Source: Desulfotomaculum sp. (GTDB lineage Bacteria > Bacillota > Desulfotomaculia > Desulfotomaculales > Desulfohalotomaculaceae). From it: a stretch of 64,000 bases of DNA. Location: NCBI GenBank assembly GCA_017656165.1, contig JACDOL010000002.1, forward strand, positions 700 through 64,699, written 5' to 3'. Positions 1 through 64,000 of the stretch are shown here, one piece after another (position 1 is the stretch's first letter; each line of letters begins with the position of its first letter). Made by a program: the position numbers and the translations under genes. The notes beneath the pieces were generated by a model. That model saw only the letters and a program-made list of their open reading frames with translations, was not told the DNA's origin and made no database searches.

Positions 1-1639
1 ACGGGATTTGTTTCTAACTCAACACATAATAGATGCTGGTATACCTGTTATTGTTGCTCTTAACATGATGGACGAGGCCAAGGAACAGGGCATATATATA
101 AAAACTGATATACTGGAAAAAGAACTTGGAGTACCAGTGGTTCCTACTATTGCTGTAGATGGAAACGGGCTTGATTTGTTGTCTAAAAAACTTTCTATGG
201 CAAAAGTGGGGAACATGACCCCGGGCATCAAAACACATTTGGAACATCTTCGCCTGAGGGAAGCGCTGCTAATAGCAGAAGGTGATGCTGACATTGCGAA
301 AAAAAACAAATGCCATCCGGGAAATGAACGTGACAGATACTATCAACTGCGCCGGGAACGAGTAAATGAAATTGTATCTCAGGTTGTACGGGAAACAACT
401 GTACAAGCATCGATTTCTGCTAAAATAGGTAATTTAATGCTGCGCCCCGCAACAGGGATTCCCATGCTGATGGTTACCTTATTTATAATATATAAATTAA
501 TCGGTGTATTTGTAGCTCAAACAGTTGTAGGTTATACTGAAGAAGTCATCATGGGACGTTATTACCAGCCGCTTGTACACGGGGTATTAAATAATTTCCT
601 AGTAGAAGGCAGTGCCCTTTGGAAGATTTTAGCGGGGCAGTATGGACTATTAACTATGGCAGTAACCTATTTATTTGGCCTGCTTTTTCCGCTGGTATTT
701 GGATTTCAGCTTGTTCTTTCTGTGCTGGAAGATAGCGGCTATTTGCCAAGAATTGCAACTCTGCTTGACCGGCTCCTGGTTGGAATGGGTCTTAACGGCC
801 AAGCAGTAATACCAATGATTCTTGGCTTTGGTTGTGTTACCATGGCCACTATAAGTACCAGAATGCTGAGGTCAGACAGAGAAAGATTGATCGCTTTATT
901 TTTATTGGCTTTTACCATACCCTGTTCTGCCCAGATGGCAATAATAACCAGCATGATGGCTGGGTTGGGTTTTTTTTACATCTTGACTTATGGACTAATA
1001 CTCTTTACGGTTATGATTAGTGCAGGAATCGTTCTGGCTAAAATTCTTCCGGGAAACTCTACAGATTTATGGATTGACTTACCTCCGGTAAGACTGCCTC
1101 GGCCGGCTAATGTGTTGAAAAAGACATGGATAAAAACCATCGACTTTGTTAAAGAGGCAGCTCCATTATTTGCAGCTGGGGCACTGTTTTTAAGTATAAT
1201 GGAAGTAACAGGTGGATTGACTTTTCTTGAAAACCTTCTTGTTCCATTAACGGTAAATTTGTTGGGCCTTCCCAAAGAAGTGGCCGGCGGGTTTATTTTA
1301 GGCTTTATTCGACGTGAATTTGGTACTGCTGGTTTATTTACAGTTCCTATGAATCCTTTACAGCAGTTTATAGCTTTAATTACAATAACTTTTTTTGTTC
1401 CCTGCATAGCCACAGCAATGATTATATTTAAAGAAAGAGGATGGAAGCAGGGCATTATAATTTGGTTAACTATTTTTTTTCTAGCCTTCTTTGTGGGTGG
1501 TGCAGTGGCTAAAATAATTAAAATAATATCTCTTCTTCCACAGGTTTCAGTCATGCCTATGCTTTCTGGTTTAATGATATTAACATTGGCTGTTGTGTTA
1601 TGGATTAATTGGAATAATGAAGGAACACTTAGGACATGA
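1..1639 (+). CDS. feoB: Ferrous iron transporter FeoB, C-terminal part (5' end lies outside the window)
   Basis: The frame is open from the window edge. It shows the end of the G-domain (IPVIVALNMMDEA) followed by a long polytopic membrane domain typical of FeoB. Confidence 0.85.
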   Translation, partial: RDLFLTQHIIDAGIPVIVALNMMDEAKEQGIYIKTDILEKELGVPVVPTIAVDGNGLDLLSKKLSMAKVGNMTPGIKTHLEHLRLREALLIAEGDADIAKKNKCHPGNERDRYYQLRRERVNEIVSQVVRETTVQASISAKIGNLMLRPATGIPMLMVTLFIIYKLIGVFVAQTVVGYTEEVIMGRYYQPLVHGVLNNFLVEGSALWKILAGQYGLLTMAVTYLFGLLFPLVFGFQLVLSVLEDSGYLPRIATLLDRLLVGMGLNGQAVIPMILGFGCVTMATISTRMLRSDRERLIALFLLAFTIPCSAQMAIITSMMAGLGFFYILTYGLILFTVMISAGIVLAKILPGNSTDLWIDLPPVRLPRPANVLKKTWIKTIDFVKEAAPLFAAGALFLSIMEVTGGLTFLENLLVPLTVNLLGLPKEVAGGFILGFIRREFGTAGLFTVPMNPLQQFIALITITFFVPCIATAMIIFKERGWKQGIIIWLTIFFLAFFVGGAVAKIIKIISLLPQVSVMPMLSGLMILTLAVVLWINWNNEGTLRT

Positions 1640-1654
1640 AATATTGGTGATATA

Positions 1655-2866
1655 ATGAGAGTTACAAGGTTGATTAAAATAATAACTTTAAGTGTTATTA
1701 TGCTTTTCCATCTGACAGCAGTTAATAGTATCTACGCACAGGAACCGCAGATAGTTGGTGAAGCGGCAGTACTTATTGATGCTCAAAGTGGGCAGGTTTT
1801 GTATAAAAAAAATGCAGACAAGCGCATGTATCCTGCCAGTACCACCAAGATATTAACCGCCATAGTGGCCTTGGAGCGGGGCAATCTTAATGACATAATT
1901 ACTGTCAGCAGTAATGCTGCCCGAACAGAGGGTTCTGCCATTTGGGTAAAAAACGGCGAAAAAATGACATTGGAAGATATGCTCTATGCCCTGATGCTTA
2001 ATTCCGCCAATGATGTGGCAGTGGCCATTGCAGAACATTACGCGGGAACGGTGGAACAGTTTAGTTTGCTTTTAAACGAAACAGCCAAAAAGCTGGGGGC
2101 AAAAAATACTCACTTTACTAATCCACACGGGCTTCCTGATAAGAACCACTATACTACTGCCCGTGATTTGGCTGTCATTGCCCGGTATGCTATGCAGGAT
2201 GATACTTTTGCCAAAATTGTCGGGACCAAAACTAAAACCATCACCCGGGAAGACCCCGAAGATTTAAAATTTTTAATTAACCATAACCGCCTGCTGTGGA
2301 AGTATGATGGGGCTGTGGGAATAAAAACTGGTTATACCACTGAGGCTCTGCAGTGTATTGTGGCTGCGGCCAGCAGGGATAACAGGAAATTAATTGCTGT
2401 AGTTTTAAAAACCAGGGGAACTAACATATGGACCGACACCACTAAACTGCTGGATTACGGTTTTAACAACTTTAAAAGGGAAAAGTTGATAAGCAGGGGG
2501 GAAACAATTCAAAAAACGGCTGTTAAATATACTGATGAAGAGGTGCTTCTGACTGCAGCCCAGGAAGTTAATTATAATTTTCCAGTGGACCACAAACCGG
2601 AAATTAAGCATAAATTAAAGTTATATAAAGAACCCGCTGCACCCTTAGAAAAGGGGGAGCCCTTAGGGGAATTGATAATAATGGATGGCAGTCAACGCAT
2701 TGCCAGCGTAAAATTATTATCGGCATCCAGCGTGAAGCGCCCTTTAAGTACCTACTGGTGGTTTTGGGCCTTAATAACTCTGCTGGTGCTTATTCCCCTG
2801 GCACTGGTATTAAGATTTATATGGTTTATAAAAACAGGGAAAATTAGGCTGAGGCGGATAAGGTAG
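1655..2866 (+). CDS. D-alanyl-D-alanine carboxypeptidase (S11 penicillin-binding protein) with signal peptide and C-terminal TM anchor
   Basis: SxxK (ASTTK), SxN (NSAND) and KTG (IKTGYT) motifs are present, with an N-terminal signal sequence. Confidence 0.85.
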   Translation: MRVTRLIKIITLSVIMLFHLTAVNSIYAQEPQIVGEAAVLIDAQSGQVLYKKNADKRMYPASTTKILTAIVALERGNLNDIITVSSNAARTEGSAIWVKNGEKMTLEDMLYALMLNSANDVAVAIAEHYAGTVEQFSLLLNETAKKLGAKNTHFTNPHGLPDKNHYTTARDLAVIARYAMQDDTFAKIVGTKTKTITREDPEDLKFLINHNRLLWKYDGAVGIKTGYTTEALQCIVAAASRDNRKLIAVVLKTRGTNIWTDTTKLLDYGFNNFKREKLISRGETIQKTAVKYTDEEVLLTAAQEVNYNFPVDHKPEIKHKLKLYKEPAAPLEKGEPLGELIIMDGSQRIASVKLLSASSVKRPLSTYWWFWALITLLVLIPLALVLRFIWFIKTGKIRLRRIR

Positions 2867-2928
2867 GCAGTATTGACAGTCAAGGCAAGTGCTCTTATAC
2901 TTTAATTAGATGGGTTGGTGATGGTGTT

Positions 2929-3366
2929 TTGAAGGAAACTATAAATGAAGTAAGTAAAATATTAAAACAACAGGAATATAAATTAACCCCTCAGAGAGAG
3001 CAAATTTTACGTGTGTTATTAGAGAACAAAGATAAGCATCTCAGTGCTGAAGATGTGTATACGCTGGTTAAGAAAAAGACTCCCGATGTTGGCCTGGCCA
3101 CTGTATACAGAACATTAGAACTTTTTTTAGAACACGACATTATTCATTCAGTAAATTTCGGTGATGGCTGTAAGAGATACGAGTTTGGAGGTCAGGAAGA
3201 CGGACACCACCATCACCATGCCATATGTTTAAAATGTGGAAAGATAATTGAAATTAACGAGGACCTGCTGGAGGAATTAGAAGATAAAGTAATAAAAGAA
3301 CAAGGATTTAAAATAACAAACCATGAACTTAAGCTGTTTGGTTACTGCCGCGATTGTGCCTATTAA
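2929..3366 (+). CDS. Fur-family metalloregulator (Fur/PerR/Zur subtype not resolved)
   Basis: Winged-helix N-terminus, a HHHHH-x-CxxC motif (HHHHHAICLKCG) and a C-terminal CxxC. TTG start with the GGTGATGGTG purine-rich stretch upstream. Confidence 0.8.
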   Translation: MKETINEVSKILKQQEYKLTPQREQILRVLLENKDKHLSAEDVYTLVKKKTPDVGLATVYRTLELFLEHDIIHSVNFGDGCKRYEFGGQEDGHHHHHAICLKCGKIIEINEDLLEELEDKVIKEQGFKITNHELKLFGYCRDCAY

Positions 3367-3380
3367 GGCACTTTTTTTTA
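3356..3380 (+). terminator. Rho-independent terminator after the fur-family gene
   Basis: GTGCC-tattaa-GGCAC stem followed by a T8 tract. It overlaps the stop codon. Confidence 0.6.
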
Positions 3381-3388
3381 TTTTACTA

Positions 3389-3409
3389 ACGCAGCCAAGG
3401 TATTTACAA
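3389..3409 (+). repeat. Intergenic repeat family, copy 1 (truncated core ACGCAGCCAAGGTATTTACAA)
   Basis: The 17-nt GCAGCCAAGGTATTTAC matches copy 24331-24347 exactly and differs by one deleted T from copy 54328-54343. The 14-nt GCCAAGGTATTTAC also occurs at 30337 and 61067. Confidence 0.55.
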
Positions 3410-3489
3410 CTTCTATTTATCTCCAGCAGGGAACTAGAAGCAGTAGCAGAACTGTTAAAGCATAGAATAAATTGAAAGGACGGTAAAAG

Positions 3490-5073
3490 TTGAAGACGCT
3501 TCGGTATAGGATACAATTTAATGACAGGGTAGGTATAGTACTGGATGTTTCCAAGGCAGTATCATTAAAAAATATTAATATTATTTCCCTCCAAGTTCTG
3601 CCGAACAATATGTACCTGGAAATTGAAGCTGTACCTGAAAAACACTCCCAACTGCTGGAAAAGGAACTTGCTCAAATACCCGAGGTAAATACAGTAGAAA
3701 AAATTGATTTAATGCCTCACGAGGAAAGGGAACAAAAAGTTAAAGCTGTACTGGATTCAGTTAGTGAAGGTATTATTGCAATAGATAAAAAAGGTTATAT
3801 AACCACTTTTAATCCGGCCTGTGAAAAAATACTTCGCTATTCTGCTGAGGAAGTAATGGGCCGCCATGTAAGTGAAATACTTTCCAAAAACCTGCCAATG
3901 CTGAAGGCTCTTCAGGACGGCAGACCCTATGATAATAAAGAAATGATTTTATCTACATCCCGAGGGCGGCATCATTACTTAACCACGGGAAGACCAATTA
4001 TGGATGCACAAAGGCGTATTCTGGGTGTGGTAGCAGCTATTAAGGACATGTCTCAGGTAAGAGAACTTGTCTATTCTATTACTCAACCTTCTATGATTAC
4101 CTTTGACGATATTATGTACGGAAGTAAGGAAATGGCTCATGTAGTTGAATTGGCTAAAAAGGTGGCCTTAAGTAATACTACAGTAATGATTAGAGGTGAA
4201 AGCGGCACCGGTAAAGAACTGTTTGCCAGGTCAATTCACATGGCAAGTCCCCGGCGGGAAAAACCTTTTGTACCTTTAAATTGTGCTGCCCTGCCGGAGT
4301 CCCTGTTAGAAAGTGAGCTGTTTGGTTATGCAGATGGTGCCTTTACCGGGGCAAAAAAGGGCGGTAAGCAGGGGTTGTTTGAATTTGCCAATGATGGAAC
4401 ACTGTTTTTGGATGAGATTGGGGAACTATCCCCACACCTTCAGGCTAAACTCCTGCGGGTACTGCAGGATGGTAAAGTAAGACGCATTGGCGGCAGCAGT
4501 GAAATTTCTGTTAATGTAAGAATAATTGCGGCTACAAACCGCAACTTAGAAGAAATGATGCAGCGTGGAGACTTCCGGGAGGATCTTTACTATCGCTTAA
4601 ATGTATTCCCTATATCCATTCCACCGTTGAGGGAAAGACCTGAAGATATTCCCCTGTTGGCCCAGCACCTGGTAGAAAAATTTGCCCGCCGCATGGGCAA
4701 AAGAGTAACCGGTATCAGCAGCGGGGCCATGGAGAAACTTCTTAAAAATAAATGGGCCGGTAATGTTCGTGAGTTGGAAAACGTTATTGAACGGGCAATA
4801 AACCTGGTCGATGGCGAAACAATCCTTCCTGAACATATAATCTTGGATCATACAAGCAGGTCGCCGGCTGTGTACGAGCAGAAGGAGAACTTCAGCTTGG
4901 ATAATGTTTCAACTTTAAAAGAAGCAGTGGCTGCGGCAGAACAAAAAGCTTTAAAAGATGCACTTCAACGTTACGGTACAATTCGGCAGGCTGCTAAGGC
5001 CCTGGGAGTATCTCATACCACAGTGCTGAATAAAATAAAAAAATACAATTTGATTAACCCTGGAGATAGATAA
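3490..5073 (+). CDS. Sigma-54-dependent transcriptional activator with ACT and PAS sensor domains and a C-terminal Fis-type HTH
   Basis: ACT-like N-terminus and a PAS region are present. The AAA+ core carries GESGTGKE (Walker A), the GAFTGA loop and ELFLDEIGEL-like Walker B. The C-terminal HTH reads AAKALGVSHTTVLNKIKKY. Confidence 0.85.
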   Translation: MKTLRYRIQFNDRVGIVLDVSKAVSLKNINIISLQVLPNNMYLEIEAVPEKHSQLLEKELAQIPEVNTVEKIDLMPHEEREQKVKAVLDSVSEGIIAIDKKGYITTFNPACEKILRYSAEEVMGRHVSEILSKNLPMLKALQDGRPYDNKEMILSTSRGRHHYLTTGRPIMDAQRRILGVVAAIKDMSQVRELVYSITQPSMITFDDIMYGSKEMAHVVELAKKVALSNTTVMIRGESGTGKELFARSIHMASPRREKPFVPLNCAALPESLLESELFGYADGAFTGAKKGGKQGLFEFANDGTLFLDEIGELSPHLQAKLLRVLQDGKVRRIGGSSEISVNVRIIAATNRNLEEMMQRGDFREDLYYRLNVFPISIPPLRERPEDIPLLAQHLVEKFARRMGKRVTGISSGAMEKLLKNKWAGNVRELENVIERAINLVDGETILPEHIILDHTSRSPAVYEQKENFSLDNVSTLKEAVAAAEQKALKDALQRYGTIRQAAKALGVSHTTVLNKIKKYNLINPGDR

Positions 5074-5148
5074 CTGCTGCTGAACCCGTTAATAAAAATA
5101 ATGGCATTTCAACTCCTCTTGGCATAAAATGTTCTGAGGTGGTATACC

Positions 5149-6048
5149 GTGCAGCAGAAGAAAAAAATAGGTCTAGCACTGGGGGGGGGCTTTTTAAGAG
5201 GTGCGGCGCACATAGGGGTTTTAAAGGTGCTGGAAAGAGAAAAGCTTGAGCCGGATATTATTGCCGGTACCAGTGCCGGGAGTATTATAGCTGCCCTGTA
5301 TGCTGCAGGTTGGAATACAAAAAAGATTGAAAAACTGGCCCTTTCGCTTAAATTTAAGGATGTATATGATACGTGGTCAGCACTGCTTAACCTGCTATTA
5401 ATAATGGGAGATATGCTGGGCAATTTTTTAAAATTTTCCTGGCCCTGCAAACCACCCCTGGGGTTAATGAAAGGAAAAAATCTAGAAAAATTTTTGGCAC
5501 ACCAACTTAGAGACAGTGAATTTACCAACCTGAAGATGACACTGGCCATTACGGCTGTAGATATTAACTGCGGGTCAAAGGTGATCTTTTTACGAGAGAC
5601 TTTAAGAGCAGTAGGGGGACCCGATGAGGTTTATCTATATAATATTCCGGTGGCAGATGCGGTACGAGCCAGTACAGCGGTGCCGGGACTCTTTGAACCG
5701 AAAGAAATTAAAGGATACCAGCTGACTGACGGTGGTTTAAGGGAGCAGGTGCCGGCGGAGGTGCTTTATAAAATGGGAGCCGATGCTATACTGGCAGTGG
5801 ATGTAGGTTACGATGGTGATTCATGCACCAGGGTGAACAGCATTGCGCATTTATTAATGCAGACACTGGATATTATTCGCCACGATGCAATCAGCAGGGA
5901 ATTAAAACAATATGCCGACTTGGTGATTGCCCCCCTGATAAAGGACATGGGACCGCTGGATTTTCATCGAATACCTTATGCAATTTCCCAGGGAGAGGCT
6001 GCTGCCAGGGAAATGCTGCCGGAAATTAAAAAACTTTTTCAACAATAA
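5149..6048 (+). CDS. Patatin-like phospholipase family protein
   Basis: GGGxxRG oxyanion motif (GGGFLRGAAHIG), GxSxG nucleophile (GTSAGS) and a DGG motif (LTDGG). Confidence 0.8.
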   Translation: MQQKKKIGLALGGGFLRGAAHIGVLKVLEREKLEPDIIAGTSAGSIIAALYAAGWNTKKIEKLALSLKFKDVYDTWSALLNLLLIMGDMLGNFLKFSWPCKPPLGLMKGKNLEKFLAHQLRDSEFTNLKMTLAITAVDINCGSKVIFLRETLRAVGGPDEVYLYNIPVADAVRASTAVPGLFEPKEIKGYQLTDGGLREQVPAEVLYKMGADAILAVDVGYDGDSCTRVNSIAHLLMQTLDIIRHDAISRELKQYADLVIAPLIKDMGPLDFHRIPYAISQGEAAAREMLPEIKKLFQQ

Positions 6049-6053
6049 TTTAG

Positions 6054-6084
6054 AACCTGCTTAATCTTTTGCAGGTTTTTTTTA
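6054..6084 (+). terminator. Rho-independent terminator after the patatin gene
   Basis: AACCTGC ... GCAGGTT stem followed by a T-tract. Confidence 0.7.
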
Positions 6085-6170
6085 TGCTTTTATAACGGGT
6101 TCTAACTTTTTTACAATATTGATATGTTATAATTGAACAAGCAGTGAAAAAATGACAGGGGAGATTGTAA

Positions 6171-6776
6171 ATGGATATACTGTTATTTATTTTATTTGGT
6201 TACGCTGTTTATAAATTTGCAGCTTTAAGGAAAGAAAACCAGAAATTAAAACTGGCAGCTGAAAACCTGCAAAAGCAGAACAAAATTATGAGGGGGAAAA
6301 CAGAAGATTTACACAAAGATTTGTTTAAAAAGCAGCTTATGAGTTCGGCAGTTACAGGTGCCGCAGGTGGTTTGGCTGCTATGCTTTTAATTAACCAAAT
6401 TCAAAAGCATAACGACCTTGACCAGGAAACAGTTGAAAGCATGCAGAACATGGATTTAGATGAAATCCGGCAGTTTGCAGTGGAAAATAATTTAGCGGAC
6501 CAGCAGGAAATTGATAATTTGATAAACCAGATGCAGGACCCCTATCAGAATCCTGGCATGGATATAATTGTAGATGAGTATTATCACGGGTTGGACCGGG
6601 GACTGGGGTATGTTAACCCTGAACACCTGGATAATCATGATTTTGATAGTGATTATGATGTAAATAATGATTTTGGTATGGACCATGACTTTGATTTAAA
6701 CAATGACCTCAGCAGTTTAGATAATAGTTTAGATAATAGTTTTGGCGGTTTTAATGACGGCATGAGTAACTTTTGA
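6171..6776 (+). CDS. Hypothetical membrane-anchored protein with a coiled-coil region and a very acidic Asp/Asn-rich tail
   Basis: ATG preceded by GGGGAG. N-terminal hydrophobic helix and low-complexity D/N-rich C-terminal half with short internal repeats (LDNS LDNS, DHDFD). I recognise no family. Confidence 0.55.
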   Translation: MDILLFILFGYAVYKFAALRKENQKLKLAAENLQKQNKIMRGKTEDLHKDLFKKQLMSSAVTGAAGGLAAMLLINQIQKHNDLDQETVESMQNMDLDEIRQFAVENNLADQQEIDNLINQMQDPYQNPGMDIIVDEYYHGLDRGLGYVNPEHLDNHDFDSDYDVNNDFGMDHDFDLNNDLSSLDNSLDNSFGGFNDGMSNF

Positions 6777-6783
6777 TTAAGGG

Positions 6784-7695
6784 ATGTCTAAATTGAAAAG
6801 AGTAGTCAGCGTCAGCCTGGGATCTGCAAGAAGAGATCAGCAGATTAAACTGGAGTTATTGGGTGAAACAGTACTTATTGAAAGATTGGGAACAGACGGT
6901 TCCATAGATGAAGCTGAAAAGCTGCTAAAAAAGCTGGACGGTCAGGTTGATGTTTTAGCTCTTGGGGGTGTTAATATTCACCTGCAGGTTGGCAGCAGGT
7001 TGTATCCACTGAGGGATGGGCAAAGGCTGGCCAGGGCTGTGCGTAATACACCAGTTGTTGATGGCAGCGGAATTAAAAACACAGTAGAACCTCAAACAGT
7101 AATAGATTTGCAGAAACGTTACGGCTGGCCTCAAAAAGGACAAAGAGTGTTAATGGTATCCGCATTAGACCGGTGGTGCCTGGCGGAAGCACTGGCTGGC
7201 GCTGGATGCAGGTTAATAATAGGTGATGCAGTATTTGCTTTAAGTATTCCAATGCCTTTTTATTCCTTGAAAACATTTGCCCTGGCTGCTAGATTAACGC
7301 TTCCGCTGTTAGCAAAGTTACCTATCAAAGCCCTTTACCCTCTGGGGAAAAAACAAGAAACATCCCATTCCCGTTGGGAAAGAATATATGAGCAGGCTGA
7401 CATTATTGCTGGTGACTTTCATTTTATCCGGCGGCATATGCCCGCATCGTTACCGGGGAAAAATATAATTACCAGTACTGTAACCAGGGAAGACAGAGAA
7501 TTTTTGCGCCGGAGGGGAATAAAATACTTGGTCACAACCTGTCCCAACCTGCAGGGTCGTTCCTTTGGAGCCAATATCCTGGAGGCAGTTTGTGTGGCAC
7601 TTTTAAAAAAGCCTTTTTCAGAAATCAAACCTCATATGTTCCTGCCAATGATGAAAAAAATTGAATGGCAGCCTTCTGTAGAAAAATTAAATTAA
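6784..7695 (+). CDS. Conserved hypothetical protein (family not recognised with certainty)
   Basis: Long ORF with coding-like composition, tightly packed after the preceding gene. Confidence 0.6.
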   Translation: MSKLKRVVSVSLGSARRDQQIKLELLGETVLIERLGTDGSIDEAEKLLKKLDGQVDVLALGGVNIHLQVGSRLYPLRDGQRLARAVRNTPVVDGSGIKNTVEPQTVIDLQKRYGWPQKGQRVLMVSALDRWCLAEALAGAGCRLIIGDAVFALSIPMPFYSLKTFALAARLTLPLLAKLPIKALYPLGKKQETSHSRWERIYEQADIIAGDFHFIRRHMPASLPGKNIITSTVTREDREFLRRRGIKYLVTTCPNLQGRSFGANILEAVCVALLKKPFSEIKPHMFLPMMKKIEWQPSVEKLN

Positions 7696-7718
7696 ACTGC
7701 AAAAATTTAATAGGGGGA

Positions 7719-8528
7719 ATGCGGTTGCTTATTGATTATCATTTACATACTGCTCGCTGCGGTCATGCCAGCGGCACAATGGATCAGTACATTGATGCTG
7801 CCCGCCAGCGGGGTATAACTGAGCTGGGTTTTGCTGACCATATACCTATGTACTGGCTTCCGCCAGAGAAAAGAGATCCTGAAATAGCAATGCAGGAGGA
7901 AGAACTGGGGGAATACATACAGGAAGTCTGTTTCCTGCAGAAGCTCAACCCGGACTTGGGCATAAGATTAGGTTTGGAAGTGGACTACATTCCCGGCTGT
8001 GAGGCTGCTGCAAACAAAATAATTTCTGAACTGCCGCTGGACTACGTCCTGGGATCTGTACATTACCTCGGAGAGTGGGGATTTGACAACCCCCTTTATG
8101 TAGAAAAATATAATGATTACGATTTGTTTGAACTGTATATGCAGTACTTTGATACCCTCTGCGGGGCGGCAAAGAGCGGAATGTTTGACATTATTGCTCA
8201 CCCTGACTTGATTAAAAAGTTCAACCACCGGCCGCAGGATGAGCTGACACCACTGTACAAGAAGGTGGCCTATGTTTTTGCGGATTCCGGGGTATGTGTA
8301 GAAGTAAACACCGCTGGGCTGCGAGTGCCTGCCCGGGAAATATACCCGGCAAAAAAAATGCTGTCACTTCTATGTAAATATGGTGTGCCGGTTACCATGG
8401 GCTCAGATGCTCACCACCCAAATCAGGTGGGGAGAGGATTAAAAAAAGCACTGGAATTAATTAAAGAGGTGGGGTACAAAGAAGTTGCAGTTTTTCAAAA
8501 TAGAAAAAGAATTTTCTATAAGCTATAG
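7719..8528 (+). CDS. Histidinol-phosphatase, HisJ family (PHP domain)
   Basis: IDYHLHTxxCGHA N-terminal PHP motif and a later GSDAHHP motif. The ORF-track start at 7665 overlaps the previous gene. ATG 7719 or TTG 7725, after AGGGGGA, is more likely. Confidence 0.75.
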   Translation: MRLLIDYHLHTARCGHASGTMDQYIDAARQRGITELGFADHIPMYWLPPEKRDPEIAMQEEELGEYIQEVCFLQKLNPDLGIRLGLEVDYIPGCEAAANKIISELPLDYVLGSVHYLGEWGFDNPLYVEKYNDYDLFELYMQYFDTLCGAAKSGMFDIIAHPDLIKKFNHRPQDELTPLYKKVAYVFADSGVCVEVNTAGLRVPAREIYPAKKMLSLLCKYGVPVTMGSDAHHPNQVGRGLKKALELIKEVGYKEVAVFQNRKRIFYKL

Positions 8529-8604
8529 GATCAATCCTAACTATTTAGGAATTTGGTCCTATTTTTTTTCTTTTTCTTCCAGTTGTGGGAGGATTTTTAT
8601 TTGT

Positions 8605-8643
8605 AATGTGGAATTTAAAGTGGTGTAAAGTGGGGGAAAGTGG
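8605..8643 (+). promoter_or_regulatory. Candidate MraZ operator: direct AAAGTGG repeats upstream of mraZ
   Basis: AAAGTGG-tgt-AAAGTGG-ggg-AAAGTGG lies at 8617-8643, giving three perfect 7-mers with 3-nt spacers. A related AATGTGG lies at 8605-8611. Confidence 0.6.
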
Positions 8644-8675
8644 TACAAATTATCCCCCTGGTGGGGTGGCTGGGC

Positions 8676-9104
8676 ATGTTCATGGGGGAATACTCGCATA
8701 CTATTGATGCCAAAGGAAGATTAATAATTCCTGCCCGCTTCCGCGAAGGCTTGGGAGACCGCTTTATTGTTACTAAGGGGTTGGATAACTGTCTTTTTGT
8801 CTACCCACAGCATGAATGGGCTTCTTTAGAACAGAAACTCAAGTCACTCCCATTTACAAGAGCAGATGCCCGAGCCTTCGTCAGGTTTTTCTTTTCCGGT
8901 GCCAATGAGTGCGAGCTGGATAAACAAGGACGGATATTAATTCCTGCCAATTTACGTGAATATGCCCAGTTATCCAAGGAAGTTATTGTTTTAGGGGTAT
9001 CATCCCGGGTAGAAATATGGGCTAAGGAACGTTGGGATGAATACAATGCTTCTGCAGAGGAAAACTTTGAAGAAATAGCAGAAAAGATTGTAGACCTGCT
9101 TTAA
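8676..9104 (+). CDS. mraZ: Transcriptional regulator MraZ
   Basis: MFMGEYxHxIDxKGR N-terminus and two SpoVT/AbrB-like halves. It is the first gene of the dcw cluster. The start is moved to ATG 8676 because the 8640 start overlaps the operator repeats. Confidence 0.9.
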
Positions 9105-9163
9105 GTGTAGAAATAAAAGCAGTATTAGTTTTTTTAAAAAACCCGGGGACAGGTGGAATAGGA

Positions 9164-10102
9164 ATGGAATTTTATCATATACCGGTGCTGCTGGAAGAAG
9201 TAATGGAAGGATTAAATTTAAAAACTGGCGGTATATATGTAGATTGTACATTGGGAGGAGGGGGTCATACTGCCGAAATACTCAGACGAACTGCTCCTAA
9301 TGGCAAAGTAATAGGTATTGACCAGGATCCTCACGCTTTGAAAGCAGCAGAGCGGAAGCTAAAGGAATTCAGCAGCCGGTTAATAACGGTAAAATCTAAC
9401 TTTATAAAACTATCTGCGGTACTGGAAAATTTGGGTATTTATGGTATTGATGGGATATTATTTGATTTAGGAGTGTCGTCACCTCAATTAGATAACCCCG
9501 AGCGAGGCTTTTCTTATATGCATGATGCTTTCTTGGATATGCGCATGGATCCTAATAACCCGCTGACCGCGCAAAAATTAGTAAATGAACTTTCCGCTGA
9601 TGAGCTTACCCGTATTATTAAAGATTATGGTGAAGAAAAATGGGCTGCTAGAATAGCCCGTTATATTGTTAAAGAACGTGAAAAAAGGGCCATTAAAACT
9701 ACTTTTGAACTGGTGGAGATAATTAAAAAAGCTATTCCAGCTGCTGCCAGGCGTTCTGGGCCGCACCCGGCTAAACGTACTTTCCAGGCATTACGAATTG
9801 CGGTAAATAATGAGCTAAACATTTTACGTGATGCCTTTACCCAGGCTGTGGAAGCTTTAAAGCCTGGCGGAAGATTATGTGTAATAACCTTCCATTCGTT
9901 AGAGGACCGTATTACCAAAAATTTATTTAAAGAACTGGCCAAAGATTGTATTTGTCCCCCAGAACTGCCTGTCTGCCAATGCAGTACAAAAAGTAAAATT
10001 AAAATCGTCACTAGGAAACCCATTACAGCTTCTGAACGTGAACTGGTGCAGAATCCCAGGGCCCGCAGTGCAAAATTGCGTGTTGCCGAAAAAAATGGTT
10101 AG
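9164..10102 (+). CDS. rsmH: 16S rRNA (cytosine1402-N4)-methyltransferase RsmH
   Basis: YHIPVLLxEV and DCTLGGGGH motifs, positioned after mraZ. Confidence 0.92.
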
Positions 10103-10132
10103 GTTCTAAACCGCTGGGAGTGTGAATAAATT

Positions 10133-10675
10133 TTGTTATTAGCAAGGGAAAAACTGGAATACGGTGCACCATATGAAAGTGTGCCAGAAAAACAAAAACT
10201 TAATGAGAAAAGACAAAGCCGGACCAGGGTATCGCGGCAGGCAATTGTACGGAAAAAGGTAACCCTGACTTTTATGGTTTTGTGCTGCTTTGTAATGGGC
10301 ATTATGGTGGCTTATTACTATGCTCAAATTGCTTATTTGGGCTATAAAATTGATTCTCTGGAGCGAAGATTGGCAGAATTAAGGCTGGAAAGCCACAGTT
10401 TAGATCAAAAAGTAAGTAAAATAACATCTTTGCAATATATCGAGGCCATTGCCACCAGTGAATTGGGGATGGTTAAACCCAGTGGCAGAAATGTGGTATT
10501 GGTATCAAATTCTCCGGTGGAAGAAGAGAATACAGAACGGGCACCGGCAGATGATGAAAGGCAGTTGGCGCAAAAAGAAACCATTACGCTGCCGGGAGAA
10601 ACACAAACGGACGAATCATCCAGGAATAGATTCATTCAAGCTTTTGCCGAAATGGTAGAAAATTGGCATTCCTAG
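10133..10675 (+). CDS. ftsL: Cell division protein FtsL-like (septum formation initiator family)
   Basis: Basic N-terminus, a single TM helix, then a coiled coil, in the conserved position between rsmH and the class B PBP. The TTG start is uncertain. Confidence 0.6.
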   Translation: MLLAREKLEYGAPYESVPEKQKLNEKRQSRTRVSRQAIVRKKVTLTFMVLCCFVMGIMVAYYYAQIAYLGYKIDSLERRLAELRLESHSLDQKVSKITSLQYIEAIATSELGMVKPSGRNVVLVSNSPVEEENTERAPADDERQLAQKETITLPGETQTDESSRNRFIQAFAEMVENWHS

Positions 10676-10723
10676 AAGCTTGTTTTATGGACCAACCGGT
10701 GGCAGGGCCGATAGGAGGTAGAA

Positions 10724-12856
10724 ATGAGAAATACGAATATAGTTATCCGCAAGCGGATTGCCCTGCTGTTTGTCCTGGCTGTAACTATAATGTTTCTTTT
10801 GATAATAAGGATTGCATATATTCAATTTGTCCGTGGAGATGAGCTTAGTAAAAAAGCAGCTACTTACCGAATGAGAGAAGTGCCGGTTGAGGCTAAGCGG
10901 GGAACCATTTATGACCGTAATATGAATGAATTGGTAACCAGTATTAGTTCGGATTCCATATATGCCATACCCTCCCATGTTAAGGATAAGGAAGGTACCG
11001 CCAAAAAGCTGGCTGAAATTTTAAATATGGATGAAGAAGATATATTAAAAAAATTGAAGCGGAAAAGTTCATTTGAGTGGATAAAAAGAAAAATTGACTG
11101 GGATACTGCCCAAAAAATTAAAGCTCTTAAATTGAATGGGATAGGGTTTGCGGAAGAAAGTAAGCGGTTTTATAAACAGGGAGCACTAGCTCCCCATATA
11201 CTTGGTTTTACCGGAGTTGATAACCAGGGACTAATAGGAATTGAAAAAACTTTTGATGACCAGCTTAAAGGTGTTCCCGGGCAGATAATGGTGGAATATG
11301 ATGCTGCCGGCAGGGAAATTCCTCATGCCATGCATGAATATATATCTCCGCAGCAGGGAAATAACTTGGTGCTGACCATAGACCAAACTATACAATATTT
11401 TGTAGAACGGGAACTGGATAAAATTGTTGATAAGTATAATCCTACCAATGCAGTAATTATAGTTATGGATCCCAAAACCGGGGAGATTTTAGCCATGGGA
11501 AATCGCCCCACTTTTAATCCCAACAACTGGCAGGATTACCGTTCATCGATCTGGGACCGCAACCCTTCCATCTGGTACAATTATGAACCTGGCTCAACGT
11601 TTAAAATTATTACTGCAGCAGCAGCTTTAGAAGAAAATGTAGTAGAAATGGATGAACACTTTTACTGCCCGGGTTACATAAAAGTGGCAGATAGACGTAT
11701 TCACTGCTGGAAGCATGGCGGTCACGGCAGCGAAACTTTCGTGGAAGTGGTTCAAAATTCTTGTAACTCTGGATTTATAGAGGTTGGGCTTGACCTAGGC
11801 AAGGAAAAATTTTACAAGTATATAAAGGCTTTTGGGTTTGGTCAGTTAACTAATATAGAACTACCTGGTGAAGCCAGGGGAATTGTTATTAATGAAAAAG
11901 ATGCTACAAATCTTAACCTTGCTACCATGGCCATGGGTCAATCCATTGCTGTCACCCCTATCCAGTTAATTACAGCCGTATCGGCAGCGGTAAATGGTGG
12001 GCATTTATTAAAGCCCTACTTGGTAAAGGAAATAAGAGACAGTGAAAATAAGGTGGTTAAAGAATTTAAGCCCCAAAAAGTCCGGCAGGTAATTTCTGAG
12101 GATACATCGCAGCGGCTGCGCAAGCTTTTAGAGAGAGTTGTTTTATACGGTACCGGTAAAAATGCCTACGTTGAAGGCTATCCTGCAGGAGGGAAAACCG
12201 GTACAGCCCAAGTTGTGGGCAGCAGCGGGGGATATGTAAGCGGTAAATATGTGGCATCTTTTGCGGGCTTTGCTCCGGTTGATGACCCCCGTATTGCGGT
12301 ACTAATTATGATTAGGGAGCCCAAGGGCGGTGTTTATTTTGGTGGGCAGGTAGCTGCACCTGTTTTTGCCCCCCTGGCCAGAGACATTCTGCGTTACATG
12401 GGGGTTCCAGAGAAAAGAGACATGGAACGACCGAAGAAACCATTTGAGATACCCAAACAGGTGATGGAAGTTGAAGTTCCCAATGTTGTTAATTTACCGC
12501 TGAGCGAAGCACAAAAGGAACTTCGTTCTGCAGGGTTAGCTTTTCAAGTTAAAGGAAACGGAAAAATGGTATACAGGCAGATTCCCGAAGAGGGGGCTGT
12601 AGTTGAAAGCGGAACAACAGTGCTTCTGGATACTACTCAACCTGCTGAACTGCAGGATGGCAAGGTAACTATGCCTGATTTAACCGGGTGTACCATAAAA
12701 GAGGCTGGTATGCTGTTGGAAAGTATAGATCTGCATCTAGAAGCTTCCGGCAGTGGATTAGCAGCCAGCCAAAGTGTAAAGCCGGGAACAAAAGTAAGCA
12801 AAGGAACTACGGTTAAGGTAATATTTAAACCTCCGGGAAAAAGTAAGCAGCCATAA
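10724..12856 (+). CDS. Class B penicillin-binding protein (SpoVD/FtsI type) with two C-terminal PASTA domains
   Basis: TM anchor, PBP dimer domain, and transpeptidase motifs STFK, SCN and KTGT. Two PASTA repeats lie at the C-terminus. Strong RBS AGGAGG. Confidence 0.9.
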   Translation: MRNTNIVIRKRIALLFVLAVTIMFLLIIRIAYIQFVRGDELSKKAATYRMREVPVEAKRGTIYDRNMNELVTSISSDSIYAIPSHVKDKEGTAKKLAEILNMDEEDILKKLKRKSSFEWIKRKIDWDTAQKIKALKLNGIGFAEESKRFYKQGALAPHILGFTGVDNQGLIGIEKTFDDQLKGVPGQIMVEYDAAGREIPHAMHEYISPQQGNNLVLTIDQTIQYFVERELDKIVDKYNPTNAVIIVMDPKTGEILAMGNRPTFNPNNWQDYRSSIWDRNPSIWYNYEPGSTFKIITAAAALEENVVEMDEHFYCPGYIKVADRRIHCWKHGGHGSETFVEVVQNSCNSGFIEVGLDLGKEKFYKYIKAFGFGQLTNIELPGEARGIVINEKDATNLNLATMAMGQSIAVTPIQLITAVSAAVNGGHLLKPYLVKEIRDSENKVVKEFKPQKVRQVISEDTSQRLRKLLERVVLYGTGKNAYVEGYPAGGKTGTAQVVGSSGGYVSGKYVASFAGFAPVDDPRIAVLIMIREPKGGVYFGGQVAAPVFAPLARDILRYMGVPEKRDMERPKKPFEIPKQVMEVEVPNVVNLPLSEAQKELRSAGLAFQVKGNGKMVYRQIPEEGAVVESGTTVLLDTTQPAELQDGKVTMPDLTGCTIKEAGMLLESIDLHLEASGSGLAASQSVKPGTKVSKGTTVKVIFKPPGKSKQP

Positions 12857-12860
12857 ATAA

Positions 12861-12906
12861 AAACTCAGGTCCGCCGCAGGTTATCTGTGGCAACCTGAGT
12901 TTTTTA
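12861..12906 (+). terminator. Rho-independent terminator after the PBP gene
   Basis: AAAACTCAGGT ... ACCTGAGTTTTT long hairpin with a T-tract. Confidence 0.7.
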
Positions 12907-13037
12907 AAGAAAATGTAATGATTTTTAAGAGTAATGGCTTAAAACAGGCTTTTATGATAAAATGTTTATTTAGATTAATAAACTTCAAATATTTGGTAAA
13001 ATTATATTAATATAAAATATTAAAGGAGGAGCTGTTT

Positions 13038-14498
13038 TTGCTTTTTAGCGAGCTTATAAAAGAATTAAGTGTAAGTAAGATAAAAGGTGACTTGAATATC
13101 CCCGTAAAAGGGATTGCTTACGATTCCAGAAAAGTTCAACCGGGGTATGTTTTTGTGGCTGTTCCAGGTTTTGTCACAGACGGCCACAGGTATATTAACA
13201 ATGCTGTAGAAAAAGGTGCTTCAGCACTTATAGTGGAAAAGGAAGTGGATGCCCCGGGGATAACAACCGTTCAGGTAAGAGACAGCCGCCTGGCATTAGC
13301 CCAGGTATCAAATAAATTTTACGATTATCCTTCAAAAAAATTAACCCTTACTGGTGTAACCGGCACAAATGGAAAGACTACTACTACGCACCTGGTGGCT
13401 AACATTTATAAAGCTGCAGGTTATAAAACTGGCCTGGTGGGGACAATTCAAAACCTTATTGGCGGCAAAGAAGTCAACGCATCCAGAACTACACCCGAGT
13501 CCCTGGAACTTCAGCGGCTGCTTGCAGAAATGGTTAACAGTGGGGTTACTCATGCGGCCATGGAAGTATCTTCTCATGCCCTGGCCCTTAACAGAACTTA
13601 TGGTGTTGATTTTGATGCGGCCATATTTACCAATCTTTCCCAGGACCATTTGGACTTTCACCATGATATGGATGATTATGCAGCAGCCAAGGCCAAACTC
13701 TTTGCAGCTGCGCCATTATCCGTGGTAAATACTGATGATGAACGGGGGCAGGACATGGTTCAAGCCAGCCGCGGGGACGTTGTTACTTACGGTCTGCATA
13801 AACCTGCTGATGTCAGTGCCAGGGACGTAAGTATAACTGCCAGGGGAGTGTCCTTTGTCACAACTGGGAAATACGGCGAACATTTGCTAAATTTAAATTT
13901 AACTGGTGAGTTTAATGTTTATAATGCCCTGGCTGCCTTTACACTGGGGATGGCCCAGGGGTTTGACCCGGAAACGGTAAAAATGGCCCTGGAAGGTGTG
14001 CAGGGGGTAGCAGGCCGTTTTGAGCTGGTGGACTGCGGCCAGCCTTTTGCAGTGGTGGTGGATTATGCCCACACGCCTGACGGGTTGGAAAATATATTAA
14101 AGACAGCTAGGCAGCTTGCAGATAACCGTCTTATTGCTGTATTTGGCTGCGGCGGCGACAGAGACCGTACTAAGAGGCCGATAATGGGCAAAATAGGCTC
14201 AAGCTTGAGTGATGTGGCAGTTATAACCTCTGATAATCCCCGTACCGAGGACCCGCAGAAAATAATTAACGACATACTGGAAGGATTAAAGTCAGGCGGG
14301 GAAAAAAATTATACTGTAATACCGGATCGAAAAGAAGCCATAGCCTATGCCATTAAAAAAGCTGCACCAGGAGACGTGGTAGTGATAGCAGGTAAAGGGC
14401 ATGAAACATATCAAATTATTGGAAACATAAAATATGACTTTGATGACCGGGCTGTAGCTGCGGAAGTATTAAAAGAGCTGGGCTATGATAAGTCCTAG
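13038..14498 (+). CDS. murE: UDP-N-acetylmuramoyl-L-alanyl-D-glutamate--2,6-diaminopimelate ligase MurE
   Basis: GVTGTNGKTTT P-loop and a DNPR motif (SDNPRTEDP), which indicates meso-DAP specificity. Confidence 0.92.
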   Translation: MLFSELIKELSVSKIKGDLNIPVKGIAYDSRKVQPGYVFVAVPGFVTDGHRYINNAVEKGASALIVEKEVDAPGITTVQVRDSRLALAQVSNKFYDYPSKKLTLTGVTGTNGKTTTTHLVANIYKAAGYKTGLVGTIQNLIGGKEVNASRTTPESLELQRLLAEMVNSGVTHAAMEVSSHALALNRTYGVDFDAAIFTNLSQDHLDFHHDMDDYAAAKAKLFAAAPLSVVNTDDERGQDMVQASRGDVVTYGLHKPADVSARDVSITARGVSFVTTGKYGEHLLNLNLTGEFNVYNALAAFTLGMAQGFDPETVKMALEGVQGVAGRFELVDCGQPFAVVVDYAHTPDGLENILKTARQLADNRLIAVFGCGGDRDRTKRPIMGKIGSSLSDVAVITSDNPRTEDPQKIINDILEGLKSGGEKNYTVIPDRKEAIAYAIKKAAPGDVVVIAGKGHETYQIIGNIKYDFDDRAVAAEVLKELGYDKS

Positions 14499-14527
14499 TT
14501 TAAATGTTTCAAGTGCAGGTGTTATTT

Positions 14528-15907
14528 ATGAAAGAGCTTACTGTTGGCGAGATAGCTTCTATAGTTAATGGAGAGCTGATTCAGGGCAATCCAAGGCAGC
14601 CGGTAAAAGATGTTAGCACCGATACCAGGACTATAAAACCGGGCGATTTATTTTTTGCCCTGGCAGGGGAAAAGTATGATGGCCATGACTTTGTTGGGCA
14701 GGCAGTGGATGCTGGTGCTGGTGGTTTGGTGCTGGCCAGGGAAATACCAGAACTTAAGAACCAGGTACCGGTGATAATAGTACAGGATACTTTGAAGGCC
14801 CTGCAGCTGCTTGCTTCATATAACCGGCGCCAATTTGATATTCCCGTGATTGGAATTACCGGCAGCAACGGGAAAACCACAACTAAAGATTTAGTGGCAT
14901 CGGTGTTAAGCCAAAAATACCGGGTGTTAAAAACCAGGGGAAATTTAAACAATGAAATTGGCCTGCCCCTTACCCTGCTGCAGCTGGATGAGCATCATAC
15001 TGCTGCAGTGTTAGAAATGGGGATGCGAGGCCTTGGGCAGATAGATGAACTGTGCAGGATAGCCGGTATAACTGCAGGGGTAATAACCAACATCGGTGAG
15101 ACCCACTTGGAATTATTAGGTTCCGTGGAAAATATTGCTCAAGCAAAGGGAGAAATATTAAAAAATGTTCCTGCCGGGGGATTCGGGCTGGTCCCTGCTG
15201 ACAGTCCGCATGCAAAAGTACAGGCCCAAAAGTGTAAGGGTAAGGTTTACACCTTTGGGGTAAATTGTACGGCTGATTACACAGCCTGTGATGTGGAGCT
15301 TAAAGATAAAGGCAGCAGGTTTACAGCTGTCACTCCTGCAGGTAAAAAGATAGTTGAGTTTCCCGTCCCAGGCAGGCATAATATTTCCAATGCTATGGCT
15401 GCATTAGCGGTAGGTCTAAACCTTGGCCTTACACTGGAAGACTGCGTGGAAGGATTAGAGAAGGCTGAAATAACATCAATGAGGCTGCAGGTAATTACTG
15501 CTGGTGAAGTTACAATTATTAATGATACTTACAATGCCAATCCCGATTCTACTAAAGCTGCCCTGGATACTTTAAAAGACCTGGCCGGGGGTCGCCGGCA
15601 GGTTGCAGTACTGGGCAGTATGTTTGAACTGGGTTGGAGGGAAAAAGAGGGACACTATGAAACCGGAAAGGCAGCAGCGAAAGTTGATCTTTTAGTGGCA
15701 GTAGGAGAACTGGCCAAGAACATTGCCCAGGGTGCAGTGGATGCTGGTATGCTTCCACAACAGGTTCAGTGGTTTGCAGATAAACAATCGGCTGCCGAAT
15801 TTTTAAAGAAAGCTATTCTTCCCCGGGACGTGGTTCTGGTAAAAGGTTCCCGTGGGATGCGTATGGAAGAGCTGGTAGAGGTAATGAAGCAGGAGGTTAA
15901 GCAGTGA
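14528..15907 (+). CDS. murF: UDP-N-acetylmuramoyl-tripeptide--D-alanyl-D-alanine ligase MurF
   Basis: GITGSNGKTTTK P-loop and Mur ligase middle and C-terminal domains. ATG 14528 is preferred over the ORF-track start at 14504. Confidence 0.9.
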   Translation: MKELTVGEIASIVNGELIQGNPRQPVKDVSTDTRTIKPGDLFFALAGEKYDGHDFVGQAVDAGAGGLVLAREIPELKNQVPVIIVQDTLKALQLLASYNRRQFDIPVIGITGSNGKTTTKDLVASVLSQKYRVLKTRGNLNNEIGLPLTLLQLDEHHTAAVLEMGMRGLGQIDELCRIAGITAGVITNIGETHLELLGSVENIAQAKGEILKNVPAGGFGLVPADSPHAKVQAQKCKGKVYTFGVNCTADYTACDVELKDKGSRFTAVTPAGKKIVEFPVPGRHNISNAMAALAVGLNLGLTLEDCVEGLEKAEITSMRLQVITAGEVTIINDTYNANPDSTKAALDTLKDLAGGRRQVAVLGSMFELGWREKEGHYETGKAAAKVDLLVAVGELAKNIAQGAVDAGMLPQQVQWFADKQSAAEFLKKAILPRDVVLVKGSRGMRMEELVEVMKQEVKQ

Positions 15908-16929
15908 AAGAAGTATACGGGGATATTATTAAATACCTTTTTACTGCCTTTGGAATGTCATTTTTAATAACAGCTGTTATGGGGCCCTTAATGATACCTC
16001 TTTTAAGAAGGCTTAAATTCGGTCAAAACGTGCGGGATGATGGCCCGCAGCGGCATTTAAAAAAGGCTGGAACCCCAACCATGGGCGGTATTATGTTTCT
16101 TATTGCCATTGCAATAACCGGTTTTACCTTACTGCGAGCGGGGATACCGCTGGCCAGTTCCAAAGATGGCCTGGTGCTTCTGTTAGTTATTCTGGGTTTT
16201 GGTATAATAGGGTTTTTAGATGACTTTATAAAAATTGGTTTAAAAAGGTCCTTAGGTTTAAGGGCCAGGGAAAAGCTCATAGGTCAAATAATATTGTCGC
16301 TGGGACTGGGTGTTATTGCGGTAACAGTACTGGGAAGAGGTACAGATGTGATTATTCCCTTTTCAGGGTTCTTTGTTGACAATGGTTTAAGATACGAGCT
16401 GGGTGCGGCAGGATTTTTTCTGTTTGTAATCTTGGTTGTTGTTGGTACCAGCAACGCGGTGAATCTAACCGATGGTCTGGATGGTTTAGCTGCTGGGACA
16501 ACTGCCGTGGCTGCAATTCCCTTTATAGCAATTTCTTTAATCACTGGTAAAGCTGCTGTTGCACTGGTACTGTCTGCGGTAACCGGCGGGTGCCTAGGCT
16601 TTTTAATATACAACCGCTACCCGGCAAAGGTATTTATGGGTGATACTGGTTCCCTTGCTCTAGGTGGGGCATTGGGAGCAGCTGCTGTGCTTACCCGCAG
16701 CGAGATGTTCCTGGTAGTTGTAGGCGGTATTTTTGTTTTAGAAGCTTTGTCGGTAATCCTTCAAGTGCTGTCGTTTAAACTTACAGGGAAGAGAATACTG
16801 CGGATGAGCCCACTGCATCATCATTTTGAATTAACAGGTTGGCCAGAAACAAAAGTTGTAGTGGCATTTTGGTTTGGAGGAATATTTTTTGCCGTATTAG
16901 GTATTTTGGGGCTTTATAACCTAGTATAG
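15904..16929 (+). CDS. mraY: Phospho-N-acetylmuramoyl-pentapeptide transferase MraY
   Basis: GTPTMGG and NAVNLTDGLDGLA motifs. The GTG start overlaps the murF stop. Confidence 0.92.
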   Translation: MKEVYGDIIKYLFTAFGMSFLITAVMGPLMIPLLRRLKFGQNVRDDGPQRHLKKAGTPTMGGIMFLIAIAITGFTLLRAGIPLASSKDGLVLLLVILGFGIIGFLDDFIKIGLKRSLGLRAREKLIGQIILSLGLGVIAVTVLGRGTDVIIPFSGFFVDNGLRYELGAAGFFLFVILVVVGTSNAVNLTDGLDGLAAGTTAVAAIPFIAISLITGKAAVALVLSAVTGGCLGFLIYNRYPAKVFMGDTGSLALGGALGAAAVLTRSEMFLVVVGGIFVLEALSVILQVLSFKLTGKRILRMSPLHHHFELTGWPETKVVVAFWFGGIFFAVLGILGLYNLV

Positions 16930-16956
16930 ACTTGACAGAAGGATGGGATATAAACA

Positions 16957-18318
16957 ATGCATTTGGATGATAAAAAAGCACTGGTTGTTGGTGCAGCTAG
17001 GAGCGGCATTGCAGCTGCTAAATTTCTGGCAGAAAAAGGTGCAGATGTTACTTTAACTGATGCAAAAGATGAACAGCAGCTGGGAAAAGATGTTCAGCAG
17101 CTTGCCGAAAAGAATGTAAAACTGGCCTTAGGAGGGCATTACCCTGACCCAGTTGTTGAAAAATACCACATGGTTGTTGTCAGCCCTGGTGTGCCTTTAA
17201 CAGCACCACCGGTAGCCCGGGCCATGGAGGGGAATATTCCAGTAATTGGTGAATTGGAACTGGCGTTTAGATTTGCAGAGTCACCAATAGTGGCAATTAC
17301 AGGAACCAATGGCAAAACTACAACAACTTCATTGGTAGGAGAGATATTTAAAAATGCTGGTGTCAAGACCTTGGTAGCAGGAAATATTGGTGTTCCGTTA
17401 ATCAGCCAGGTTGAAAAATACACTGAGGACGATGTTATAGTGGCTGAGGTATCCAGCTTCCAGTTAGAAACAATTCAAACTTTTCGGCCCAAGGTATCAG
17501 TAATCTTAAATGTTACCCCCGACCACTTGGACAGGCATGGAACCATGGAAAATTATATCTCAGCAAAGGGCAAAATATTTTCTAACCAGTCACCGTTTGA
17601 CTATACGGTGTTAAATTATGACCAGCCGGATGTTGCTGCCTTGGCAAAACATTCCATGGGACGGGTTATATTTTTCAGCTGCCGGCATAATTTAGATAGA
17701 GGGGTTTATATTCAAAATGGGAATATCGTGGCGGCATTGGATGGCAGTCCCGTCCATATACTTCCCGTAGAGAAACTGAGTATCCCTGGAGAGCATAACT
17801 TAGAAAATGCCCTAGCTGCAGTGGCCTGTGCAGCAGCCATGGGTATTGAGTTTAGTGTAATTAAACAAACACTAAGTACCTTTCCCGGGGTAGCCCACAG
17901 GTTAGAAACTGTGGCAGCGATAAACGGGGTATCTTATGTAAATGATTCCAAGGCAACTAATCCTGATGCAGCAGTTAAAGCGCTGGATGCCTTTAAGCAG
18001 CCAATTATACTTATTGCTGGTGGGCTTAACAAGGGCAGTGACTTTACTGCCTTTGCTAAAAAGATTAAAGAGAAAGTTAGGGTATTAATCCTGCTTGGTA
18101 AGGATGGATACCAAATAGAACAGGCAGTAAAAGAGCAGAATTATGACAGGTATGTAAAAGTTGAAAATTTCCTGGAAGCAGTTAAGGTAGCTCACAAGGT
18201 AGCAAAACCTGGAGAAGTTGTTCTTCTTTCACCTGCTTGTGCCAGCTGGGATATGTTTAACAGTTATGAAGAGCGGGGCGACCTTTTTCGGGATTTGGTG
18301 CTGAAATTGAGGGGGTAA
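16957..18318 (+). CDS. murD: UDP-N-acetylmuramoylalanine--D-glutamate ligase MurD
   Basis: Rossmann-like N-terminus (VVGAARSG) and ITGTNGKTTT P-loop. Confidence 0.92.
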   Translation: MHLDDKKALVVGAARSGIAAAKFLAEKGADVTLTDAKDEQQLGKDVQQLAEKNVKLALGGHYPDPVVEKYHMVVVSPGVPLTAPPVARAMEGNIPVIGELELAFRFAESPIVAITGTNGKTTTTSLVGEIFKNAGVKTLVAGNIGVPLISQVEKYTEDDVIVAEVSSFQLETIQTFRPKVSVILNVTPDHLDRHGTMENYISAKGKIFSNQSPFDYTVLNYDQPDVAALAKHSMGRVIFFSCRHNLDRGVYIQNGNIVAALDGSPVHILPVEKLSIPGEHNLENALAAVACAAAMGIEFSVIKQTLSTFPGVAHRLETVAAINGVSYVNDSKATNPDAAVKALDAFKQPIILIAGGLNKGSDFTAFAKKIKEKVRVLILLGKDGYQIEQAVKEQNYDRYVKVENFLEAVKVAHKVAKPGEVVLLSPACASWDMFNSYEERGDLFRDLVLKLRG

Positions 18319-18322
18319 TGTT

Positions 18323-19426
18323 TTGCGGTTAAAGAAAAAGTCACCGGACTTTATTCTTTTTCTTACCGTATTAATGCTTTTAAGCATCGGTATTGTTATG
18401 GTTTTTAGCGCCAGCCAGTATGTAACTATCGTTCGTTATCAAAATGCTTTTTACTTTTTTGAAAGGCAAATGCTGTGGGCGTTAATTGGAGTAACAGCCA
18501 TGATTTTTACTATGAATTTTGATTATTATAAACTTAAACCTTGGATTGGGCCAATTCTTATAGTTGGATTTTTATTACTGGTGCTGGTACTAATACCGGG
18601 GATAGGTAAGGAGGTAAATGGTTCCAGACGGTGGATTGACCTGGGTATTATTTCCTTTGCCCCGGCAGAACTGGTTAAATTCTGTTTAATAACATTTGTG
18701 GCTTTCGCCTTATCAAAAAGACCGGGCCAGGTACGGGAGTTTAAAACTGGGCTTTTGCCCTATTTAATACTAATGGGAATAGCAGCCGGGTTAATCTTGA
18801 TGCAGCCTGACCTGGGAACTGCGGTAACGCTTTGCGGTACTCTAATGCTAATGTTTTTGGCTGCCGGGGCACGGATGAGTCACTTGTTTGCACTGGGCGG
18901 CCTGGGCATAGCTGCTGTGGCTCTAGCTATTTATTTTGAGCCGTACAGGATAAAACGTTTTTTGTCTTTCTTAGACCCGGCGGCAGATCCCCTGGGTTCC
19001 GGCTACCAGATAATTCAGTCCCTTTATGCCTTGGGTTCAGGGGGATTATTTGGTATGGGCTTGGGCCAGAGCAAGCAAAAATTTTTATGGTTACCAGAAA
19101 ACCATACTGACTTTATATTTGCCATTATCGGAGAAGAACTGGGATTTATCGGGGCGTCACTGGTAATATTGTTATTTATCCTGCTGGCCTGGCGGGGGTT
19201 TAAGATAGCCATCACTTCTCCAGATTCTTTTGCCAGTCTGCTGGCCACAGGCATTACCTCAGGGATTGTACTGCAGGCAATTATTAATATAGCGGTTGTT
19301 ACCGGGTCAATGCCTGTTACCGGGATGCCGCTGCCCTTTATCAGTTTTGGCGGTACATCATTACTATTTACTCTGATGGGCGTGGGAATACTGCTTAATA
19401 TATCAAAGTACACCACGCCAAGATAG
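18323..19426 (+). CDS. SEDS-family peptidoglycan glycosyltransferase FtsW/SpoVE
   Basis: Ten-TM SEDS profile (PxELxK, SGYQ, GxGxGxS and TDFIFA motifs), in the conserved position between murD and murG. Confidence 0.9.
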   Translation: MRLKKKSPDFILFLTVLMLLSIGIVMVFSASQYVTIVRYQNAFYFFERQMLWALIGVTAMIFTMNFDYYKLKPWIGPILIVGFLLLVLVLIPGIGKEVNGSRRWIDLGIISFAPAELVKFCLITFVAFALSKRPGQVREFKTGLLPYLILMGIAAGLILMQPDLGTAVTLCGTLMLMFLAAGARMSHLFALGGLGIAAVALAIYFEPYRIKRFLSFLDPAADPLGSGYQIIQSLYALGSGGLFGMGLGQSKQKFLWLPENHTDFIFAIIGEELGFIGASLVILLFILLAWRGFKIAITSPDSFASLLATGITSGIVLQAIINIAVVTGSMPVTGMPLPFISFGGTSLLFTLMGVGILLNISKYTTPR

Positions 19427-19488
19427 AGATTAAATATTATTTGTTTAGAGATAATGATATAAACGGGAAGGGGAAGAGGTGTTTCTTT

Positions 19489-20607
19489 TTGCGAGCCATA
19501 ATTACCGGTGGGGGAACAGGTGGGCATATATACCCGGCGCTGGCGGTAGCCGAAGGGATAAGAAAGCGTTATTCTAATGCTGAGCTTCTTTATGTGGGCA
19601 CAAACCGGGGATTGGAATCAGATATTGTTCCTAAAGCGGGCTACCCTTTTGCTGTAATTGATGCGGCAGGTTTTGAGAGAAAAATTACCTTGAAAAATGT
19701 AAAAGTGCTTTGGCAGGCAGGCCGGGGGATGCGGCAGGCTGTAAAATTAATCCGACGGTTTAAGCCGGACATTGTTATTGGTACCGGCGGTTATGTTTGC
19801 GGACCAGTGGTTATGGCTGCTGCTATACAAGGTATTCCTACCTTAATTCATGAGCAGAATGCCCTTCCGGGGATAACCAATCGTATCTTATCAAGGTTTG
19901 CTGCGGCAGTGGCGGTTACATTTGAAGATTCTATTAAATATTTTCCCAGTAAAACCCGTGTAAAATTAACGGGTCTTCCGGTGCGGCCGGAAATTTTTTC
20001 ATGTAATAAAGAAAAAGCTTATAATGATTTTAAATTTGACAACCAGAAACCTGTTGTGCTTGTATTTGGGGGAAGCAGGGGAGCCAGAAGTATAAATATG
20101 GCTATGGTAAAAGTTGTAAAAGAACTGCAGGGCAGTGACAGGATACAAATACTTCATGCTACCGGTAAAGTAGGATACCAGGAATACCTGGATGCACTGC
20201 GTAAAGAAGGTATATCACTGGTTAATACTGGGAACATTACTATTGTACCATATTTATACAATATGCAGGATGCCCTTGCTGTGGCCGATTTAGTTGTCTG
20301 CAGGGCAGGTGCGGCCACGTTAGCAGAGTTAACTGCCCTGGGTTTACCCAGCATATTGATTCCTTATCCTTATGCTGCTGAAAATCATCAAGAGTATAAT
20401 GCCCGTGCCCTGTCAGACCGGGGAGCAGCAATTATGATTAAGGATTCAGAATTAACGGGTGACCTGCTGTTAAAGAAAATTAACTACTTGTTATCATCCT
20501 CTAAGAAATTGAAAGAAATGGCCCAGGAAAGTATGCGGTTGGGGCGTCCCCAGGCCCTTGATGATATTTTAGATTTAATACATGAAACGGTGGACAAGGC
20601 TAAGTAA
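19489..20607 (+). CDS. murG: Undecaprenyldiphospho-muramoylpentapeptide beta-N-acetylglucosaminyltransferase MurG
   Basis: GGGTGGHIYPALA motif near the N-terminus. TTG 19489 after GGGGAAGAGGTG is more plausible than the longer ORF starting at 19441. Confidence 0.9.
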   Translation: MRAIITGGGTGGHIYPALAVAEGIRKRYSNAELLYVGTNRGLESDIVPKAGYPFAVIDAAGFERKITLKNVKVLWQAGRGMRQAVKLIRRFKPDIVIGTGGYVCGPVVMAAAIQGIPTLIHEQNALPGITNRILSRFAAAVAVTFEDSIKYFPSKTRVKLTGLPVRPEIFSCNKEKAYNDFKFDNQKPVVLVFGGSRGARSINMAMVKVVKELQGSDRIQILHATGKVGYQEYLDALRKEGISLVNTGNITIVPYLYNMQDALAVADLVVCRAGAATLAELTALGLPSILIPYPYAAENHQEYNARALSDRGAAIMIKDSELTGDLLLKKINYLLSSSKKLKEMAQESMRLGRPQALDDILDLIHETVDKAK

Positions 20608-20697
20608 CAAGTGTAGTTGCTTATGCATATTATATTGCAGCATTAAATTTTACCTGTTTCCACAAGGGATGCCCTTTAGAAAGGAGCTGAAAGAATA

Positions 20698-22074
20698 GTG
20701 AAAGACATCCCGCAAAATATTCACTTCATAGGCATAGGCGGTGCGGGTATGAGCGGTATTGCCCGGATACTGGCTGAGTTGGGTTACTCAATTACGGGTT
20801 CAGATATAAAGGAATCCAGCGTTACCAGGAAATTAGAAGAGATGGGTATTAAATGCTATATTGGCCATAATGAACAAAATGTGGAAAATGCAGAAATGGT
20901 GGTTGTCTCCACTGCAATACCGGCTGGCAACCCGGAACTGCTGAGGGCTAAAGAAATGGGAATACCTATAGTTCACCGCGGTGAAATGTTGGCCAAATTG
21001 ATGGAAAGGCAAAAAGGGATTGCAGTGGCCGGCTCTCACGGAAAAACCACAACTACTTCTATGATGGCCATGGTACTAGAAAAAAGTGGTTTTGACCCAA
21101 CCATCATTGTAGGTGGTGAAATCAACGATATCGGGGGGAATGCAAAGTTAGGTAATGGGGATTACCTGGTGGCTGAGGCAGACGAAAGCGACGGTTCTTT
21201 TTTACTGCTGTCTCCTCACATGGTTATTATTACAAATATAGAAAATGATCACCTGGATTATTACGGATCAGAAGAAAAAGTTTTGGAATCTTTTAGGGAA
21301 TTTTTAGGAAATGTTGATCCAGGGGGGTTAGCTGTACTGTACTATGACGACCCGAAGGTTAGAAGTATAGTAAAAGATGCTAGAGTTAGAGTAATAACTT
21401 ACGGCACGAATCCTGAAGCAGATTTTATCATCAAGAACTTAAAATTAAACGGGAGTGTAAATGCTGCAGATGTGTACCATAAAGAAAAATACATTGGCCG
21501 TTTAGAGCTGTCTGTTCCCGGCCAGCACAATATGTTAAATGCCTTAGCGGTGCTGACATTGGCCCTGCACATAGGTACAAATTTTGATGAAACGGCCAAT
21601 ATCCTGAAAAGTTTTAAAGGAGCACGCAGGAGATATCAGCTGTTGGGTGAAGTTAACGGTATTAAGGTAATTGATGATTACGCTCATCATCCAACAGAAA
21701 TAAGAGCTACATTAAAAGCTGCGCGTCAGGCAAACAACGGGAGAATAATAGGTGTGTTTCAACCGCATCGTTACACCAGAACCATGCATTTATATGAACA
21801 GTTTGGTGAAGCTTTTGCAGACGCTGATATGATCATTATAAATGATATATACAGTGCCGGGGAAAAACCTATTAAGGGAGTTACTGCCCAGTTGATTGTG
21901 GATGCTGCCAGGCGGAATAGTAAATCTGAGGTAATATACATTAAAGACATGCATGATGTTGCTGATTATTTGGTTAAAATCTCCAGGCCTGGCGATACTA
22001 TATTAACCATGGGTGCGGGCAATATATGGAGCAGTGGTGTAGAATTAGTAAAAAAGCTTGAGGAGCGTTATTAA
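20698..22074 (+). CDS. murC: UDP-N-acetylmuramate--L-alanine ligase MurC
   Basis: IHFIGIGGAGMSGIA N-terminus and AGSHGKTTTT P-loop. Confidence 0.92.
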   Translation: MKDIPQNIHFIGIGGAGMSGIARILAELGYSITGSDIKESSVTRKLEEMGIKCYIGHNEQNVENAEMVVVSTAIPAGNPELLRAKEMGIPIVHRGEMLAKLMERQKGIAVAGSHGKTTTTSMMAMVLEKSGFDPTIIVGGEINDIGGNAKLGNGDYLVAEADESDGSFLLLSPHMVIITNIENDHLDYYGSEEKVLESFREFLGNVDPGGLAVLYYDDPKVRSIVKDARVRVITYGTNPEADFIIKNLKLNGSVNAADVYHKEKYIGRLELSVPGQHNMLNALAVLTLALHIGTNFDETANILKSFKGARRRYQLLGEVNGIKVIDDYAHHPTEIRATLKAARQANNGRIIGVFQPHRYTRTMHLYEQFGEAFADADMIIINDIYSAGEKPIKGVTAQLIVDAARRNSKSEVIYIKDMHDVADYLVKISRPGDTILTMGAGNIWSSGVELVKKLEERY

Positions 22075-22976
22075 TGCTAAAAAAGGTTCTGGAAAGCAGG
22101 TTTAGTACCTTAAGGAGCAGGGTGCTGTTTAATGAACCTATGACAAATCACACCAGCTGGCGTATAGGGGGGCCAGCAGAGTATTTTATTGAACCAGTTA
22201 ACGTGGAAGAACTGCAAAAATGCATAAAACTGGTCGTGGAACTGGATATACCATTAACTGTTATTGGTAACGGAACCAATTTGCTGGTGAAAGACAGAGG
22301 AATACCAGGATTAGTAGTAAAAATTGGCCGGGGATTGGACTTCATAGAGATTAACGGCACCACTGTAAGAGCGGGGGCGGGAGCATTACTACCGGCAGTT
22401 GCCCGCAGGGCAATGGAACACAACCTGGATGGGTTTGCCTGGTCGGCCGGCATACCGGGAACAATTGGTGGTGCGGTAGTAATGAATGCTGGAGCTAATG
22501 GGTCCAGCATAAGCAGCATTATTGAATGGGTAAAAGTAATTAACAGGAAAGGCGGAATAATAAAGCTGGATAAAAGTGAACTGGGATTTTCATACCGGTC
22601 CAGCAATCTTCAGGGAAGTTCATTAATAGTAGTGGAAGCGGCTTTTAAATGCCAGCAGGGGGATAAAAAAAGTATTAAGAAAAAAATGGATGAATATATT
22701 GCCAAACGCCGGGCTGTTCAGCCCCAGGGATATCCAAATGCTGGTAGTGTATTTAAAAACCCCCCGGGGGACTTTGCAGGTCGGCTGATTGAAATAGCCG
22801 GGTGCAAAGGGCTTAGAGTAGGCAATGCTGAGGTTTCTACAAAACATGCCAATTGGATAATAAACCTGGGTGGGGCTACTGCTGAAGATGTATTAAAGCT
22901 GATAGATATAATAACACAAAGGGTTAAGGAAGAAACAGGCGTTGACCTCCAGCTTGAGGTGCGTGTGCTGGGCTAG
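22074..22976 (+). CDS. murB: UDP-N-acetylenolpyruvoylglucosamine reductase MurB
   Basis: FAD-binding PCMH domain (TSWRIGGPAEYF, GNGTNLL) and MurB C-terminal domain. Confidence 0.9.
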   Translation: MLKKVLESRFSTLRSRVLFNEPMTNHTSWRIGGPAEYFIEPVNVEELQKCIKLVVELDIPLTVIGNGTNLLVKDRGIPGLVVKIGRGLDFIEINGTTVRAGAGALLPAVARRAMEHNLDGFAWSAGIPGTIGGAVVMNAGANGSSISSIIEWVKVINRKGGIIKLDKSELGFSYRSSNLQGSSLIVVEAAFKCQQGDKKSIKKKMDEYIAKRRAVQPQGYPNAGSVFKNPPGDFAGRLIEIAGCKGLRVGNAEVSTKHANWIINLGGATAEDVLKLIDIITQRVKEETGVDLQLEVRVLG

Positions 22977-23000
22977 CATACGTGTTGGAGGTGCTGCAGG

Positions 23001-24269
23001 GTGCAACGGTGGGCTCAGAAATTTCTAGTGGTGGGAGGCAGCTCCTTAAAAGGGACGGTGAAAGTAAACGGGAGTAAAAATGCTTCACTGCCTATTTTGG
23101 CCGGTACACTTTTATGTGCCGGAAAAGTAACCATAAACAATGTTCCCAAACTGCAGGATATCAAAAACATGAAAGACGTGCTTATCTACCTGGGAGCACA
23201 GGTGAAAGACGAGGGTAGGAAGCTTGTTGTAGATTGTATAAACGTACAATCTTTAGAGATTTCTGAAGAATTAATGCGCCGGATGAGAGCTTCTAACCTG
23301 GTATTAGGGCCGCTTTTAGCCCGGTTTGGGAATGTAAAAATTAGCTACCCGGGTGGATGCAACATAGGAAGCAGGCCGATGAACCTTCACTTAAAAGGTC
23401 TTAAGGCTATGGGCGCCGAAATAAAAGAAAAATATGGTTATATAACAGCAAGAGTCCCTTCTAGGCTAAAAGGGGCAGAAATTCACTTGGATGTACCAAG
23501 TGTAGGCGCAACGGAAAATTTAATGATGGCAGCTACACTGGCTGAAGGAGTTACCCTAATACGTAATGCTGCCAAGGAACCAGAAATTGTTGATTTGCAG
23601 AAGTTTCTAAATGCAATGGGTGCTCAAATTAAAGGAGCTGGCAGTGATACTCTTGAAATTAAAGGTGTAAGCAGATTAGAGCCTGCAGAACATACTGTTA
23701 TTCCAGATCGTATTGAAGCAGGCACATACATGGTGGCAGCTGCCATAACCAAGGGTGATGTTACAGTAACCAATGTCATTTCCTCACATTTAGATCCTAT
23801 AATTGCCAAGCTGAAAGAAGCCGGGGTAAAAGTGACAGTAAATAAAAACAGCGTAAGAGTAGAGGGAGCAGACCGTCTCAAAGCAGTAGATATCAAAACC
23901 ATGCCTTACCCCGGATTTCCTACCGACATGCAGCCTCAAATGATGGCTCTGCTTACAGTGGCTGATGGAACCAGTGTTATTACAGAAACAATTTTTGAAA
24001 ACAGGTTTAAGCATGTACCTGAGTTGAGGCGCATGGGCGCAGACATACACCTGGAAGGAAACACTGCCATTGTTAGGGGCGTACCCAGCTTGTCAGGAGC
24101 CTTTGTAGAGGTTTCAGACCTGCGGGCCGGGGCTGCCCTTGTGCTTGCTGCTATGGTTGCTGAAGATGGCACTGTTATTAATAATATTGAGCACATTGAC
24201 CGTGGATATGAAAGAATGGAGAAAAAATATAATGCCCTGGGAGCAAGAATTATCCGTATCAGCACTTAG
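23001..24269 (+). CDS. murA: UDP-N-acetylglucosamine 1-carboxyvinyltransferase MurA
   Basis: GSKNASLPIL motif and the catalytic Cys loop GGCNIGSRP. GTG start after GGAGGTG. Confidence 0.9.
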   Translation: MQRWAQKFLVVGGSSLKGTVKVNGSKNASLPILAGTLLCAGKVTINNVPKLQDIKNMKDVLIYLGAQVKDEGRKLVVDCINVQSLEISEELMRRMRASNLVLGPLLARFGNVKISYPGGCNIGSRPMNLHLKGLKAMGAEIKEKYGYITARVPSRLKGAEIHLDVPSVGATENLMMAATLAEGVTLIRNAAKEPEIVDLQKFLNAMGAQIKGAGSDTLEIKGVSRLEPAEHTVIPDRIEAGTYMVAAAITKGDVTVTNVISSHLDPIIAKLKEAGVKVTVNKNSVRVEGADRLKAVDIKTMPYPGFPTDMQPQMMALLTVADGTSVITETIFENRFKHVPELRRMGADIHLEGNTAIVRGVPSLSGAFVEVSDLRAGAALVLAAMVAEDGTVINNIEHIDRGYERMEKKYNALGARIIRIST

Positions 24270-24271
24270 AT

Positions 24272-24302
24272 AAGCCTTGATGAGTTCAAGGCTTTATTTT
24301 TT
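24272..24302 (+). terminator. Rho-independent terminator after murA
   Basis: AGCCTTGA-tgag-TTCAAGGCT stem followed by TTTATTTTTT. Confidence 0.7.
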
Positions 24303-24311
24303 ACAATATTA

Positions 24312-24372
24312 AGAAAGTACAAGTTTTGACGCAGCCAAGGTATTTACCGGAGAAACGATAACCGGCGAATTC
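24312..24372 (+). repeat. Intergenic repeat family, copy 2 (modules A+B)
   Basis: AGAAAGTACAAGTTTTGACGCAGCCAAGGTATTTACCGGAGAAACGATAACCGGCGAAT aligns almost base-for-base with 54309-54366. Confidence 0.75.
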
Positions 24373-24498
24373 AAAGAATATTACAAAATAATTTATTTAT
24401 AAATAGTATCATAAAACTGCTAATTACCCTTCGTTTTGCTTTAGACAAGCAGGTATATATTCAGTTATAATTATATTTACAGCAATACTTTTGAACGG

Positions 24499-25260
24499 AT
24501 GGTAAATAAGCAGGTGATAAAATTGACCGGAGTTAGACCACAGGGAAAAAGATCTAAACACAATTTTTTCCAAGGAATTTTTTTTGTATTATTAATTGCC
24601 TTGAGCGTTTATGTATTATTACAGTCACCGGTTTTTAATGTTAAAAAAATAGAAATAATTGGCAGGGAAAAGATTCCCAGGGAAAAAATAATTGAATTAT
24701 CAGGTGTAGTTTTAGGCAGCAACATATTTAAGCTTGACCTGCACAGCGGGGAGAAAAAAATAAGCCTGCTCCCAGCAGTTAAAAATGTTGAAATAACACG
24801 CAGGTTTCCTTCAACCATCGTTATTACGGTTACTGAAAGGAGACCGGTTGCTTTGCTTCCGGTGGAGGAAGGTTTTGCAGAACTGGACAGGGAAGGAATA
24901 TTTCTTAGAAAGGCAGAATTTATACAATCATCTTTTCCAGTAATTACAGGCGGTGATGTACCGGGAGTTAAACCCGGGCAGAAAGTAAGAAACAATGCGG
25001 TCATTACTGCTTTAACAGTAATTGATAAACTGCCAGCACAGTTAACAAAACAATTATCTGAAGTTCATGTTGATACTAAAAATGAAGTGACTATTTATAC
25101 AATTAATGGTATACAAGGAAGAATGGGAATGCCCGAAAATATCCGCCAGAAAGGCAGTGTTTTTCTCAAGGTACTGGAACAAATTGGAGAGGAACAAAAG
25201 ATAGAATATATAGATTTAACATCTTGTAAGTCACCTGTTGTTAAGTATGCAGAAAATTAA
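24499..25260 (+). CDS. ftsQ: Cell division protein FtsQ/DivIB (POTRA domain)
   Basis: Single TM helix followed by a POTRA-like segment (FNVKKIEIIGxxKIxxxxI). Its position is upstream of ftsA. Confidence 0.8.
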   Translation: MVNKQVIKLTGVRPQGKRSKHNFFQGIFFVLLIALSVYVLLQSPVFNVKKIEIIGREKIPREKIIELSGVVLGSNIFKLDLHSGEKKISLLPAVKNVEITRRFPSTIVITVTERRPVALLPVEEGFAELDREGIFLRKAEFIQSSFPVITGGDVPGVKPGQKVRNNAVITALTVIDKLPAQLTKQLSEVHVDTKNEVTIYTINGIQGRMGMPENIRQKGSVFLKVLEQIGEEQKIEYIDLTSCKSPVVKYAEN

Positions 25261-25277
25261 AGGGGGCAGACAGCATC

Positions 25278-25982
25278 ATGGGTATAAAAAAGTACCAGTG
25301 GGCCATTACAATGGCGGCCTTGCTGTTTGGATTGGTGCTGGGACTGCAGTTTCAGGTTAACGAAAGCCTGCAGCAGGACACAACTACTGAAAGAATAGAA
25401 AGGTTAGCTCAGCAAATTGAACACAAAAAAATGGAATTAAAGACACTGCAAGCCCAGGTTGAGGAACTTAGAAAAAAACTTGACCAGGAAACAGAAAGAC
25501 CGGAATTAAGAAGAATTAAAAATAAAATAAATGAAGTTGGCATTCTTGCAGGGACAGTTCCAGCAGCTGGGCCGGGTATTGAAGTAACTTTAAATGACAG
25601 TGATGCAGTGCTGGAGCCCGGTGAGAACCCGAACTTATATGTACTTCATGATGAAGATGTATTAAAAGTACTAAATGAACTTCGAGCTGCCGGTGCTGAA
25701 GCCCTGGCAATTAATGACCAGCGAATGATAGCCACCAGTGAAATTATCTGCATTGGGCCTACTATTCTAACTAATGGGAACAAGCGGCTGGCGGCACCTT
25801 TTGTAATTACTGCCATTGGCAACCCGGATACCCTTTACAGCGCCTTGTTTATGAAAGGTGGAGTAGCTGAACAGTTAAAACAGTGGGGCATCCAAGTATC
25901 TGCCAAAAAAGTGGAAAAAGTTGTCATTCCGGGTTATAATGGAGCTATTACTTATAATTACAGCGGGGGAGAGCGGGCATGA
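25278..25982 (+). CDS. DUF881 family membrane protein (YlxW-like)
   Basis: N-terminal TM helix, a coiled coil and the GPGIxVxLxD motif typical of DUF881. Confidence 0.75.
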   Translation: MGIKKYQWAITMAALLFGLVLGLQFQVNESLQQDTTTERIERLAQQIEHKKMELKTLQAQVEELRKKLDQETERPELRRIKNKINEVGILAGTVPAAGPGIEVTLNDSDAVLEPGENPNLYVLHDEDVLKVLNELRAAGAEALAINDQRMIATSEIICIGPTILTNGNKRLAAPFVITAIGNPDTLYSALFMKGGVAEQLKQWGIQVSAKKVEKVVIPGYNGAITYNYSGGERA

Positions 25983-26686
25983 AGAAAGGTATGTACATTT
26001 CATTATTAATAACGTGCTGCGTACTGGGCCTGCTTTTAGCCCTGCAGTTTCGTACCACTACTAGAAATATGCCGCATGACAGACCCCAGGTGCTAACCCA
26101 GGAATTAAAGCAGCTGGAAGAAGATTACCAGATGCTGATGGCTGAAAAGGATAACCTGCAAACAAAACTGCAGGAAATTAAAGACGGAAGGGATAAGACG
26201 TATGAAGTGCTGCAGGATGAACTTAAAAAACTGCGGTATGCTGCAGGCTTGGAACCTGTGACCGGCCCGGGGATAGAAGTAGTGATGGACAACATGCCGG
26301 AAAATAAGAGGCCGGAATATGATCCTAAACTGTTTTCAATTACGTACCTGGATATTCTCAGGTTGGTTAATGAGTTAAGAGTAGCTGGAGCGGAAGCTAT
26401 TTCTATTAACGGCCAGCGGTTGGTGGCAACAAGTGAAATACGAAACGCTGGAAACTTTATAGATGTTAACCTGACCCGCCTTACAGCCCCCTATATTATA
26501 AAAGCAATAGGGGACCCGGAAAAGCTGGCCAGCAGTTTAAAAATTAAGGGCGGCCTGGTGGATACATTAGAAGAATGGTCTATATCAGTTACTGTCACTC
26601 AGAAGGATGAGATTACTGTGCCGGCCTACGCTGGGCCGTTAGAGTTAAACTATGCCAGACCTTTACAAAAAGGAGAAGATCAATAA
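25979..26686 (+). CDS. DUF881 family membrane protein (YlxX-like), paralogue of the preceding gene
   Basis: Same architecture and motifs (GPGIEVVMDN, LRxAGAEAIxINxQR). The start overlaps the upstream stop (ATGA). Confidence 0.75.
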   Translation: MKKGMYISLLITCCVLGLLLALQFRTTTRNMPHDRPQVLTQELKQLEEDYQMLMAEKDNLQTKLQEIKDGRDKTYEVLQDELKKLRYAAGLEPVTGPGIEVVMDNMPENKRPEYDPKLFSITYLDILRLVNELRVAGAEAISINGQRLVATSEIRNAGNFIDVNLTRLTAPYIIKAIGDPEKLASSLKIKGGLVDTLEEWSISVTVTQKDEITVPAYAGPLELNYARPLQKGEDQ

Positions 26687-27027
26687 TGTGGATTACTACT
26701 ATTCTAGCAGCAATGGGACTTTGTTTAGGGCTGTTTATCGGTTTGAATGTTCCCATTATTTTACCTGAAGGTTATGCCCCGTACCTGGGCCTGGCCGTGC
26801 TTGCAGCCCTGGATTCCGTTTTTGGGGGCATAAGGGCTGGTATGGAAGATCAGTTTGATAATTCCGTTTTTTTGTCCGGTTTTTTCTTTAATATATTACT
26901 TGCTTCAGGTTTAGCTTACATAGGAGAAAGGTTGGGAGTTCCCCTTTCTACCGCTGCTGTGGTGGCTTTTGGGGTGCGGTTGTTCCAAAACCTAGCTATA
27001 ATTAGGCGTCATATATTAAAAAAATAG
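26686..27027 (+). CDS. sbp: Small basic membrane protein Sbp (DUF1290)
   Basis: A 113-aa polytopic protein in the conserved position between the DUF881 genes and ftsA. Confidence 0.7.
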   Translation: MWITTILAAMGLCLGLFIGLNVPIILPEGYAPYLGLAVLAALDSVFGGIRAGMEDQFDNSVFLSGFFFNILLASGLAYIGERLGVPLSTAAVVAFGVRLFQNLAIIRRHILKK

Positions 27028-27110
27028 TTTTTTTAGTTTGTTTAAAAGGGAATTTAATGTTAATGTTGAAAACTTACGGATAAAAGTAAGAAGTAGGGGG
27101 ATATTGGGCT

Positions 27111-28301
27111 GTGGTAAGTGATGTGTTGGCTGTTTTAGATGTGGGCACTTGTGATGTGACTGCTGCAATAGGAAGTATAAGTGCCCAGGGGCTGGTAATA
27201 AACGGTTTTGGGCAGTCCCCCTGCGTTGGAATAAAAAAAGATAAGATTTATGATATCGGAGCCTGTGCTAAATCCATTGGTACCGCTTTACTGCAGGCTG
27301 AGAAAGAAGCTGGAATTAAAGTGAAGGATATTTATGTAACTTTTTCCGGCTTTGGAGCAACAAGTCAAAATATAATTACCGGTACAAGCATACCCAAATC
27401 ACAAGATCAAATTACACTTAAGGACATAAACCTGTTGCTGCATTCCTGTCAGGTTAAGGCGCGCAGTGGCGATTTTGATATTATACAGGTAATACCAAGG
27501 CAGTTTGCTGTAGATGGAAGCTGGGGTACAGGTGACCCGGTCGGTAAAAAAGGGCGTCATTTAGAGATAGAGGCCCATATTGTGCAGGCAGATAACAAGT
27601 CATTGATAAATTTAAAAAAAATACTTAATGAGCTGAGATTTAAAGTTAAAGGCATTTTTTTTGCACCTTTTGTATTTGCTGATAAACTTTTGCAGCCGGC
27701 AGAAAAAGAATATGGGAATATGCTTGTTGACATAGGGGGTAATACCACCGGATTGTGCTGGTTTCACAGAGGAAAACCTTGGCTGACAACGTGTATCCCT
27801 GTAGGCGGTGAGCATGTTACCAGCGACCTGGCTATTGGGTTGAGGACTTCTTTTGCTAAAGCGGAAAGAATAAAAGTAAATTATAATGACGGGCTGCAGG
27901 AAGCGCCAGCTTTATCTGAAGACGTTGTCCAAGACCAAGATAACCCACCTAAATGGTTGGTTAAAGAGATAGTTGAAGCACGTGTGCTTGAAATGGCAGA
28001 TTTAATAAAAACAATTATTAATAGATATGGGAAAGGTATTTGCCCAAGGGAACTGGTTCTTACCGGTGGGGGGGCTCAGCTGGCCGGTTTGACAGAAATT
28101 TTTGCCGAAAACATAGGTCTCCCAACAAGAATAATTAACTTATATAATAACATTGAAAATATGCCTGCTAAAGCAGGGATTGCTGGTACAATTATGGAAT
28201 ATGCAGCTAAGATAGAAGCAGAAGACTCTGAAACTGATAATAAATTTTTAACAAAGCTAATAAATGGTATTAAAAATGTATTACATAGAACTTCCAACTA
28301 A
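27111..28301 (+). CDS. ftsA: Cell division protein FtsA
   Basis: Actin/HSP70-fold motifs (LDVGT, VDIGGNTT, VLTGGGAQL) and a C-terminal amphipathic helix. It lies immediately upstream of ftsZ. Confidence 0.85.
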   Translation: MVSDVLAVLDVGTCDVTAAIGSISAQGLVINGFGQSPCVGIKKDKIYDIGACAKSIGTALLQAEKEAGIKVKDIYVTFSGFGATSQNIITGTSIPKSQDQITLKDINLLLHSCQVKARSGDFDIIQVIPRQFAVDGSWGTGDPVGKKGRHLEIEAHIVQADNKSLINLKKILNELRFKVKGIFFAPFVFADKLLQPAEKEYGNMLVDIGGNTTGLCWFHRGKPWLTTCIPVGGEHVTSDLAIGLRTSFAKAERIKVNYNDGLQEAPALSEDVVQDQDNPPKWLVKEIVEARVLEMADLIKTIINRYGKGICPRELVLTGGGAQLAGLTEIFAENIGLPTRIINLYNNIENMPAKAGIAGTIMEYAAKIEAEDSETDNKFLTKLINGIKNVLHRTSN

Positions 28302-28338
28302 TGGGTAATTGAGCAGATAAGTAGAGGAGGATTACTGC

Positions 28339-29394
28339 ATGCTGGATTTAGAATTGGAACTGGACCAATATGCAAATATTAAAGTTATTGGTGTTGGAGG
28401 CGGCGGTAATAATGCCGTTAACCGAATGATTGAAGCGGAGCTAAAGGGTGTTGAGTTTATAGCAGTAAATACAGATGCCCAGGCACTGCAGTTATCAAAA
28501 AGTACACATAAAATTCAGATAGGCTCAAAACTTACTAAGGGTTTAGGTGCAGGAGCAAATCCTGAAATTGGGAAAAAGGCAGCTGAAGAAAGTAGGGAAG
28601 AAATTCAGGAAGCCCTGAAAGGTGCTGATATGGTTTTTGTTACTGCCGGTATGGGAGGAGGTACCGGTACCGGTGCTGCTCCTGTGGTAGCACAAGTGGC
28701 CAAGGAAATTGGAGCACTTACGGTGGGAGTTGTTACTAAACCATTTACTTTTGAAGGTCGCAAGCGTTTAACACAGGCCGATGCTGGTATTAAAGAATTA
28801 AAAGATAAAGTGGACACGTTAATAACCATCCCAAATGATAGATTGCTGCAGGTAATTGATAAGCACACTTCAATAGTAGAAGCTTTCCGCATTGCAGACG
28901 ATGTACTGCGTCAAGGGGTCCAAGGTATTTCAGATTTAATTGCTGTACCAGGACTTATTAATTTAGATTTTGCAGATGTAAAAACAATTATGAAAGATAC
29001 CGGTTCAGCTTTAATGGGCATTGGAACAGCAAGTGGCGAGAACCGGGCCCAGGAAGCTGCTAAAGCTGCAATTTCCAGTCCTCTGCTGGAAACTTCTATT
29101 GAAGGTGCCAGGGGTGTTCTATTAAATATAACTGGTGGTTCATCATTGGGCCTGTTTGAAGTTAATGAAGCAGCAGAAATTATTGCCCAAGCTGCCGATC
29201 CGGAGGCTAACATAATATTTGGTGCTGTTATAGATGAAGCCATGAACGAAGATGTTAGAGTAACAGTTATAGCTACTGGTTTTGAACACCAGGCCAAAGA
29301 TAGAAAAGAACGGTTCAAGGGCGATATGGATATAAAACCCTTTGCCAATCATGATGAATTGGACATACCAGCATTTTTACGTAGAAAAGGTTAA
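28339..29394 (+). CDS. ftsZ: Cell division GTPase FtsZ
   Basis: [10 protein letters not shown] and [11 protein letters not shown] tubulin signature motifs, and a C-terminal DIPAFLRRK peptide. Confidence 0.95.
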
Positions 29395-29422
29395 GATTTT
29401 ATAAACTAAAATAAATTATTTT

Positions 29423-29454
29423 AACAGGGGCTTGATTAATCAAGCCCCTGTTTA
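29423..29454 (+). terminator. Terminator-like hairpin after ftsZ
   Basis: AACAGGGGCTTGA-ttaa-TCAAGCCCCTGTT perfect stem with a short T run. Confidence 0.6.
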
Positions 29455-29500
29455 GTGTATAAAATAAGCGTGTAAATGTTTTATGAGGTGAATTCCTACA

Positions 29501-30172
29501 ATGAAAATATCAGATGAATTTAAGCTCCGCAGCTACGTAATGTTTGCCTTTATGGCTGAAATATTTTTTATACTTTTGGTTGTTTTTATAATTAATATGT
29601 CTACCGGGCTTATTGAAAATTATCCTTTTTTAAATTATCTAACAAAATCAGTAATGGAAGAATTAGCTGCCAAGGTGGGCAATGGAGAGCAAGTTGACAT
29701 GGCTGTAAAAATATTTATTAACAACACATTAATTATACTGGCACCGCTTTTAATTTTTTCCCTGCAGCTTCTTCCCATAAAAGGCATTAAAGCGGCAGCG
29801 GTTTTTCTGGCCGCCGCTGTAGGGTTGTTTTTATATATAATAAATGCTTCCGTTGTGGGATTAGTAATGGGGATACTATCTGTTAAAATGAATGTAAGCT
29901 ATATAATACTCCTGTTCATAACGATGATACATGGTTCACTAGAGCTGTTTGCTGTGGCTGCCGGAACTGCATTTGGAGCGTATTATATTTATATAACATT
30001 TATAAGAGAAAGAAAAAGTCATAGAGATAGTAATTATTTCTTTGCTTCACTGCCTGCAGCACAAGGGCTGGCTTTTAAACTGATACCTCTTTTGATATTT
30101 ATATTAGCGGCAGCGGCATTGATTGAAACCTATATCTCAGCACCCTTGGCAGAAAAGATTATTGTTAGGTAA
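29501..30172 (+). CDS. Polytopic membrane protein, SpoIIM/DUF95-like
   Basis: IFINNTLI and HGSLELFAVAAGTAFG segments resemble the SpoIIM family signatures. The RBS is GAGGTG. The family assignment is tentative. Confidence 0.5.
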   Translation: MKISDEFKLRSYVMFAFMAEIFFILLVVFIINMSTGLIENYPFLNYLTKSVMEELAAKVGNGEQVDMAVKIFINNTLIILAPLLIFSLQLLPIKGIKAAAVFLAAAVGLFLYIINASVVGLVMGILSVKMNVSYIILLFITMIHGSLELFAVAAGTAFGAYYIYITFIRERKSHRDSNYFFASLPAAQGLAFKLIPLLIFILAAAALIETYISAPLAEKIIVR

Positions 30173-30250
30173 TTTGTTAACAATTTCTGCTCATTCCGAA
30201 AAAATAAGTGAAAAAAATTACATCATAACAACCAGAAAATGACATATATA

Positions 30251-30300
30251 ACAAACCCTGGCATGTATAATATAGCCAGGGTTTGTTATTGTTTTTGTTT
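30251..30300 (+). terminator. Rho-independent terminator
   Basis: ACAAACCCTGGC ... GCCAGGGTTTGT 12-bp stem followed by a T-rich tract. Confidence 0.7.
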
Positions 30301-30321
30301 AAGAAATTATGCTTTTAGATT

Positions 30322-30428
30322 TGTAGATAACAGCTAGCCAAGGTATTTACCGAAGAAAGCGGTAACCGGCAAATCCGGGTGTTTTCGGAGTGTAAATACC
30401 TTGGCGGTGATAAAACCTAAGGTTTTTC
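30322..30428 (+). repeat. Intergenic repeat family, copy 3 (hairpin form: module B, inverted core, module D)
   Basis: GCCAAGGTATTTAC (30337-30350) and its exact reverse complement GTAAATACCTTGGC (30392-30405) flank a 41-nt spacer. GGCGGTGATAAAACCTAAGGTTTTT follows. Confidence 0.8.
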
Positions 30429-30534
30429 CGCCCCGGGGAAATGATGGAAGGAATGTAATAATTAATAATAATAGGCCATATAATGGTAGTGCAGATTAAT
30501 TACCCCCAAATGGCCTCTGTCTGGAGGTCTAATA

Positions 30535-31458
30535 ATGACCAATGTAATTTATCTGGACGTGGTGCTGGCTGGCAATGTTGTTGTAAATTATGCAATTTTA
30601 TGGGTGACTGCTAAATTTACCAGGCTAACTCCCAGCCGCTGGAGGGTGCTGCTTGGTTCAGTGTTAGGGGCAGTATATGCCCTTACAGTTTTTATATCCC
30701 CGTGGCAGTGGCTTCTTTTTTGGTTTTGCAAGCTGTTAATATCTATTTTAATGCTGTTTTTAGTTTTTGCTCCTTTAACGTGGCGCCAATTTTTATTAGT
30801 ATTAGTATATTTTTATATTTTTTCTTTCGCCATGGGTGGAATTGTACTGGGCACAATATATTTTATACATTGGCAGGACAATAATTACTCCTTTTTATAT
30901 TTCACGGAACTAATAGGTAAATATTTCTGGTTGGGTATTACTTTGGCTCTTATAATTGTCCTGGCACTAGGATTTCTTGGATCTAATGCTTACCGCAGGA
31001 AAATGCTGCAAAAAAACTTTGAGGTACCTGTAACCATAGAAATGGATAATCAGAAAATTAAAATCAACGCCCTGCTTGATACGGGTAATTTGTTAAGTGA
31101 TCCCGTTACCGGCCTTCCAGTGATGGTTGTGGAATATGATGTTCTGAAAAAAATTCTGCCTAGTGGGATTTTAAGCTTTATTTTAAGCTTTTATGAAAAG
31201 AATAACAGCTTAAATGGTAATGATAGTGAATTATTTAGTTTCGGTTCTTGGAATAAACGCTTTAGTATAATACCTTTCAAGTCAGTAGGTAGGATAAACG
31301 GGGTTATGCTGGGAGTTAAGCCAGACAGGATAATTATTCATAGAGATGGGCAGTCAATTAAAAAAGAAGAAGTGCTGGTAGCTGTACATCATGGAAGTTT
31401 AGCTGCAGATAAAGGATATCGGGCTTTACTACACCCGGAACTGTTAGATGCAGCTTAA
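30535..31458 (+). CDS. spoIIGA: Sigma-E processing peptidase SpoIIGA
   Basis: Multi-TM N-terminal half and an aspartic protease motif LLDTGN, immediately upstream of sigE. Confidence 0.88.
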
Positions 31459-31463
31459 TAAAA

Positions 31464-32213
31464 GTGTCTCAGGAAGGGGTTGGCATTTTGAGGAGCCTTA
31501 GCCATTTAAAGTTGGTAATGAAATTGACACTATCGCGCTTCCTGCAATGGTTAGGCCATGAACCTGAGGTGCACTATGTGGGCAGCAGTGAGGCGCTGCC
31601 TCCTCCCTTAACTGCAGACGAGGAAGTCAACTTAATTCAAAGGCTGGAACTGGGAGATGGGTCGGTAAAAAGTGTGTTGATAGAAAGGAATCTGCGCCTC
31701 GTTGTTTACATAGCACGAAAGTTTGAAAATACAGGTGTAGGAGTCGAAGATTTAGTTTCCATTGGAACTATCGGACTAATAAAAGCTGTTAATACTTTTG
31801 ATCCTAATAAGAAAATAAAATTGGCTACATATGCTTCACGATGTATAGAAAATGAAATATTGATGCATTTAAGGCGGAATAATAAAACAAAATCTGAAGT
31901 ATCTTTTGATGAACCTTTAAACATAGATTGGGACGGCAATGAACTGCTGCTCTCAGATGTTCTTGGAACGGAAAATGATGTTATTTATAAATATATTGAG
32001 GAAGAGGTGGATAAGAAACTCCTTCACCTGGCTCTGCAGAAGCTAAACGGCAGGGAAAGAAAAATAATGGAACTTCGTTTTGGATTAAATAATTGTGAAG
32101 AAAAAACACAAAAAGAAGTTGCTGACTTACTGGGTATTTCCCAATCTTACATATCAAGACTGGAAAAGAGGATAATAAAAAGGCTCAAGAAGGAAATACA
32201 CAGGATGGAGTAA
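31464..32213 (+). CDS. sigE: Sporulation sigma factor SigE (pro-sigma-E)
   Basis: Pro-sequence followed by [12 protein letters not shown], [19 protein letters not shown] and region 4. An alternative in-frame TTG start at 31488, after AGGAAGGGG, is plausible. Confidence 0.9.
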
Positions 32214-32231
32214 GGGCTGCTTTTTAGCCAT

Positions 32232-32261
32232 GTATAATTCAAAACTGCCAAGGTAATAATT
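32232..32261 (+). promoter_or_regulatory. Candidate forespore (sigma-F/G-type) promoter of sigG
   Basis: GTATA, a 15-nt spacer, then GGTAATAATT resembles the GyATA-N15-GGnnAnAhTr pattern of sigma-F-dependent promoters. It lies about 40 nt upstream of the sigG ATG. Confidence 0.5.
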
Positions 32262-32303
32262 GAATTAAGCAAGTGAATAAGGCTAAAAAGGTGGGGACCC
32301 AGT

Positions 32304-33077
32304 ATGCTGGTCAACAAAGTAGAATTATGCGGCGTAAACACATCGAAGCTTCCTGTACTGTCTAACACTGAAATGCGCAAATTATTTGAGGCCATGCACA
32401 ATGGGCAGCCTGAAGCGAGAAACCAGCTCATTAATGGAAACTTGAGGCTGGTTTTAAGTGTAATTCAAAGATTTACAAACCGTGGGGAATGTGTGGATGA
32501 TCTCTTTCAAGTGGGATGTATTGGTTTAATGAAGGCCATTGATAATTTTGACCTCACCCAAAATGTTAAGTTTTCTACCTATGCTGTACCAATGATTATT
32601 GGCGAGATAAGGCGCTACCTGAGGGATAATAATCCTATTAGAGTAAGCAGGTCGCTGAGAGATGTGGCATATAAGGCCCTGCAGGTTCGTGATTCTCTTG
32701 TTAATAAACACTCCCGTGAACCATCTATCAATGAAATCGCCAGCGCTTTAAACATACCCAGGGAAGAAATTGTTTTTGCTTTGGATGCTATCCAAGAACC
32801 AATATCACTATTTGAACCCATCTATCATGATGGTGGAGACCCGATTTTTGTTATGGACCAGATTAGTGATGAGAAAAGCCTGGATTTAAGTTGGTTGGAA
32901 GGGATAGCCATAAGAGATGCGTTAAGCCGATTAAGTGATAGGGAGAAACATATATTGACGCTTCGTTTTTTTGAAGGAAAAACCCAGATGGAAGTGGCTG
33001 AAGAAATAGGAATTTCACAGGCTCAAGTGTCAAGACTGGAAAAAGCAGCTTTAAATCATATGAAAAAACATGTATAA
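32304..33077 (+). CDS. sigG: Sporulation sigma factor SigG
   Basis: N-terminus NKVELCGVNTSKLPVLSNxEMRKLF is characteristic of SigG, and regions 2-4 are present. It is positioned after sigE. Confidence 0.9.
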   Translation: MLVNKVELCGVNTSKLPVLSNTEMRKLFEAMHNGQPEARNQLINGNLRLVLSVIQRFTNRGECVDDLFQVGCIGLMKAIDNFDLTQNVKFSTYAVPMIIGEIRRYLRDNNPIRVSRSLRDVAYKALQVRDSLVNKHSREPSINEIASALNIPREEIVFALDAIQEPISLFEPIYHDGGDPIFVMDQISDEKSLDLSWLEGIAIRDALSRLSDREKHILTLRFFEGKTQMEVAEEIGISQAQVSRLEKAALNHMKKHV

Positions 33078-33092
33078 CAAGGGTTGATAAAT

Positions 33093-33311
33093 ATGCGAAT
33101 CATTACTTGTGTTTTGTTTTTTGTGCTGGTTTGTACCGTAATTGTCTATCATGAGCAGGATATGGATGTGGTTAAAGCTTATAATTCAAATAATCTGATT
33201 AAAGTAAAAGCTGTAGCCGGAGGCAGCGTGAAAGGGGATAAAGTTCCAACTGCGGCAGGAACAGTTTCAACCATAAAAAGGAACAGTAAAAATACAAAAT
33301 GGGAAATTTGA
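33093..33311 (+). CDS. Small hypothetical protein with an N-terminal hydrophobic segment
   Basis: ATG 9 nt after AAGGG, a signal or TM-like N-terminus, and a terminator after it. No family recognised. Confidence 0.4.
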   Translation: MRIITCVLFFVLVCTVIVYHEQDMDVVKAYNSNNLIKVKAVAGGSVKGDKVPTAAGTVSTIKRNSKNTKWEI

Positions 33312-33340
33312 AGGGGCTCATAGTCTGAGCCCCTTTAGTT
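33311..33340 (+). terminator. Rho-independent terminator
   Basis: AGGGGCTCA-tagtc-TGAGCCCCT stem followed by TTAGTT. Confidence 0.6.
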
Positions 33341-33415
33341 CTCATAATAGATATATATTTTCACATGCAAAAAAAATACTTTCTCACATATACATTTTAT
33401 GGGGAGGTGCAAAAT

Positions 33416-33682
33416 GTGATAAAAATATCTGATTTGAGAAGCCGTGAAATTATTAACATAGTTGACGGGCGGCGTTTAGGAGTAATTAAAGATATAGATA
33501 TAGACCTGGAGCACGGAAAAATAAGTGCTTTGATATTACCTGGCACCGGCAGGGTTTTTGGTTTTCTGGGCCGTGAAGAAGAGTTTGTAGTACCCTGGGA
33601 AAAGATAGTTAAAATCGGCATGGATGTTATTCTAGTAGAAGTTAATGTAATGACCGACAACCGGAGAGATTTAATTAGATAG
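33416..33682 (+). CDS. PRC-barrel sporulation protein YlmC/YmxH family
   Basis: ISDLRxREIINIxDGRRLGxIxDIDIDLExGKIxALILPG is the family hallmark. GTG start 6 nt after GGGGAGGTG. Confidence 0.8.
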   Translation: MIKISDLRSREIINIVDGRRLGVIKDIDIDLEHGKISALILPGTGRVFGFLGREEEFVVPWEKIVKIGMDVILVEVNVMTDNRRDLIR

Positions 33683-33683
33683 A

Positions 33684-34708
33684 TTACACAAAATATTCAA
33701 CTCTTCCTTGTGGAAAAAGTTCACTAATAGAGTTGGAAAAGAAATCTTTAATTTCCTGCATTTTTTCCTTTGGGTAAACATACTTGCCGTACCCGAACTG
33801 TCCATATTTGAAAGTTCTCTTTTCCTCAGACATGTCAAGCTTTGTACTGGGAAATATTTCTGTAATAATCCCTTTAGCCCTTTTTGTAAAACGATGCGTT
33901 ATTAATTCAAAAGTAATGTCTGGTATGTTTTCAGGCAGCTTTTCTTTTAGTATGGAGAGCAGTTCAGCATATTGTTACTGCCATTTTTCTTTAATTATGA
34001 TAGGAGCAATTATGAATCCATGGGGATAACCAGCACGTGCTACCTTTCCAGCGGCTTCCAGCCTTTCAAGCATGCCGGGAGTGCCATGCTCGTATCTTTT
34101 TAATTACCTCGGCACTGTTAATGCTGAAGCGGAACCTAGTATGATTATTATGAGGGACTTTTAGCAGCGGTTCCACCCCGGTAAATTTGGTAACAAACCT
34201 GAACCTGGCTGACTCATGCTGACCCAAAAGTGATTGCTTTTTCCAGGGCGCCGGTATATGGTTCCAAGAGGACCGGATCTGATGTTGCTGCTCCTTCAAA
34301 AATGGTAATTTTGGGGTACCGTTCTTCCATGTACTTTAGGGCCCGTTCTAATATTTTTTCAATGTTAACATAAATGCGGACGTAAGGTTTTCTTCCCAGG
34401 TTAGTGGCTAAGTAGCAGTATTCACACTTTCCCGGGCAGCTTGTAACCAGGGGCAGTTGATAATGTGCCGATGGCTTACAGGTTTGAAAATCCTTACTGC
34501 GCCTAACCCCCACCACTAAGGTGCGCTTGCCTTCCATATAAGCTTTTTGGGGTGTCCTGCCGGGAATCCCTGTTACCCGGTTGTGAGAGGTAGTATTTTT
34601 AATTTCTATACCCATATTTTTAAACCGCTGTTTCAGTTTTTGACCCAGGGGATATTCCAGGGCTTCAGGTTCAAAATAAACTCTTTTGGGAATAAAAGTG
34701 TAATCCAT
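33684..34708 (-). pseudogene. splB: Spore photoproduct lyase (splB), disrupted by at least two frameshifts and one in-frame TAA
   Basis: The N-terminal frame carries the radical-SAM CPGKCEYCY motif and stops at 34214. The homologous sequence (ARFRFVTKF...TRFRFSIN) continues in a second frame, and the remainder (YEHGTPG...ITFELITHRFT...VEYFV) in a third. An in-frame TAA lies at 33975-33977. Confidence 0.75.
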
Positions 34709-34962
34709 TATTTTCACCTCTAAAACCCTTTATTGCTTTTTATATTTCCCCTTCTCATAGGAATGTAATCCTTTTAGTTTACAGGCAAATCCTGTATAAT
34801 GATTCCGGTGATGGATATGAATATCATTTTTTTTAAGACTGCCCTGCTTGCAGCTCCGCTTTTTGTATCTCATCATTATGCTTTTCATTATCAATCCCTT
34901 CATGTTTGAAAAAGCCTTTTTTTAACTACAGCAGGTATTTCTGGTTATAGTAGAAAAAAATC

Positions 34963-35014
34963 ATTGACTAACTAAATATTGTATATTAAAATGGATTCGC
35001 AACAACATATTGTG
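34963..35014 (+). promoter_or_regulatory. Candidate sigma-A promoter with two NrdR boxes upstream of nrdR
   Basis: TTGACT (34963-34968), a 17-nt spacer, then TAAAAT (34986-34991). The palindrome-like boxes ACTAAATATTGTAT (34970-34983) and ACAACATATTGTGT (35001-35014) have centres 31 bp apart. Confidence 0.6.
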
Positions 35015-35029
35015 TGCTGAGGTGATATT

Positions 35030-35482
35030 ATGCGCTGCCCATTTTGCGGGCACCCTAACAGCAGGGTGCTGGATTCTAGGCCGGCTGAAGAAGGACAAAC
35101 TATACGCAGGCGGCGGGAATGCAGTGAGTGTGAGAAGAGGTTTACTACATATGAGCGTGTATGTGAAGTGCCCCTGGTGGTGGTTAAAAAAGGCGGGCAA
35201 CGAGAGATGTTTAACCGCAATAAACTGCTCAGTGGTTTAATTAAAGCCTGTGAAAAGAGACCTGTTTCAGTAGAGAAATTAGAAAGATTTGTTTCAGAAA
35301 TAGAAAAAGAGCTTCGCAACAGGATGGAACCAGAAGTTAGCAGTTCCTTAATTGGTGAACTGGTTATGGATTGGCTTCGAGATGAAGATGAAGTGGCCTA
35401 TGTAAGGTTTGCATCAGTTTATCGCGAATTCCAGGATGTACAAAGCTTTATGCAGGAGCTGGAGAAGTTCCTAAAAAGATAA
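35030..35482 (+). CDS. nrdR: Transcriptional repressor NrdR
   Basis: MRCPFCGxxxSRVLDSR zinc ribbon plus an ATP-cone domain. Confidence 0.93.
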
Positions 35483-35537
35483 ATTTCTTTGTCATATTTT
35501 CCGTAGGAATTTAGTTTTAAGGTTAGGAGGCTTTATT

Positions 35538-37553
35538 ATGTTTAAAACTATTAGAAAAAGAGATGGGCGAGAAGTTCCTTTTGATGAGTCAAAGATAACT
35601 GAAGCTATTTTCAGAGCTGCCCAGGCGGTGGGCGGTGAAGATCGGGCGCTGGCCATGGAGCTAACATTGGAAGTACTAAAAATGTTAAAAGAAAAGTACA
35701 ACGGGAATATCTTTACGGTGGAGGATGTACAGGATGTTGTAGAAAAAGTACTGATTGAAAATGGCCATGCCCGGACGGCAAAGGCATATATTTTATACCG
35801 GGACAAGCGCACACGGATGCGTGAAACTAAGAGTGATTTAATGGATGCCGTAGAAGAAATATTAAAAGAAACCAGCAAGGAAAATGCCAATGTCAGCAAC
35901 TCACCGTCGGCTAAAATGCTTCAGATAGCCAGTGCTGCCAGTAAAAAATATTACTTAAGCAGGTTAATACCTGAAGAAATGGCCAATGCCCATATTAACG
36001 GCGATATACATATACATGACTTAGATTTTTACGGTAAAACTTTAACTTGCATCCAAATCCCTTTAGGTAGGCTGTTGAAGGAAGGGTTTAATACCGGTCA
36101 CGGGTATATTCGTCCACCCAAGCGCCCTACCTCAGCTGCTGCCCTTGCAGCCATTATCCTGCAGAGTTCTCAAAATGATATGCACGGCGGCCAATCCTTT
36201 GCCTTCTTTGACCGGGACATGGCTGAATTTGTAAAGGATGCCGATGACTTTGAAACATACCAGGCCATGGAGGCCCTGATATATAATTTAAATTCCATGC
36301 ACAGCCGTGCCGGTGCCCAGGTTCCTTTTTCATCTCTTAACCTAGGTACAGAAACTTCAGAAGCAGCTCGCCGTGTTACCCGCAATCTTTTGCTGGCGTA
36401 TGAGTCTGGTTTGGGACGGGGTGAAAACCCCATATTCCCTAATATTATCTTCCGATTGAAAAAAGGAGTTAATATGGAACCAGGTGATCCTAATTATGAC
36501 CTGTTTAAACTGGCACTGCGGGTTGCAGCTAAAAGATTAAATCCCACATTCAGTTTCATGGACAGCTCATTTAATAAAGAGTATGGGGACCAGGTTAGTT
36601 ATATGGGCTGCCGTACCAGGGTAATGGCCAACCGCAGGGGCCCTGCTGTTACCGACGGGCGGGGAAATCTGTCCTTTACAACTATTAATCTGCCGAGATT
36701 GGCTATTAAAGCTGACCGGGATATTAAGAAATTCTATCGTTTACTGAGCGATATGATGGATTTAGTTAAGCGCCAGCTGTACCACCGCTACGGGGTGCAG
36801 GCTAAATTAAAAGTGAAAGATATGCCTTTTGTTATGGGGCAGCATTTATATATGGGGTCGGAAAACTTAAAACCGGAAGATCCCATTGAAGAGGCAGTTA
36901 AACATGGAACCTTATCTATTGGTTTTATTGGATTAGCAGAAACTCTTACTGCTCTTATTGGTAAACACCACGGTCAGAGTGAAGAGGCTCAGGCGCTGGG
37001 CCAAGAGATTGTTGCTTTCATGCGTAAAAAGGTAGATGAGGCCTGTGAAGAATATGATTTGAACTTTACTTTTCTAGCTACGCCAGCAGAAGGATTATCC
37101 GGCAGATTTGTAAAGCTGGATCGTAAAGAGTTTGGTATTATCCCGGGAGTAACTAATAAGGAGTACTACACCAACTCTTTCCACGTTCCGGTGGATTATC
37201 CCATTGGTGCTTATGAGAAGTTAAACATTGAAGGGCCGTATCACAAGTACTGCAATGCAGGGCATATTAGTTATGTTGAGCTGCCCAGTGCACCTGTTCA
37301 TAACCTGGATGCAATGGAGTCCATTGTTAAATTTATGGGTAAGTCTGATATGGGATATGCTGGAATTAACTTTCCGGTAGATTTTTGTACCAGCTGCAGC
37401 CTGCTGGGAATAATTGAAGATGATACCTGCCCGCGCTGTGGATCAGCGTTTATACGTCGAGTAAGGCGGATTACCGGGTATTTAAGCACCACTGACCGGT
37501 TTAATGATGCTAAGCTGGCAGAATTAAAAGATCGTGTCAAACACCACCTGTAA
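35538..37553 (+). CDS. nrdD: Anaerobic ribonucleoside-triphosphate reductase NrdD (class III)
   Basis: N-terminal ATP-cone, a C-terminal Zn site (CxxC...CxxC) and the glycyl-radical motif RVRRITGY. Confidence 0.92.
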   Translation: MFKTIRKRDGREVPFDESKITEAIFRAAQAVGGEDRALAMELTLEVLKMLKEKYNGNIFTVEDVQDVVEKVLIENGHARTAKAYILYRDKRTRMRETKSDLMDAVEEILKETSKENANVSNSPSAKMLQIASAASKKYYLSRLIPEEMANAHINGDIHIHDLDFYGKTLTCIQIPLGRLLKEGFNTGHGYIRPPKRPTSAAALAAIILQSSQNDMHGGQSFAFFDRDMAEFVKDADDFETYQAMEALIYNLNSMHSRAGAQVPFSSLNLGTETSEAARRVTRNLLLAYESGLGRGENPIFPNIIFRLKKGVNMEPGDPNYDLFKLALRVAAKRLNPTFSFMDSSFNKEYGDQVSYMGCRTRVMANRRGPAVTDGRGNLSFTTINLPRLAIKADRDIKKFYRLLSDMMDLVKRQLYHRYGVQAKLKVKDMPFVMGQHLYMGSENLKPEDPIEEAVKHGTLSIGFIGLAETLTALIGKHHGQSEEAQALGQEIVAFMRKKVDEACEEYDLNFTFLATPAEGLSGRFVKLDRKEFGIIPGVTNKEYYTNSFHVPVDYPIGAYEKLNIEGPYHKYCNAGHISYVELPSAPVHNLDAMESIVKFMGKSDMGYAGINFPVDFCTSCSLLGIIEDDTCPRCGSAFIRRVRRITGYLSTTDRFNDAKLAELKDRVKHHL

Positions 37554-37566
37554 ATGGGAGGGTAAT

Positions 37567-38070
37567 ATGATTAAAGTTCGTGTGGCTGGTATAACTAGAG
37601 GCAGTGTGGTGGACGGCTTAGGGGTAAGAACAGTGGTGTTTTTCCAGGGGTGCCCTAGGCACTGTCCTGGCTGTCATAACCCGGGAACAATCCCCTTTGA
37701 AGGGGGGCGGGAGATGCCGGTAATTGAGCTGGTGCAGGAAATTTTAGATACCGTTACCCCTCTTACCAAGGGTATAACATTTTCCGGTGGTGAACCGCTG
37801 GCTCAACCGGAAGCATTACTGGAAACCATTAAAATGATCAAAGAAAAAAAACCTTCCTTAGATATTTGGACCTACACTGGATATACTTTTGAGGAGGTAA
37901 AACACCTTCCTGTACTGGAAATGATAGATGTTCTGGTGGATGGACCTTTTATAAAAGAGAAGAAGGATTTAGCACTGGCTTTTAGAGGGTCTTCTAATCA
38001 GAGGTTGATTGATGTACCTAAAACATTAGCTGCAGGCAGGGTGGTAGAACTGCAGCTAGAGACAGAGTAA
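37567..38070 (+). CDS. nrdG: Anaerobic ribonucleotide reductase activating protein NrdG (radical SAM)
   Basis: CPRHCPGC radical-SAM cluster motif. ATG 37567 after GGGAGGG. The ORF-track start at 37534 overlaps nrdD. Confidence 0.88.
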   Translation: MIKVRVAGITRGSVVDGLGVRTVVFFQGCPRHCPGCHNPGTIPFEGGREMPVIELVQEILDTVTPLTKGITFSGGEPLAQPEALLETIKMIKEKKPSLDIWTYTGYTFEEVKHLPVLEMIDVLVDGPFIKEKKDLALAFRGSSNQRLIDVPKTLAAGRVVELQLETE

Positions 38071-38120
38071 AAAGAACAAAATCTTCGCACTTTTCAAAGC
38101 ATAATAATTAACTAAGAGAT

Positions 38121-38158
38121 AAAAAAACCCGGGGCATGCTTTCTGCCCCGGGTTTTTA
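38121..38158. terminator. Bidirectional terminator between nrdG and the convergent zinc-ribbon gene
   Basis: AAAAAAACCCGGGGCA-tgctttc-TGCCCCGGGTTTTT, with A- and T-tracts on either side. Confidence 0.75.
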
Positions 38159-38377
38159 TCTGCATGCTGAACAGTTTGGTGATGTACAAGACTTGCAGCT
38201 GTCTCCCCTGCTGCCCCGCAGTGAATCGGCACTGTCAGCTCTAAAAGCAGACATTATCCTGTTGGGCTTTTCGGTACCGCACTTGGGGCAGGAAAGGTTT
38301 TTTCCTGTTTCTCCCAGCTGGCACAATTTTTCAAATTTATGATTGCATGACCGGCAGCGAAACTCGTATATAGGCAT
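38156..38377 (-). CDS. FmdB-family zinc-ribbon protein
   Basis: MPIYEFRCxxCxHxFE...CPKCG signature of the FmdB/CxxC_CxxC_SSSS family. Confidence 0.8.
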   Translation of the reverse strand: MPIYEFRCRSCNHKFEKLCQLGETGKNLSCPKCGTEKPNRIMSAFRADSADSLRGSRGDSCKSCTSPNCSACR

Positions 38378-38560
38378 AACAGGTTACCTCCTTTAGTCAT
38401 TATTAAAAATATCTGCTGTATAATCTAACAGCATAATTATAACATAAATATTTTTAACAAGTTACCTCAGCTTGATAATAGCTGTTTTTTTGTATGCTTA
38501 AGGTAGGTTTTTGCTGGTGAGTATGGAACAGTATATAAAAAGTTATGGGGGTGAATTTAT

Positions 38561-40111
38561 TTGTTAATTAAATTTATGGGTGCCGCCCAGGTTGTAACAG
38601 GTTCTTGTTTTTTAGTGGAAGTAGGAGGAATTAAAATACTAGTTGACTGCGGGATGTTCCAGGGACCAAAAGAATTAAAAGAACTGAACTACAGGGATTT
38701 TACTATACCCCCCGGGAGTATAGATTTTGTACTGCTTACTCATGCTCATATAGATCACAGTGGACTGCTGCCGAAACTGATAAAACACGGTTTCCGGGGG
38801 CGGGTTATTTCTACATCTGCCACAGCGGACTTATGTGAGATAATGCTTCCCGATTCGGGACATATACAAGAAATGGAGTGTGAGCGGAAGAACAGGAAGT
38901 ACCGCCGCGCTGGACGCAAGTTAATTGAGCCCATTTACACGGCAGAGGACGGTCTAAATGCCTTAAAATACTTTGAACGGGTGAAATACGGGGAAGTTAT
39001 TTCCTTAACTCCTCAGGTTGCGGTGCGTTTTTTAGATGCAGGTCATATTTTAGGTTCTTCGATAATAGAGATGTGGGTTAAAGAGGGTGAAGAAGAAACA
39101 AAGCTGGTGTTTTCTGGTGACCTTGGTAATTATAATCAACCTTTTATAAACGATCCCTCACTAATTTTTAATGCAGACTATGTTATTATGGAATGTACTT
39201 ACGGCAACAGGCTGCATAAACACAAGGCCAATAAAAAGGAGTATTTAAAGAAGGCTGTTATTGATACTTATAAAAAAGGAGGAAATTTAATCATTCCTGC
39301 TTTTGCGGTGGGGAGAACGCAGGACATTATATATGAAATAGCAGAACTGCAGAGGGAAGGCAGCATTCCGATATTACCTATCTATATTGACAGTCCCATG
39401 GCAATTAGTGCTACAGAAATTTTTAAACGTCACCCTGGTGTATATGATAACGAAACAAATCGGTTAATCAGTGAGGGCGTTCACCCGTTAAGATTAAAAA
39501 ACCTCCATTTTTCCGTTACCGCTGAGCAGTCAAAGGAACTAAACACTATGCCCGGTACGAATATAATAATATCAGCCAGCGGCATGTGTGATGCAGGTCG
39601 GATCAAACACCACCTGCGGCATAATTTGTGGCGCCCAGAATGTACAATTTTAATAGTGGGTTTTCAAGCTATGGGTACCCTGGGTAGACGGCTGGTTTCC
39701 GGTGAGAAGCTAGTACGTATTCATGGTGAAGAAGTGGCAGTTCGAGCGGAAATAAGAAATATTGACGGTTATTCAGCCCATGCAGACCAGGAGGGCCTCT
39801 TGGATTGGTTAAAACATTTTAAAAAGCCACCCAAAAGGGTATTTTTGGTTCACGGGGAAGCGGAAGCTGCACATGAATTAGCAGAGCTGATAAATGTGAA
39901 GTTAAATATACCTACTACAATACCAGAGCTAATGCAGGAATTTGTTCTGACCGCCGGGGAAGAAACCAGTATAGAAATATTACGTGAAACGTATAATAAT
40001 GTTTTACAGAAGATAGAACATTTTTTGCAGGGCGATGTAAGTCAAAGAGATTGTCAAACACTGCTGTCCCAATTAAAGGATTTAGAACGCTGGTTGGATA
40101 CTGCAATCTAA
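38561..40111 (+). CDS. MBL-fold metallo-hydrolase of the beta-CASP RNA-metabolising type
   Basis: HAHIDHSG metal motif, beta-CASP region and a C-terminal RNA-specificity-like domain (GYSAHADQ). Confidence 0.8.
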   Translation: MLIKFMGAAQVVTGSCFLVEVGGIKILVDCGMFQGPKELKELNYRDFTIPPGSIDFVLLTHAHIDHSGLLPKLIKHGFRGRVISTSATADLCEIMLPDSGHIQEMECERKNRKYRRAGRKLIEPIYTAEDGLNALKYFERVKYGEVISLTPQVAVRFLDAGHILGSSIIEMWVKEGEEETKLVFSGDLGNYNQPFINDPSLIFNADYVIMECTYGNRLHKHKANKKEYLKKAVIDTYKKGGNLIIPAFAVGRTQDIIYEIAELQREGSIPILPIYIDSPMAISATEIFKRHPGVYDNETNRLISEGVHPLRLKNLHFSVTAEQSKELNTMPGTNIIISASGMCDAGRIKHHLRHNLWRPECTILIVGFQAMGTLGRRLVSGEKLVRIHGEEVAVRAEIRNIDGYSAHADQEGLLDWLKHFKKPPKRVFLVHGEAEAAHELAELINVKLNIPTTIPELMQEFVLTAGEETSIEILRETYNNVLQKIEHFLQGDVSQRDCQTLLSQLKDLERWLDTAI

Positions 40112-40153
40112 ACAGCTGGGGATAATAAGTAAAAAGCCTGGGAGTGATGTTTT

Positions 40154-41002
40154 TTGCTGCCCATTTCTAATGAATTTGCTGCCAATACAATAAACGACAA
40201 TTTATTTATCTATACAATACCAGCTTTTACTGCCACAGGGCTGGTTGTTCATGGTTTTACCACTAGGTCCGGGGGAGTCAGTACCGGCAGTTATGAATCT
40301 TTAAACCTGGGACTGCATGTGGGAGATGAGGAAGATGCCGTTCTCAAAAACCGGCGTATTCTGTGCCGTGCCCTGGGAATTAAATTTGAACATATAGTGG
40401 CAGGACAGCAGGTGCATGGTGATAACGTTAAAATTGTAACCAAACAGCATTTAGGGTGCGGCAGTAAATCACTTGCGGATGCCCTGCCTGCGGTGGACGC
40501 TTTAATTACCAACTCCGCCGGGATACCATTAACCAGTTATTATGCTGATTGTGTACCGCTCTTTTTTTTAGATCCATTGAACAAAGCAGTGGGGCTTGCC
40601 CATGCTGGGTGGAAAGGAACAGTAAAAAAAATAGGTTCTAAAACTGTACGATGTATGAAAGCAAAATTCGGCAGCAGGCCAGAAGAACTGCTGGTTGGCA
40701 TAGGACCGTCAATTGGCCCCTGCTGCTATGCGGTTGACAGCAAAGTTATTGATCAGGTGGCAGAAAGTTTTCCAGGGTTCTGGAAAGAACTGGTTAAAGA
40801 TTGCGGTGGCGGCCAGTGGATGCTGAACTTGTGGGAGGCCAACCGGAGGGCTCTTCTGGATGAAGGGGTATTAGAAAGCAATATTACAGTGGCAAAACTG
40901 TGTACATCCTGTAATAAAGAAGACTTTTTTTCCTACCGTGCATCTGGAGGATGTACCGGGCGTATGGCATCGATTATAATGTTAAAAAAAATTGAGAGTT
41001 GA
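40154..41002 (+). CDS. pgeF: Peptidoglycan editing factor PgeF / YlmD (laccase-domain, purine nucleoside phosphorylase-like)
   Basis: TTRxGGVS, QVHG, YADCVP and HAGWKGT motifs of the DUF152/YfiH family. Confidence 0.85.
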   Translation: MLPISNEFAANTINDNLFIYTIPAFTATGLVVHGFTTRSGGVSTGSYESLNLGLHVGDEEDAVLKNRRILCRALGIKFEHIVAGQQVHGDNVKIVTKQHLGCGSKSLADALPAVDALITNSAGIPLTSYYADCVPLFFLDPLNKAVGLAHAGWKGTVKKIGSKTVRCMKAKFGSRPEELLVGIGPSIGPCCYAVDSKVIDQVAESFPGFWKELVKDCGGGQWMLNLWEANRRALLDEGVLESNITVAKLCTSCNKEDFFSYRASGGCTGRMASIIMLKKIES

Positions 41003-41036
41003 GCCCTGGGTTAGAATAATATAGGAGGGGATAATT

Positions 41037-41729
41037 GTGCCGAAGATATTGGTTGTAGATGATGAAGAAAGTATTATAGAACTGGTTAAATTTAACTTAG
41101 AACGAGAAGGTTACCAGGTTGTCACTGCAAAAGATGGTGATAAAGCTCTTAATCTAGTGCGAGAAGAAATGCCTGATTTAATAATTTTGGATGTGATGCT
41201 CCCGGGTGTTGATGGGATAACAGTTTGTAGAAATATAAACAGCAATCCAGAAACTAAAAATATTCCTATCATTATGCTTAGTGCTCGCGGTGAAGAGGTA
41301 GATAAAATATTAGGCTTAGAAATGGGGGCTGATGATTATATAACTAAGCCTTTTTCCCCGCGAGAACTGGTGGCCCGGGTTAAAGCTAGGCTGCGGCGCC
41401 AGGCTGAAGAAAATTCTTATGCCAACCGGCTATCTGTTGGCAGTCTTACTATAGATGAGGACCGTTTTACTATCAGTGTTAACGGGACAAAGCTGGATCT
41501 TACTCCAAAAGAATTCGAACTTTTACGGTTCCTGGCCAGGCATCCAGGAAAAGTGTTTACCAGGGATTTTCTCTTGGAAAAAATATGGGGATATGATTAT
41601 ACCGGGGATTCTAGGACTGTGGATGTTCATATCAGGCATATTCGTCAGAAACTTGAGCAGTTGGATGATTCCCCTCAGTTAATCGAAACTGTGCGAGGGG
41701 TAGGCTACCGGTTTAAGGAGGTAAAATAA
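41037..41729 (+). CDS. OmpR/PhoB-family response regulator (PhoP-like)
   Basis: Receiver domain (ILVVDDE, DLIILDVMLPG, KPF) plus a winged-helix output (RGVGYRF). The adjacent genes are a PhoR-like kinase and pstB-phoU. Confidence 0.85.
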   Translation: MPKILVVDDEESIIELVKFNLEREGYQVVTAKDGDKALNLVREEMPDLIILDVMLPGVDGITVCRNINSNPETKNIPIIMLSARGEEVDKILGLEMGADDYITKPFSPRELVARVKARLRRQAEENSYANRLSVGSLTIDEDRFTISVNGTKLDLTPKEFELLRFLARHPGKVFTRDFLLEKIWGYDYTGDSRTVDVHIRHIRQKLEQLDDSPQLIETVRGVGYRFKEVK

Positions 41730-41733
41730 AGCT

Positions 41734-43095
41734 TTGAAAATAGGCATTAAAAGTCGTACTATTGCCAGTTATCTTTCCTTACTGCTGCTTTTTATAATAG
41801 TAATACTGTTTTATGCATATAAATACATTTCCTTACCCGTAGCCATTCTATTGGCTGCTTTCGGTACAGGCACAATAACTTATTTAACACTGGCCCGTTT
41901 AATAAGACCCCTGGAGGAAATTACCCATACAGCCTATGAGATGGCCGGTGGTATTTTAAAAAAGGAAATTATGATTCAGGCCGATGATGAGATTGATGAG
42001 CTGGCTTCCAGTATTAACGTAATGGCCCGGCAGCTGCGTAAGAACATGGTAATGATGGCGGAGGAGCGAAACCGGGCAAAGGCTATTTTAAACAGCATGG
42101 GAGAAGGTGTCATTGCTCTAGATCCTGAAAGCAGGGTGATCATGCTTAATCCTGCCTTAGAAGAAAAATTTGCTGTCAAGGCTAAAAATAGTTTAGGTAA
42201 AAAGATAATTGAAGTTATACGCAATTATGAGCTCGACCAGCTGCTGCAGGAAGTATTAAAAAGTAAGCAGCCCAAAAGCAAGGAAATAAAGATAATTAAA
42301 CCAAACCCTGTAATTCTGAAGGTGCATGCCACACCTTTAATTACTAATGATAGTTCTCCATCTGGGGTGGTAGCACTGATGCGCGATATTACTGAAAGGC
42401 GCCAGTTGGAAAAAATGCGTACTGATTTTGTGGCCAATGTATCCCATGAACTCCGAACACCGCTTACTTCTATAAATGGTTTTTTGGAAACTTTATTAGA
42501 TGGTGCCTTGGAAGATAAAGATACAGCCTGGCACTTTTTGTCCATTATGAAAAAAGAAACAGACAGGTTGAGCAGGTTGATAGATGATTTGCTTAAATTA
42601 TCTCAGTTAGAAAACAACCAAGCTGCCTGGGAGAAACATCCTGTTGACATGGCCAGGTGTATTAATCAAGTTAAGGAAATGTTTGAATACCAGGCAGAAG
42701 CCAAAAATATTAAATTAACTGTAGATATTCCCAAGGACCTCCCTGCAGTGCTAGGGAAAAAAGACCTATTAATTCAGGTGCTTGTTAACCTGGTGGACAA
42801 TGCTATAAAATATTCCCCTGAAAAAGGGAAAGTAAAGATTTCTGCCAGCGCAGATGAGGATAATTTGATAGTATCAGTAAGTGATACTGGTCCGGGTATT
42901 CCGCAGGAGCATTTACCCAGAATATTTGAACGCTTTTACAGGGTGGATAAGGCCAGGTCCAGGGAGGTAGGAGGTACAGGTTTGGGCTTGGCCATTGTAA
43001 AACATGTATTAGAACTGCATAATGGTGAAGTATCTGTAAAGAGTTCTCCTAAAGGTACAACATTTTCTTTTATTTTACCCCTTAAGAAGAACTGA
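41734..43095 (+). CDS. Sensor histidine kinase, PhoR-like (TM-HAMP-PAS-HisKA-HATPase)
   Basis: H-box SHELRTPLTSI, N-box LVDNAIKYS and G-boxes DTGPGI and GGTGLGLAIV. Confidence 0.85.
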   Translation: MKIGIKSRTIASYLSLLLLFIIVILFYAYKYISLPVAILLAAFGTGTITYLTLARLIRPLEEITHTAYEMAGGILKKEIMIQADDEIDELASSINVMARQLRKNMVMMAEERNRAKAILNSMGEGVIALDPESRVIMLNPALEEKFAVKAKNSLGKKIIEVIRNYELDQLLQEVLKSKQPKSKEIKIIKPNPVILKVHATPLITNDSSPSGVVALMRDITERRQLEKMRTDFVANVSHELRTPLTSINGFLETLLDGALEDKDTAWHFLSIMKKETDRLSRLIDDLLKLSQLENNQAAWEKHPVDMARCINQVKEMFEYQAEAKNIKLTVDIPKDLPAVLGKKDLLIQVLVNLVDNAIKYSPEKGKVKISASADEDNLIVSVSDTGPGIPQEHLPRIFERFYRVDKARSREVGGTGLGLAIVKHVLELHNGEVSVKSSPKGTTFSFILPLKKN

Positions 43096-43097
43096 TA

Positions 43098-43136
43098 TTA
43101 ACACAAAGTTAATTAAAAATAAACATTTATATAAAA
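43098..43136 (+). promoter_or_regulatory. Candidate Pho box array (PhoP-type direct repeats)
   Basis: TTAACA-caaag-TTAATT-aaaaa-TAAACA-tttat-ATAAAA gives four hexamers at 11-bp phasing. This resembles the TT(A/T/C)ACA-N5 repeats bound by Bacillus PhoP. The array is upstream of pstB. Confidence 0.45.
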
Positions 43137-43300
43137 ACTGGTTGATAGAATTTCTATCGTTGAAAGGTACTATTATTGCTGAAAACTGCTGTGTCAGGAT
43201 ATTATAATTATTATCTTCTAACTTATTAAAGGAATTGATACAGTAAAGGTTTTACTGACTGCGGTATTTTAACTGTTGGCTAGGTAAGGAGGCCTTCAAT

Positions 43301-44059
43301 TTGAATAAAGTAAAAATCTCAGTACTGAATTTAAACCTATTTTATAAAGATTTTCAAGCATTAAAGGAAGTAAGCCTGGATGTATTGGAAAACCATGTTA
43401 CTGCTTTAATTGGCCCTTCTGGCTGTGGTAAATCTACATTTCTGCGCACCTTAAACCGGATGAATGATTTAATAGAAGGTGTCCGGGTAGAAGGAAAAGT
43501 TGAGCTGGATGGTGTAGATATTTACAGTCCTGACATTGATGTAGTTAACCTGCGAAAAAGAGTGGGAATGGTGTTTCAAAAGCCAAATCCTTTTCCTATG
43601 TCAGTATATGACAATATTGCTTATGGTCCCCGCATCCACGGCATAAAAAATAAACAAAAACTGGATGAGATTGTAGAAAAAAGTTTACGAGGGGCAGCGC
43701 TGTGGGACGAAGTACATGACCGGTTGTATAAATCTGCCCTGGGTTTATCCGGTGGACAGCAGCAGCGCTTATGTATTGCCAGGCTTCTGGCAGTGGAGCC
43801 GGAAGTTTTGCTGATGGACGAACCTACTTCTGCTCTTGACCCGGTTTCGACCTTAAAAATAGAGGAATTAATTAGGAATTTGAAGGAAAATTATACAATT
43901 ATAATTGTTACCCATAACATGCAGCAGGCTGCCAGGGTTTCCGATACCACAGCCTTCTTTTTAAACGGCGAACTGGTAGAATCCGGAGATACAGATGTAA
44001 TATTTACCATGCCTAAAGATAAACGAACAGAAGATTATATTACCGGTAGATTTGGATAG
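43301..44059 (+). CDS. pstB: Phosphate ABC transporter ATP-binding protein PstB
   Basis: GPSGCGKST Walker [10 protein letters not shown] signature and [11 protein letters not shown] Walker B. The overall PstB-type N-terminus is present. Confidence 0.9.
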
Positions 44060-44082
44060 GATTTTTAGTGGGGGTAAAAATA

Positions 44083-44739
44083 ATGACAGTCAGGAGTAAT
44101 TTTGAAAAATCGCTAATAGAAATTCAGCAGGATATTTTGAGAATGGCCAGCCTTGTAGAAGAATCTATTTACAATTCCATGCAGTCATTAAATAACCAGG
44201 ATGTTGTATTGGCCGCAAAGGTTATCGAAGGTGATGATGTAATTGATGAATTAAAAGAAGAAATTGAAAATAAATGCATCACTCTAATTGCTACCCAGCA
44301 GCCGATGGCTAAAGATTTGCGGGTAGTTATAACTGGTATAAAAATTTTAGTCAGCTTGGAACGGATTGGTGACCATGCAGTGGATATTGCTCGAACTACC
44401 ATGTGCCTGGCAGATAAAAAATTAATTAAACCACTGGTTACACTTACACATATGGCCAACCTAGTACAGGAAATGGTTAAAGATGGTCTTGATGCTTATG
44501 TTCATGGTGATGTGGTAAAAGCACGCCAGATGTGTGACAACGATGATGAGGTAGATGACCTGTATCACCAGGTCTTTAGAGAAATAATTTCTTTTATGAA
44601 GAAAGACCCGGAGACCGTTAGCCAGGCTACTTACCTGCTGTTTGTAAGCAGATTTTTAGAGCGTATTGGTGACCATGCCACCAATATTGGAGAAAATATA
44701 ATTTACCTGGTTACCGGGGAAAAGGAAGAACTAAATTAA
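44083..44739 (+). CDS. phoU: Phosphate signalling complex protein PhoU
   Basis: Two PhoU repeats with E(R)IGDHA motifs. ATG 44083 is preferred. Confidence 0.88.
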   Translation: MTVRSNFEKSLIEIQQDILRMASLVEESIYNSMQSLNNQDVVLAAKVIEGDDVIDELKEEIENKCITLIATQQPMAKDLRVVITGIKILVSLERIGDHAVDIARTTMCLADKKLIKPLVTLTHMANLVQEMVKDGLDAYVHGDVVKARQMCDNDDEVDDLYHQVFREIISFMKKDPETVSQATYLLFVSRFLERIGDHATNIGENIIYLVTGEKEELN

Positions 44740-44774
44740 TTTTAAAAATAAATTACAGGTTAAATATGCTTTTG

Positions 44775-44807
44775 AAATCTGCCTTGAAAAGGCAGATTTT
44801 GTTTTTA
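44775..44807 (+). terminator. Rho-independent terminator after phoU
   Basis: AAATCTGCC-ttgaaaa-GGCAGATTT stem followed by TGTTTTT. Confidence 0.75.
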
Positions 44808-44812
44808 CATTA

Positions 44813-44857
44813 TTAGATAGTTTGAGTCATGGGCGGTAGTAAGTCCGAATGTTTTTT
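44813..44857 (+). repeat. Intergenic repeat family, degenerate copy (left edge TTAGATAG plus module D only)
   Basis: TTAGATAG matches the left edges at 53211 and 30323. GGCGGTAGTAAGTCCGAATGTTTTTT matches about 20 of 26 nt of module D at 54465-54490. Confidence 0.4.
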
Positions 44858-44999
44858 AGCATCTATGTATTTTTGTAGGCCTTAAGCAAAGGGTTAGACT
44901 TTGAGAAAAGGAGTTTGAAAAATCAGCGTCGAATAAGTTTTTTATTATATCTAAATAATGGAATAGTACAAACACCATTTTTAGGGTGGGGAGAAATGA

Positions 45000-45956
45000 T
45001 TGCGAGCTAAAACGTTAAAGGCACGCAAAAAGAAACTTTTGATAACTGCTGTTATTATATTAGCACTGCTTTCAATTTTAGTCTGGATAACAGCTGGGAT
45101 AACCCGGCCGCTGCTGCTGAGTTATTTAGTTAAAGTAGATACTCTTGAACAAAGTATCGTTAGCAAAGAAATATTGGCTGCTGGTCTGCTTATAAAAAAA
45201 GAAACCCTGCTTAGAAGTCCTACCAATGGAAGTTTAGAACTGCTGATCAAAGATGGTGAGCGTGTACCGGCAGGTACAGCTGTAGCCAAAATAAGTAATA
45301 CCAGCCTTTCCTCACCTGCTGGGTCTTTGGGAAAATTAATTTATGCTCCTAAAGCAGGGATAGCCTGTACTCATATTGATGGTTTAGAAGAAGTATTAAC
45401 TCCAGATAACATAAATGTATTAGAACTGTCCCAAATTCATACAATAAAAGCTGATTTAACCAGTAATAAAAGAACTGTGAACAAGAGTCAACCGGTAGTT
45501 AAATTAATCGATAATCTTGAGCCTTTAATAATACGCCTTGAATTTGATGATAAAATGCTGCCGGCGGAAAATATTAAAAAAGGGAATAAATTAAAACTTA
45601 AATACAGGAATTACTTTTTAACAGGCCGTATTATGAAATGTCAAATCACTAAAGGTATGCAGTTAGTGGTTTTGGCCGTGCAAAAATATCCTAACGAAAT
45701 TCTTCACTTGCGAGAAATTAATTTTTCAGTATTAAGTGAAGAACTTGCTGGCTTATTAGTTCCGGAGGGAGCTCTTGTGTATCGAGAAAATCATCCCGGT
45801 ATATATAGAATACATAATAAGAGAGTTATATGGGTTCCAGTGCAAATTCAGGGAAAACTTGAAGGGAAAGCTGCGGTTAAAGGCAGTGCTTTAACAAATG
45901 GTGTACGCTATGTATTAAATCCTGAATTGGTAAAAGAAGGAGATTTAATTTTATAA
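45000..45956 (+). CDS. HlyD-family (membrane fusion protein-like) protein with an N-terminal TM anchor
   Basis: TM helix, a barrel-sandwich motif (SPTNGSLELLIKDGERVPAGTAVAKI) and a beta-barrel-like C-terminus. TTG start. Confidence 0.55.
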   Translation: MRAKTLKARKKKLLITAVIILALLSILVWITAGITRPLLLSYLVKVDTLEQSIVSKEILAAGLLIKKETLLRSPTNGSLELLIKDGERVPAGTAVAKISNTSLSSPAGSLGKLIYAPKAGIACTHIDGLEEVLTPDNINVLELSQIHTIKADLTSNKRTVNKSQPVVKLIDNLEPLIIRLEFDDKMLPAENIKKGNKLKLKYRNYFLTGRIMKCQITKGMQLVVLAVQKYPNEILHLREINFSVLSEELAGLLVPEGALVYRENHPGIYRIHNKRVIWVPVQIQGKLEGKAAVKGSALTNGVRYVLNPELVKEGDLIL

Positions 45957-45963
45957 GGAGCGG

Positions 45964-46656
45964 TTGACCATGATGGATGTTGATGTGGCTGCAAATTTGA
46001 AATCTGTAATAGAACGGATAAGAAAAGCTGAACTGCGCAGCGGTAGAAATCCCGGGTCAGTAAAACTTGTGGCAGTAACTAAAAAAGTGCCTGTGGAGAG
46101 CATTACAAAGGTTATTAATGAGGGAATTTCAGACTTGGGAGAGAATAGAGTCCAGGAACTAATAAAAAAACAGGAGCAGCTGCCTGACGTGAAATGGCAC
46201 CTTATTGGCAGTTTACAAACCAATAAAGTAAAATACGTTTTGGGTAAAACTGTGCTAATCCATTCCTTAGATAGATGGAGATTAGCAGAAACAATAAGCC
46301 GTATGGCTGTAAAAAAGGGACTAACGGCCGATGTGCTTGTTCAGGTTAATGTTTCAGGCGAAGAGACAAAGCACGGTTTATTACCTGAAGAAGTAGAAGA
46401 TTTTGTCAGTGAAGCAGTGAAACTGCCCGGCCTTAACATTAAGGGCCTAATGACAATGGCGCCTTTTGTGGATAACCCTGAAGAAGTTCGCCCTATTTTT
46501 AAAGAACTGTATAAAATTAAACAGAAGCTGGCCGCAAAATGGCCCGGTATTAGGCTTCTTTCGATGGGAATGACCAATGATTTTGAAATTGCTGTAGAGG
46601 AAGGGGCGGATTTAGTTAGGATAGGCAGTGCAATATTCCGGGGTAACACAGGTTAG
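45964..46656 (+). CDS. PLP-binding protein YggS/YlmE
   Basis: VKLVAVTK (PLP lysine), GENRVQE, WHxIGxLQxNK and RIGSAIF motifs. Confidence 0.9.
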   Translation: MTMMDVDVAANLKSVIERIRKAELRSGRNPGSVKLVAVTKKVPVESITKVINEGISDLGENRVQELIKKQEQLPDVKWHLIGSLQTNKVKYVLGKTVLIHSLDRWRLAETISRMAVKKGLTADVLVQVNVSGEETKHGLLPEEVEDFVSEAVKLPGLNIKGLMTMAPFVDNPEEVRPIFKELYKIKQKLAAKWPGIRLLSMGMTNDFEIAVEEGADLVRIGSAIFRGNTG

Positions 46657-46676
46657 TCCGGTAAGGAGGGTATATT

Positions 46677-47105
46677 ATGGGTAAATTTTTTGACAAAATG
46701 ATGGGGATTATGGGGTTCGAAGAAGAGGAAGTTTTTGATGAAGAAATAGAAGGCGGCCTGCAGGAAGACAGCAAATTAAACAAGCGCAAAGGTACAGTGG
46801 TCAGCCTACATACTCAAAGGCAGATTCAGGTAGTGCTGGCGGAACCATCATCCTATGAAGAAGTGCAGAATATTGCTGATAACTTAAAAAACCATAGACC
46901 AGTGATAGTAAATTTAGAAAATGCCGATACCGACATTGCCCGCAGAGTAGTGGATTTTATGAGTGGTACTACTTACGCATTAAATGGAAGTATGCAGAAG
47001 GTTGGAAAAAATATTTTTCTTTTTGTACCGAACAACATTGATATAGCTAATGAACTTAAAGAACAAGTGCGTGAGAAAGGTATCTTTTCAATTTTTCAGT
47101 CATAG
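46677..47105 (+). CDS. sepF: Cell division protein SepF
   Basis: N-terminal amphipathic MGxFxKxMxxMG and the C-terminal SepF domain (VVLxEPxSYEExQxIADxLKxxxPVIVNL). Confidence 0.88.
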   Translation: MGKFFDKMMGIMGFEEEEVFDEEIEGGLQEDSKLNKRKGTVVSLHTQRQIQVVLAEPSSYEEVQNIADNLKNHRPVIVNLENADTDIARRVVDFMSGTTYALNGSMQKVGKNIFLFVPNNIDIANELKEQVREKGIFSIFQS

Positions 47106-47129
47106 CTTAATAAATAGGGGGAGATTAGG

Positions 47130-47951
47130 ATGCCGCTCAAGGGGCAGGCAATTGGCTTTATTGGCGGGGGTGTTATGGCTGAGGCTCTGATAGAAGGAAT
47201 AATTAAGAGCGAGCTTGTTCCTGCTGAAAAAATATATGTCAGTGACCCGGACATGGAACGCCTGTCAATATTACAAGAAAAAAACAAAGTAAATACCACT
47301 GAAAATAATGTTCAATTAGTTCAAACTGCTGATATATTAGTTATTGCAGTAAAGCCACAGGTGCTGCCGGAAGTGTTGGCAGAAATAAAGCCTTACATTA
47401 ATAGGAAACACTGGATAATTACGTTTGCAGCAGGAATACCCACCAGGTACATAGAAAATAAACTGGGCAATGTACCGGTGGTGCGGGTAATGACCAATAC
47501 TGCCTGCCTGGTGTCAGAAGGTGCCAGCGCTGTTGCTTGTGGTTCATACGCTGGCAAAGAGCATGAAAGTATGTGTGCAGCCATATTTAATTCGGTAGGG
47601 AAAGTTGTAACCGTAAAAGAAGAGCTGCTGGATGCTGTAACAGGTTTATCTGGCAGTGGACCTGCATATATGTATGTTATCATGGAAGCAATGATAGATG
47701 CTGGGGTACGGGTAGGTTTACCCCGGAAAATTGCCACAGAACTAACTGTTCAAACAATGCTGGGTGCAGCCAGGATGGCACTGGAAACCGGCAAGCACCC
47801 TGGGCGGCTCAAAGATATGGTAACAACACCCGGGGGAACTACAGCGGCAGGTATGTATGAGCTGGAAGACGGTGGCTTAAGGGTTACTTTGATGAATGCT
47901 GTTATGGCTGCCACAGAACAATCTAAGCATATGTCAGAAAGGTTAAATTAA
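47130..47951 (+). CDS. proC: Pyrroline-5-carboxylate reductase ProC
   Basis: IGFIGGGxMAEA Rossmann motif and the C-terminal TTPGGTT motif. Confidence 0.9.
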   Translation: MPLKGQAIGFIGGGVMAEALIEGIIKSELVPAEKIYVSDPDMERLSILQEKNKVNTTENNVQLVQTADILVIAVKPQVLPEVLAEIKPYINRKHWIITFAAGIPTRYIENKLGNVPVVRVMTNTACLVSEGASAVACGSYAGKEHESMCAAIFNSVGKVVTVKEELLDAVTGLSGSGPAYMYVIMEAMIDAGVRVGLPRKIATELTVQTMLGAARMALETGKHPGRLKDMVTTPGGTTAAGMYELEDGGLRVTLMNAVMAATEQSKHMSERLN

Positions 47952-47962
47952 GAGGTGAAGTA

Positions 47963-48229
47963 ATGTTTATTATTTATGATGCTGTGGATGTTGCGTTTGA
48001 GGTATATAAATTTATACTTATTGCCCGGATAATTCTATCCTTTGTTAAGCACAACCCATACAACCCGGTGATTAGATTTATATATGACCTATCAGAACCT
48101 TATCTGGGAATTTTCCGGCGTGTTATACCTCCGGTAGGAATGATAGATTTTTCACCTATAGCAGCATTTTTTACTTTAAGCATAATCCAATATTGGATAG
48201 TACTGCCTTTAGTGAGGGCGATTTTCTAA
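47963..48229 (+). CDS. YggT family membrane protein
   Basis: An 88-aa two-TM protein with the YggT signature (EPxLxPxRRxIPPxGxIDxSP). Confidence 0.85.
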   Translation: MFIIYDAVDVAFEVYKFILIARIILSFVKHNPYNPVIRFIYDLSEPYLGIFRRVIPPVGMIDFSPIAAFFTLSIIQYWIVLPLVRAIF

Positions 48230-49015
48230 ATGAAAAATAATAATTTTCCCAGTAACTTAACTGGTGCAGAGGATAAAGCACTGCTGGCTAGAGCTGCTGA
48301 TTTAGCAGAATATGTTTTAAAAACCCACCAGCCGGCAGTGACTGATTTTTATGACCCGTATCACACGGGTCTAGTGTTTTCTGTACTTCAAACAGTACCG
48401 GAAATAAAATTTTTCTCTGACGGGGGTTATCCTGACGCTGAACGTACCAGGGTGGTAATCTTTCCTGATTATATGATGCCAGAACAGGTAGATTCTCAAC
48501 TGGCTTTTCTGGTAGCGGAAGGCAGCTTTAAAATGAGTAAAGTCACCCACCGGGATTATTTGGGTTCACTTACTGGCCTAGGCCTAAAAAGGGAAAAGCT
48601 GGGTGACATAATAGTAAATGAAACCGGTGCCCAGCTGATAGTGGATGCTGCTGTGGCACCTTACATTAAATCAAATTTGACTAAGGTTGGAAGAGTACAT
48701 GTTCAAGTAAGAGAGATTGGCCGGGAACAACTGGAAATACCTGAACCTAAAGTAAAAATAATAAATACTACCGTAGCATCAATGAGGTTGGATGCTGTTG
48801 CTGCTGCCGGTTATGGTGCATCACGCAGCAAGGTGGTAAGAGAAATTAAGTCAGAACGTTTAAGCCTAAACTGGATCCCCTGCAGTAACCCTTCTGCCCT
48901 GGTTCAGGAAGGGGACATGCTTTCCCTGCGTGGAAGGGGAAGGGTTAAAGTTGTAGAGGTTAAGGGAACTACAAAGAAAGGGCGTACTGCATTAGTGCTG
49001 TATAGGTACATTTAA
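48230..49015 (+). CDS. ylmH: RNA-binding S4-domain protein YlmH
   Basis: Conserved position between yggT and divIVA, with a C-terminal S4-like domain (MRLDAVAAAGYGxSRSK). Confidence 0.8.
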   Translation: MKNNNFPSNLTGAEDKALLARAADLAEYVLKTHQPAVTDFYDPYHTGLVFSVLQTVPEIKFFSDGGYPDAERTRVVIFPDYMMPEQVDSQLAFLVAEGSFKMSKVTHRDYLGSLTGLGLKREKLGDIIVNETGAQLIVDAAVAPYIKSNLTKVGRVHVQVREIGREQLEIPEPKVKIINTTVASMRLDAVAAAGYGASRSKVVREIKSERLSLNWIPCSNPSALVQEGDMLSLRGRGRVKVVEVKGTTKKGRTALVLYRYI

Positions 49016-49056
49016 AGACAAATTAATTATTAGTCAAACTTGTGGGGGTGCTTTTC

Positions 49057-49590
49057 TTGCTTACTCCTCTTGATATCCGCCAGAAAGAATTTAAAAAAAG
49101 CTTTCGCGGTTATGACGAGCGGCAGGTGGACAAGTTTTTGCAGGAAGTTGCCGATACGTTGGAAGATTTACTAAAAGAAAATGAACAATTACAAAAAAAA
49201 CTGACAGAATGTGAGAATCGGCATGAACAATATCGTGAACTGGAACAGGCTATAAAAGATACCATGGTCATGGCTCAAAAAAATGCCCAGGAATTAAAGG
49301 AAAATGCTGATAAAGAAATTAAAATTATGATGCAGGATGCTTACCAGCGGTCGGAAAAAATTATCCGGGATGCAGAAGAAGAAGGAAAAAGGAAGATTGC
49401 CCAGGCTGAAGCTAGGGTACAGGAAATAATGGAAAAATACAGGGAAATACAAAAACAGGCCCAGGTATTCCGGGCGAAGTTTAAAACTTTCCTGGAAACT
49501 CAGCTGGAATTACTGGCCGAGGAAGAAAACAGGGAAGAAAAAAGATATGAAGCTGCAGAAAGCCTAGAAGAAAATAAGCAGGCAGGTTAG
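49057..49590 (+). CDS. divIVA: Cell division/septum-site protein DivIVA
   Basis: LTPLDIRQKEFKKSFRGYDExxVDxFL N-terminal domain and a coiled-coil remainder. TTG 49057 after GTGGGGGTG is preferred over GTG 49042. Confidence 0.88.
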   Translation: MLTPLDIRQKEFKKSFRGYDERQVDKFLQEVADTLEDLLKENEQLQKKLTECENRHEQYRELEQAIKDTMVMAQKNAQELKENADKEIKIMMQDAYQRSEKIIRDAEEEGKRKIAQAEARVQEIMEKYREIQKQAQVFRAKFKTFLETQLELLAEEENREEKRYEAAESLEENKQAG

Positions 49591-49887
49591 ATGCTGATGG
49601 TTTATATAAAGGAACAAGAAGGGGGAGTAGTATTTAAGGTTAGGGTCCAGCCCCGGGCTTCTAAAAACCAGGTATCTGGGGTGCTGGATGATGCAGTGAA
49701 GATAAGGTTAACAGCTCCTCCGGTGGATGGAGAAGCAAACAAGGTTTTGTGCCAGTACCTGGCTAAAATATTTAAAGTTGCTAAGAAACAAGTGCAAATA
49801 GTCTCTGGACATACCAGTCGAAGTAAATTAGTTTGTTTAGAAAATGTTAGTGCTGAGCAGGTAAAGAATGTACTTGGAATAGAATAA
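49591..49887 (+). CDS. DUF167 (YggU) family protein
   Basis: VxVxPxASKNxVxG...IRLTAPPVDGxANK signature. Confidence 0.8.
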   Translation: MLMVYIKEQEGGVVFKVRVQPRASKNQVSGVLDDAVKIRLTAPPVDGEANKVLCQYLAKIFKVAKKQVQIVSGHTSRSKLVCLENVSAEQVKNVLGIE

Positions 49888-49897
49888 ATGTCAAAAG

Positions 49898-49926
49898 TTG
49901 ACCGTTAATATATGTTTTTGTATAAT
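49898..49926 (+). promoter_or_regulatory. Sigma-A promoter for the ileS leader
   Basis: TTGACC, a 17-nt spacer, then TATAAT. This is near-consensus. Confidence 0.75.
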
Positions 49927-49949
49927 ATAGTAGCTAGCGGGTAACATGA

Positions 49950-50210
49950 ATATTTTAAAGCCTGTGAACGGAAGAGTAGGTTGTGTTACCATGTTTCAGA
50001 GAGCCCGGGGGAGGTGGAAGCCGGGTACATGGCCGCAGTCGAAGATCATCCGGGAGGCGTACAGCTGAACACTCAATATTGTGGGTCAGTAGGCTGTACC
50101 GGTGGCACCGGCGTTAACGGTGTTAGAGTGATCAGGCTGAATATGCCTGTTCACAAGGGTGGTACCGCGGAGAAGAGTAATCCGTCCCTTGGGGGCGGTT
50201 TTTTTTATTT
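49950..50210 (+). promoter_or_regulatory. T-box leader (isoleucine specifier) with intrinsic terminator
   Basis: AGAGA and GGTGGAAG stem-I elements, an ATC specifier in GAAGATCATCC (50045-50050), the T-box sequence AAGGGTGGTACCGCGG (50155-50170), and the terminator CCGTCCC-ttg-GGGGCGG plus T8. Confidence 0.88.
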
Positions 50211-50227
50211 TACTTTCAGGAAGCATA

Positions 50228-50277
50228 ATTTTTGACTTAGTCAAGGTATTTACCGGAGAAAACGATAACCGCAAATT
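50228..50277 (+). repeat. Intergenic repeat family, copy 5 (module B) inside the ileS 5' UTR
   Basis: TTTTGACTTAGTCAAGGTATTTACCGGAGAAAACGATAACCGCAAAT aligns with 24325-24368 and 54321-54366. Confidence 0.7.
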
Positions 50278-50362
50278 TAGAGAACAACACAACACAGCCT
50301 ATACCTTTATAACAATTCCCCAGAGATAGCTCGTAAAAAATAATAAAGAGGTGAAATGGTGT

Positions 50363-53152
50363 ATGGATTATGGTAAGACATTAAATCTGCCCAAGACGGA
50401 CTTTCCAATGCGGGGCAACCTGCCCCAGCGGGAACCTGAAATATTAAAATGGTGGGAAGAAATTGACATTTATGGTCAGGTTCAGAAAAAGAACAAGGGA
50501 AAACCTAAATTTATTCTGCATGATGGGCCGCCCTATGCCAACGGCCATATTCACCTTGGTCATACTTTGAACAAGGTTTTAAAAGATATCATAGTGAAAT
50601 TTCATTCTATGTCCGGTTATGATGCTCCCTATGTGCCGGGATGGGATACTCATGGCCTGCCCATTGAACAGCAGGTAATTAAAAATTTAAAAATTAACCG
50701 TCATGAACTTGATCCGGTAGAATTTAGAAAAAAATGTAAGGAATATGCTTTAAAGTTTGCAGGAATACAAAAAGAAGAATTTAAACGACTTGGTGTACGT
50801 GGTGACTGGGATAATCCCTATTATACCCTTTTGCCTAAATATGAGGCTAAACAAATTCGTGTATTTGGTGAAATGGCCAAGGCCGGGTATATATACAAAG
50901 GGTTAAAACCTGTCTACTGGTGTGCGGATTGCGAAACTGCACTGGCAGAAGCCGAAGTTGAATATGGTGAAAAGACTTCACCATCTATATATGTAAAGTT
51001 TCCTGTGTCAGATGGTAAGGGATTACTGCCTGAAGACAACACATATGTGGTCATTTGGACCACCACCCCCTGGACACTGCCAGGAAACGTGGCCATTACT
51101 TTACACCCGGAACTGGACTATGTATTGGCTCAAATAGGCGAAGAAAAACATCTGCTGGCCCAGGAACTGTTAGAAAACTACATTGAAACTGCCGGTTTAG
51201 AAGGTGCACAAGTTCTGGAAAAGTTCAAAGGGGAACAATTGGAAAAGGTAGTATGCAGGCACCCGTTTATGGAACGCCATTCACTGGTGATTTTAGGTGA
51301 CCATGTTACCACTGAAACTGGTACAGGATGTGTGCATACAGCTCCTGGTCATGGTGAGGAAGACTTCCAGGTTGGTAAGAAATATAACCTCCCTGTGGTT
51401 TCTCCAGTGGACAGCCGGGGGATTTTTACTGCAGAGGCTGGTAAATTTGAAGGAATGAAAATTTGGGAAGCAAACAAGGCTGTAATAGAAGAATTACAAG
51501 AACAGGGAAAACTTGTGCATGTAGATAAAATTCAGCATTCATATCCTCACTGCTGGCGCTGTAAAAATCCTGTTTTCTTCCGGGCTACAGAACAGTGGTT
51601 TGCTTCGGTGGAAGGTTTCCGTAAAAAAGCACTGGAGGCCATCCGCAGCAGGGTTAAATGGATTCCTTCCTGGGGAGAAGATCGTATATACAATATGATA
51701 GAAGGACGCGGTGACTGGTGCATATCCCGCCAGCGCGTTTGGGGAGTTCCTATTCCCATTTTTTACTGTAAAGAATGCGGTAAGGAACTAATTAATGAAG
51801 AGACTATTAGCCACCTGGAAAAAATATTTGCAGAGGAAGGCTCTGATGCCTGGTTCTCCAAAAAGGTTAAGGAACTGCTGCCGGAAGGAATTAAATGTGA
51901 AAATTGTGGAGCTGCAGAATTTGATAAAGAGAAAGACATCATGGATGTGTGGTTTGATTCCGGATCCAGCCATATGGGAGTTCTTCAGCAGCCAGAGTTG
52001 TGGCCTGACCTACGCTGGCCTGCTGACCTTTACCTGGAGGGCAGTGACCAGCACCGTGGATGGTTTAATTCTTCCCTCTCTACTGCCATTGCAGTAACAG
52101 GAGAGCCGCCTTATAAAGCAGTATTAACTCACGGTTTTGTAGTAGATGAAAAGGGACGCAAAATGTCTAAATCCCTGGGTAATGTTGTGGACCCGTTAAA
52201 GGTAATTAAACAAATGGGTGCTGATATTTTGCGCCTGTGGGTATCATCTGCTGATTACCGGGCAGATTTAGCAGTGTCAAACAATATTATCAAACAGTTG
52301 ACAGAAGCTTACCGTAAGATAAGAAACACTGCCCGGTTTCTTTTGGGTAACTTGAAGGATTTTGATCCCGAGAAGCACAGTTTACCCTATAATGATTTAC
52401 TGGAACTGGATCGCTGGGCACTTCTGCGCCTGCAGAGACTAATAGACCGGGTACTAAAGGCTTATAAAAATTACGAATTCCATGTGGTTTATCATGCTGT
52501 TCACAATTTCTGCGTGGTAGATATGAGTGCCCGTTACCTTGATATTATTAAGGACCGCCTGTACACCTCTCTGCCGGAATCCAGGGAACGGCGGGCAGCA
52601 CAAACGGTACTGTATGAAGTGCTGGACGCTTTGGTCAGGCTGCTGGCACCGGTACTGGCCTTTACCAGTGAAGAAATTTACCGGCATATGCCTAAGCCTG
52701 AGGATAGTCCCATAAGTGTGCAGCTACTGGATATGCCCCAGTTAAAAGATGAGTACATTGATGTCGACTTGGAACAAAAGTGGGACCGCCTGATGCTGGT
52801 GCGGGCAGAAGTACTAAAATATCTAGAAAAAGCCAGGAAAGAGAAGTTTATTGGTAATTCACTGGAAGCAGCAGTCCAAGTCTATGCTGATGATGAGCTG
52901 TATAATTTCTTAAAATCGATGGAAGATCAGCTGGCAGAAATATTTATTACCTCCCAGGCTTACCTAAATAAAGGTATTCCTGAAGGGGAAAGTGTGAGTG
53001 AAACAGTACCCGGCCTGGCTGTTAAGGTAGAAAAAGCTGTGGGTAAAAAATGTGAGCGTTGCTGGATGTATAATGAAGAAGTTGGGAAAAACAGTAAACA
53101 TCCTGCTATCTGCCCACGCTGCGCGGCGGTTATGGAGCAGTTAGAAAAATAA
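50363..53152 (+). CDS. ileS: Isoleucine--tRNA ligase IleS
   Basis: HIGH-type motif (PYANGHIHLGH), KMSKS, and the C-terminal zinc CxxC...CxxC. ATG 50363 lies 8 nt after AGAGGTGA. Confidence 0.95.
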   Translation: MDYGKTLNLPKTDFPMRGNLPQREPEILKWWEEIDIYGQVQKKNKGKPKFILHDGPPYANGHIHLGHTLNKVLKDIIVKFHSMSGYDAPYVPGWDTHGLPIEQQVIKNLKINRHELDPVEFRKKCKEYALKFAGIQKEEFKRLGVRGDWDNPYYTLLPKYEAKQIRVFGEMAKAGYIYKGLKPVYWCADCETALAEAEVEYGEKTSPSIYVKFPVSDGKGLLPEDNTYVVIWTTTPWTLPGNVAITLHPELDYVLAQIGEEKHLLAQELLENYIETAGLEGAQVLEKFKGEQLEKVVCRHPFMERHSLVILGDHVTTETGTGCVHTAPGHGEEDFQVGKKYNLPVVSPVDSRGIFTAEAGKFEGMKIWEANKAVIEELQEQGKLVHVDKIQHSYPHCWRCKNPVFFRATEQWFASVEGFRKKALEAIRSRVKWIPSWGEDRIYNMIEGRGDWCISRQRVWGVPIPIFYCKECGKELINEETISHLEKIFAEEGSDAWFSKKVKELLPEGIKCENCGAAEFDKEKDIMDVWFDSGSSHMGVLQQPELWPDLRWPADLYLEGSDQHRGWFNSSLSTAIAVTGEPPYKAVLTHGFVVDEKGRKMSKSLGNVVDPLKVIKQMGADILRLWVSSADYRADLAVSNNIIKQLTEAYRKIRNTARFLLGNLKDFDPEKHSLPYNDLLELDRWALLRLQRLIDRVLKAYKNYEFHVVYHAVHNFCVVDMSARYLDIIKDRLYTSLPESRERRAAQTVLYEVLDALVRLLAPVLAFTSEEIYRHMPKPEDSPISVQLLDMPQLKDEYIDVDLEQKWDRLMLVRAEVLKYLEKARKEKFIGNSLEAAVQVYADDELYNFLKSMEDQLAEIFITSQAYLNKGIPEGESVSETVPGLAVKVEKAVGKKCERCWMYNEEVGKNSKHPAICPRCAAVMEQLEK

Positions 53153-53164
53153 GATGTTATTGGC

Positions 53165-53210
53165 TGCCCCGGGGAATGATTTTTGACACATCATTTCCCG
53201 GGGTTATTTG
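53165..53210 (+). terminator. Rho-independent terminator after ileS
   Basis: CCCCGGGGAATGAT ... ATCATTTCCCGGGG long stem followed by TTATTTGTT. Confidence 0.75.
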
Positions 53211-53211
53211 T

Positions 53212-53307
53212 TAGATAGCAGCCAACCAATGTATTTACCGAAGAAAACGATAGCCGGTAGGGTTCGATTTATCAAACCTATCAGCCGGAGGGAAAGCGCC
53301 GAGTATA
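53212..53307 (+). repeat. Intergenic repeat family, copy 6 (modules B+C), left direct repeat of the SASP island
   Basis: GTATTTACCGAAGAAAACGATAGCCGG...GATTTATCAAACC...CAGCCGGAGGGAAAGCGCCGAGTAT aligns along about 95 nt with 54328-54418, with a few mismatches and two small indels. Confidence 0.8.
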
Positions 53308-53434
53308 AAAAATTATTTAACAAAAGTTGTTTTATCAGTAAGATATATGATAAAATTGAGTGGGTTAAGATATTTGGCATTATTTGGTATTGCATGGAAT
53401 GTAAATCAAATTATCTGCCGGAGGTGAACAAATA

Positions 53435-53710
53435 ATGAAATGTACCATACATCCGGAAAACATATCCCAGTTAAGCAGGGATCAAATGGAAGAATTATTG
53501 TTTAGACTTCTGCAGCATGTAAACCGTACTTTTGTTTATAATACTGGCCCCATTGAATTTTCCAACCGTGTACTAACCGAATTGATAGAATATGATTTAA
53601 TAGACTTGCAGCAGGGTGAGGGATGTGGTGGATGCTGTTCATGTTCAACACCTTCTAAGCCTAAAAAAGCGGGAAAAATAATTGAATTTCCTAAGAAAAA
53701 TGATTTTTAA
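53435..53710 (+). CDS. Hypothetical 91-aa protein with a Cys-rich C-terminal patch (GCGGCCSCS)
   Basis: Strong RBS GGAGGTG 7 nt before the ATG, and coding-like composition. No family recognised. Confidence 0.55.
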   Translation: MKCTIHPENISQLSRDQMEELLFRLLQHVNRTFVYNTGPIEFSNRVLTELIEYDLIDLQQGEGCGGCCSCSTPSKPKKAGKIIEFPKKNDF

Positions 53711-53916
53711 GAAGGATTTTTGGCTTTGTAATCTGTATATATGCCTTTTTTAATTCTTTGGGTGATAACACCGCCAATACGTCCCGCTTCTTTAGCATTT
53801 AATGATCCCCAACCATACCGGCGAATTTTTTCACCTAGGCCGAGTTCTTCGGCCACTTCCATTCTCAACAAGTCTTCCTTAGTAGTTTCCTTTTTTTTCT
53901 TTTTTTTGCCTACCAC
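53707..53916 (-). CDS. Small acid-soluble spore protein, alpha/beta-type-like
   Basis: MEVAEELGL and EAGRIGGVITQRI resemble the two alpha/beta SASP signatures. GTG start at 53916 follows a GGAG RBS. The longer ORF-track version (to 54168) runs antisense through the glycine riboswitch. Confidence 0.65.
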   Translation of the reverse strand: MVGKKKKKKETTKEDLLRMEVAEELGLGEKIRRYGWGSLNAKEAGRIGGVITQRIKKGIYTDYKAKNPS

Positions 53917-54084
53917 TGTATCATCTCCATTGTGTTTTTTTAAAAAAACACCCGTAATATTATTAGTATTAAAAGCTAAAATATTATTAAAAAGTGCCTG
54001 TAAAATAAAGAATTTTTTTAGCAGGAAATTGAAAAAAGAAGAAGAATTCATCAAATTAAAAATATTTAATAACGGCTGAATGAA

Positions 54085-54300
54085 GGTAGCAGGAGAGGTC
54101 TGGGCTAACCGGGCGCCGAAGGAGCAAGGCTGTCTGCTGGCTGGGCAGCAGTCGAAACTCTCAGGCAAAATGACTGTTACCGGACAGAACTCTGGAGAGA
54201 TCCGTAGAGGACACCCACGGGGAAACCCTGGAAAATAGGGTAATCTCTCAGGTAAACGGACAGAGAAAACAGCATTTTTGGGTTTTCTCTGTCTTTTTTA
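54085..54300 (+). promoter_or_regulatory. Tandem glycine riboswitch with terminator expression platform
   Basis: Aptamer 1 is GGAGAG...CGCCGAAGGAGCAA...CTCTCAGGCAAAATGAC. Aptamer 2 is CTCTGGAGAG...CTCTCAGGTAAACGGACAGAG. The terminator is CAGAGAAAAC...GTTTTCTCTG plus a T-tract (54261-54299). It is upstream of gcvT. Confidence 0.88.
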
Positions 54301-54307
54301 ATATACC

Positions 54308-54490
54308 AGAAAGTATAAGTTTTGATGCAGCCAAGGTTTTACCGGAGAAAACGATAGCCGGCAAATGTAGGGCTTTGATTTATCAAACCAACCAGCCGGA
54401 GGAAAAGCGCCGAGTATTGAGGAGCGAGGCGGCGTTTCACTATCCGAAAGTATAGTTTTAACCCAGCGGTGATAAGACCGGAGGTTTTTT
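54308..54490 (+). repeat. Intergenic repeat family, copy 7 (longest: modules A+B+C+A'+D), inside the gcvT 5' UTR
   Basis: It contains every module seen in the other copies. Module A is AGAAAGTATAAGTTTTGAT. Module B is GCAGCCAAGGTTTTACCGGAGAAAACGATAGCCGGCAAAT. Module C is GGGCTTTGATTTATCAAACC..CAGCCGGAGGAAAAGCGCCGAGTAT. A second A-like segment reads GAAAGTATAGTTTTAAC. Module D is AGCGGTGATAAGACCGGAGGTTTTTT. Confidence 0.8.
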
Positions 54491-54523
54491 AGACATACTA
54501 GAAACAGTTATGGAGGTGCAAAT

Positions 54524-55618
54524 ATGGATAACTTAAAACGTACTCCACTTTATAACGTGCACAAAGAATTAAATGCTAAGATGGTGGAGTTTGGCGGCTG
54601 GGAAATGCCGGTACAGTATGAAGGAATTATTAAAGAACATAAGGCTGTCCGGGAGCGGGCAGGACTATTTGATGTATCACACATGGGAGAGCTGCTGCTG
54701 GAAGGTCCCGGTGCTTTAGATGTACTGCAGCGTTTAGTCACAAATGACATATCTAAAATAGATATTGGGCGTGCTGTTTATACACCAATGGTTAAAGAAG
54801 ATGGTGGGACATTAGATGATTTATTAATATATAATTTAGGAGCAGACCGATACCTCTTGGTAGTCAACGCATCCAATAAAGATAAGGATTTAAACTGGTT
54901 AAAAGATCACTTATCAGGTAAGGTAAATGTGGCAGACAAGTCTGAAGATTATGCACTGCTGGCACTTCAAGGACCATTAGCTCAGCAGGTACTGCAGAAA
55001 ATTACCTCACTGGATTTAAAAGCAATAAAATATTATCATTTTACCATGGGAGTAGTGGCAGGAATTCCCTGCCTGGTTTCCCGCACAGGGTATACCGGGG
55101 AGGACGGTTTTGAACTCTACTGCCACCCAGAAGAAGCAGAGAAATTATGGCAGGCAGTTCTAACCACCGGGAAAGAAGATGGAGTTGTACCGGCCGGACT
55201 GGGGGCCAGGGATACCCTGCGTTTTGAAGCATGTCTGCCTCTTTATGGAAATGAGCTGTCTGAAGAAATTAATCCGCTGATGGCTGGACTAGGTTGGACA
55301 GTAAAATTTAATAAAGGTGACTTTATTGGAAAAGAGGCGCTGGCAGAAATTAAAGATGCTGGTGTCAGCCATAAACTGGTTGGCTTAAAAATGGTAGAGA
55401 GAGGAATACCAAGAACAGGTTACCCTGTGGAGTTTAATGGTCAGGAGGTAGGGTGGGTTACTACCGGAAGTTATGCTCCAACATTAAACGCCAACCTGGC
55501 CCTGGCCTATGTAAAGCCTGGATATGCAGAAGAAGGAACCGAACTGGAGATTGTTATTAGAGGGAAGGGTTTAAAAGCTGCAGTTGTTCCAAAACCTTTT
55601 TATAAAAGACAAAAGTAA
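54524..55618 (+). CDS. gcvT: Glycine cleavage system aminomethyltransferase GcvT
   Basis: [15 protein letters not shown] and FDVSHMG motifs. RBS GGAGGTG. Confidence 0.93.
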
Positions 55619-55645
55619 AATAAATACTCAAGGAGGTTTTTAATT

Positions 55646-56035
55646 ATGGCTAATATTCCGGGGGAACTTAAGTACAGCAAAGAGCATGAGTGGGTTAAGG
55701 TGGATGGAGGCAGAGCAGTCATTGGTATCACCGACTATGCCCAGGACTCCTTAGGAGATATAGTTTTTGTAGAACTGCCCAATGTGGGAGATACCTTTGA
55801 AGCGGGGGATACCCTGGGGGTAGTAGAATCAGTTAAAGCTGCTTCTGACATTTATACTCCATTAAGTGGTAAAGTGGTGGAAATTAACCGGGAGCTTGAG
55901 GATTCTCCAGAGGTCATTAATGAAGACCCTTATGAAAAAGGGTGGATGGTCGTACTGGAACTGTCGGATCCCTCACAGGTTGAAAATCTTCTTTCTAAGG
56001 AAGAATACGAACAATTCTTAGAGGAGAATGCCTAA
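55646..56035 (+). CDS. gcvH: Glycine cleavage system protein H
   Basis: YSKEHEWV and the lipoyl-lysine motif VESVKAASD. Confidence 0.93.
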
Positions 56036-57378
56036 TGAGATTCATTCCTCACACTGATGAAGAACGTAAAGAAATGATAGCAGAGCTTGGTATAAAGGGC
56101 ATAGACGAGTTATTCCAGGATATCCCTGAAGAAGTTAGGCTGAAGAAGGACTTAAATATTCCTGGACCCTTTTCTGAACTGGAAGTGCTCAGGAAAATAA
56201 AATCAATGGCTGCCAAAAACAAAACGGTCGACCAGCTGGTTTCTTTTCTGGGTGCAGGCGTTTACGACCATTATATACCCAGCGCAGTTCATCATATTAT
56301 ATCCAGGTCAGAGTTTTATACAGCTTATACTCCTTACCAGCCGGAAATAAGTCAAGGAGTTTTGCAGTCTATTTTTGAATTTCAAACTATGATTTGTGAA
56401 TTAACAGGTATGGATGTGGCCAATGCATCAATGTATGACGGTGCTTCCGCTGCTGCCGAAGCTGCTTTGATGGCGTGTGCAGCTACCAGGCGTAATAAAG
56501 TGCTGGTTTCAAAGACAGTACATCCTGAATACCGCCAGGTGCTTAATACCTATGCCACCGCTCGTGAGATTGAGATAAAAGAACTGGACTATAACGGGGG
56601 AGTAACGGACCTGAGCAAACTGGAAAATCTGCTTAATGAAGAAGTGGCAGCGGTTATTTTACAGCAGCCCAACTTTTTTGGTTCCTTGGAAGATTTAAGA
56701 GCTGCTGCTGATGCTGTTCACCAGGTAAAGGCTTTGCTGGTAACCTGTGCTGACCCTGTAGCCTTGGGTTTAATAACTTCTCCCGGTGCATGTGGAGCAG
56801 ATATTGTGGTAGGTGACGGGCAGGGCTTGGGAATTCATATGTCCTATGGAGGTCCGCACCTTGGTTATATGGCCTGTACACAAAAGCTTATGAGGCGAAT
56901 GCCCGGGCGAATTGTTGGAGAAACCAAGGACAGCCGTGGGAACCGGGGATTTGTATTAACTCTGCAGGCCAGAGAGCAGCATATCCGCCGTGAAAAGGCT
57001 ACTTCAAATATCTGTTCAAACCAGGCCCTGTGTGCTCTGGCTGCAACTGTCTATCTTAGCCTTATGGGACGCCGTGGTTTGCGTGAGGTGGCTGAACAGT
57101 GCTTAACCAAGGCCCATTATGCCTATGAACAGATAATAAACCTTCTTGGGTACCAACCAGCCTGGTCGGCACCATTTTTTAAAGAGTTTGTTATAAAGAC
57201 ACCCCAGCCACCGCAGGAAATTAACCAAAGATTATTAGAAAGCGGCATTATCGGGGGATTGGATTTAGGACGGTTCTATCCAGAATTGAAAAATTGTATG
57301 CTGTTATGCGTTACAGAAACCCGTACAAGGGAAGAAATTGACCGCCTAGTGGCGCTGTTGGGAGGAGATATTAAATGA
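56035..57378 (+). CDS. gcvPA: Glycine dehydrogenase (decarboxylating) subunit 1, GcvPA
   Basis: Typical N-terminus [10 protein letters not shown]..., the [11 protein letters not shown] motif, and its operon position. Confidence 0.92.
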
Positions 57379-58820
57379 ATGAACGCTTAATATTTGAACT
57401 TTCCCGCCCGGGGCGCCAGGGGGTAATGCCACCTAAAAATGACGTTCCGAAAAAAGATGTGCGCAGCCTGCTGCCTTCTGACATGCTGCGAGAGGATGAA
57501 CCTCAACTTCCAGAAGTAAGTGAGTTAGATACTGTACGTCACTATACCAGGCTTTCCAGGATGAATTATGGTGTAGATGTTGGTTTCTATCCTCTTGGAT
57601 CCTGTACAATGAAATATAATCCCAAAGTTTGTGAAGATGCGGCTAACCTGCCTGGGTTTACCAGAATTCATCCCTACCAACCGGAAGAAACGGTACAGGG
57701 AGCATTGGAATTGATGTATGATACCCAGCAGTACCTGGCAGAAATAACGGGGATGGATGCCGTATCCCTGCAGCCGGCTGCCGGTGCTCATGGAGAACTT
57801 ACAGGACTGCTGATAATAAAAGCTTATTTAAAACATAAAGGTGAAAAACGTACCAAAGTAATTGTTCCAGATTCAGCCCATGGAACCAATCCTGCCACAG
57901 CCGCCTTAACCGGTTTTAAAGTAGTGGAGGTCAAATCAGACCAGCGCGGTAACGTTGACATTGAAGCACTAAAAGAAGCAGTTGATGAAGAAACAGCTGC
58001 ATTAATGCTTACTAACCCCAATACACTGGGATTATTTGAAGAGAACATTGTTCAAATTGCTGAAATTGTTCATAATGCAGGTGGGCTCCTGTATTATGAT
58101 GGAGCCAACATGAACGCTATTATGGGTATAACTTCTCCTGGTAACATGGGCTTCGATGTTGTTCACCTAAACCTCCATAAGACCTTCAGTACACCTCACG
58201 GTGGTGGAGGGCCTGGTAGTGGACCTGTAGGTGTTAAAGCGGAACTAGAACCCTTCTTGCCCAGTCCGGTAGTAGTTAAAGAAAATGATGTATACCGGTT
58301 GGACTACCACCGCCCTCTTTCCATTGGTAAAGTGCGCAGTTTTTATGCCAGTTTTGGTGTAATAGTTAAAGCTTATACCTATTTAATTTCCCAGGGCGGC
58401 TGTGGATTAAAATCTGTTAGTGAACATGCTGTTCTTAATGCAAATTACTTAATGCACCGTCTTGCCGGTCATTTAAATATTCCTTATGACCGCCGTTGTA
58501 TGCATGAATTTGTCTGTAATCCCAGGGGATTAAAAGAAAAAGGAGTTCGTACACTGGATCTAGCGAAAAGAATGCTGGATTACGGGTATCATCCACCGAC
58601 CGTGTACTTCCCTTTAATTGTGGAAGAAGTAATGATGGTGGAACCCACTGAAACTGAGAGTAAGGAAACACTGGATAAATTTGCTGACAGTGTAATAGAA
58701 ATACTAAAGGAAGCAGCAGAAGATCCGGAAAAAATTCTAACTGCACCTCACGATACTCCAGTGGGGCGCCTGGATGAAGTAAATGCAGCTAGGAAACCGG
58801 TTTTGCGTTATATAAAATAA
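57375..58820 (+). CDS. gcvPB: Glycine dehydrogenase (decarboxylating) subunit 2, GcvPB
   Basis: The PLP-lysine region [16 protein letters not shown]. The start overlaps the gcvPA stop. Confidence 0.92.
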
Positions 58821-58847
58821 AGCTGTGCATTTTTTGCACAGCTTTAT
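58819..58847. terminator. Bidirectional terminator between gcvPB and convergent trmL
   Basis: AGCTGTGCA-tttttt-TGCACAGCT stem flanked by A- and T-runs. Confidence 0.75.
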
Positions 58848-59302
58848 TTCATCCCTTTAAATCCCTGCTGGCGCAGGGCTTCATACAATACTATGGCCGC
58901 CGAATTGGAAAGATTAAGTGAGCGAACTGTTGAAATCATTGGTATTCGTATGCACCTGTCCGGGTTGGCTTCCAGCAGTTCTTGGGGTAAACCGGCGGTT
59001 TCTTTTCCGAAGACTAAAAAATCACCTGGCTGATAATTTACTTCGGTATACCACTTGTTTCCTTTAGTAGTTAAATACCAGAAATTGCCTTGAGGGTACT
59101 TCTGCTGCAGTTCAGAAAAACTATCGTGATAATGCAGATCTAACTTGTCCCAGTAATCCAGTCCAGCCCTTTTTAAGTGCTTATCATCTACAGAGAAGCC
59201 CAGCGGCTTGACTAGATGCAAGCTGGTGTTAGTTACCGCGCAAGTTCGAGATATGTTTCCTGTGTTACCAGGTATTTCAGGTTCCACCAGTACAATGTGC
59301 AT
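58844..59302 (-). CDS. trmL: tRNA (cytidine/uridine-2'-O-)-methyltransferase TrmL (SpoU family)
   Basis: MHIVLVEPEIPGNTGNISRTCA N-terminus and the SPOUT knot motifs (RIPM, SLNLSN). The ATG overlaps the nth stop (TAATG). Confidence 0.88.
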   Translation of the reverse strand: MHIVLVEPEIPGNTGNISRTCAVTNTSLHLVKPLGFSVDDKHLKRAGLDYWDKLDLHYHDSFSELQQKYPQGNFWYLTTKGNKWYTEVNYQPGDFLVFGKETAGLPQELLEANPDRCIRIPMISTVRSLNLSNSAAIVLYEALRQQGFKGMK

Positions 59303-59955
59303 TAGCTCTCCCCTCCAGGATAGTTTAAACATAGAGCTGATAACGGGCATTTACTGCAGCTGGGCCGGCGTGCTGCACATAATTCCCTGCCGTGGGCAAT
59401 AAACAAGTGGTGGGCAGGCTGCCATAAATGCTGCGGAATACACTGCATTAATTCCTGCTCAGTTGTTTCTGGCTTTTTCCCGCTTGCCAAGCCCAGGCGG
59501 TATGCCACCCGGTGTACATGAGTATCAACTGGTATGGTAGGTTGTCCAAAACCTACCCCCAGCACTACCCCGGCAGTTTTACGCCCTACTCCCGGCAGTG
59601 ATTCCAATTCTTTTCTTTGTTGAGGTACTTTCCCGTTATATTTTTCTAACAGTATCCGGCAGGTTTCTGTTATTGCCCGGCTCTTGTTGCGGTGAAGTCC
59701 GCATCCTCTAATTTCCTCTGCCAGCTGTTCCGGGCTTAACTTGGCAAAATCGGCAGGGGTACGGTATTTTTCAAATAAATTCCTGGTAATGAGGTTAACT
59801 CTTTTATCAGTACACTGGGCACTGAGAATTGTTGCTATCAGCAGTTGAAAGGGATTTTCGTGTTCCAAACCGCATTTAGCATGGGGATAGTAAGTTGAAA
59901 GCGTATTTATTATTTTTTCTGCCCGCTGTTTCTTATTTATCACCCTAATCATCAC
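59302..59955 (-). CDS. nth: Endonuclease III (Nth)
   Basis: HhH-GPD motif (LPGVGRKTA), catalytic VDTHV, and the C-terminal 4Fe-4S Cys cluster CxxxxxxCxxCxxxxxC. Confidence 0.9.
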   Translation of the reverse strand: MMIRVINKKQRAEKIINTLSTYYPHAKCGLEHENPFQLLIATILSAQCTDKRVNLITRNLFEKYRTPADFAKLSPEQLAEEIRGCGLHRNKSRAITETCRILLEKYNGKVPQQRKELESLPGVGRKTAGVVLGVGFGQPTIPVDTHVHRVAYRLGLASGKKPETTEQELMQCIPQHLWQPAHHLFIAHGRELCAARRPSCSKCPLSALCLNYPGGES

Positions 59956-60126
59956 CTGTGTGATTTGCTATCGCTGTGATTTTGAAATACCTACCAGTAT
60001 AATATACCAAAAAAACAGCATCTTTAGCTATAATAAGAGCACGCAATTTAATAATTATTGCCAATGAACCAATTGTTATGATAAATTGATTTTGTATTTA
60101 AATACGCAGTGCAGGCGGTGTCGTAA

Positions 60127-60456
60127 ATGGAGCTAATACTGTTTTTCTTGATACTGGGATTTGTTATTGGGCATTTCCGTTTACTGCCTACTGGTACAAA
60201 AATAACCCAACAAGTAATGGTGTTTGGTTTGATTTTTTTACTGCTGGTAATGGGAGCCCAGCTGGGTGCTAATAAAAAAGTGTTAGCCGATTTTGGCCGT
60301 ATGGGAATGCAGGCAGTGGCATTGGCTGCAGGTGGGGTAATATTCAGTGTTTTGTTTGTAAGAATGGTAGAGGGTTTTATTCGGCGGGGAATAGATAGCG
60401 ATGAATATAATATAAAAACAGTCAGCCAGGAAGAAAAGGTTGGTGAAGAGGGTTGA
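60127..60456 (+). CDS. LysO-family (DUF340) membrane protein, small subunit
   Basis: A 109-aa three-TM protein whose stop overlaps the start of the larger DUF340 gene, which is the typical paired arrangement. Confidence 0.7.
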   Translation: MELILFFLILGFVIGHFRLLPTGTKITQQVMVFGLIFLLLVMGAQLGANKKVLADFGRMGMQAVALAAGGVIFSVLFVRMVEGFIRRGIDSDEYNIKTVSQEEKVGEEG

Positions 60457-61049
60457 CCTGGATAATAATTATATCAGTGGCCGCCGGTATGCTTTTGGGA
60501 TACTGGGTAATTCCCCATGAACTGGTAGGCTGCCTGGATAAATTAACAACAGCTGCATTATGTGTTCTGCTTTTGGGAGTGGGGATAGAACTAGGACAGC
60601 AAAAGGAAGCCTGGGAAAGATTGTGGAAAGTAGGCTGGCGTGTTATTCTTGTACCGGTTATGGTTGCTTTGGGCAGCTTACTTGGGTCGTTGGTGGTAGG
60701 TGCTGCAATTGGTATGCCTGTAAATGAATCCCTGGCCGTTGGTGCAGGTTTTGGATGGTACAGTTTGTCTGGCGTGCTTCTAGCGAAAATTTACAGTGTA
60801 GAACTGGGAGCATTGGCATTTATAACCAATGTGGCCCGGGAATTAATGGCTTTCCTTTTAATTCCTGTTACTGCTAGGTACATAGGAAAATTTAGTGCCG
60901 TGGCTCCTGGTGGGGCAACAACTATGGATACCACACTCCCATTAGTCAGCAGGTCAACTGATGCTGACACGGCAGTTGTAGCCTTTATTAATGGTTCAAT
61001 TCTTTCATCCCTGGTACCAATACTGGTGCCGCTGTTAATTAAACTTTGA
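60453..61049 (+). CDS. Lysine exporter LysO-family (DUF340) membrane protein
   Basis: A polytopic protein with GWYSLSG and the GGATTMDTTLP motif of DUF340. Confidence 0.75.
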   Translation: MTWIIIISVAAGMLLGYWVIPHELVGCLDKLTTAALCVLLLGVGIELGQQKEAWERLWKVGWRVILVPVMVALGSLLGSLVVGAAIGMPVNESLAVGAGFGWYSLSGVLLAKIYSVELGALAFITNVARELMAFLLIPVTARYIGKFSAVAPGGATTMDTTLPLVSRSTDADTAVVAFINGSILSSLVPILVPLLIKL

Positions 61050-61064
61050 CCTCCAGTCTAATGA

Positions 61065-61160
61065 CCGCCAAGGTATTTACAATGTAAAAACACGCCGGCA
61101 CATATACCTGAACGAACTCCTCACCCTTCGGGTGCCTGCGTAAAAACTTATACTTTTTGA
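61065..61160 (+). repeat. Intergenic repeat family, copy 8 (truncated core plus inverted module A)
   Basis: CCGCCAAGGTATTTACAA lies at 61065-61082. CGTAAAAACTTATACTTT at 61139-61156 is the reverse complement of AAAGTATAAGTTTTTACG, which is module A as found at 54311-54328. Confidence 0.55.
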
Positions 61161-61165
61161 TTTAT

Positions 61166-61201
61166 AAAAAAGGGGCAGCCCAAACTACGGGCTGCCTTTT
61201 T
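61166..61201. terminator. Bidirectional terminator between lysO and the convergent small ORF
   Basis: AAAAAAGG-GGCAGCCC-aaactac-GGGCTGCC-TTTTT. Confidence 0.75.
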
Positions 61202-61209
61202 ACTGGGTA

Positions 61210-61401
61210 TTATATTTTATTAAGGTAAATAAGTGCTGGAATAATGATTGAGGATGCTGTAACCAGCCACAGGGCATGTTCTTTTTCCAGATCCACCATG
61301 GGGTTATCAAACCCTTTGCAGTTTTTAAGGTACTGTTCGTATTCCCGGTCCAGCACAGGCACCGCCTCCCCCGCTAGATGCAATATAATTTTTAAGTACA
61401 T
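61210..61401 (-). CDS. Hypothetical 63-aa protein with a C-terminal hydrophobic helix
   Basis: An ORF followed by a terminator. The RBS is weak and no family is recognised. Confidence 0.35.
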   Translation of the reverse strand: MYLKIILHLAGEAVPVLDREYEQYLKNCKGFDNPMVDLEKEHALWLVTASSIIIPALIYLNKI

Positions 61402-61617
61402 TTTATCACAAGCCTTTTTGAAGTAAAGGTGAGCGGGAAGGGTTTAAAAGCTGTTTAATGCCTTGGGACGGTATGTACCATTACCCATTTTGTGTCTTAA
61501 ATGTTTTGTGCTTTTTTAGAGGTTTTACATTGGTGTCTATTGACTCAACAGTTATACAAATTGTCAGTGTCAAATTTGTTGATCATTTTGCACAGCATTT
61601 ACTTTGAGTGAACTATA

Positions 61618-62289
61618 TCAGCTTAAATATACCAGCACAAGTCTAATCACATTAACAATGCTGTGAGCTATAATACCGGGAACTATTGACCCGGTCCAGC
61701 AGTACAGGAGAGCCAAACCGGCTCCTACTATAGTAATTTGCCAAAACCAAATTGTACTTAAGTGTACTGCGGCGAAAAATATTGATGAAGTTATAATTCC
61801 CGGGAAAAATCCCCAGCGCTTTACAAAAGCAGGAAAGGCAAATCCGCGGTAATATATTTCTTCTGCCACAGGAGCCAGTATGCCAGCCACCAGTATGGGC
61901 CCTGCCAATTGGAGCGGCGTGTTTGCCTGGGCTGCCATTTTAACCAATGGATTGGTGCTCATATCTGCTGCTAATAATATTTTAAATAAGTGCTGTGTTC
62001 CAGTGGCCACAACCAGCAGAACCGCACCACCTATTAGGCCGTAGAAAATATTTTTTCCCAGTGATTGCTTTTTAAACTCTAAATCACTGAATTTTCCAGC
62101 GCGCACGATAAAAGCCGTTGTAAGAAAAATTAATATTAGCCTATCAAGAATGTTTAAAAACTGCTGGCTTATCGCTGGAAAGAGTGGGAGGATAAACCTT
62201 CCCAGTATAAATACCACCAGTATTCTTAAAGCCAAAATTCCAAATACTTCACTTATACCCCATTTTATTTGTTTAGTAAATATATCCAT
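61618..62289 (-). CDS. CPBP-family intramembrane glutamic endopeptidase (CAAX protease-like)
   Basis: EEIYYRGF, FAAVH and HSIVN motifs within a polytopic membrane protein. Confidence 0.85.
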   Translation of the reverse strand: MDIFTKQIKWGISEVFGILALRILVVFILGRFILPLFPAISQQFLNILDRLILIFLTTAFIVRAGKFSDLEFKKQSLGKNIFYGLIGGAVLLVVATGTQHLFKILLAADMSTNPLVKMAAQANTPLQLAGPILVAGILAPVAEEIYYRGFAFPAFVKRWGFFPGIITSSIFFAAVHLSTIWFWQITIVGAGLALLYCWTGSIVPGIIAHSIVNVIRLVLVYLS

Positions 62290-62473
62290 ATCAATCTCCC
62301 CTGTTCTTATAGTAATTTACCCTAAATATTAATGCTGGGTTATAGGGAAAAAATTCAGTAAATAAACAGTATTTGCGTTGGTCATAATACAATTTGAATT
62401 ATTAAGTATTAAGTGATTATTCTACCTTAAATTCGGGTTTTTAATATAAAAATTATTAAAAGGAGGTAAAAAA

Positions 62474-63226
62474 ATGGAGGCCTTAATTCCATGGGTAACA
62501 GGAGTCCTGATCATACTGGGGATAATTGCAGCTGCCTGGTATACAAGCTCTGCAATTTATAAACGCGTTAAAAAAATTGAGCCTCAGCCAAAACCTGTCC
62601 CAGCAGCTGCAAAAAAAAATAGTCCTGAGGCCGAATTTGCAGAAGAAATTACCCCTTTTCCTGTATGGGAGAAACCAGCTGATTTTCCTGATCCTGAACT
62701 TCCCAGCTTATATAATAAAGACTGTTTAATGTTAATGGTCCGGGATCCTTACTGGTTGTATGCATACTGGGAAATATCTGCAGCGAAACATGAAGAATTA
62801 AAAAATAAATATGGTGACAAGTTTTGGAAAGGGCAGCCGGTCATTAGATTGTACGACATTACCGGTGTTCATAGTTTTGATGGAACCAATGCCAACTCTT
62901 ATACCGATATATATATAAACGGTATTTGTAATGATTGGTATATAGAAATTGCATCGCCCGATAGGAAATATTGCATAGACCTGGGGCGAATACTGCCTGG
63001 TGGACAGTTTGTAACCATGTTAAGGTCTAATATTGTGAAAACTCCTAGGGCAGCCCTGTCTGATCGATTTGATGAAGATTGGATGTGGATAGATGGCATA
63101 TACCAATCTATGGGCAGGGTTCAGTATGGAATAAGTACTGCTCTTATATATGAAGAAATCCCCAGTTCACCAGAATTTAATAAACCAATGGTAGTGAACA
63201 GGAACAAAACGAAAGGAGTAATTTAA
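62474..63226 (+). CDS. DUF4912 domain protein with an N-terminal TM helix
   Basis: RDPYWLYAYWEI and subsequent conserved blocks typical of DUF4912. It is translationally coupled (TAATG) to the GH57 gene. Confidence 0.7.
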   Translation: MEALIPWVTGVLIILGIIAAAWYTSSAIYKRVKKIEPQPKPVPAAAKKNSPEAEFAEEITPFPVWEKPADFPDPELPSLYNKDCLMLMVRDPYWLYAYWEISAAKHEELKNKYGDKFWKGQPVIRLYDITGVHSFDGTNANSYTDIYINGICNDWYIEIASPDRKYCIDLGRILPGGQFVTMLRSNIVKTPRAALSDRFDEDWMWIDGIYQSMGRVQYGISTALIYEEIPSSPEFNKPMVVNRNKTKGVI

Positions 63227-64000
63227 TGTCTCAAGGTTACCTAGCTTTAGTACTGCATGCCCACCTGCCTTTTGTAAGACATCCAGAAGACGAATTTTTT
63301 TTAGAAGAACGCTGGTTATATGAAGCTATTACTGAAACTTATATTCCCTTGGTACAGGTTTTTGACCGCCTAGTAAGGGATGAAGTTCCTTTTAAAATTA
63401 CTTTTTCGATTTCTCCCCCGCTGGTATGTATGTTAAATGATCATCTTTTACAGCAGCGTTATGTTCAACACCTTAAAAAAATGATGGAATTGGCTGAAAA
63501 GGAAGTCCTCCGTACACGAAACACTACATTTTATGCAGCTGCCCTGATGTACCGTCAAAAAATGCAGGATGCGTTTCAAACCTTTTACCACCGCTATAAC
63601 TGTAATTTAAATAACGCCTTTAAAAAATTTCAGGATTTGGGCGTAGTAGAACTGATAACATGTGGGGCAACCCATGGATATATGCCGTTTATGCATAGGA
63701 AAGAATCTATATATGCCCAGGTTGAAAATGCAGTAAGTATTCACCGTAAACAGTTTGGGAAGAATCCCAATGGAATATGGATACCAGAATGTGCATATAA
63801 AGAAGGTGTGGATGAAGTACTAAAAGATTTTAACATAAAATTTTTCTTTACAGATACACACGGGGTACTGTATGCTGATAGGCGCCCCCGTTACGGTGTC
63901 TATGCCCCTATATTCTCCCCGTCAGGGGTTGCTGTCTTTGCCCGAGATGGAGAATCATCCAAGCAAGTTTGGAGCGCTAACGAAGGATATCCAGGAGATG
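63226..64000 (+). CDS. Glycoside hydrolase family 57 alpha-glucan branching enzyme-like protein (3' end lies outside the window)
   Basis: GYLALVLHAHLPFVRHPE...ERWLYEAITETYIPL is the GH57 N-terminal signature. The frame stays open to the window end. Confidence 0.85.
   Translation, partial: MSQGYLALVLHAHLPFVRHPEDEFFLEERWLYEAITETYIPLVQVFDRLVRDEVPFKITFSISPPLVCMLNDHLLQQRYVQHLKKMMELAEKEVLRTRNTTFYAAALMYRQKMQDAFQTFYHRYNCNLNNAFKKFQDLGVVELITCGATHGYMPFMHRKESIYAQVENAVSIHRKQFGKNPNGIWIPECAYKEGVDEVLKDFNIKFFFTDTHGVLYADRRPRYGVYAPIFSPSGVAVFARDGESSKQVWSANEGYPGD

Follow-up and report, generated by a model that had tools for sequence, protein, structure and literature searches.

The 64,000-nt stretch of DNA analysed here (the window) belongs to an uncultured Desulfotomaculum-like bacterium and carries, among other genes, a fur gene, murA, a SpoIIM gene, phoU, an ileS gene behind a T-box leader, a gcv operon behind a tandem glycine riboswitch, and an Rce1-like gene on the minus strand. 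In the spacers next to these genes we find eight loci built from a common set of sequence modules (A, B, C and D, with a short core inside B). The copies and the two RNA leaders are as follows.

3389-3409, plus strand: copy 1, the junction ACGCAG and the B core only, truncated directly after TTTAC; 18 nt past the fur terminator hairpin (3356-3371)
24312-24372, plus strand: copy 2, modules A and B, right side truncated; 16 nt past the murA terminator hairpin (24272-24296)
30322-30428, plus strand: copy 3, an alternative left module (TAGATAAC), B, a short interior, an inverted B core and D, with perfect 14-nt arms at 30337-30350 and 30392-30405; 31 nt past the terminator hairpin of the SpoIIM gene (30248-30291)
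44813-44857, plus strand: copy 4, an alternative left module (TTAGATAG) joined near-directly to D, the interior almost all deleted; 12 nt past the phoU terminator (44774-44801)
49955-50192, plus strand: T-box leader of ileS (RF00230, 122.9 bits), the context of copy 5
50219-50277, plus strand: copy 5, a degenerate A and B, right side truncated; in the ileS leader, past the T-box terminator (50182-50198) and ahead of the start codon
53212-53307, plus strand: copy 6, an alternative left module, B, a small palindrome (GGTTCGATTTATCAAACC) and C, right side truncated; 8 nt past the ileS terminator hairpin (53167-53203)
54080-54265, plus strand: tandem glycine riboswitch of the gcv operon (RF00504, 68.7 and 47.2 bits), the context of copy 7
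54308-54490, plus strand: copy 7, A, B, the palindrome, C, a mid-section, and a further A-like module that runs straight into D; preceded by the glycine-riboswitch terminator (54259-54293) and followed by the gcvT start codon
61049-61160, minus strand: copy 8, A joined, across a deletion at a CGCAG microhomology, to the interior's right half, followed by an inverted B core and D; 12 nt past the minus-strand terminator (61196 to 61172) of the Rce1-like gene

These loci form a real family of modular, hairpin-forming intergenic repeats, and the shared modules described in the earlier note lie where it placed them and exceed chance in shuffle controls. The core GCCAAGGTATTTAC is matched 8 times in the window at up to 2 mismatches, compared with 0.77 matches expected, and none of 100 shuffles reached 8. 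The long B pattern was found five times and module C twice, with 0 expected for each, and module A four times (0.74 expected); module D has 8 matches against 2.3 expected, four of which are family members. A profile HMM built from all copies recovered exactly the same eight loci in the window and no others, with copy 4 matched at an nhmmer E-value of 7.6e-5. All eight are intergenic, as had been claimed, and six-frame translation likewise bore out that they share no conserved reading frame. A core match at 16624, with 2 mismatches and within a coding ORF, was rejected as chance. The left module comes in two alternatives, either A or TAGATArCAGC (copies 3, 4 and 6). A ninth copy lies just beyond the window, giving 9 copies per 68 kb, or a density of about 1 per 7 kb.

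Some of the earlier assignments had to be revised. Copy 8, previously taken for a truncated B with an inverted A, is a minus-strand element consisting of A, the right half, the inverted core and D, so the statement that every B module reads on the plus strand does not hold. The B module of copy 5 stands as described; its start moves to about 50219, with a degenerate A module added.

The architecture of the family becomes clear from a full-length copy of about 190 nt in the related MAG MES5 (L049:4622-4812), which unites modules B and C, the interior seen in copy 8, the inverted core and D. In this copy, two inverted copies of GCCAAGGTATTTAC(CGGAGAAAAC) close a single long hairpin, folding at -74.4 kcal/mol (z -3.5; equally stable in 0 of 200 shuffles). 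Copy 3 folds into the same form at -44.5 kcal/mol (z -4.25). The arms reach about 25 pairs in both; the inverted termini comprise 14 nt perfect and about 26-36 nt imperfect, and modules A and D, as read from the alignment, prolong the complementarity imperfectly. Directly upstream of the MES5 copy the sequence contains a promoter-like TTAACA-17-TATATT.

In a MAFFT alignment each window copy is a distinct deletion or truncation of this full-length unit. Both ends are kept in four copies (3, 4, 8 and the distal part of 7), and copy 8 is 85.7% identical to the MES5 copy across 77 nt. Most window copies lack one arm, so that the hairpin cannot form, and the folds of copies 7 and 8 are no better than those of shuffles (z -1.7 and -1.2, respectively). 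Copies 1, 2, 5 and 6, which retain only the left end, could not themselves transpose.

When orthologous spacers were compared, as the earlier note had proposed, five syntenic sites in Desulfohalotomaculum tongense and five in MES5 all lacked the element, and the profile HMM has no match in 67 kb of syntenic DNA of these two genomes. The spoIIM-spoIIGA spacer has conserved flanks enclosing 91 nt of unrelated DNA versus 150 nt in the window, and the ileS leader of the relatives is about 100 nt shorter and without the element. Across the related genomes of a species-representative collection the core with its B extension is absent except for the one MES5 copy; the distribution among relatives is patchy. 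Segments of that copy are 86-96% identical to the window copies, while other intergenic DNA is mostly unalignable. Such identity requires a conserved master copy that is still active, horizontal transfer, or a function.

Short-read assemblies point to additional copies. Four Logan contigs from two runs have, between them, five ends within module B of copy 2, copy 3 and the copy past the window: two contigs begin at 24326 and one stops at 24353 in copy 2, and one stops at 30408 in copy 3. Repeated breaks of contigs inside B are what a repeat with further copies elsewhere in the genome would produce. The two strains represented differ at 0.19% of sites. Copies 1-3 are common to both, with no presence/absence polymorphism seen among these three copies in the two strains; copy 1 is unchanged in the second strain, and copy 3 has 4 differences across its 107 nt, none of them in the arms. 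This excess has a Poisson P of 3e-4 relative to all DNA and of 0.013 relative to other intergenic DNA, and the interior of the element is not conserved.

The earlier assessment that the family is undescribed holds as far as it is testable: the repeat matches no Rfam family, paper, plasmid, phage or viral contig. When the window was scanned with Rfam only the T-box and the glycine riboswitches scored, copy 7 gave no match, and the MES5 region yielded only chance matches to terminator hairpins far under threshold. Pfam listings across the window contain no transposase, in agreement with the earlier note. Target-site duplications, another of its suggestions, were found at no copy when the sequences were read, including the flanks of copies 3, 4, 7 and 8 and of the MES5 copy; the ends of the element are approximate, since no clean empty site defines them.

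Taken together, these data suggest, with a probability that we put at roughly 55%, a family of small interspersed repeats, restricted to one lineage, that is non-coding, hairpin-forming, non-autonomous, selfish and MITE/BOX/BIME-like. The repeat family is new, but its general kind is already known from the BOX, REP/BIME and MITE elements of other bacteria. The earlier note had offered a non-autonomous mobile element and a structured RNA module as its two readings; the former is the better one, given the long inverted termini, the non-coding sequence, the deletions that keep both ends, the empty syntenic spacers and patchy distribution in relatives, and the multiple copies. Several observations weigh against it: target-site duplications are missing, the window contains no autonomous partner, segments of the MES5 copy are strikingly similar to the window copies, the copies with only a left end could not move by themselves, and the orientation of the copies is more biased than neutral retention alone explains.

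We propose that the ancestral unit was about 190 nt long, with two inverted CAGCCAAGGTATTTACCGGAGAAAAC copies closing one long stem and with A on the left and D on the right as accessory end modules outside the inverted cores. The protein that spread it, most likely a transposase recognising the inverted termini, would be encoded at some other place in the genome. Copies may persist where they are harmless, in the narrow gap that a terminator leaves before the following promoter or start codon, and their retention next to terminators would be passive. Decay could then have taken two routes, the loss of internal segments (through hairpin slippage and between short direct repeats such as CGCAG) and the truncation of one side, with the observed mosaic of modules as the outcome. 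BOX, RUP and SPRITE elements are documented to share the orientation of the genes beside them and to be enriched downstream of genes (PMC3049150).

The position of the copies raises the question of an element that actively seeks intrinsic terminators, using the hairpin and T-tract as a DNA or ssDNA target and inserting in a fixed orientation; we regard this as rather unlikely. Precedents exist, as class C group II introns target terminators and some IS110-, IS3- and IS5-family elements target REP sequences. Once copy 8 is read as a minus-strand element, a terminator precedes eight of eight window copies (rather than the seven reported earlier), with 8-31 nt between the hairpin end and the element start, and the same spacing from a terminator hairpin is seen in all 11 known copies, including L091:15141 and L049. 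About 8 of the 13-15 good intergenic terminators in the window (some 60%) are occupied; both attenuator terminators (T-box and glycine riboswitch) have copies, and minus-strand copy 8 comes after a minus-strand terminator. In addition, the same end faces the terminator in 10 of the 11 known copies (p 0.012), a bias that neutral retention alone does not account for.

However, the adjacency reaches only p 0.016 under uniform placement in the short spacers, and it loses significance (p 0.11-0.59) when 40-80 nt ahead of the next gene are set aside for a promoter and RBS. The spacing from the T-tract to the element is not constant, the stem of the terminator in front of it has a different sequence at each site, and the MES5 copy turns its opposite end toward the terminator. 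Terminator homing by the element is therefore not demonstrated, since the adjacency is no more than short, constrained spacers allow. Targeting in the manner of class C group II introns, the analogy drawn earlier, is likewise not demonstrated, given this adjacency, the reversed MES5 copy and the lack of intron features: such an intron was rejected because there is no 5' GUGYG, no domain V/VI and no RT ORF in the window, and the element ends mismatch. No group II intron model in Rfam matches at the gathering threshold or at E<=10.

Alternatively, the repeat might be a structured RNA used by the host, either a hairpin at the 3' end or in the leader that would stabilise transcripts, reinforce termination or insulate neighbouring units, or a multi-copy small RNA gene. 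The long stable hairpin, the co-orientation of the copies with transcription, the high identity between genomes and the promoter-like sequence upstream of the MES5 copy are all compatible with this, two copies lie within leaders that are necessarily transcribed (ileS and gcvT), module D looks like a weak hairpin with a T-run after it, and where only one side of a stem pair has changed, a G-U wobble on the plus strand is the result. We nevertheless find this reading unlikely. Of 25 stem pairs, compared in three sequences only, none has changed in a compensatory manner; 5 have changed on one side and 2 no longer pair. Beyond the loss of an arm in most window copies and the shuffle-like folds of copies 7 and 8, most copies sit behind terminators, where transcription scarcely arrives; no promoter is consistent across copies, the interior of copy 3 changes faster than other intergenic DNA, and Rfam offers no match. 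An RNA module appended to transcripts, as envisaged in the earlier note, thus receives no positive support.

A version of these ideas that would go beyond the known kinds is a new type of terminator-associated, transcription-oriented hairpin, being either a mobile element that recognises terminators without being an intron or a module recruited by the host behind most of its terminators. In the recruited version it could sit behind terminators, attenuators included, for example as a termination fail-safe or as 3'-end protection. Either version could explain the occupancy of about 60%, the orientation of 10 in 11 copies and the 86-96% identity between genomes; we judge it improbable.

It is also conceivable, although we hold it to be very unlikely, that the host uses the 14-nt core at the DNA level, as a site to be bound or recognised, and that the surrounding modules are incidental. 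Such a site could serve, for example, a nucleoid protein, gyrase (as at REP) or DNA uptake (as with DUS pairs doubling as terminators), and the density of about one copy per 7 kb resembles that of REP in E. coli. The core is the best conserved part of the element, stands alone in copy 1 and occurs as inverted pairs. Against this, the similarity extends over about 190 nt rather than a short site, the restriction of core and B extension to a single MES5 copy among related genomes is at odds with the sharing expected of a conserved system, and we know of no associated protein. Finally, a local duplication artefact or chance similarity, for which the sole point is that all window copies fall within one 58-kb stretch, can practically be dismissed given the shuffle controls, the copy in a different genome, the further copy past the window and the breaks in B in assemblies of two independent runs.

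If the preferred reading of a selfish interspersed repeat is right, it adds a repeat family for an uncultured Desulfotomaculia lineage and explains why short-read assemblies fragment at specific intergenic points. For annotation, the DNA that separates the T-box or glycine riboswitch from its gene here (about 100-180 nt) should be treated as inserted repeat and not as leader. The insertions in the ileS and gcvT leaders are natural tests of how far a riboswitch-controlled 5' UTR tolerates a foreign hairpin. Only true terminator homing or host use would bear on how mobile DNA or cells exploit terminators.

Among known systems, class C group II introns share the location directly downstream of intrinsic terminators and the co-orientation, but the present element is palindromic, about 190 nt long and devoid of the 5'/3' consensus, domain V/VI and RT ORF. 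REP/BIME and REPIN sequences are likewise extragenic palindromes at the 3' ends of transcription units, found about once per 7 kb, in mosaic combinations and with inverted doublets that form long hairpins. REP units are shorter (about 20-40 nt), G+C-rich, RAYT-linked and marked by a conserved GTAG, whereas the present core is AT-rich (GGTATTTAC), GTAG is found only in the left module of copy 3, and the TAGATA-type left modules are the only hint of it. With MITEs such as Correia and RUP the element shares a length below about 300 nt, terminal inverted repeats, a non-coding sequence, multiple intergenic copies and a transcript or single strand that folds into a hairpin (PMC10969869); it differs in having no target-site duplication or known parent IS and in that many copies are short of one terminus. 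The pneumococcal SPRITE also lies near gene 3' ends and is gene-oriented (PMC3049150), but is itself terminator-like, while the present element sits behind a native terminator whose stem differs in sequence from site to site.

In architecture, and in architecture only, the element is BOX-like: as in the boxA-boxB(n)-boxC elements of Streptococcus pneumoniae, pairing end modules enclose variable interior modules, the copies are modular mosaics, and a long hairpin results. There is no sequence similarity between the two, the host of BOX belongs to a different class of Firmicutes, and the interior of the present element is not a tandemly repeated module. A link of BOX to a cognate IS has been proposed. 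BOX elements are non-coding and intergenic, are oriented with a coding bias, include many partial copies and have no transposase of their own, as is the case here (PMC3049150).

A single family of interspersed intergenic repeats occupies eight loci in the window, built from shared modules that we denote A (left end), B (carrying a 14-nt core), C (interior) and D (right end). The core, GCCAAGGTATTTAC, has 8 matches at up to 2 mismatches compared with 0.77 expected, a number reached by no shuffle. A longer B pattern, TTTACCGRAGAAAN{2,3}RTARCCG, is matched 5 times where 0 matches are expected; module C occurs twice (0 expected) and module A four times (0.74 expected), and D-like sequences are found at 30403, 44832 and 54465, and inverted at 61055. 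A repeat finder grouped the same loci together, and a profile HMM trained on the full set of copies matched exactly these eight loci in the window. The shared-module family described in the earlier note is real, with the corrections given below, and its flanking genes are as named there (FUR, MurA, SpoIIM, PhoU, T-box/IleS and glycine riboswitch/GcvT). A further core match at 16624 lies inside a coding ORF and was rejected as chance. An all-against-all comparison of 30 intergenic spacers revealed no other repeat family.

The window comes from an uncultured relative of Desulfotomaculum, whose IleS has 100% identity to a protein in NCBI labelled 'MAG: Desulfotomaculum sp.'. The nearest IleS relatives of the window organism belong to Desulfohalotomaculum tongense (85%) and the Bacillota MAG MES5 (84%). 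A scan of species-representative genomes with the long B pattern, in a collection that evidently lacks the source genome, returned 70 loci, 69 of which were chance or coding matches on inspection; the only real one, L049, lies in MES5 (GCA_009711615.1) and holds a complete unit at 4622-4812. From left to right, the left arm of this unit (CAGCCATGGTATTTACCGGAGAAAAC) is followed by module C, by a stretch resembling the interior of copy 8 (85.7% identity over 77 nt), by the right arm (GTGTTTTCGGAGTGTAAATGCCTTGG) and by module D. The whole unit folds as a single long hairpin (-74.4 kcal/mol, z -3.5), closed by CAGCCAAGGTATTTACCGGAGAAAAC and its inverse. Aligned against the L049 unit, the window copies read as different deletion products of it:

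Repeat copies in the window, with positions, strand and the parts retained
3389-3409, plus strand: copy 1, left part only
24312-24372, plus strand: copy 2, left part only
30322-30428, plus strand: copy 3, both arms kept (perfect 14-mers) with a short interior; fold z -4.25
44813-44857, plus strand: copy 4, left module with D following almost immediately
50219-50277, plus strand: copy 5, left part only
53212-53307, plus strand: copy 6, left part only
54308-54490, plus strand: copy 7, left two-thirds, then a second A-like module fused to D
61049-61160, minus strand: copy 8, A joined to the right half at a CGCAG microhomology

Copy 8 corrects the statement that every B module reads on the plus strand, as it is a minus-strand element that follows the minus-strand terminator (61196 to 61172) of an Rce1-like gene. 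The left end exists in two forms, A (AGAAAGTAYAAGTTTTGAYGCRGCC) and TAGATArCAGC, neither of which is present in L049. A small palindrome (GGTTYGAT TT ATCAAACC) is nested within copies 6 and 7 (53260-53279 and 54371-54390), with one mismatch in each, at different places; since the full-length MES5 copy lacks it, this palindrome looks like a secondary insertion or expansion in the element of the source lineage. Upstream of the MES5 unit and on the strand of the element, L049:4575-4615 fits a sigma-A-like promoter well (TTAACA, 17 nt, TATATT), with the match ending about 7 nt before the unit; it may equally reflect AT-rich chance or form part of the divergent promoter region that serves the HD-domain gene. 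A reading of module A itself as a promoter (TATAAG) was dropped because there is no consistent -35 element.

The family extends beyond the window. A ninth copy (A+B) lies 3.6 kb past it, again directly after a terminator. Short-read assembly (Logan) contigs begin or end inside the copies: SRR13776099_109 ends at 24353 and both SRR13776099_2452 and SRR13776100_9477 start at 24326, all inside copy 2; _9477 ends at 30408, within the right arm of copy 3; and _2452 and _1974 share an end point inside the ninth copy. De Bruijn contigs break at k-mers shared with other places. No second identical 31-mer exists in the window for these break points, which means that the genome must carry additional copies elsewhere.

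The spacers of relatives bear on insertion. The element is absent from the syntenic spacers of D. tongense (T-box to ileS, ileS 3', riboswitch to gcvT, phoU 3' and LysE/Rce1) and of MES5 (T-box to ileS, ileS 3', phoU 3', murA 3' and spoIIM 3'), and the profile HMM had no match across 67 kb of syntenic sequence from the relatives. In several cases the spacer is shorter than its window counterpart, and the difference is clearest for the ileS and gcvT leaders. Between spoIIM and spoIIGA the flanks align well, and 91 nt of MES5 without significant similarity replace 150 nt of the window; a D-like stretch there was considered as a degraded orthologue of copy 3 and rejected, its alignment being no better than shuffles (52/300). 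No target-site duplication is visible by eye; the relatives are too distant to offer the clean empty sites that would define the element ends and any duplication. At the position of copy 4, the D. tongense spacer after phoU contains an unrelated direct repeat of its own, about 36 nt long (GCCACCGGCTCAGCAGGATGACATTTTTCATGGTAG), in two copies about 75 nt apart (L087:4345-4381 and 4420-4455).

The earlier note proposed a mobile element that targets terminator hairpins. Its mobile half is favoured here, and homing to terminators is unproven. Some 13 to 15 convincing intergenic terminators were found by scanning the window, and eight have an element 8-31 nt after the hairpin. This adjacency looks striking, but the spacers are short: tested against a uniform distribution of positions from the hairpin to the following start codon, the adjacency has a Fisher's combined p of 0.016, which becomes 0.11 with 40 nt and 0.59 with 80 nt set aside for the promoter and RBS of the next gene (the ileS hairpin end was placed 4 nt too far right in this test, leaving the conclusion unaffected). 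The left end faces the terminator in 10 of 11 copies (p 0.012); in L049 it is the right end that faces one, a bidirectional terminator between the minus-strand H+-PPase and HD-domain protein genes. Because nearly all window genes are on the plus strand, only copy 8 and L049 can separate transcription from replication orientation, and the two disagree. Active targeting of terminators seems doubtful to us.

Two further observations concern the terminators. The T-tracts after the fur and T-box terminators (3372-3387 and 50199-50214) are an identical 16-mer (TTTTTTTTATTTTACT) behind different hairpins, and the murA and phoU terminators are likewise followed by TTTTAC; the shared sequence may belong to the left edge of the element, reflect a preferred target or have arisen by chance where DNA is rich in T. 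Directly after ftsZ, a perfect 30-nt palindrome (AACAGGGGCTTGATTAATCAAGCCCCTGTT; 29423-29452), with no plus-strand T-run and no repeat behind it, is probably a bidirectional terminator-like hairpin.

The other proposal, a structured RNA module appended to transcripts, here read as one used by the host, appears quite unlikely. A consensus fold of the three both-arm sequences has 25 pairs, with 0 compensatory, 5 one-sided (wobble) and 2 broken; three sequences are too few to decide, but they lend no positive support to a selected RNA. In SRR13776099 there is a second strain of the same species (L097 and L098, compared with window positions 1-15073 and 24326-39395), with 57 differences from the window over 30.1 kb (0.19%). 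Copy 3 differs between the strains at 4 positions in 107 nt, with both arms unchanged (Poisson P 3e-4 relative to all DNA, 0.013 relative to the other intergenic DNA compared), and copies 1 and 2 (covered part) are identical.

The strain differences are very uneven along the sequence: the first 15 kb contains 8, whereas the 15-kb stretch at 24.3-39.4 kb contains 49. The gene for spore photoproduct lyase, splB (33684-34717, minus strand), is fragmented: of the 338 positions in the Pfam SPL profile, a 167-aa ORF (34214-34717) spans no more than 1-157, and the remainder is split among several short minus-strand ORFs (34066-34299, 33975-34073 and 33684-33833). The MES5 orthologue is a single 342-aa gene. 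Because the product called in each of the two Logan assemblies is likewise only 164 aa long, the gene is probably a genuine pseudogene and not the result of misassembly.

Searches for a described family returned no match to the repeat. At gathering thresholds, Rfam matched only the T-box and two glycine aptamers in the whole window; at E<=10, copy 7 had no match, and for the L049 region the matches were weak and confined to the terminator hairpin beside it. The full-length element had no blastn match in plasmids and phages, two scans of viral contigs gave chance matches only, all 14 loci from a metagenome scan were chance, and no paper in the library searched contained the core sequence. Six-frame peptides of the copies, used as a chimeric query aimed at spurious ORFs called over other copies, matched nothing at E<=10 in a database of 5.8 billion proteins. 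As the earlier note had it, no transposase is encoded within the window, and no RT either.

The best-supported reading is that the family is a non-autonomous, selfish, hairpin-forming interspersed repeat, whose copies would be mobilised in trans by a putative enzyme, kept in the strip just behind terminators because insertion is harmless there, and worn down by deletions. TPRT-like retroposition was considered since the copies share the terminator-proximal end and are distally truncated, and was set aside because the stretch between terminator hairpin and element is variable and internally deleted copies keep both ends. An IS200/IS605-type element (TTAC-like target, no target-site duplication) is not supported, as the inverted termini of the repeat are long-range and not subterminal hairpins. 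The selfish-repeat reading leaves unexplained the absent target-site duplication, the strong orientation bias and the high identity to MES5: window copies match segments of the MES5 copy at 86-96% identity, whereas the rest of the intergenic DNA in these genomes is mostly too diverged to align. Such identity would require a master copy that is conserved and active, horizontal transfer or a function. A further rival reading, the element as a DNA recognition site, is very improbable.

The repeat family is new and its kind is known, that of MITE, BOX and BIME elements. In BOX, RUP and SPRITE repeats, orientation mirrors coding bias and copies are enriched downstream of genes, which has been attributed mainly to tolerated insertion sites (PMC3049150).

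Follow-up and report, generated by a model that had tools for sequence, protein, structure and literature searches.

Two members of a dispersed repeat family flanking the ileS-gcvT segment of a Desulfotomaculum sp.: probable independent gains in an ancestral gene block

The segment between ileS and gcvT is bracketed by two direct repeats (copies 6 and 7 of a dispersed family) in the window, i.e. the whole stretch of DNA that was analysed (64,000 nucleotides from Desulfotomaculum sp.). The same gene order is found in relatives that carry no repeat; therefore, the segment is not a cassette that was inserted or can be excised. The block is very probably ancestral and vertically inherited, and two members of the repeat family were gained independently, in this lineage only. 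A false lead is thereby removed: the segment is not mobile, and its small acid-soluble protein (SASP) gene, its Cys-rich ORF (ORF91) and its glycine riboswitch are native. The overall result is in all likelihood an ordinary one: a MITE/BOX-like repeat, specific to this lineage, inserted independently at two places.

Gene order and spacers in related genomes

The features of the block and the copies of the repeat are given in Table 1.

Table 1. Repeat copies, genes and control elements, sorted by position in the window. Promoter assignments are predictions.
Feature	Position	Strand	Description
Repeat copy 1	3391-3410	+	Short, GCAGCCAAGGTATTTAC only; after a terminator
Repeat copy 2	24314-24366	+	Modules A+B; terminator 12 nt before
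Repeat copy 3	30334-30430	+	Hairpin form; perfect 14-bp inverted arms GCCAAGGTATTTAC / GTAAATACCTTGGC around 41 nt, then module D
Repeat copy 4	44813-44857	+	Left edge TTAGATAG joined to diverged module D (weak match, 5 mismatches in 24); phoU terminator 6 nt before
T-box leader	49955-50192	+	Rfam; precedes ileS
Repeat copy 5	50220-50277	+	Modules A+B, decayed right part to ~50320; between T-box terminator and ileS start
ileS (isoleucyl-tRNA synthetase)	50363-53152	+	Start aligned with relatives (MDYGKT); 85% amino acid identity to D. tongensis IleS
ileS intrinsic terminator	53167-53210	+	Hairpin CCCCGGGGAATGAT...ATCATTTCCCGGGG, followed by T-rich tail; read from sequence
Repeat copy 6	53212-53307	+	Left edge TTAGATAG, module B (core TTTACCGAAGAAAACGATAGCCGG), module C (...CAGCCGGAGGGAAAGCGCCGAGTAT)
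ORF91 promoter-like block	53327-53356	+	TTGTTT, 18 nt, TGaTAAAAT; kept in D. tongensis and MES5 (conserved AAGTTGT...TG.TAAAATT); putative ORF91 promoter
ORF91	53435-53710	+	91 aa, Cys-rich; GCGxCxSC cluster, basic KIIxFPKK tail, predicted helical N-terminal domain
SASP-like gene	53707-53916	-	69 aa, atypical alpha/beta-type; convergent with ORF91, 4-nt overlap with ORF91 stop
Divergent spacer	53917-54079		Very AT-rich, 22% GC; predicted site of SASP and gcv promoters
Tandem glycine riboswitch and terminator	54080-54299	+	Aptamers 54080-54186 and 54190-54265; hairpin 54254-54270 / 54282-54298, T tract
Repeat copy 7	54308-54490	+	A 54308-54325, B 54327-54366, C 54371-54417, second A-like piece 54441-54463, D 54466-54490 (GCGGTGATAAGACCGGAGGTTTTT)
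gcvT (aminomethyltransferase)	54524-55618	+	PF01571, PF08669; first of gcvT-gcvH-gcvPA-gcvPB
Repeat copy 8	61064-61160	+	Short B arm 61064-61083, inverted module A 61141-61156; sole copy without preceding terminator

The locus of Desulforadius tongensis (L085) encodes, in this order, DivIVA, YggU, a T-box, IleS (85%), an ORF91 homologue (68%), a SASP (77%), a glycine riboswitch, GcvT (81%) and GcvH; a search of this locus with the six repeat modules gave no match. The order ileS, ORF91, SASP, riboswitch, gcvT is also that of a Peptococcaceae MAG (L086), and ORF91-SASP-riboswitch-gcvT is found in L005/L087, all without repeats. The more distant L088 and L089 keep ileS-SASP-riboswitch-gcvT.

Both spacers that hold the repeats are ~120-150 nt shorter in D. 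tongensis than here. According to the alignment, the riboswitch-to-gcvT spacer is 224 nt here versus 45-95 nt in L085, L005 and L086. The T-box-to-ileS spacer, which carries copy 5 here, is 170 nt long versus 44-56 nt in relatives (L085, L086, L088). Copies 6 and 7 correspond to extra sequence that is found only in the window, between conserved landmarks of alignable spacers; the exact insertion points are blurred by the divergence of the relatives' spacers. Copy 6 has the ileS terminator on one side and the conserved promoter block of ORF91 on the other (alignment; copy absent in D. tongensis and MES5); copy 7 follows the terminator of the riboswitch and precedes the ribosome-binding site of gcvT (copy absent from relatives). 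An ancestral block made of the ileS terminator, ORF91, SASP, glycine riboswitch and gcvT would thus have been transmitted vertically, and each of the two copies would have been added between its two landmarks. The repeats would then have made three regulated leaders or spacers longer (those of ileS, ORF91 and gcvT), which provides a natural test of the tolerance of such control elements to extra 5'-UTR sequence.

The dispersed repeat family

The family has nine copies in 67.7 kb (the window and 3.6 kb beyond it, where the assembly contig stops in a further copy of the repeat). All of them read on the + strand and eight of the nine begin 0-25 nt after a terminator. Genome-wide, ~40-50 copy equivalents are estimated from the summed depth of assembly contigs, a measure that according to the tool's own warning is not a true copy number. 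Relative to single-copy sequence, this depth is ~38x for the core, ~12-15x for module C and ~47x for the right arm of copy 3. The B+C form is present in ~12-15 copies genome-wide (assembly contigs, same organism). Assembly contigs break at the repeat core.

The copies are mosaics and truncations whose constant part does not extend beyond ~20 nt. They are small (20-183 nt), non-coding and multicopy, as expected for MITEs. Terminal inverted repeats are perfect in copy 3 and further hairpin-form copies are found in contigs; copies 2, 6 and 7 lack a matching right arm and the arm of copy 5 is decayed. Copies 1 and 8 represent a singlet arm and copy 3 an inverted doublet; the arm, 13-14 nt long, is not palindromic by itself. 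No consistent target-site duplication was found at the edges of copies 3, 6 and 7. Within copy 7, the A / A' pair (79% identical) is readable as such a duplication, yet in other copies it also belongs to the repeat. Several copies have TTGAT or TTGAC in front of them. A tRNA-derived origin was considered and rejected: no stem supports the apparent T-loop-like motif (TTCGA).

Four family patterns (core; hairpin with both arms; right arm and module D; left arm and core) were scanned elsewhere. Only chance matches were obtained in the genome contig collection (Pseudomonas, and two singles, one from Eubacteriales in coding-like sequence, the other from Bacteroidales). The metagenome contig collection gave one match, inside an ORF, and the viral contig collection none. 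BLAST searches of plasmids and phages with copies 7 and 3 gave no match. In Rfam 15, the repeat itself had no hit at the gathering threshold, and the hits obtained when E values up to 10 were allowed did not exceed chance level (copy 3, whole segment). Judged by these searches, the family appears to be private to this genome.

Most likely, the family is a non-autonomous mobile element of the MITE or BOX kind, with copy 3 as a hairpin form and numerous derivatives that are truncated or mosaic. It would accumulate, in a strand-specific manner, directly downstream of intrinsic terminators, and its copies would be neutral for gene expression. A stronger proposal, that the family belongs to an undescribed type of mobile element that seeks out terminators in a strand-specific manner, landing 0-25 nt behind intrinsic terminator hairpins, is rather unlikely. 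If it were true, insertion behind the T-box and glycine riboswitch terminators would place the element in a 5' UTR under regulation, with a possible effect on read-through expression.

The repeats could instead be functional modules maintained by selection: a 5'-UTR or RNA-stability element, a small-RNA unit with A as promoter and D as terminator, or the binding site of a regulator, present upstream of many genes. All nine copies are oriented as the downstream gene, most lie 30-130 nt upstream of its start codon, and copies 5, 6 and 7 are located within regulated leaders or promoter regions. The hairpin of copy 3 is strong (-44.2 kcal/mol, z -3.3) and module D ends in a T run. However, orthologous sites in relatives are devoid of repeats, the mosaic and truncated copies share nothing constant beyond the short part given above, and copies 6 and 7 fold no better than shuffled sequence. 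The promoter scan detected no convincing sigma-70 promoter inside the repeats, comparison by eye with sigma-H, sigma-54 and Spo0A boxes was unconvincing, and no Rfam family was matched. A search for RNA runs of this organism retrieved none. Nearly all window genes are on the + strand, so that a replication-strand bias explains the orientation equally well. Selection for a function is thus improbable, and the repeats are better regarded as copies of a putative mobile element.

Comparison with known elements

BOX (boxA-boxB-boxC), RUP and SPRITE, all from Streptococcus pneumoniae, are, like the present family, short non-coding intergenic modules that occur in variable combinations and in many copies per genome, can form hairpins and are often found in untranslated regions. 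SPRITE resembles a terminator and is found preferentially at the 3' ends of genes (PMC3184786). The present family differs from all three in that it shows no sequence similarity to them and is found in a Peptococcaceae-type sporeformer. Moreover, nearly every copy directly follows an existing terminator, on one strand, and no mobilising IS is known.

The likeness to MITEs includes small size (about 50-190 nt), multiple copies, intergenic location and restriction to a lineage, as well as the perfect 14-bp terminal inverted repeats and the long hairpin of copy 3; unlike MITEs, most copies, including 6 and 7, have no right arm. REP/REPIN (RAYT) and IS200/IS605-derived PATEs are likewise strand-biased extragenic repeats that occur as singlets and inverted doublets, form hairpins and often lie behind genes. 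For these elements, a signature of inverted repeats plus duplication is not needed. The TTGAT or TTGAC in front of several copies resembles the short fixed target of IS200/IS605 elements. Unlike REP/REPIN, however, the unit is not a GC-rich palindrome, and the conserved sequence of module A extends to the left of TTGAY.

The pair formed by copies 6 and 7

The two copies that flank the segment are real direct repeats, as the earlier note had claimed. Positions 53234-53306 and 54338-54417 share 66 of 73 aligned bases, with one 7-nt indel (counted on the alignment); the chance expectation for such a match is zero. The similarity is made of a 24-nt sub-block (96% identical, 53234-53257 versus 54338-54361) and a 47-nt one (89% identical, 53260-53306 versus 54371-54417). 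The leftmost 22 nt of copy 6 (53212-53233) align only loosely to copy 7, and nothing in copy 6 corresponds to 54418-54490 of copy 7. The homology thus stands, whereas the length of about 95 nt that the note had given is slightly generous, the firm part being ~73-85 nt. Its account of the bracketed contents (a Cys-rich 91-aa ORF on the + strand, a convergent SASP gene on the - strand and a tandem glycine riboswitch) is borne out by the ORFs, PF00269 and RF00504.

Copies 6 and 7 were also said to be the most similar members of the family. This holds within the window, where they alone carry module C; genome-wide, at least one contig copy is nearer to copy 7. This 87-nt assembly contig differs from copy 7 by 3 letters and 2 gaps, versus 4 letters and 7 gaps for copy 6. 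The observation bears on the idea that one copy of the pair (7, or else 6) was made from the other, 1.1 kb away, by local copying or gene conversion. The presence of only two B+C copies in the 64-kb window, close together, speaks for such an event. It is nevertheless very unlikely: the other B+C copies of the genome include the nearer one just mentioned, and the left modules of the two copies are unlike, of the TTAGATAG type in copy 6 and of the A type in copy 7. The direct orientation of the pair is due to the orientation bias of the whole family and is not a sign of unit borders.

Composition and integrity of the segment

The other readings of the pair concern the history of the sites. According to one of them, presence of the repeats is the ancestral state of these sites, and D. 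tongensis, the Peptococcaceae MAG and MES5 have lost them. The spacers of the relatives are indeed too diverged to provide clean empty sites. This reading would, however, require that each of three sites lost its repeat precisely and independently at least three times, and that the whole family disappeared from all the genomes searched. In addition, copies 6 and 7 are still ~90% alike, yet synonymous sites between these genomes are saturated. Ancestral presence is therefore most improbable, and gain in this lineage remains the preferred reading.

The earlier note had proposed that the repeats border a mobile or recombination-excisable cassette, which would have brought ORF91, SASP and the riboswitch. 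The ~90% identity of the bracketing repeats and the AT-richness of the segment, which exceeds that of its flanks and was correctly noticed (36.6% GC versus 41.7% for the window), are in its favour. Deviation of GC content and codon usage, which the note had suggested as a check, reveals no outlier. GC is 0.359 for ORF91 and 0.390 for SASP, while the ORF mean is 0.419 +/- 0.029 with a minimum of 0.353. The z-scores of ORF91 and SASP are -1.6 and -1.1 for GC3, and +1.4 and -1.8 for codon preference. The composition is thus within the local range, and D. tongensis has a similar dip (0.42 and 0.45 versus 0.48).

Other observations also oppose a cassette. No recombinase ORF is present in 53153-54523 (ORF list, Pfam), and the repeats belong to a family estimated by contig depth at several tens of copies. 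The longest perfect identity between copies 6 and 7 is 16 nt, which is short for efficient RecA-dependent recombination. A 35-kb assembly contig spans the region with 0 differences, and no joint linking copy 6 to copy 7 is found in the assembled contigs of two runs (Logan contigs, which drop rare variants). The decisive point is the test that the note itself had set, i.e. the gene order of relatives without repeats: L085 and L086 have the same order and no repeat module, which refutes the cassette and leaves it with next to no probability. The alternative offered by the same note, independent acquisition of the repeats at two terminators, is supported by the window-only extra sequence and by the location of the family behind many terminators. 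Integron attC cassettes and skin-like excised elements show only a superficial likeness (genes between direct repeats, near sporulation genes) and were rejected, as neither an integrase nor a recombinase is present, the repeats are scattered over unrelated loci and the bracketed genes are in place in repeat-free relatives.

Genes and control elements of the block

ORF91 has homologues in L085, L086 and L005, with pN of 0.16-0.25 versus pS of ~0.8, and is a real gene under purifying selection. A profile search of 1.84 billion proteins retrieved a single additional member of the family, besides a repetitive protein that is a spurious match. No match above threshold was obtained with Pfam (curated cut-offs) or NCBIfam. 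The AF2 model is of moderate quality, and no PDB fold reached an E value of 0.001.

The SASP-like protein matches PF00269 (29.9 bits versus a cut-off of 22, E 5.6e-7) and no NCBIfam model. Its divergent GWG.LNAKEAGRIGG block is conserved in orthologues, which adjoin ileS and/or gcvT in L085-L089, L091, L101 and L108; dN/dS is 0.16 versus L085. A SASP-like gene is conserved between ileS and gcvT in Peptococcaceae-type sporeformers, accompanied in the closest relatives by the tiny Cys-cluster protein family.

The two glycine aptamers score 68.7 and 47.2 bits with RF00504 (gathering score 32), and the tandem riboswitch 107 bits with RF03166, slightly under the gathering score of 110. Two aptamers, a terminator and a downstream gcvT are all present, and L005, L006, L007, L086 and L088 are arranged alike. 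A simple terminator scanner, which reported 0 terminators, missed that of ileS. The longest ileS ORF starts at a GTG, at 50351.

Gene order in relatives and origin of the spacers

The description in the earlier note, direct repeats (copies 6 and 7) bracketing a 91-aa ORF (ORF91), a SASP gene and a riboswitch between ileS and gcvT, proved correct on re-examination. Its suggestion that the bracketed segment is an inserted or excisable cassette is not supported: the same gene order is found in relatives without the repeats, the result which that note had set in advance as refuting mobilisation by the repeats. Relatives were found by a GcvT search and SASP alignment. Their loci were annotated by tblastn, ORF lists and Rfam.

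Features of the ileS-gcvT region, repeat copies and ORF91 family loci
Feature	Position	Strand	Remarks
Copy 3	30334-30430	+	
Copy 5	50220-50277	+	
ileS	end 53152		
Copy 6	53212-53307	+	
ORF91, 91 aa	53435-53710	+	no Pfam or NCBIfam family above threshold
SASP-like gene, 69 aa	53707-53916	-	convergent; PF00269 match above threshold
Glycine aptamers (two)	54080-54186, 54190-54265		followed by terminator hairpin I1
Copy 7	54308-54490	+	
gcvT	start 54524		
ORF91 homologue, Desulforadius tongensis	L085:5263-5526	-	
ORF91 homologue, Peptococcaceae MAG	L086:5174-5458	-	
ORF91 homologue, MAG MES5	L005:5059-5328	+	

Gene order in relatives (percentages refer to the proteins of the window)
Relative	Gene order	Repeat modules
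Desulforadius tongensis DSM 29799 (L085)	DivIVA, YggU, T-box, IleS (85%), ORF91 homologue (68%), SASP (77%), glycine riboswitch, GcvT (81%), GcvH	none
Peptococcaceae MAG (L086)	IleS, ORF91 homologue, SASP, riboswitch, GcvT	none
MAG MES5 (L005/L087)	other upstream neighbour; ORF91, SASP, riboswitch, gcvT	none
L088 and Desulforamulus aquiferis (L006/L089)	ileS, SASP, riboswitch, gcvT (without ORF91)	none

Gene order in D. tongensis, the closest relative, is exactly that of the window. Six repeat modules were sought in all these relatives' loci with at most 20% mismatches, and none was found. Both spacers were aligned with those of the relatives. Between conserved landmarks (the terminators, the promoter-like block TTGTTT-18-TGnTAAAAT upstream of ORF91, and the ribosome-binding site of gcvT), copies 6 and 7 stand out as window-only blocks, which backs the note's other reading, that the repeats were acquired independently at two terminators. 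The ileS-ORF91 spacer is 282 nt long in the window versus 147-159 nt in L085; the terminator-to-gcvT spacer, 224 nt long in the window, is shorter in L085 (about 80 nt) and in the other relatives (45-95 nt). In the leader region 49955-50363, the spacer from the Ile T-box to the ileS start measures 170 nt versus 44-56 nt in L085, L086 and L088. Its extra length is repeat copy 5, so the T-box leader and the glycine riboswitch leader have both gained an element 3′ of their terminators.

The ileS-SASP spacer of D. aquiferis (L006:4542-5021) has an unrelated tandem duplication inside it, about 240 nt long and with N bases, and its ileS (L006:1800-4586) is split over four frames, probably by draft-assembly errors. 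In MES5 (L005:1-3032), ileS does not adjoin the ORF91-SASP-gcvT block; the upstream genes encode a DedA-like protein, another membrane protein and two tandem, near-identical antiporter-like proteins.

Composition and deletion forms

The segment is AT-richer than the window, as noted earlier (GC 36.6% versus 41.7%), but both of its genes lie inside the local range. Two spacers with presumed promoters, both very AT-rich (22-27% GC), account for the low value together with the two small genes (0.359 and 0.390); GC among 55 ORFs of the window averages 0.419 ± 0.029, with a minimum of 0.353, and both genes fall within this range. GC3 and codon-preference score of both genes are within 2 SD. The D. 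tongensis orthologues have the same relative GC dip.

A 35-kb contig of sequencing run X1 passes through the region without differences. No copy 6-copy 7 joint was found in the contigs of runs X1 and X2, in which rare variants, hence also rare deletions, would be invisible; the joints seen there belong to other family members, e.g. a B-D form without C.

Bracketed genes

ORF91 is a genuine gene: differences at non-synonymous sites amount to 0.16-0.25, synonymous sites are saturated, and the ORF is under purifying selection. It carries the conserved cluster GCGxCxSC and the tail KIIxFPKK. Its family is tiny (the window, three relatives and one more representative among 1.84 billion proteins) and confined to few Peptococcaceae-type genomes. 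The AF2 model is helical and confident over the N-terminal 60 residues, a predicted helical hairpin, and disordered in the Cys-cluster tail. Compared with the PDB, the model gave no significant match, and no known fold or family was matched. Ahead of ORF91, the promoter-like block at 53327-53356 (TTGTTT, 18 nt, TGaTAAAAT) is kept in D. tongensis and MES5, unlike the remainder of the spacer.

The SASP-like gene has a dN/dS of 0.16 versus D. tongensis; eight or more related loci conserve it beside ileS, gcvT or both. In L088, L089, L091, L101 and L108 it is directly 3′ of ileS and convergent, with gcvT adjoining or not. The convergent ileS-SASP pairing is conserved across several Peptococcaceae- or Desulfotomaculum-type genomes.

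Copies 6 and 7

A repeat search over 52500-55200 gave two direct blocks, 24 nt at 96% (53234-53257/54338-54361) and 47 nt at 89% (53260-53306/54371-54417); the chance expectation for such matches is zero. By our own count on the pairwise alignment, 66 of 73 positions are identical, with one 7-nt indel. Leftward, about 20 nt are only loosely similar. The longest perfect identity is 16 nt, a poor substrate for RecA-dependent recombination. The two copies are not a special pair, since contig depth points to further B+C copies in the genome and an 87-nt Logan contig of the source sample differs less from copy 7 than copy 6 does. Just before its module D (54441-54463), copy 7 repeats its left module A (54308-54325) at 79% similarity; copy 7 may consist of two abutting partial elements or of one element with an internal duplication.

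The dispersed repeat family

The core TTTACCGGAGAAAACGATAACCGG and the adjoining GCAGCCAAGGTATTTAC recur at 3391, 24314, 30334, 50220, 53212, 54308 and 61064, and 44813 may hold a deleted form. A ninth copy ends a same-organism Logan contig, found by exact-protein match, that reaches 3.6 kb beyond the window. The copies are mosaics of modules: either AAAGTATAAGTTTTGAY or TTAGATAG on the left, then core B, then a variable interior, which in copies 6 and 7 is module C. Some copies also have a right arm that inverts the beginning of B, and a tail, D, whose end is a T run. The compact hairpin form is copy 3 (perfect 14-bp arms, -44.2 kcal/mol, z -3.3); in folding stability, copies 6 and 7 do not exceed shuffled sequence. 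The CCCCGGGGAA(A)TGAT stretch in the ileS terminator stem (53167-53181) recurs directly 3′ of copy 3 (30430-30445) and may be a further short shared piece, or chance.

All nine copies are on the + strand (p ~0.004 under random orientation, own calculation), and eight of the nine start 0-25 nt 3′ of a terminator hairpin and T tract. Orientation and position leave room for targeted, strand-specific insertion or for RNA-level selection, which are not separable here because window genes are almost all on the + strand.

Logan contigs of the source sample were aligned to copies 7 and 3 at 80% likeness and their depth was summed. Against a single-copy depth of about 137, the sums are about 5,200 over the core, about 1,700-2,000 over module C and about 6,500 over copy 3's right arm. 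The core is the end point of many contigs. Roughly, this points to around 40-50 copies genome-wide, of which about a dozen are of B+C type.

Rfam gave no match to the repeat. Three patterns retrieved no member from 185,579 species-representative genomes, and none was found in JGI metagenome contigs, viral contigs, plasmids or phages; the family thus appears private to the lineage. This restriction, the mosaic or truncated copies and the hairpin form fit a putative young, non-autonomous mobile element. Closest analogues: modular BOX repeats, classical MITEs and REP/REPIN-type elements (review PMC3184786). The case is an ordinary one: a conserved gene block dotted with a dispersed, lineage-specific repeat. 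It is of minor interest that the family seems to favour terminators and lies within three regulated leaders.
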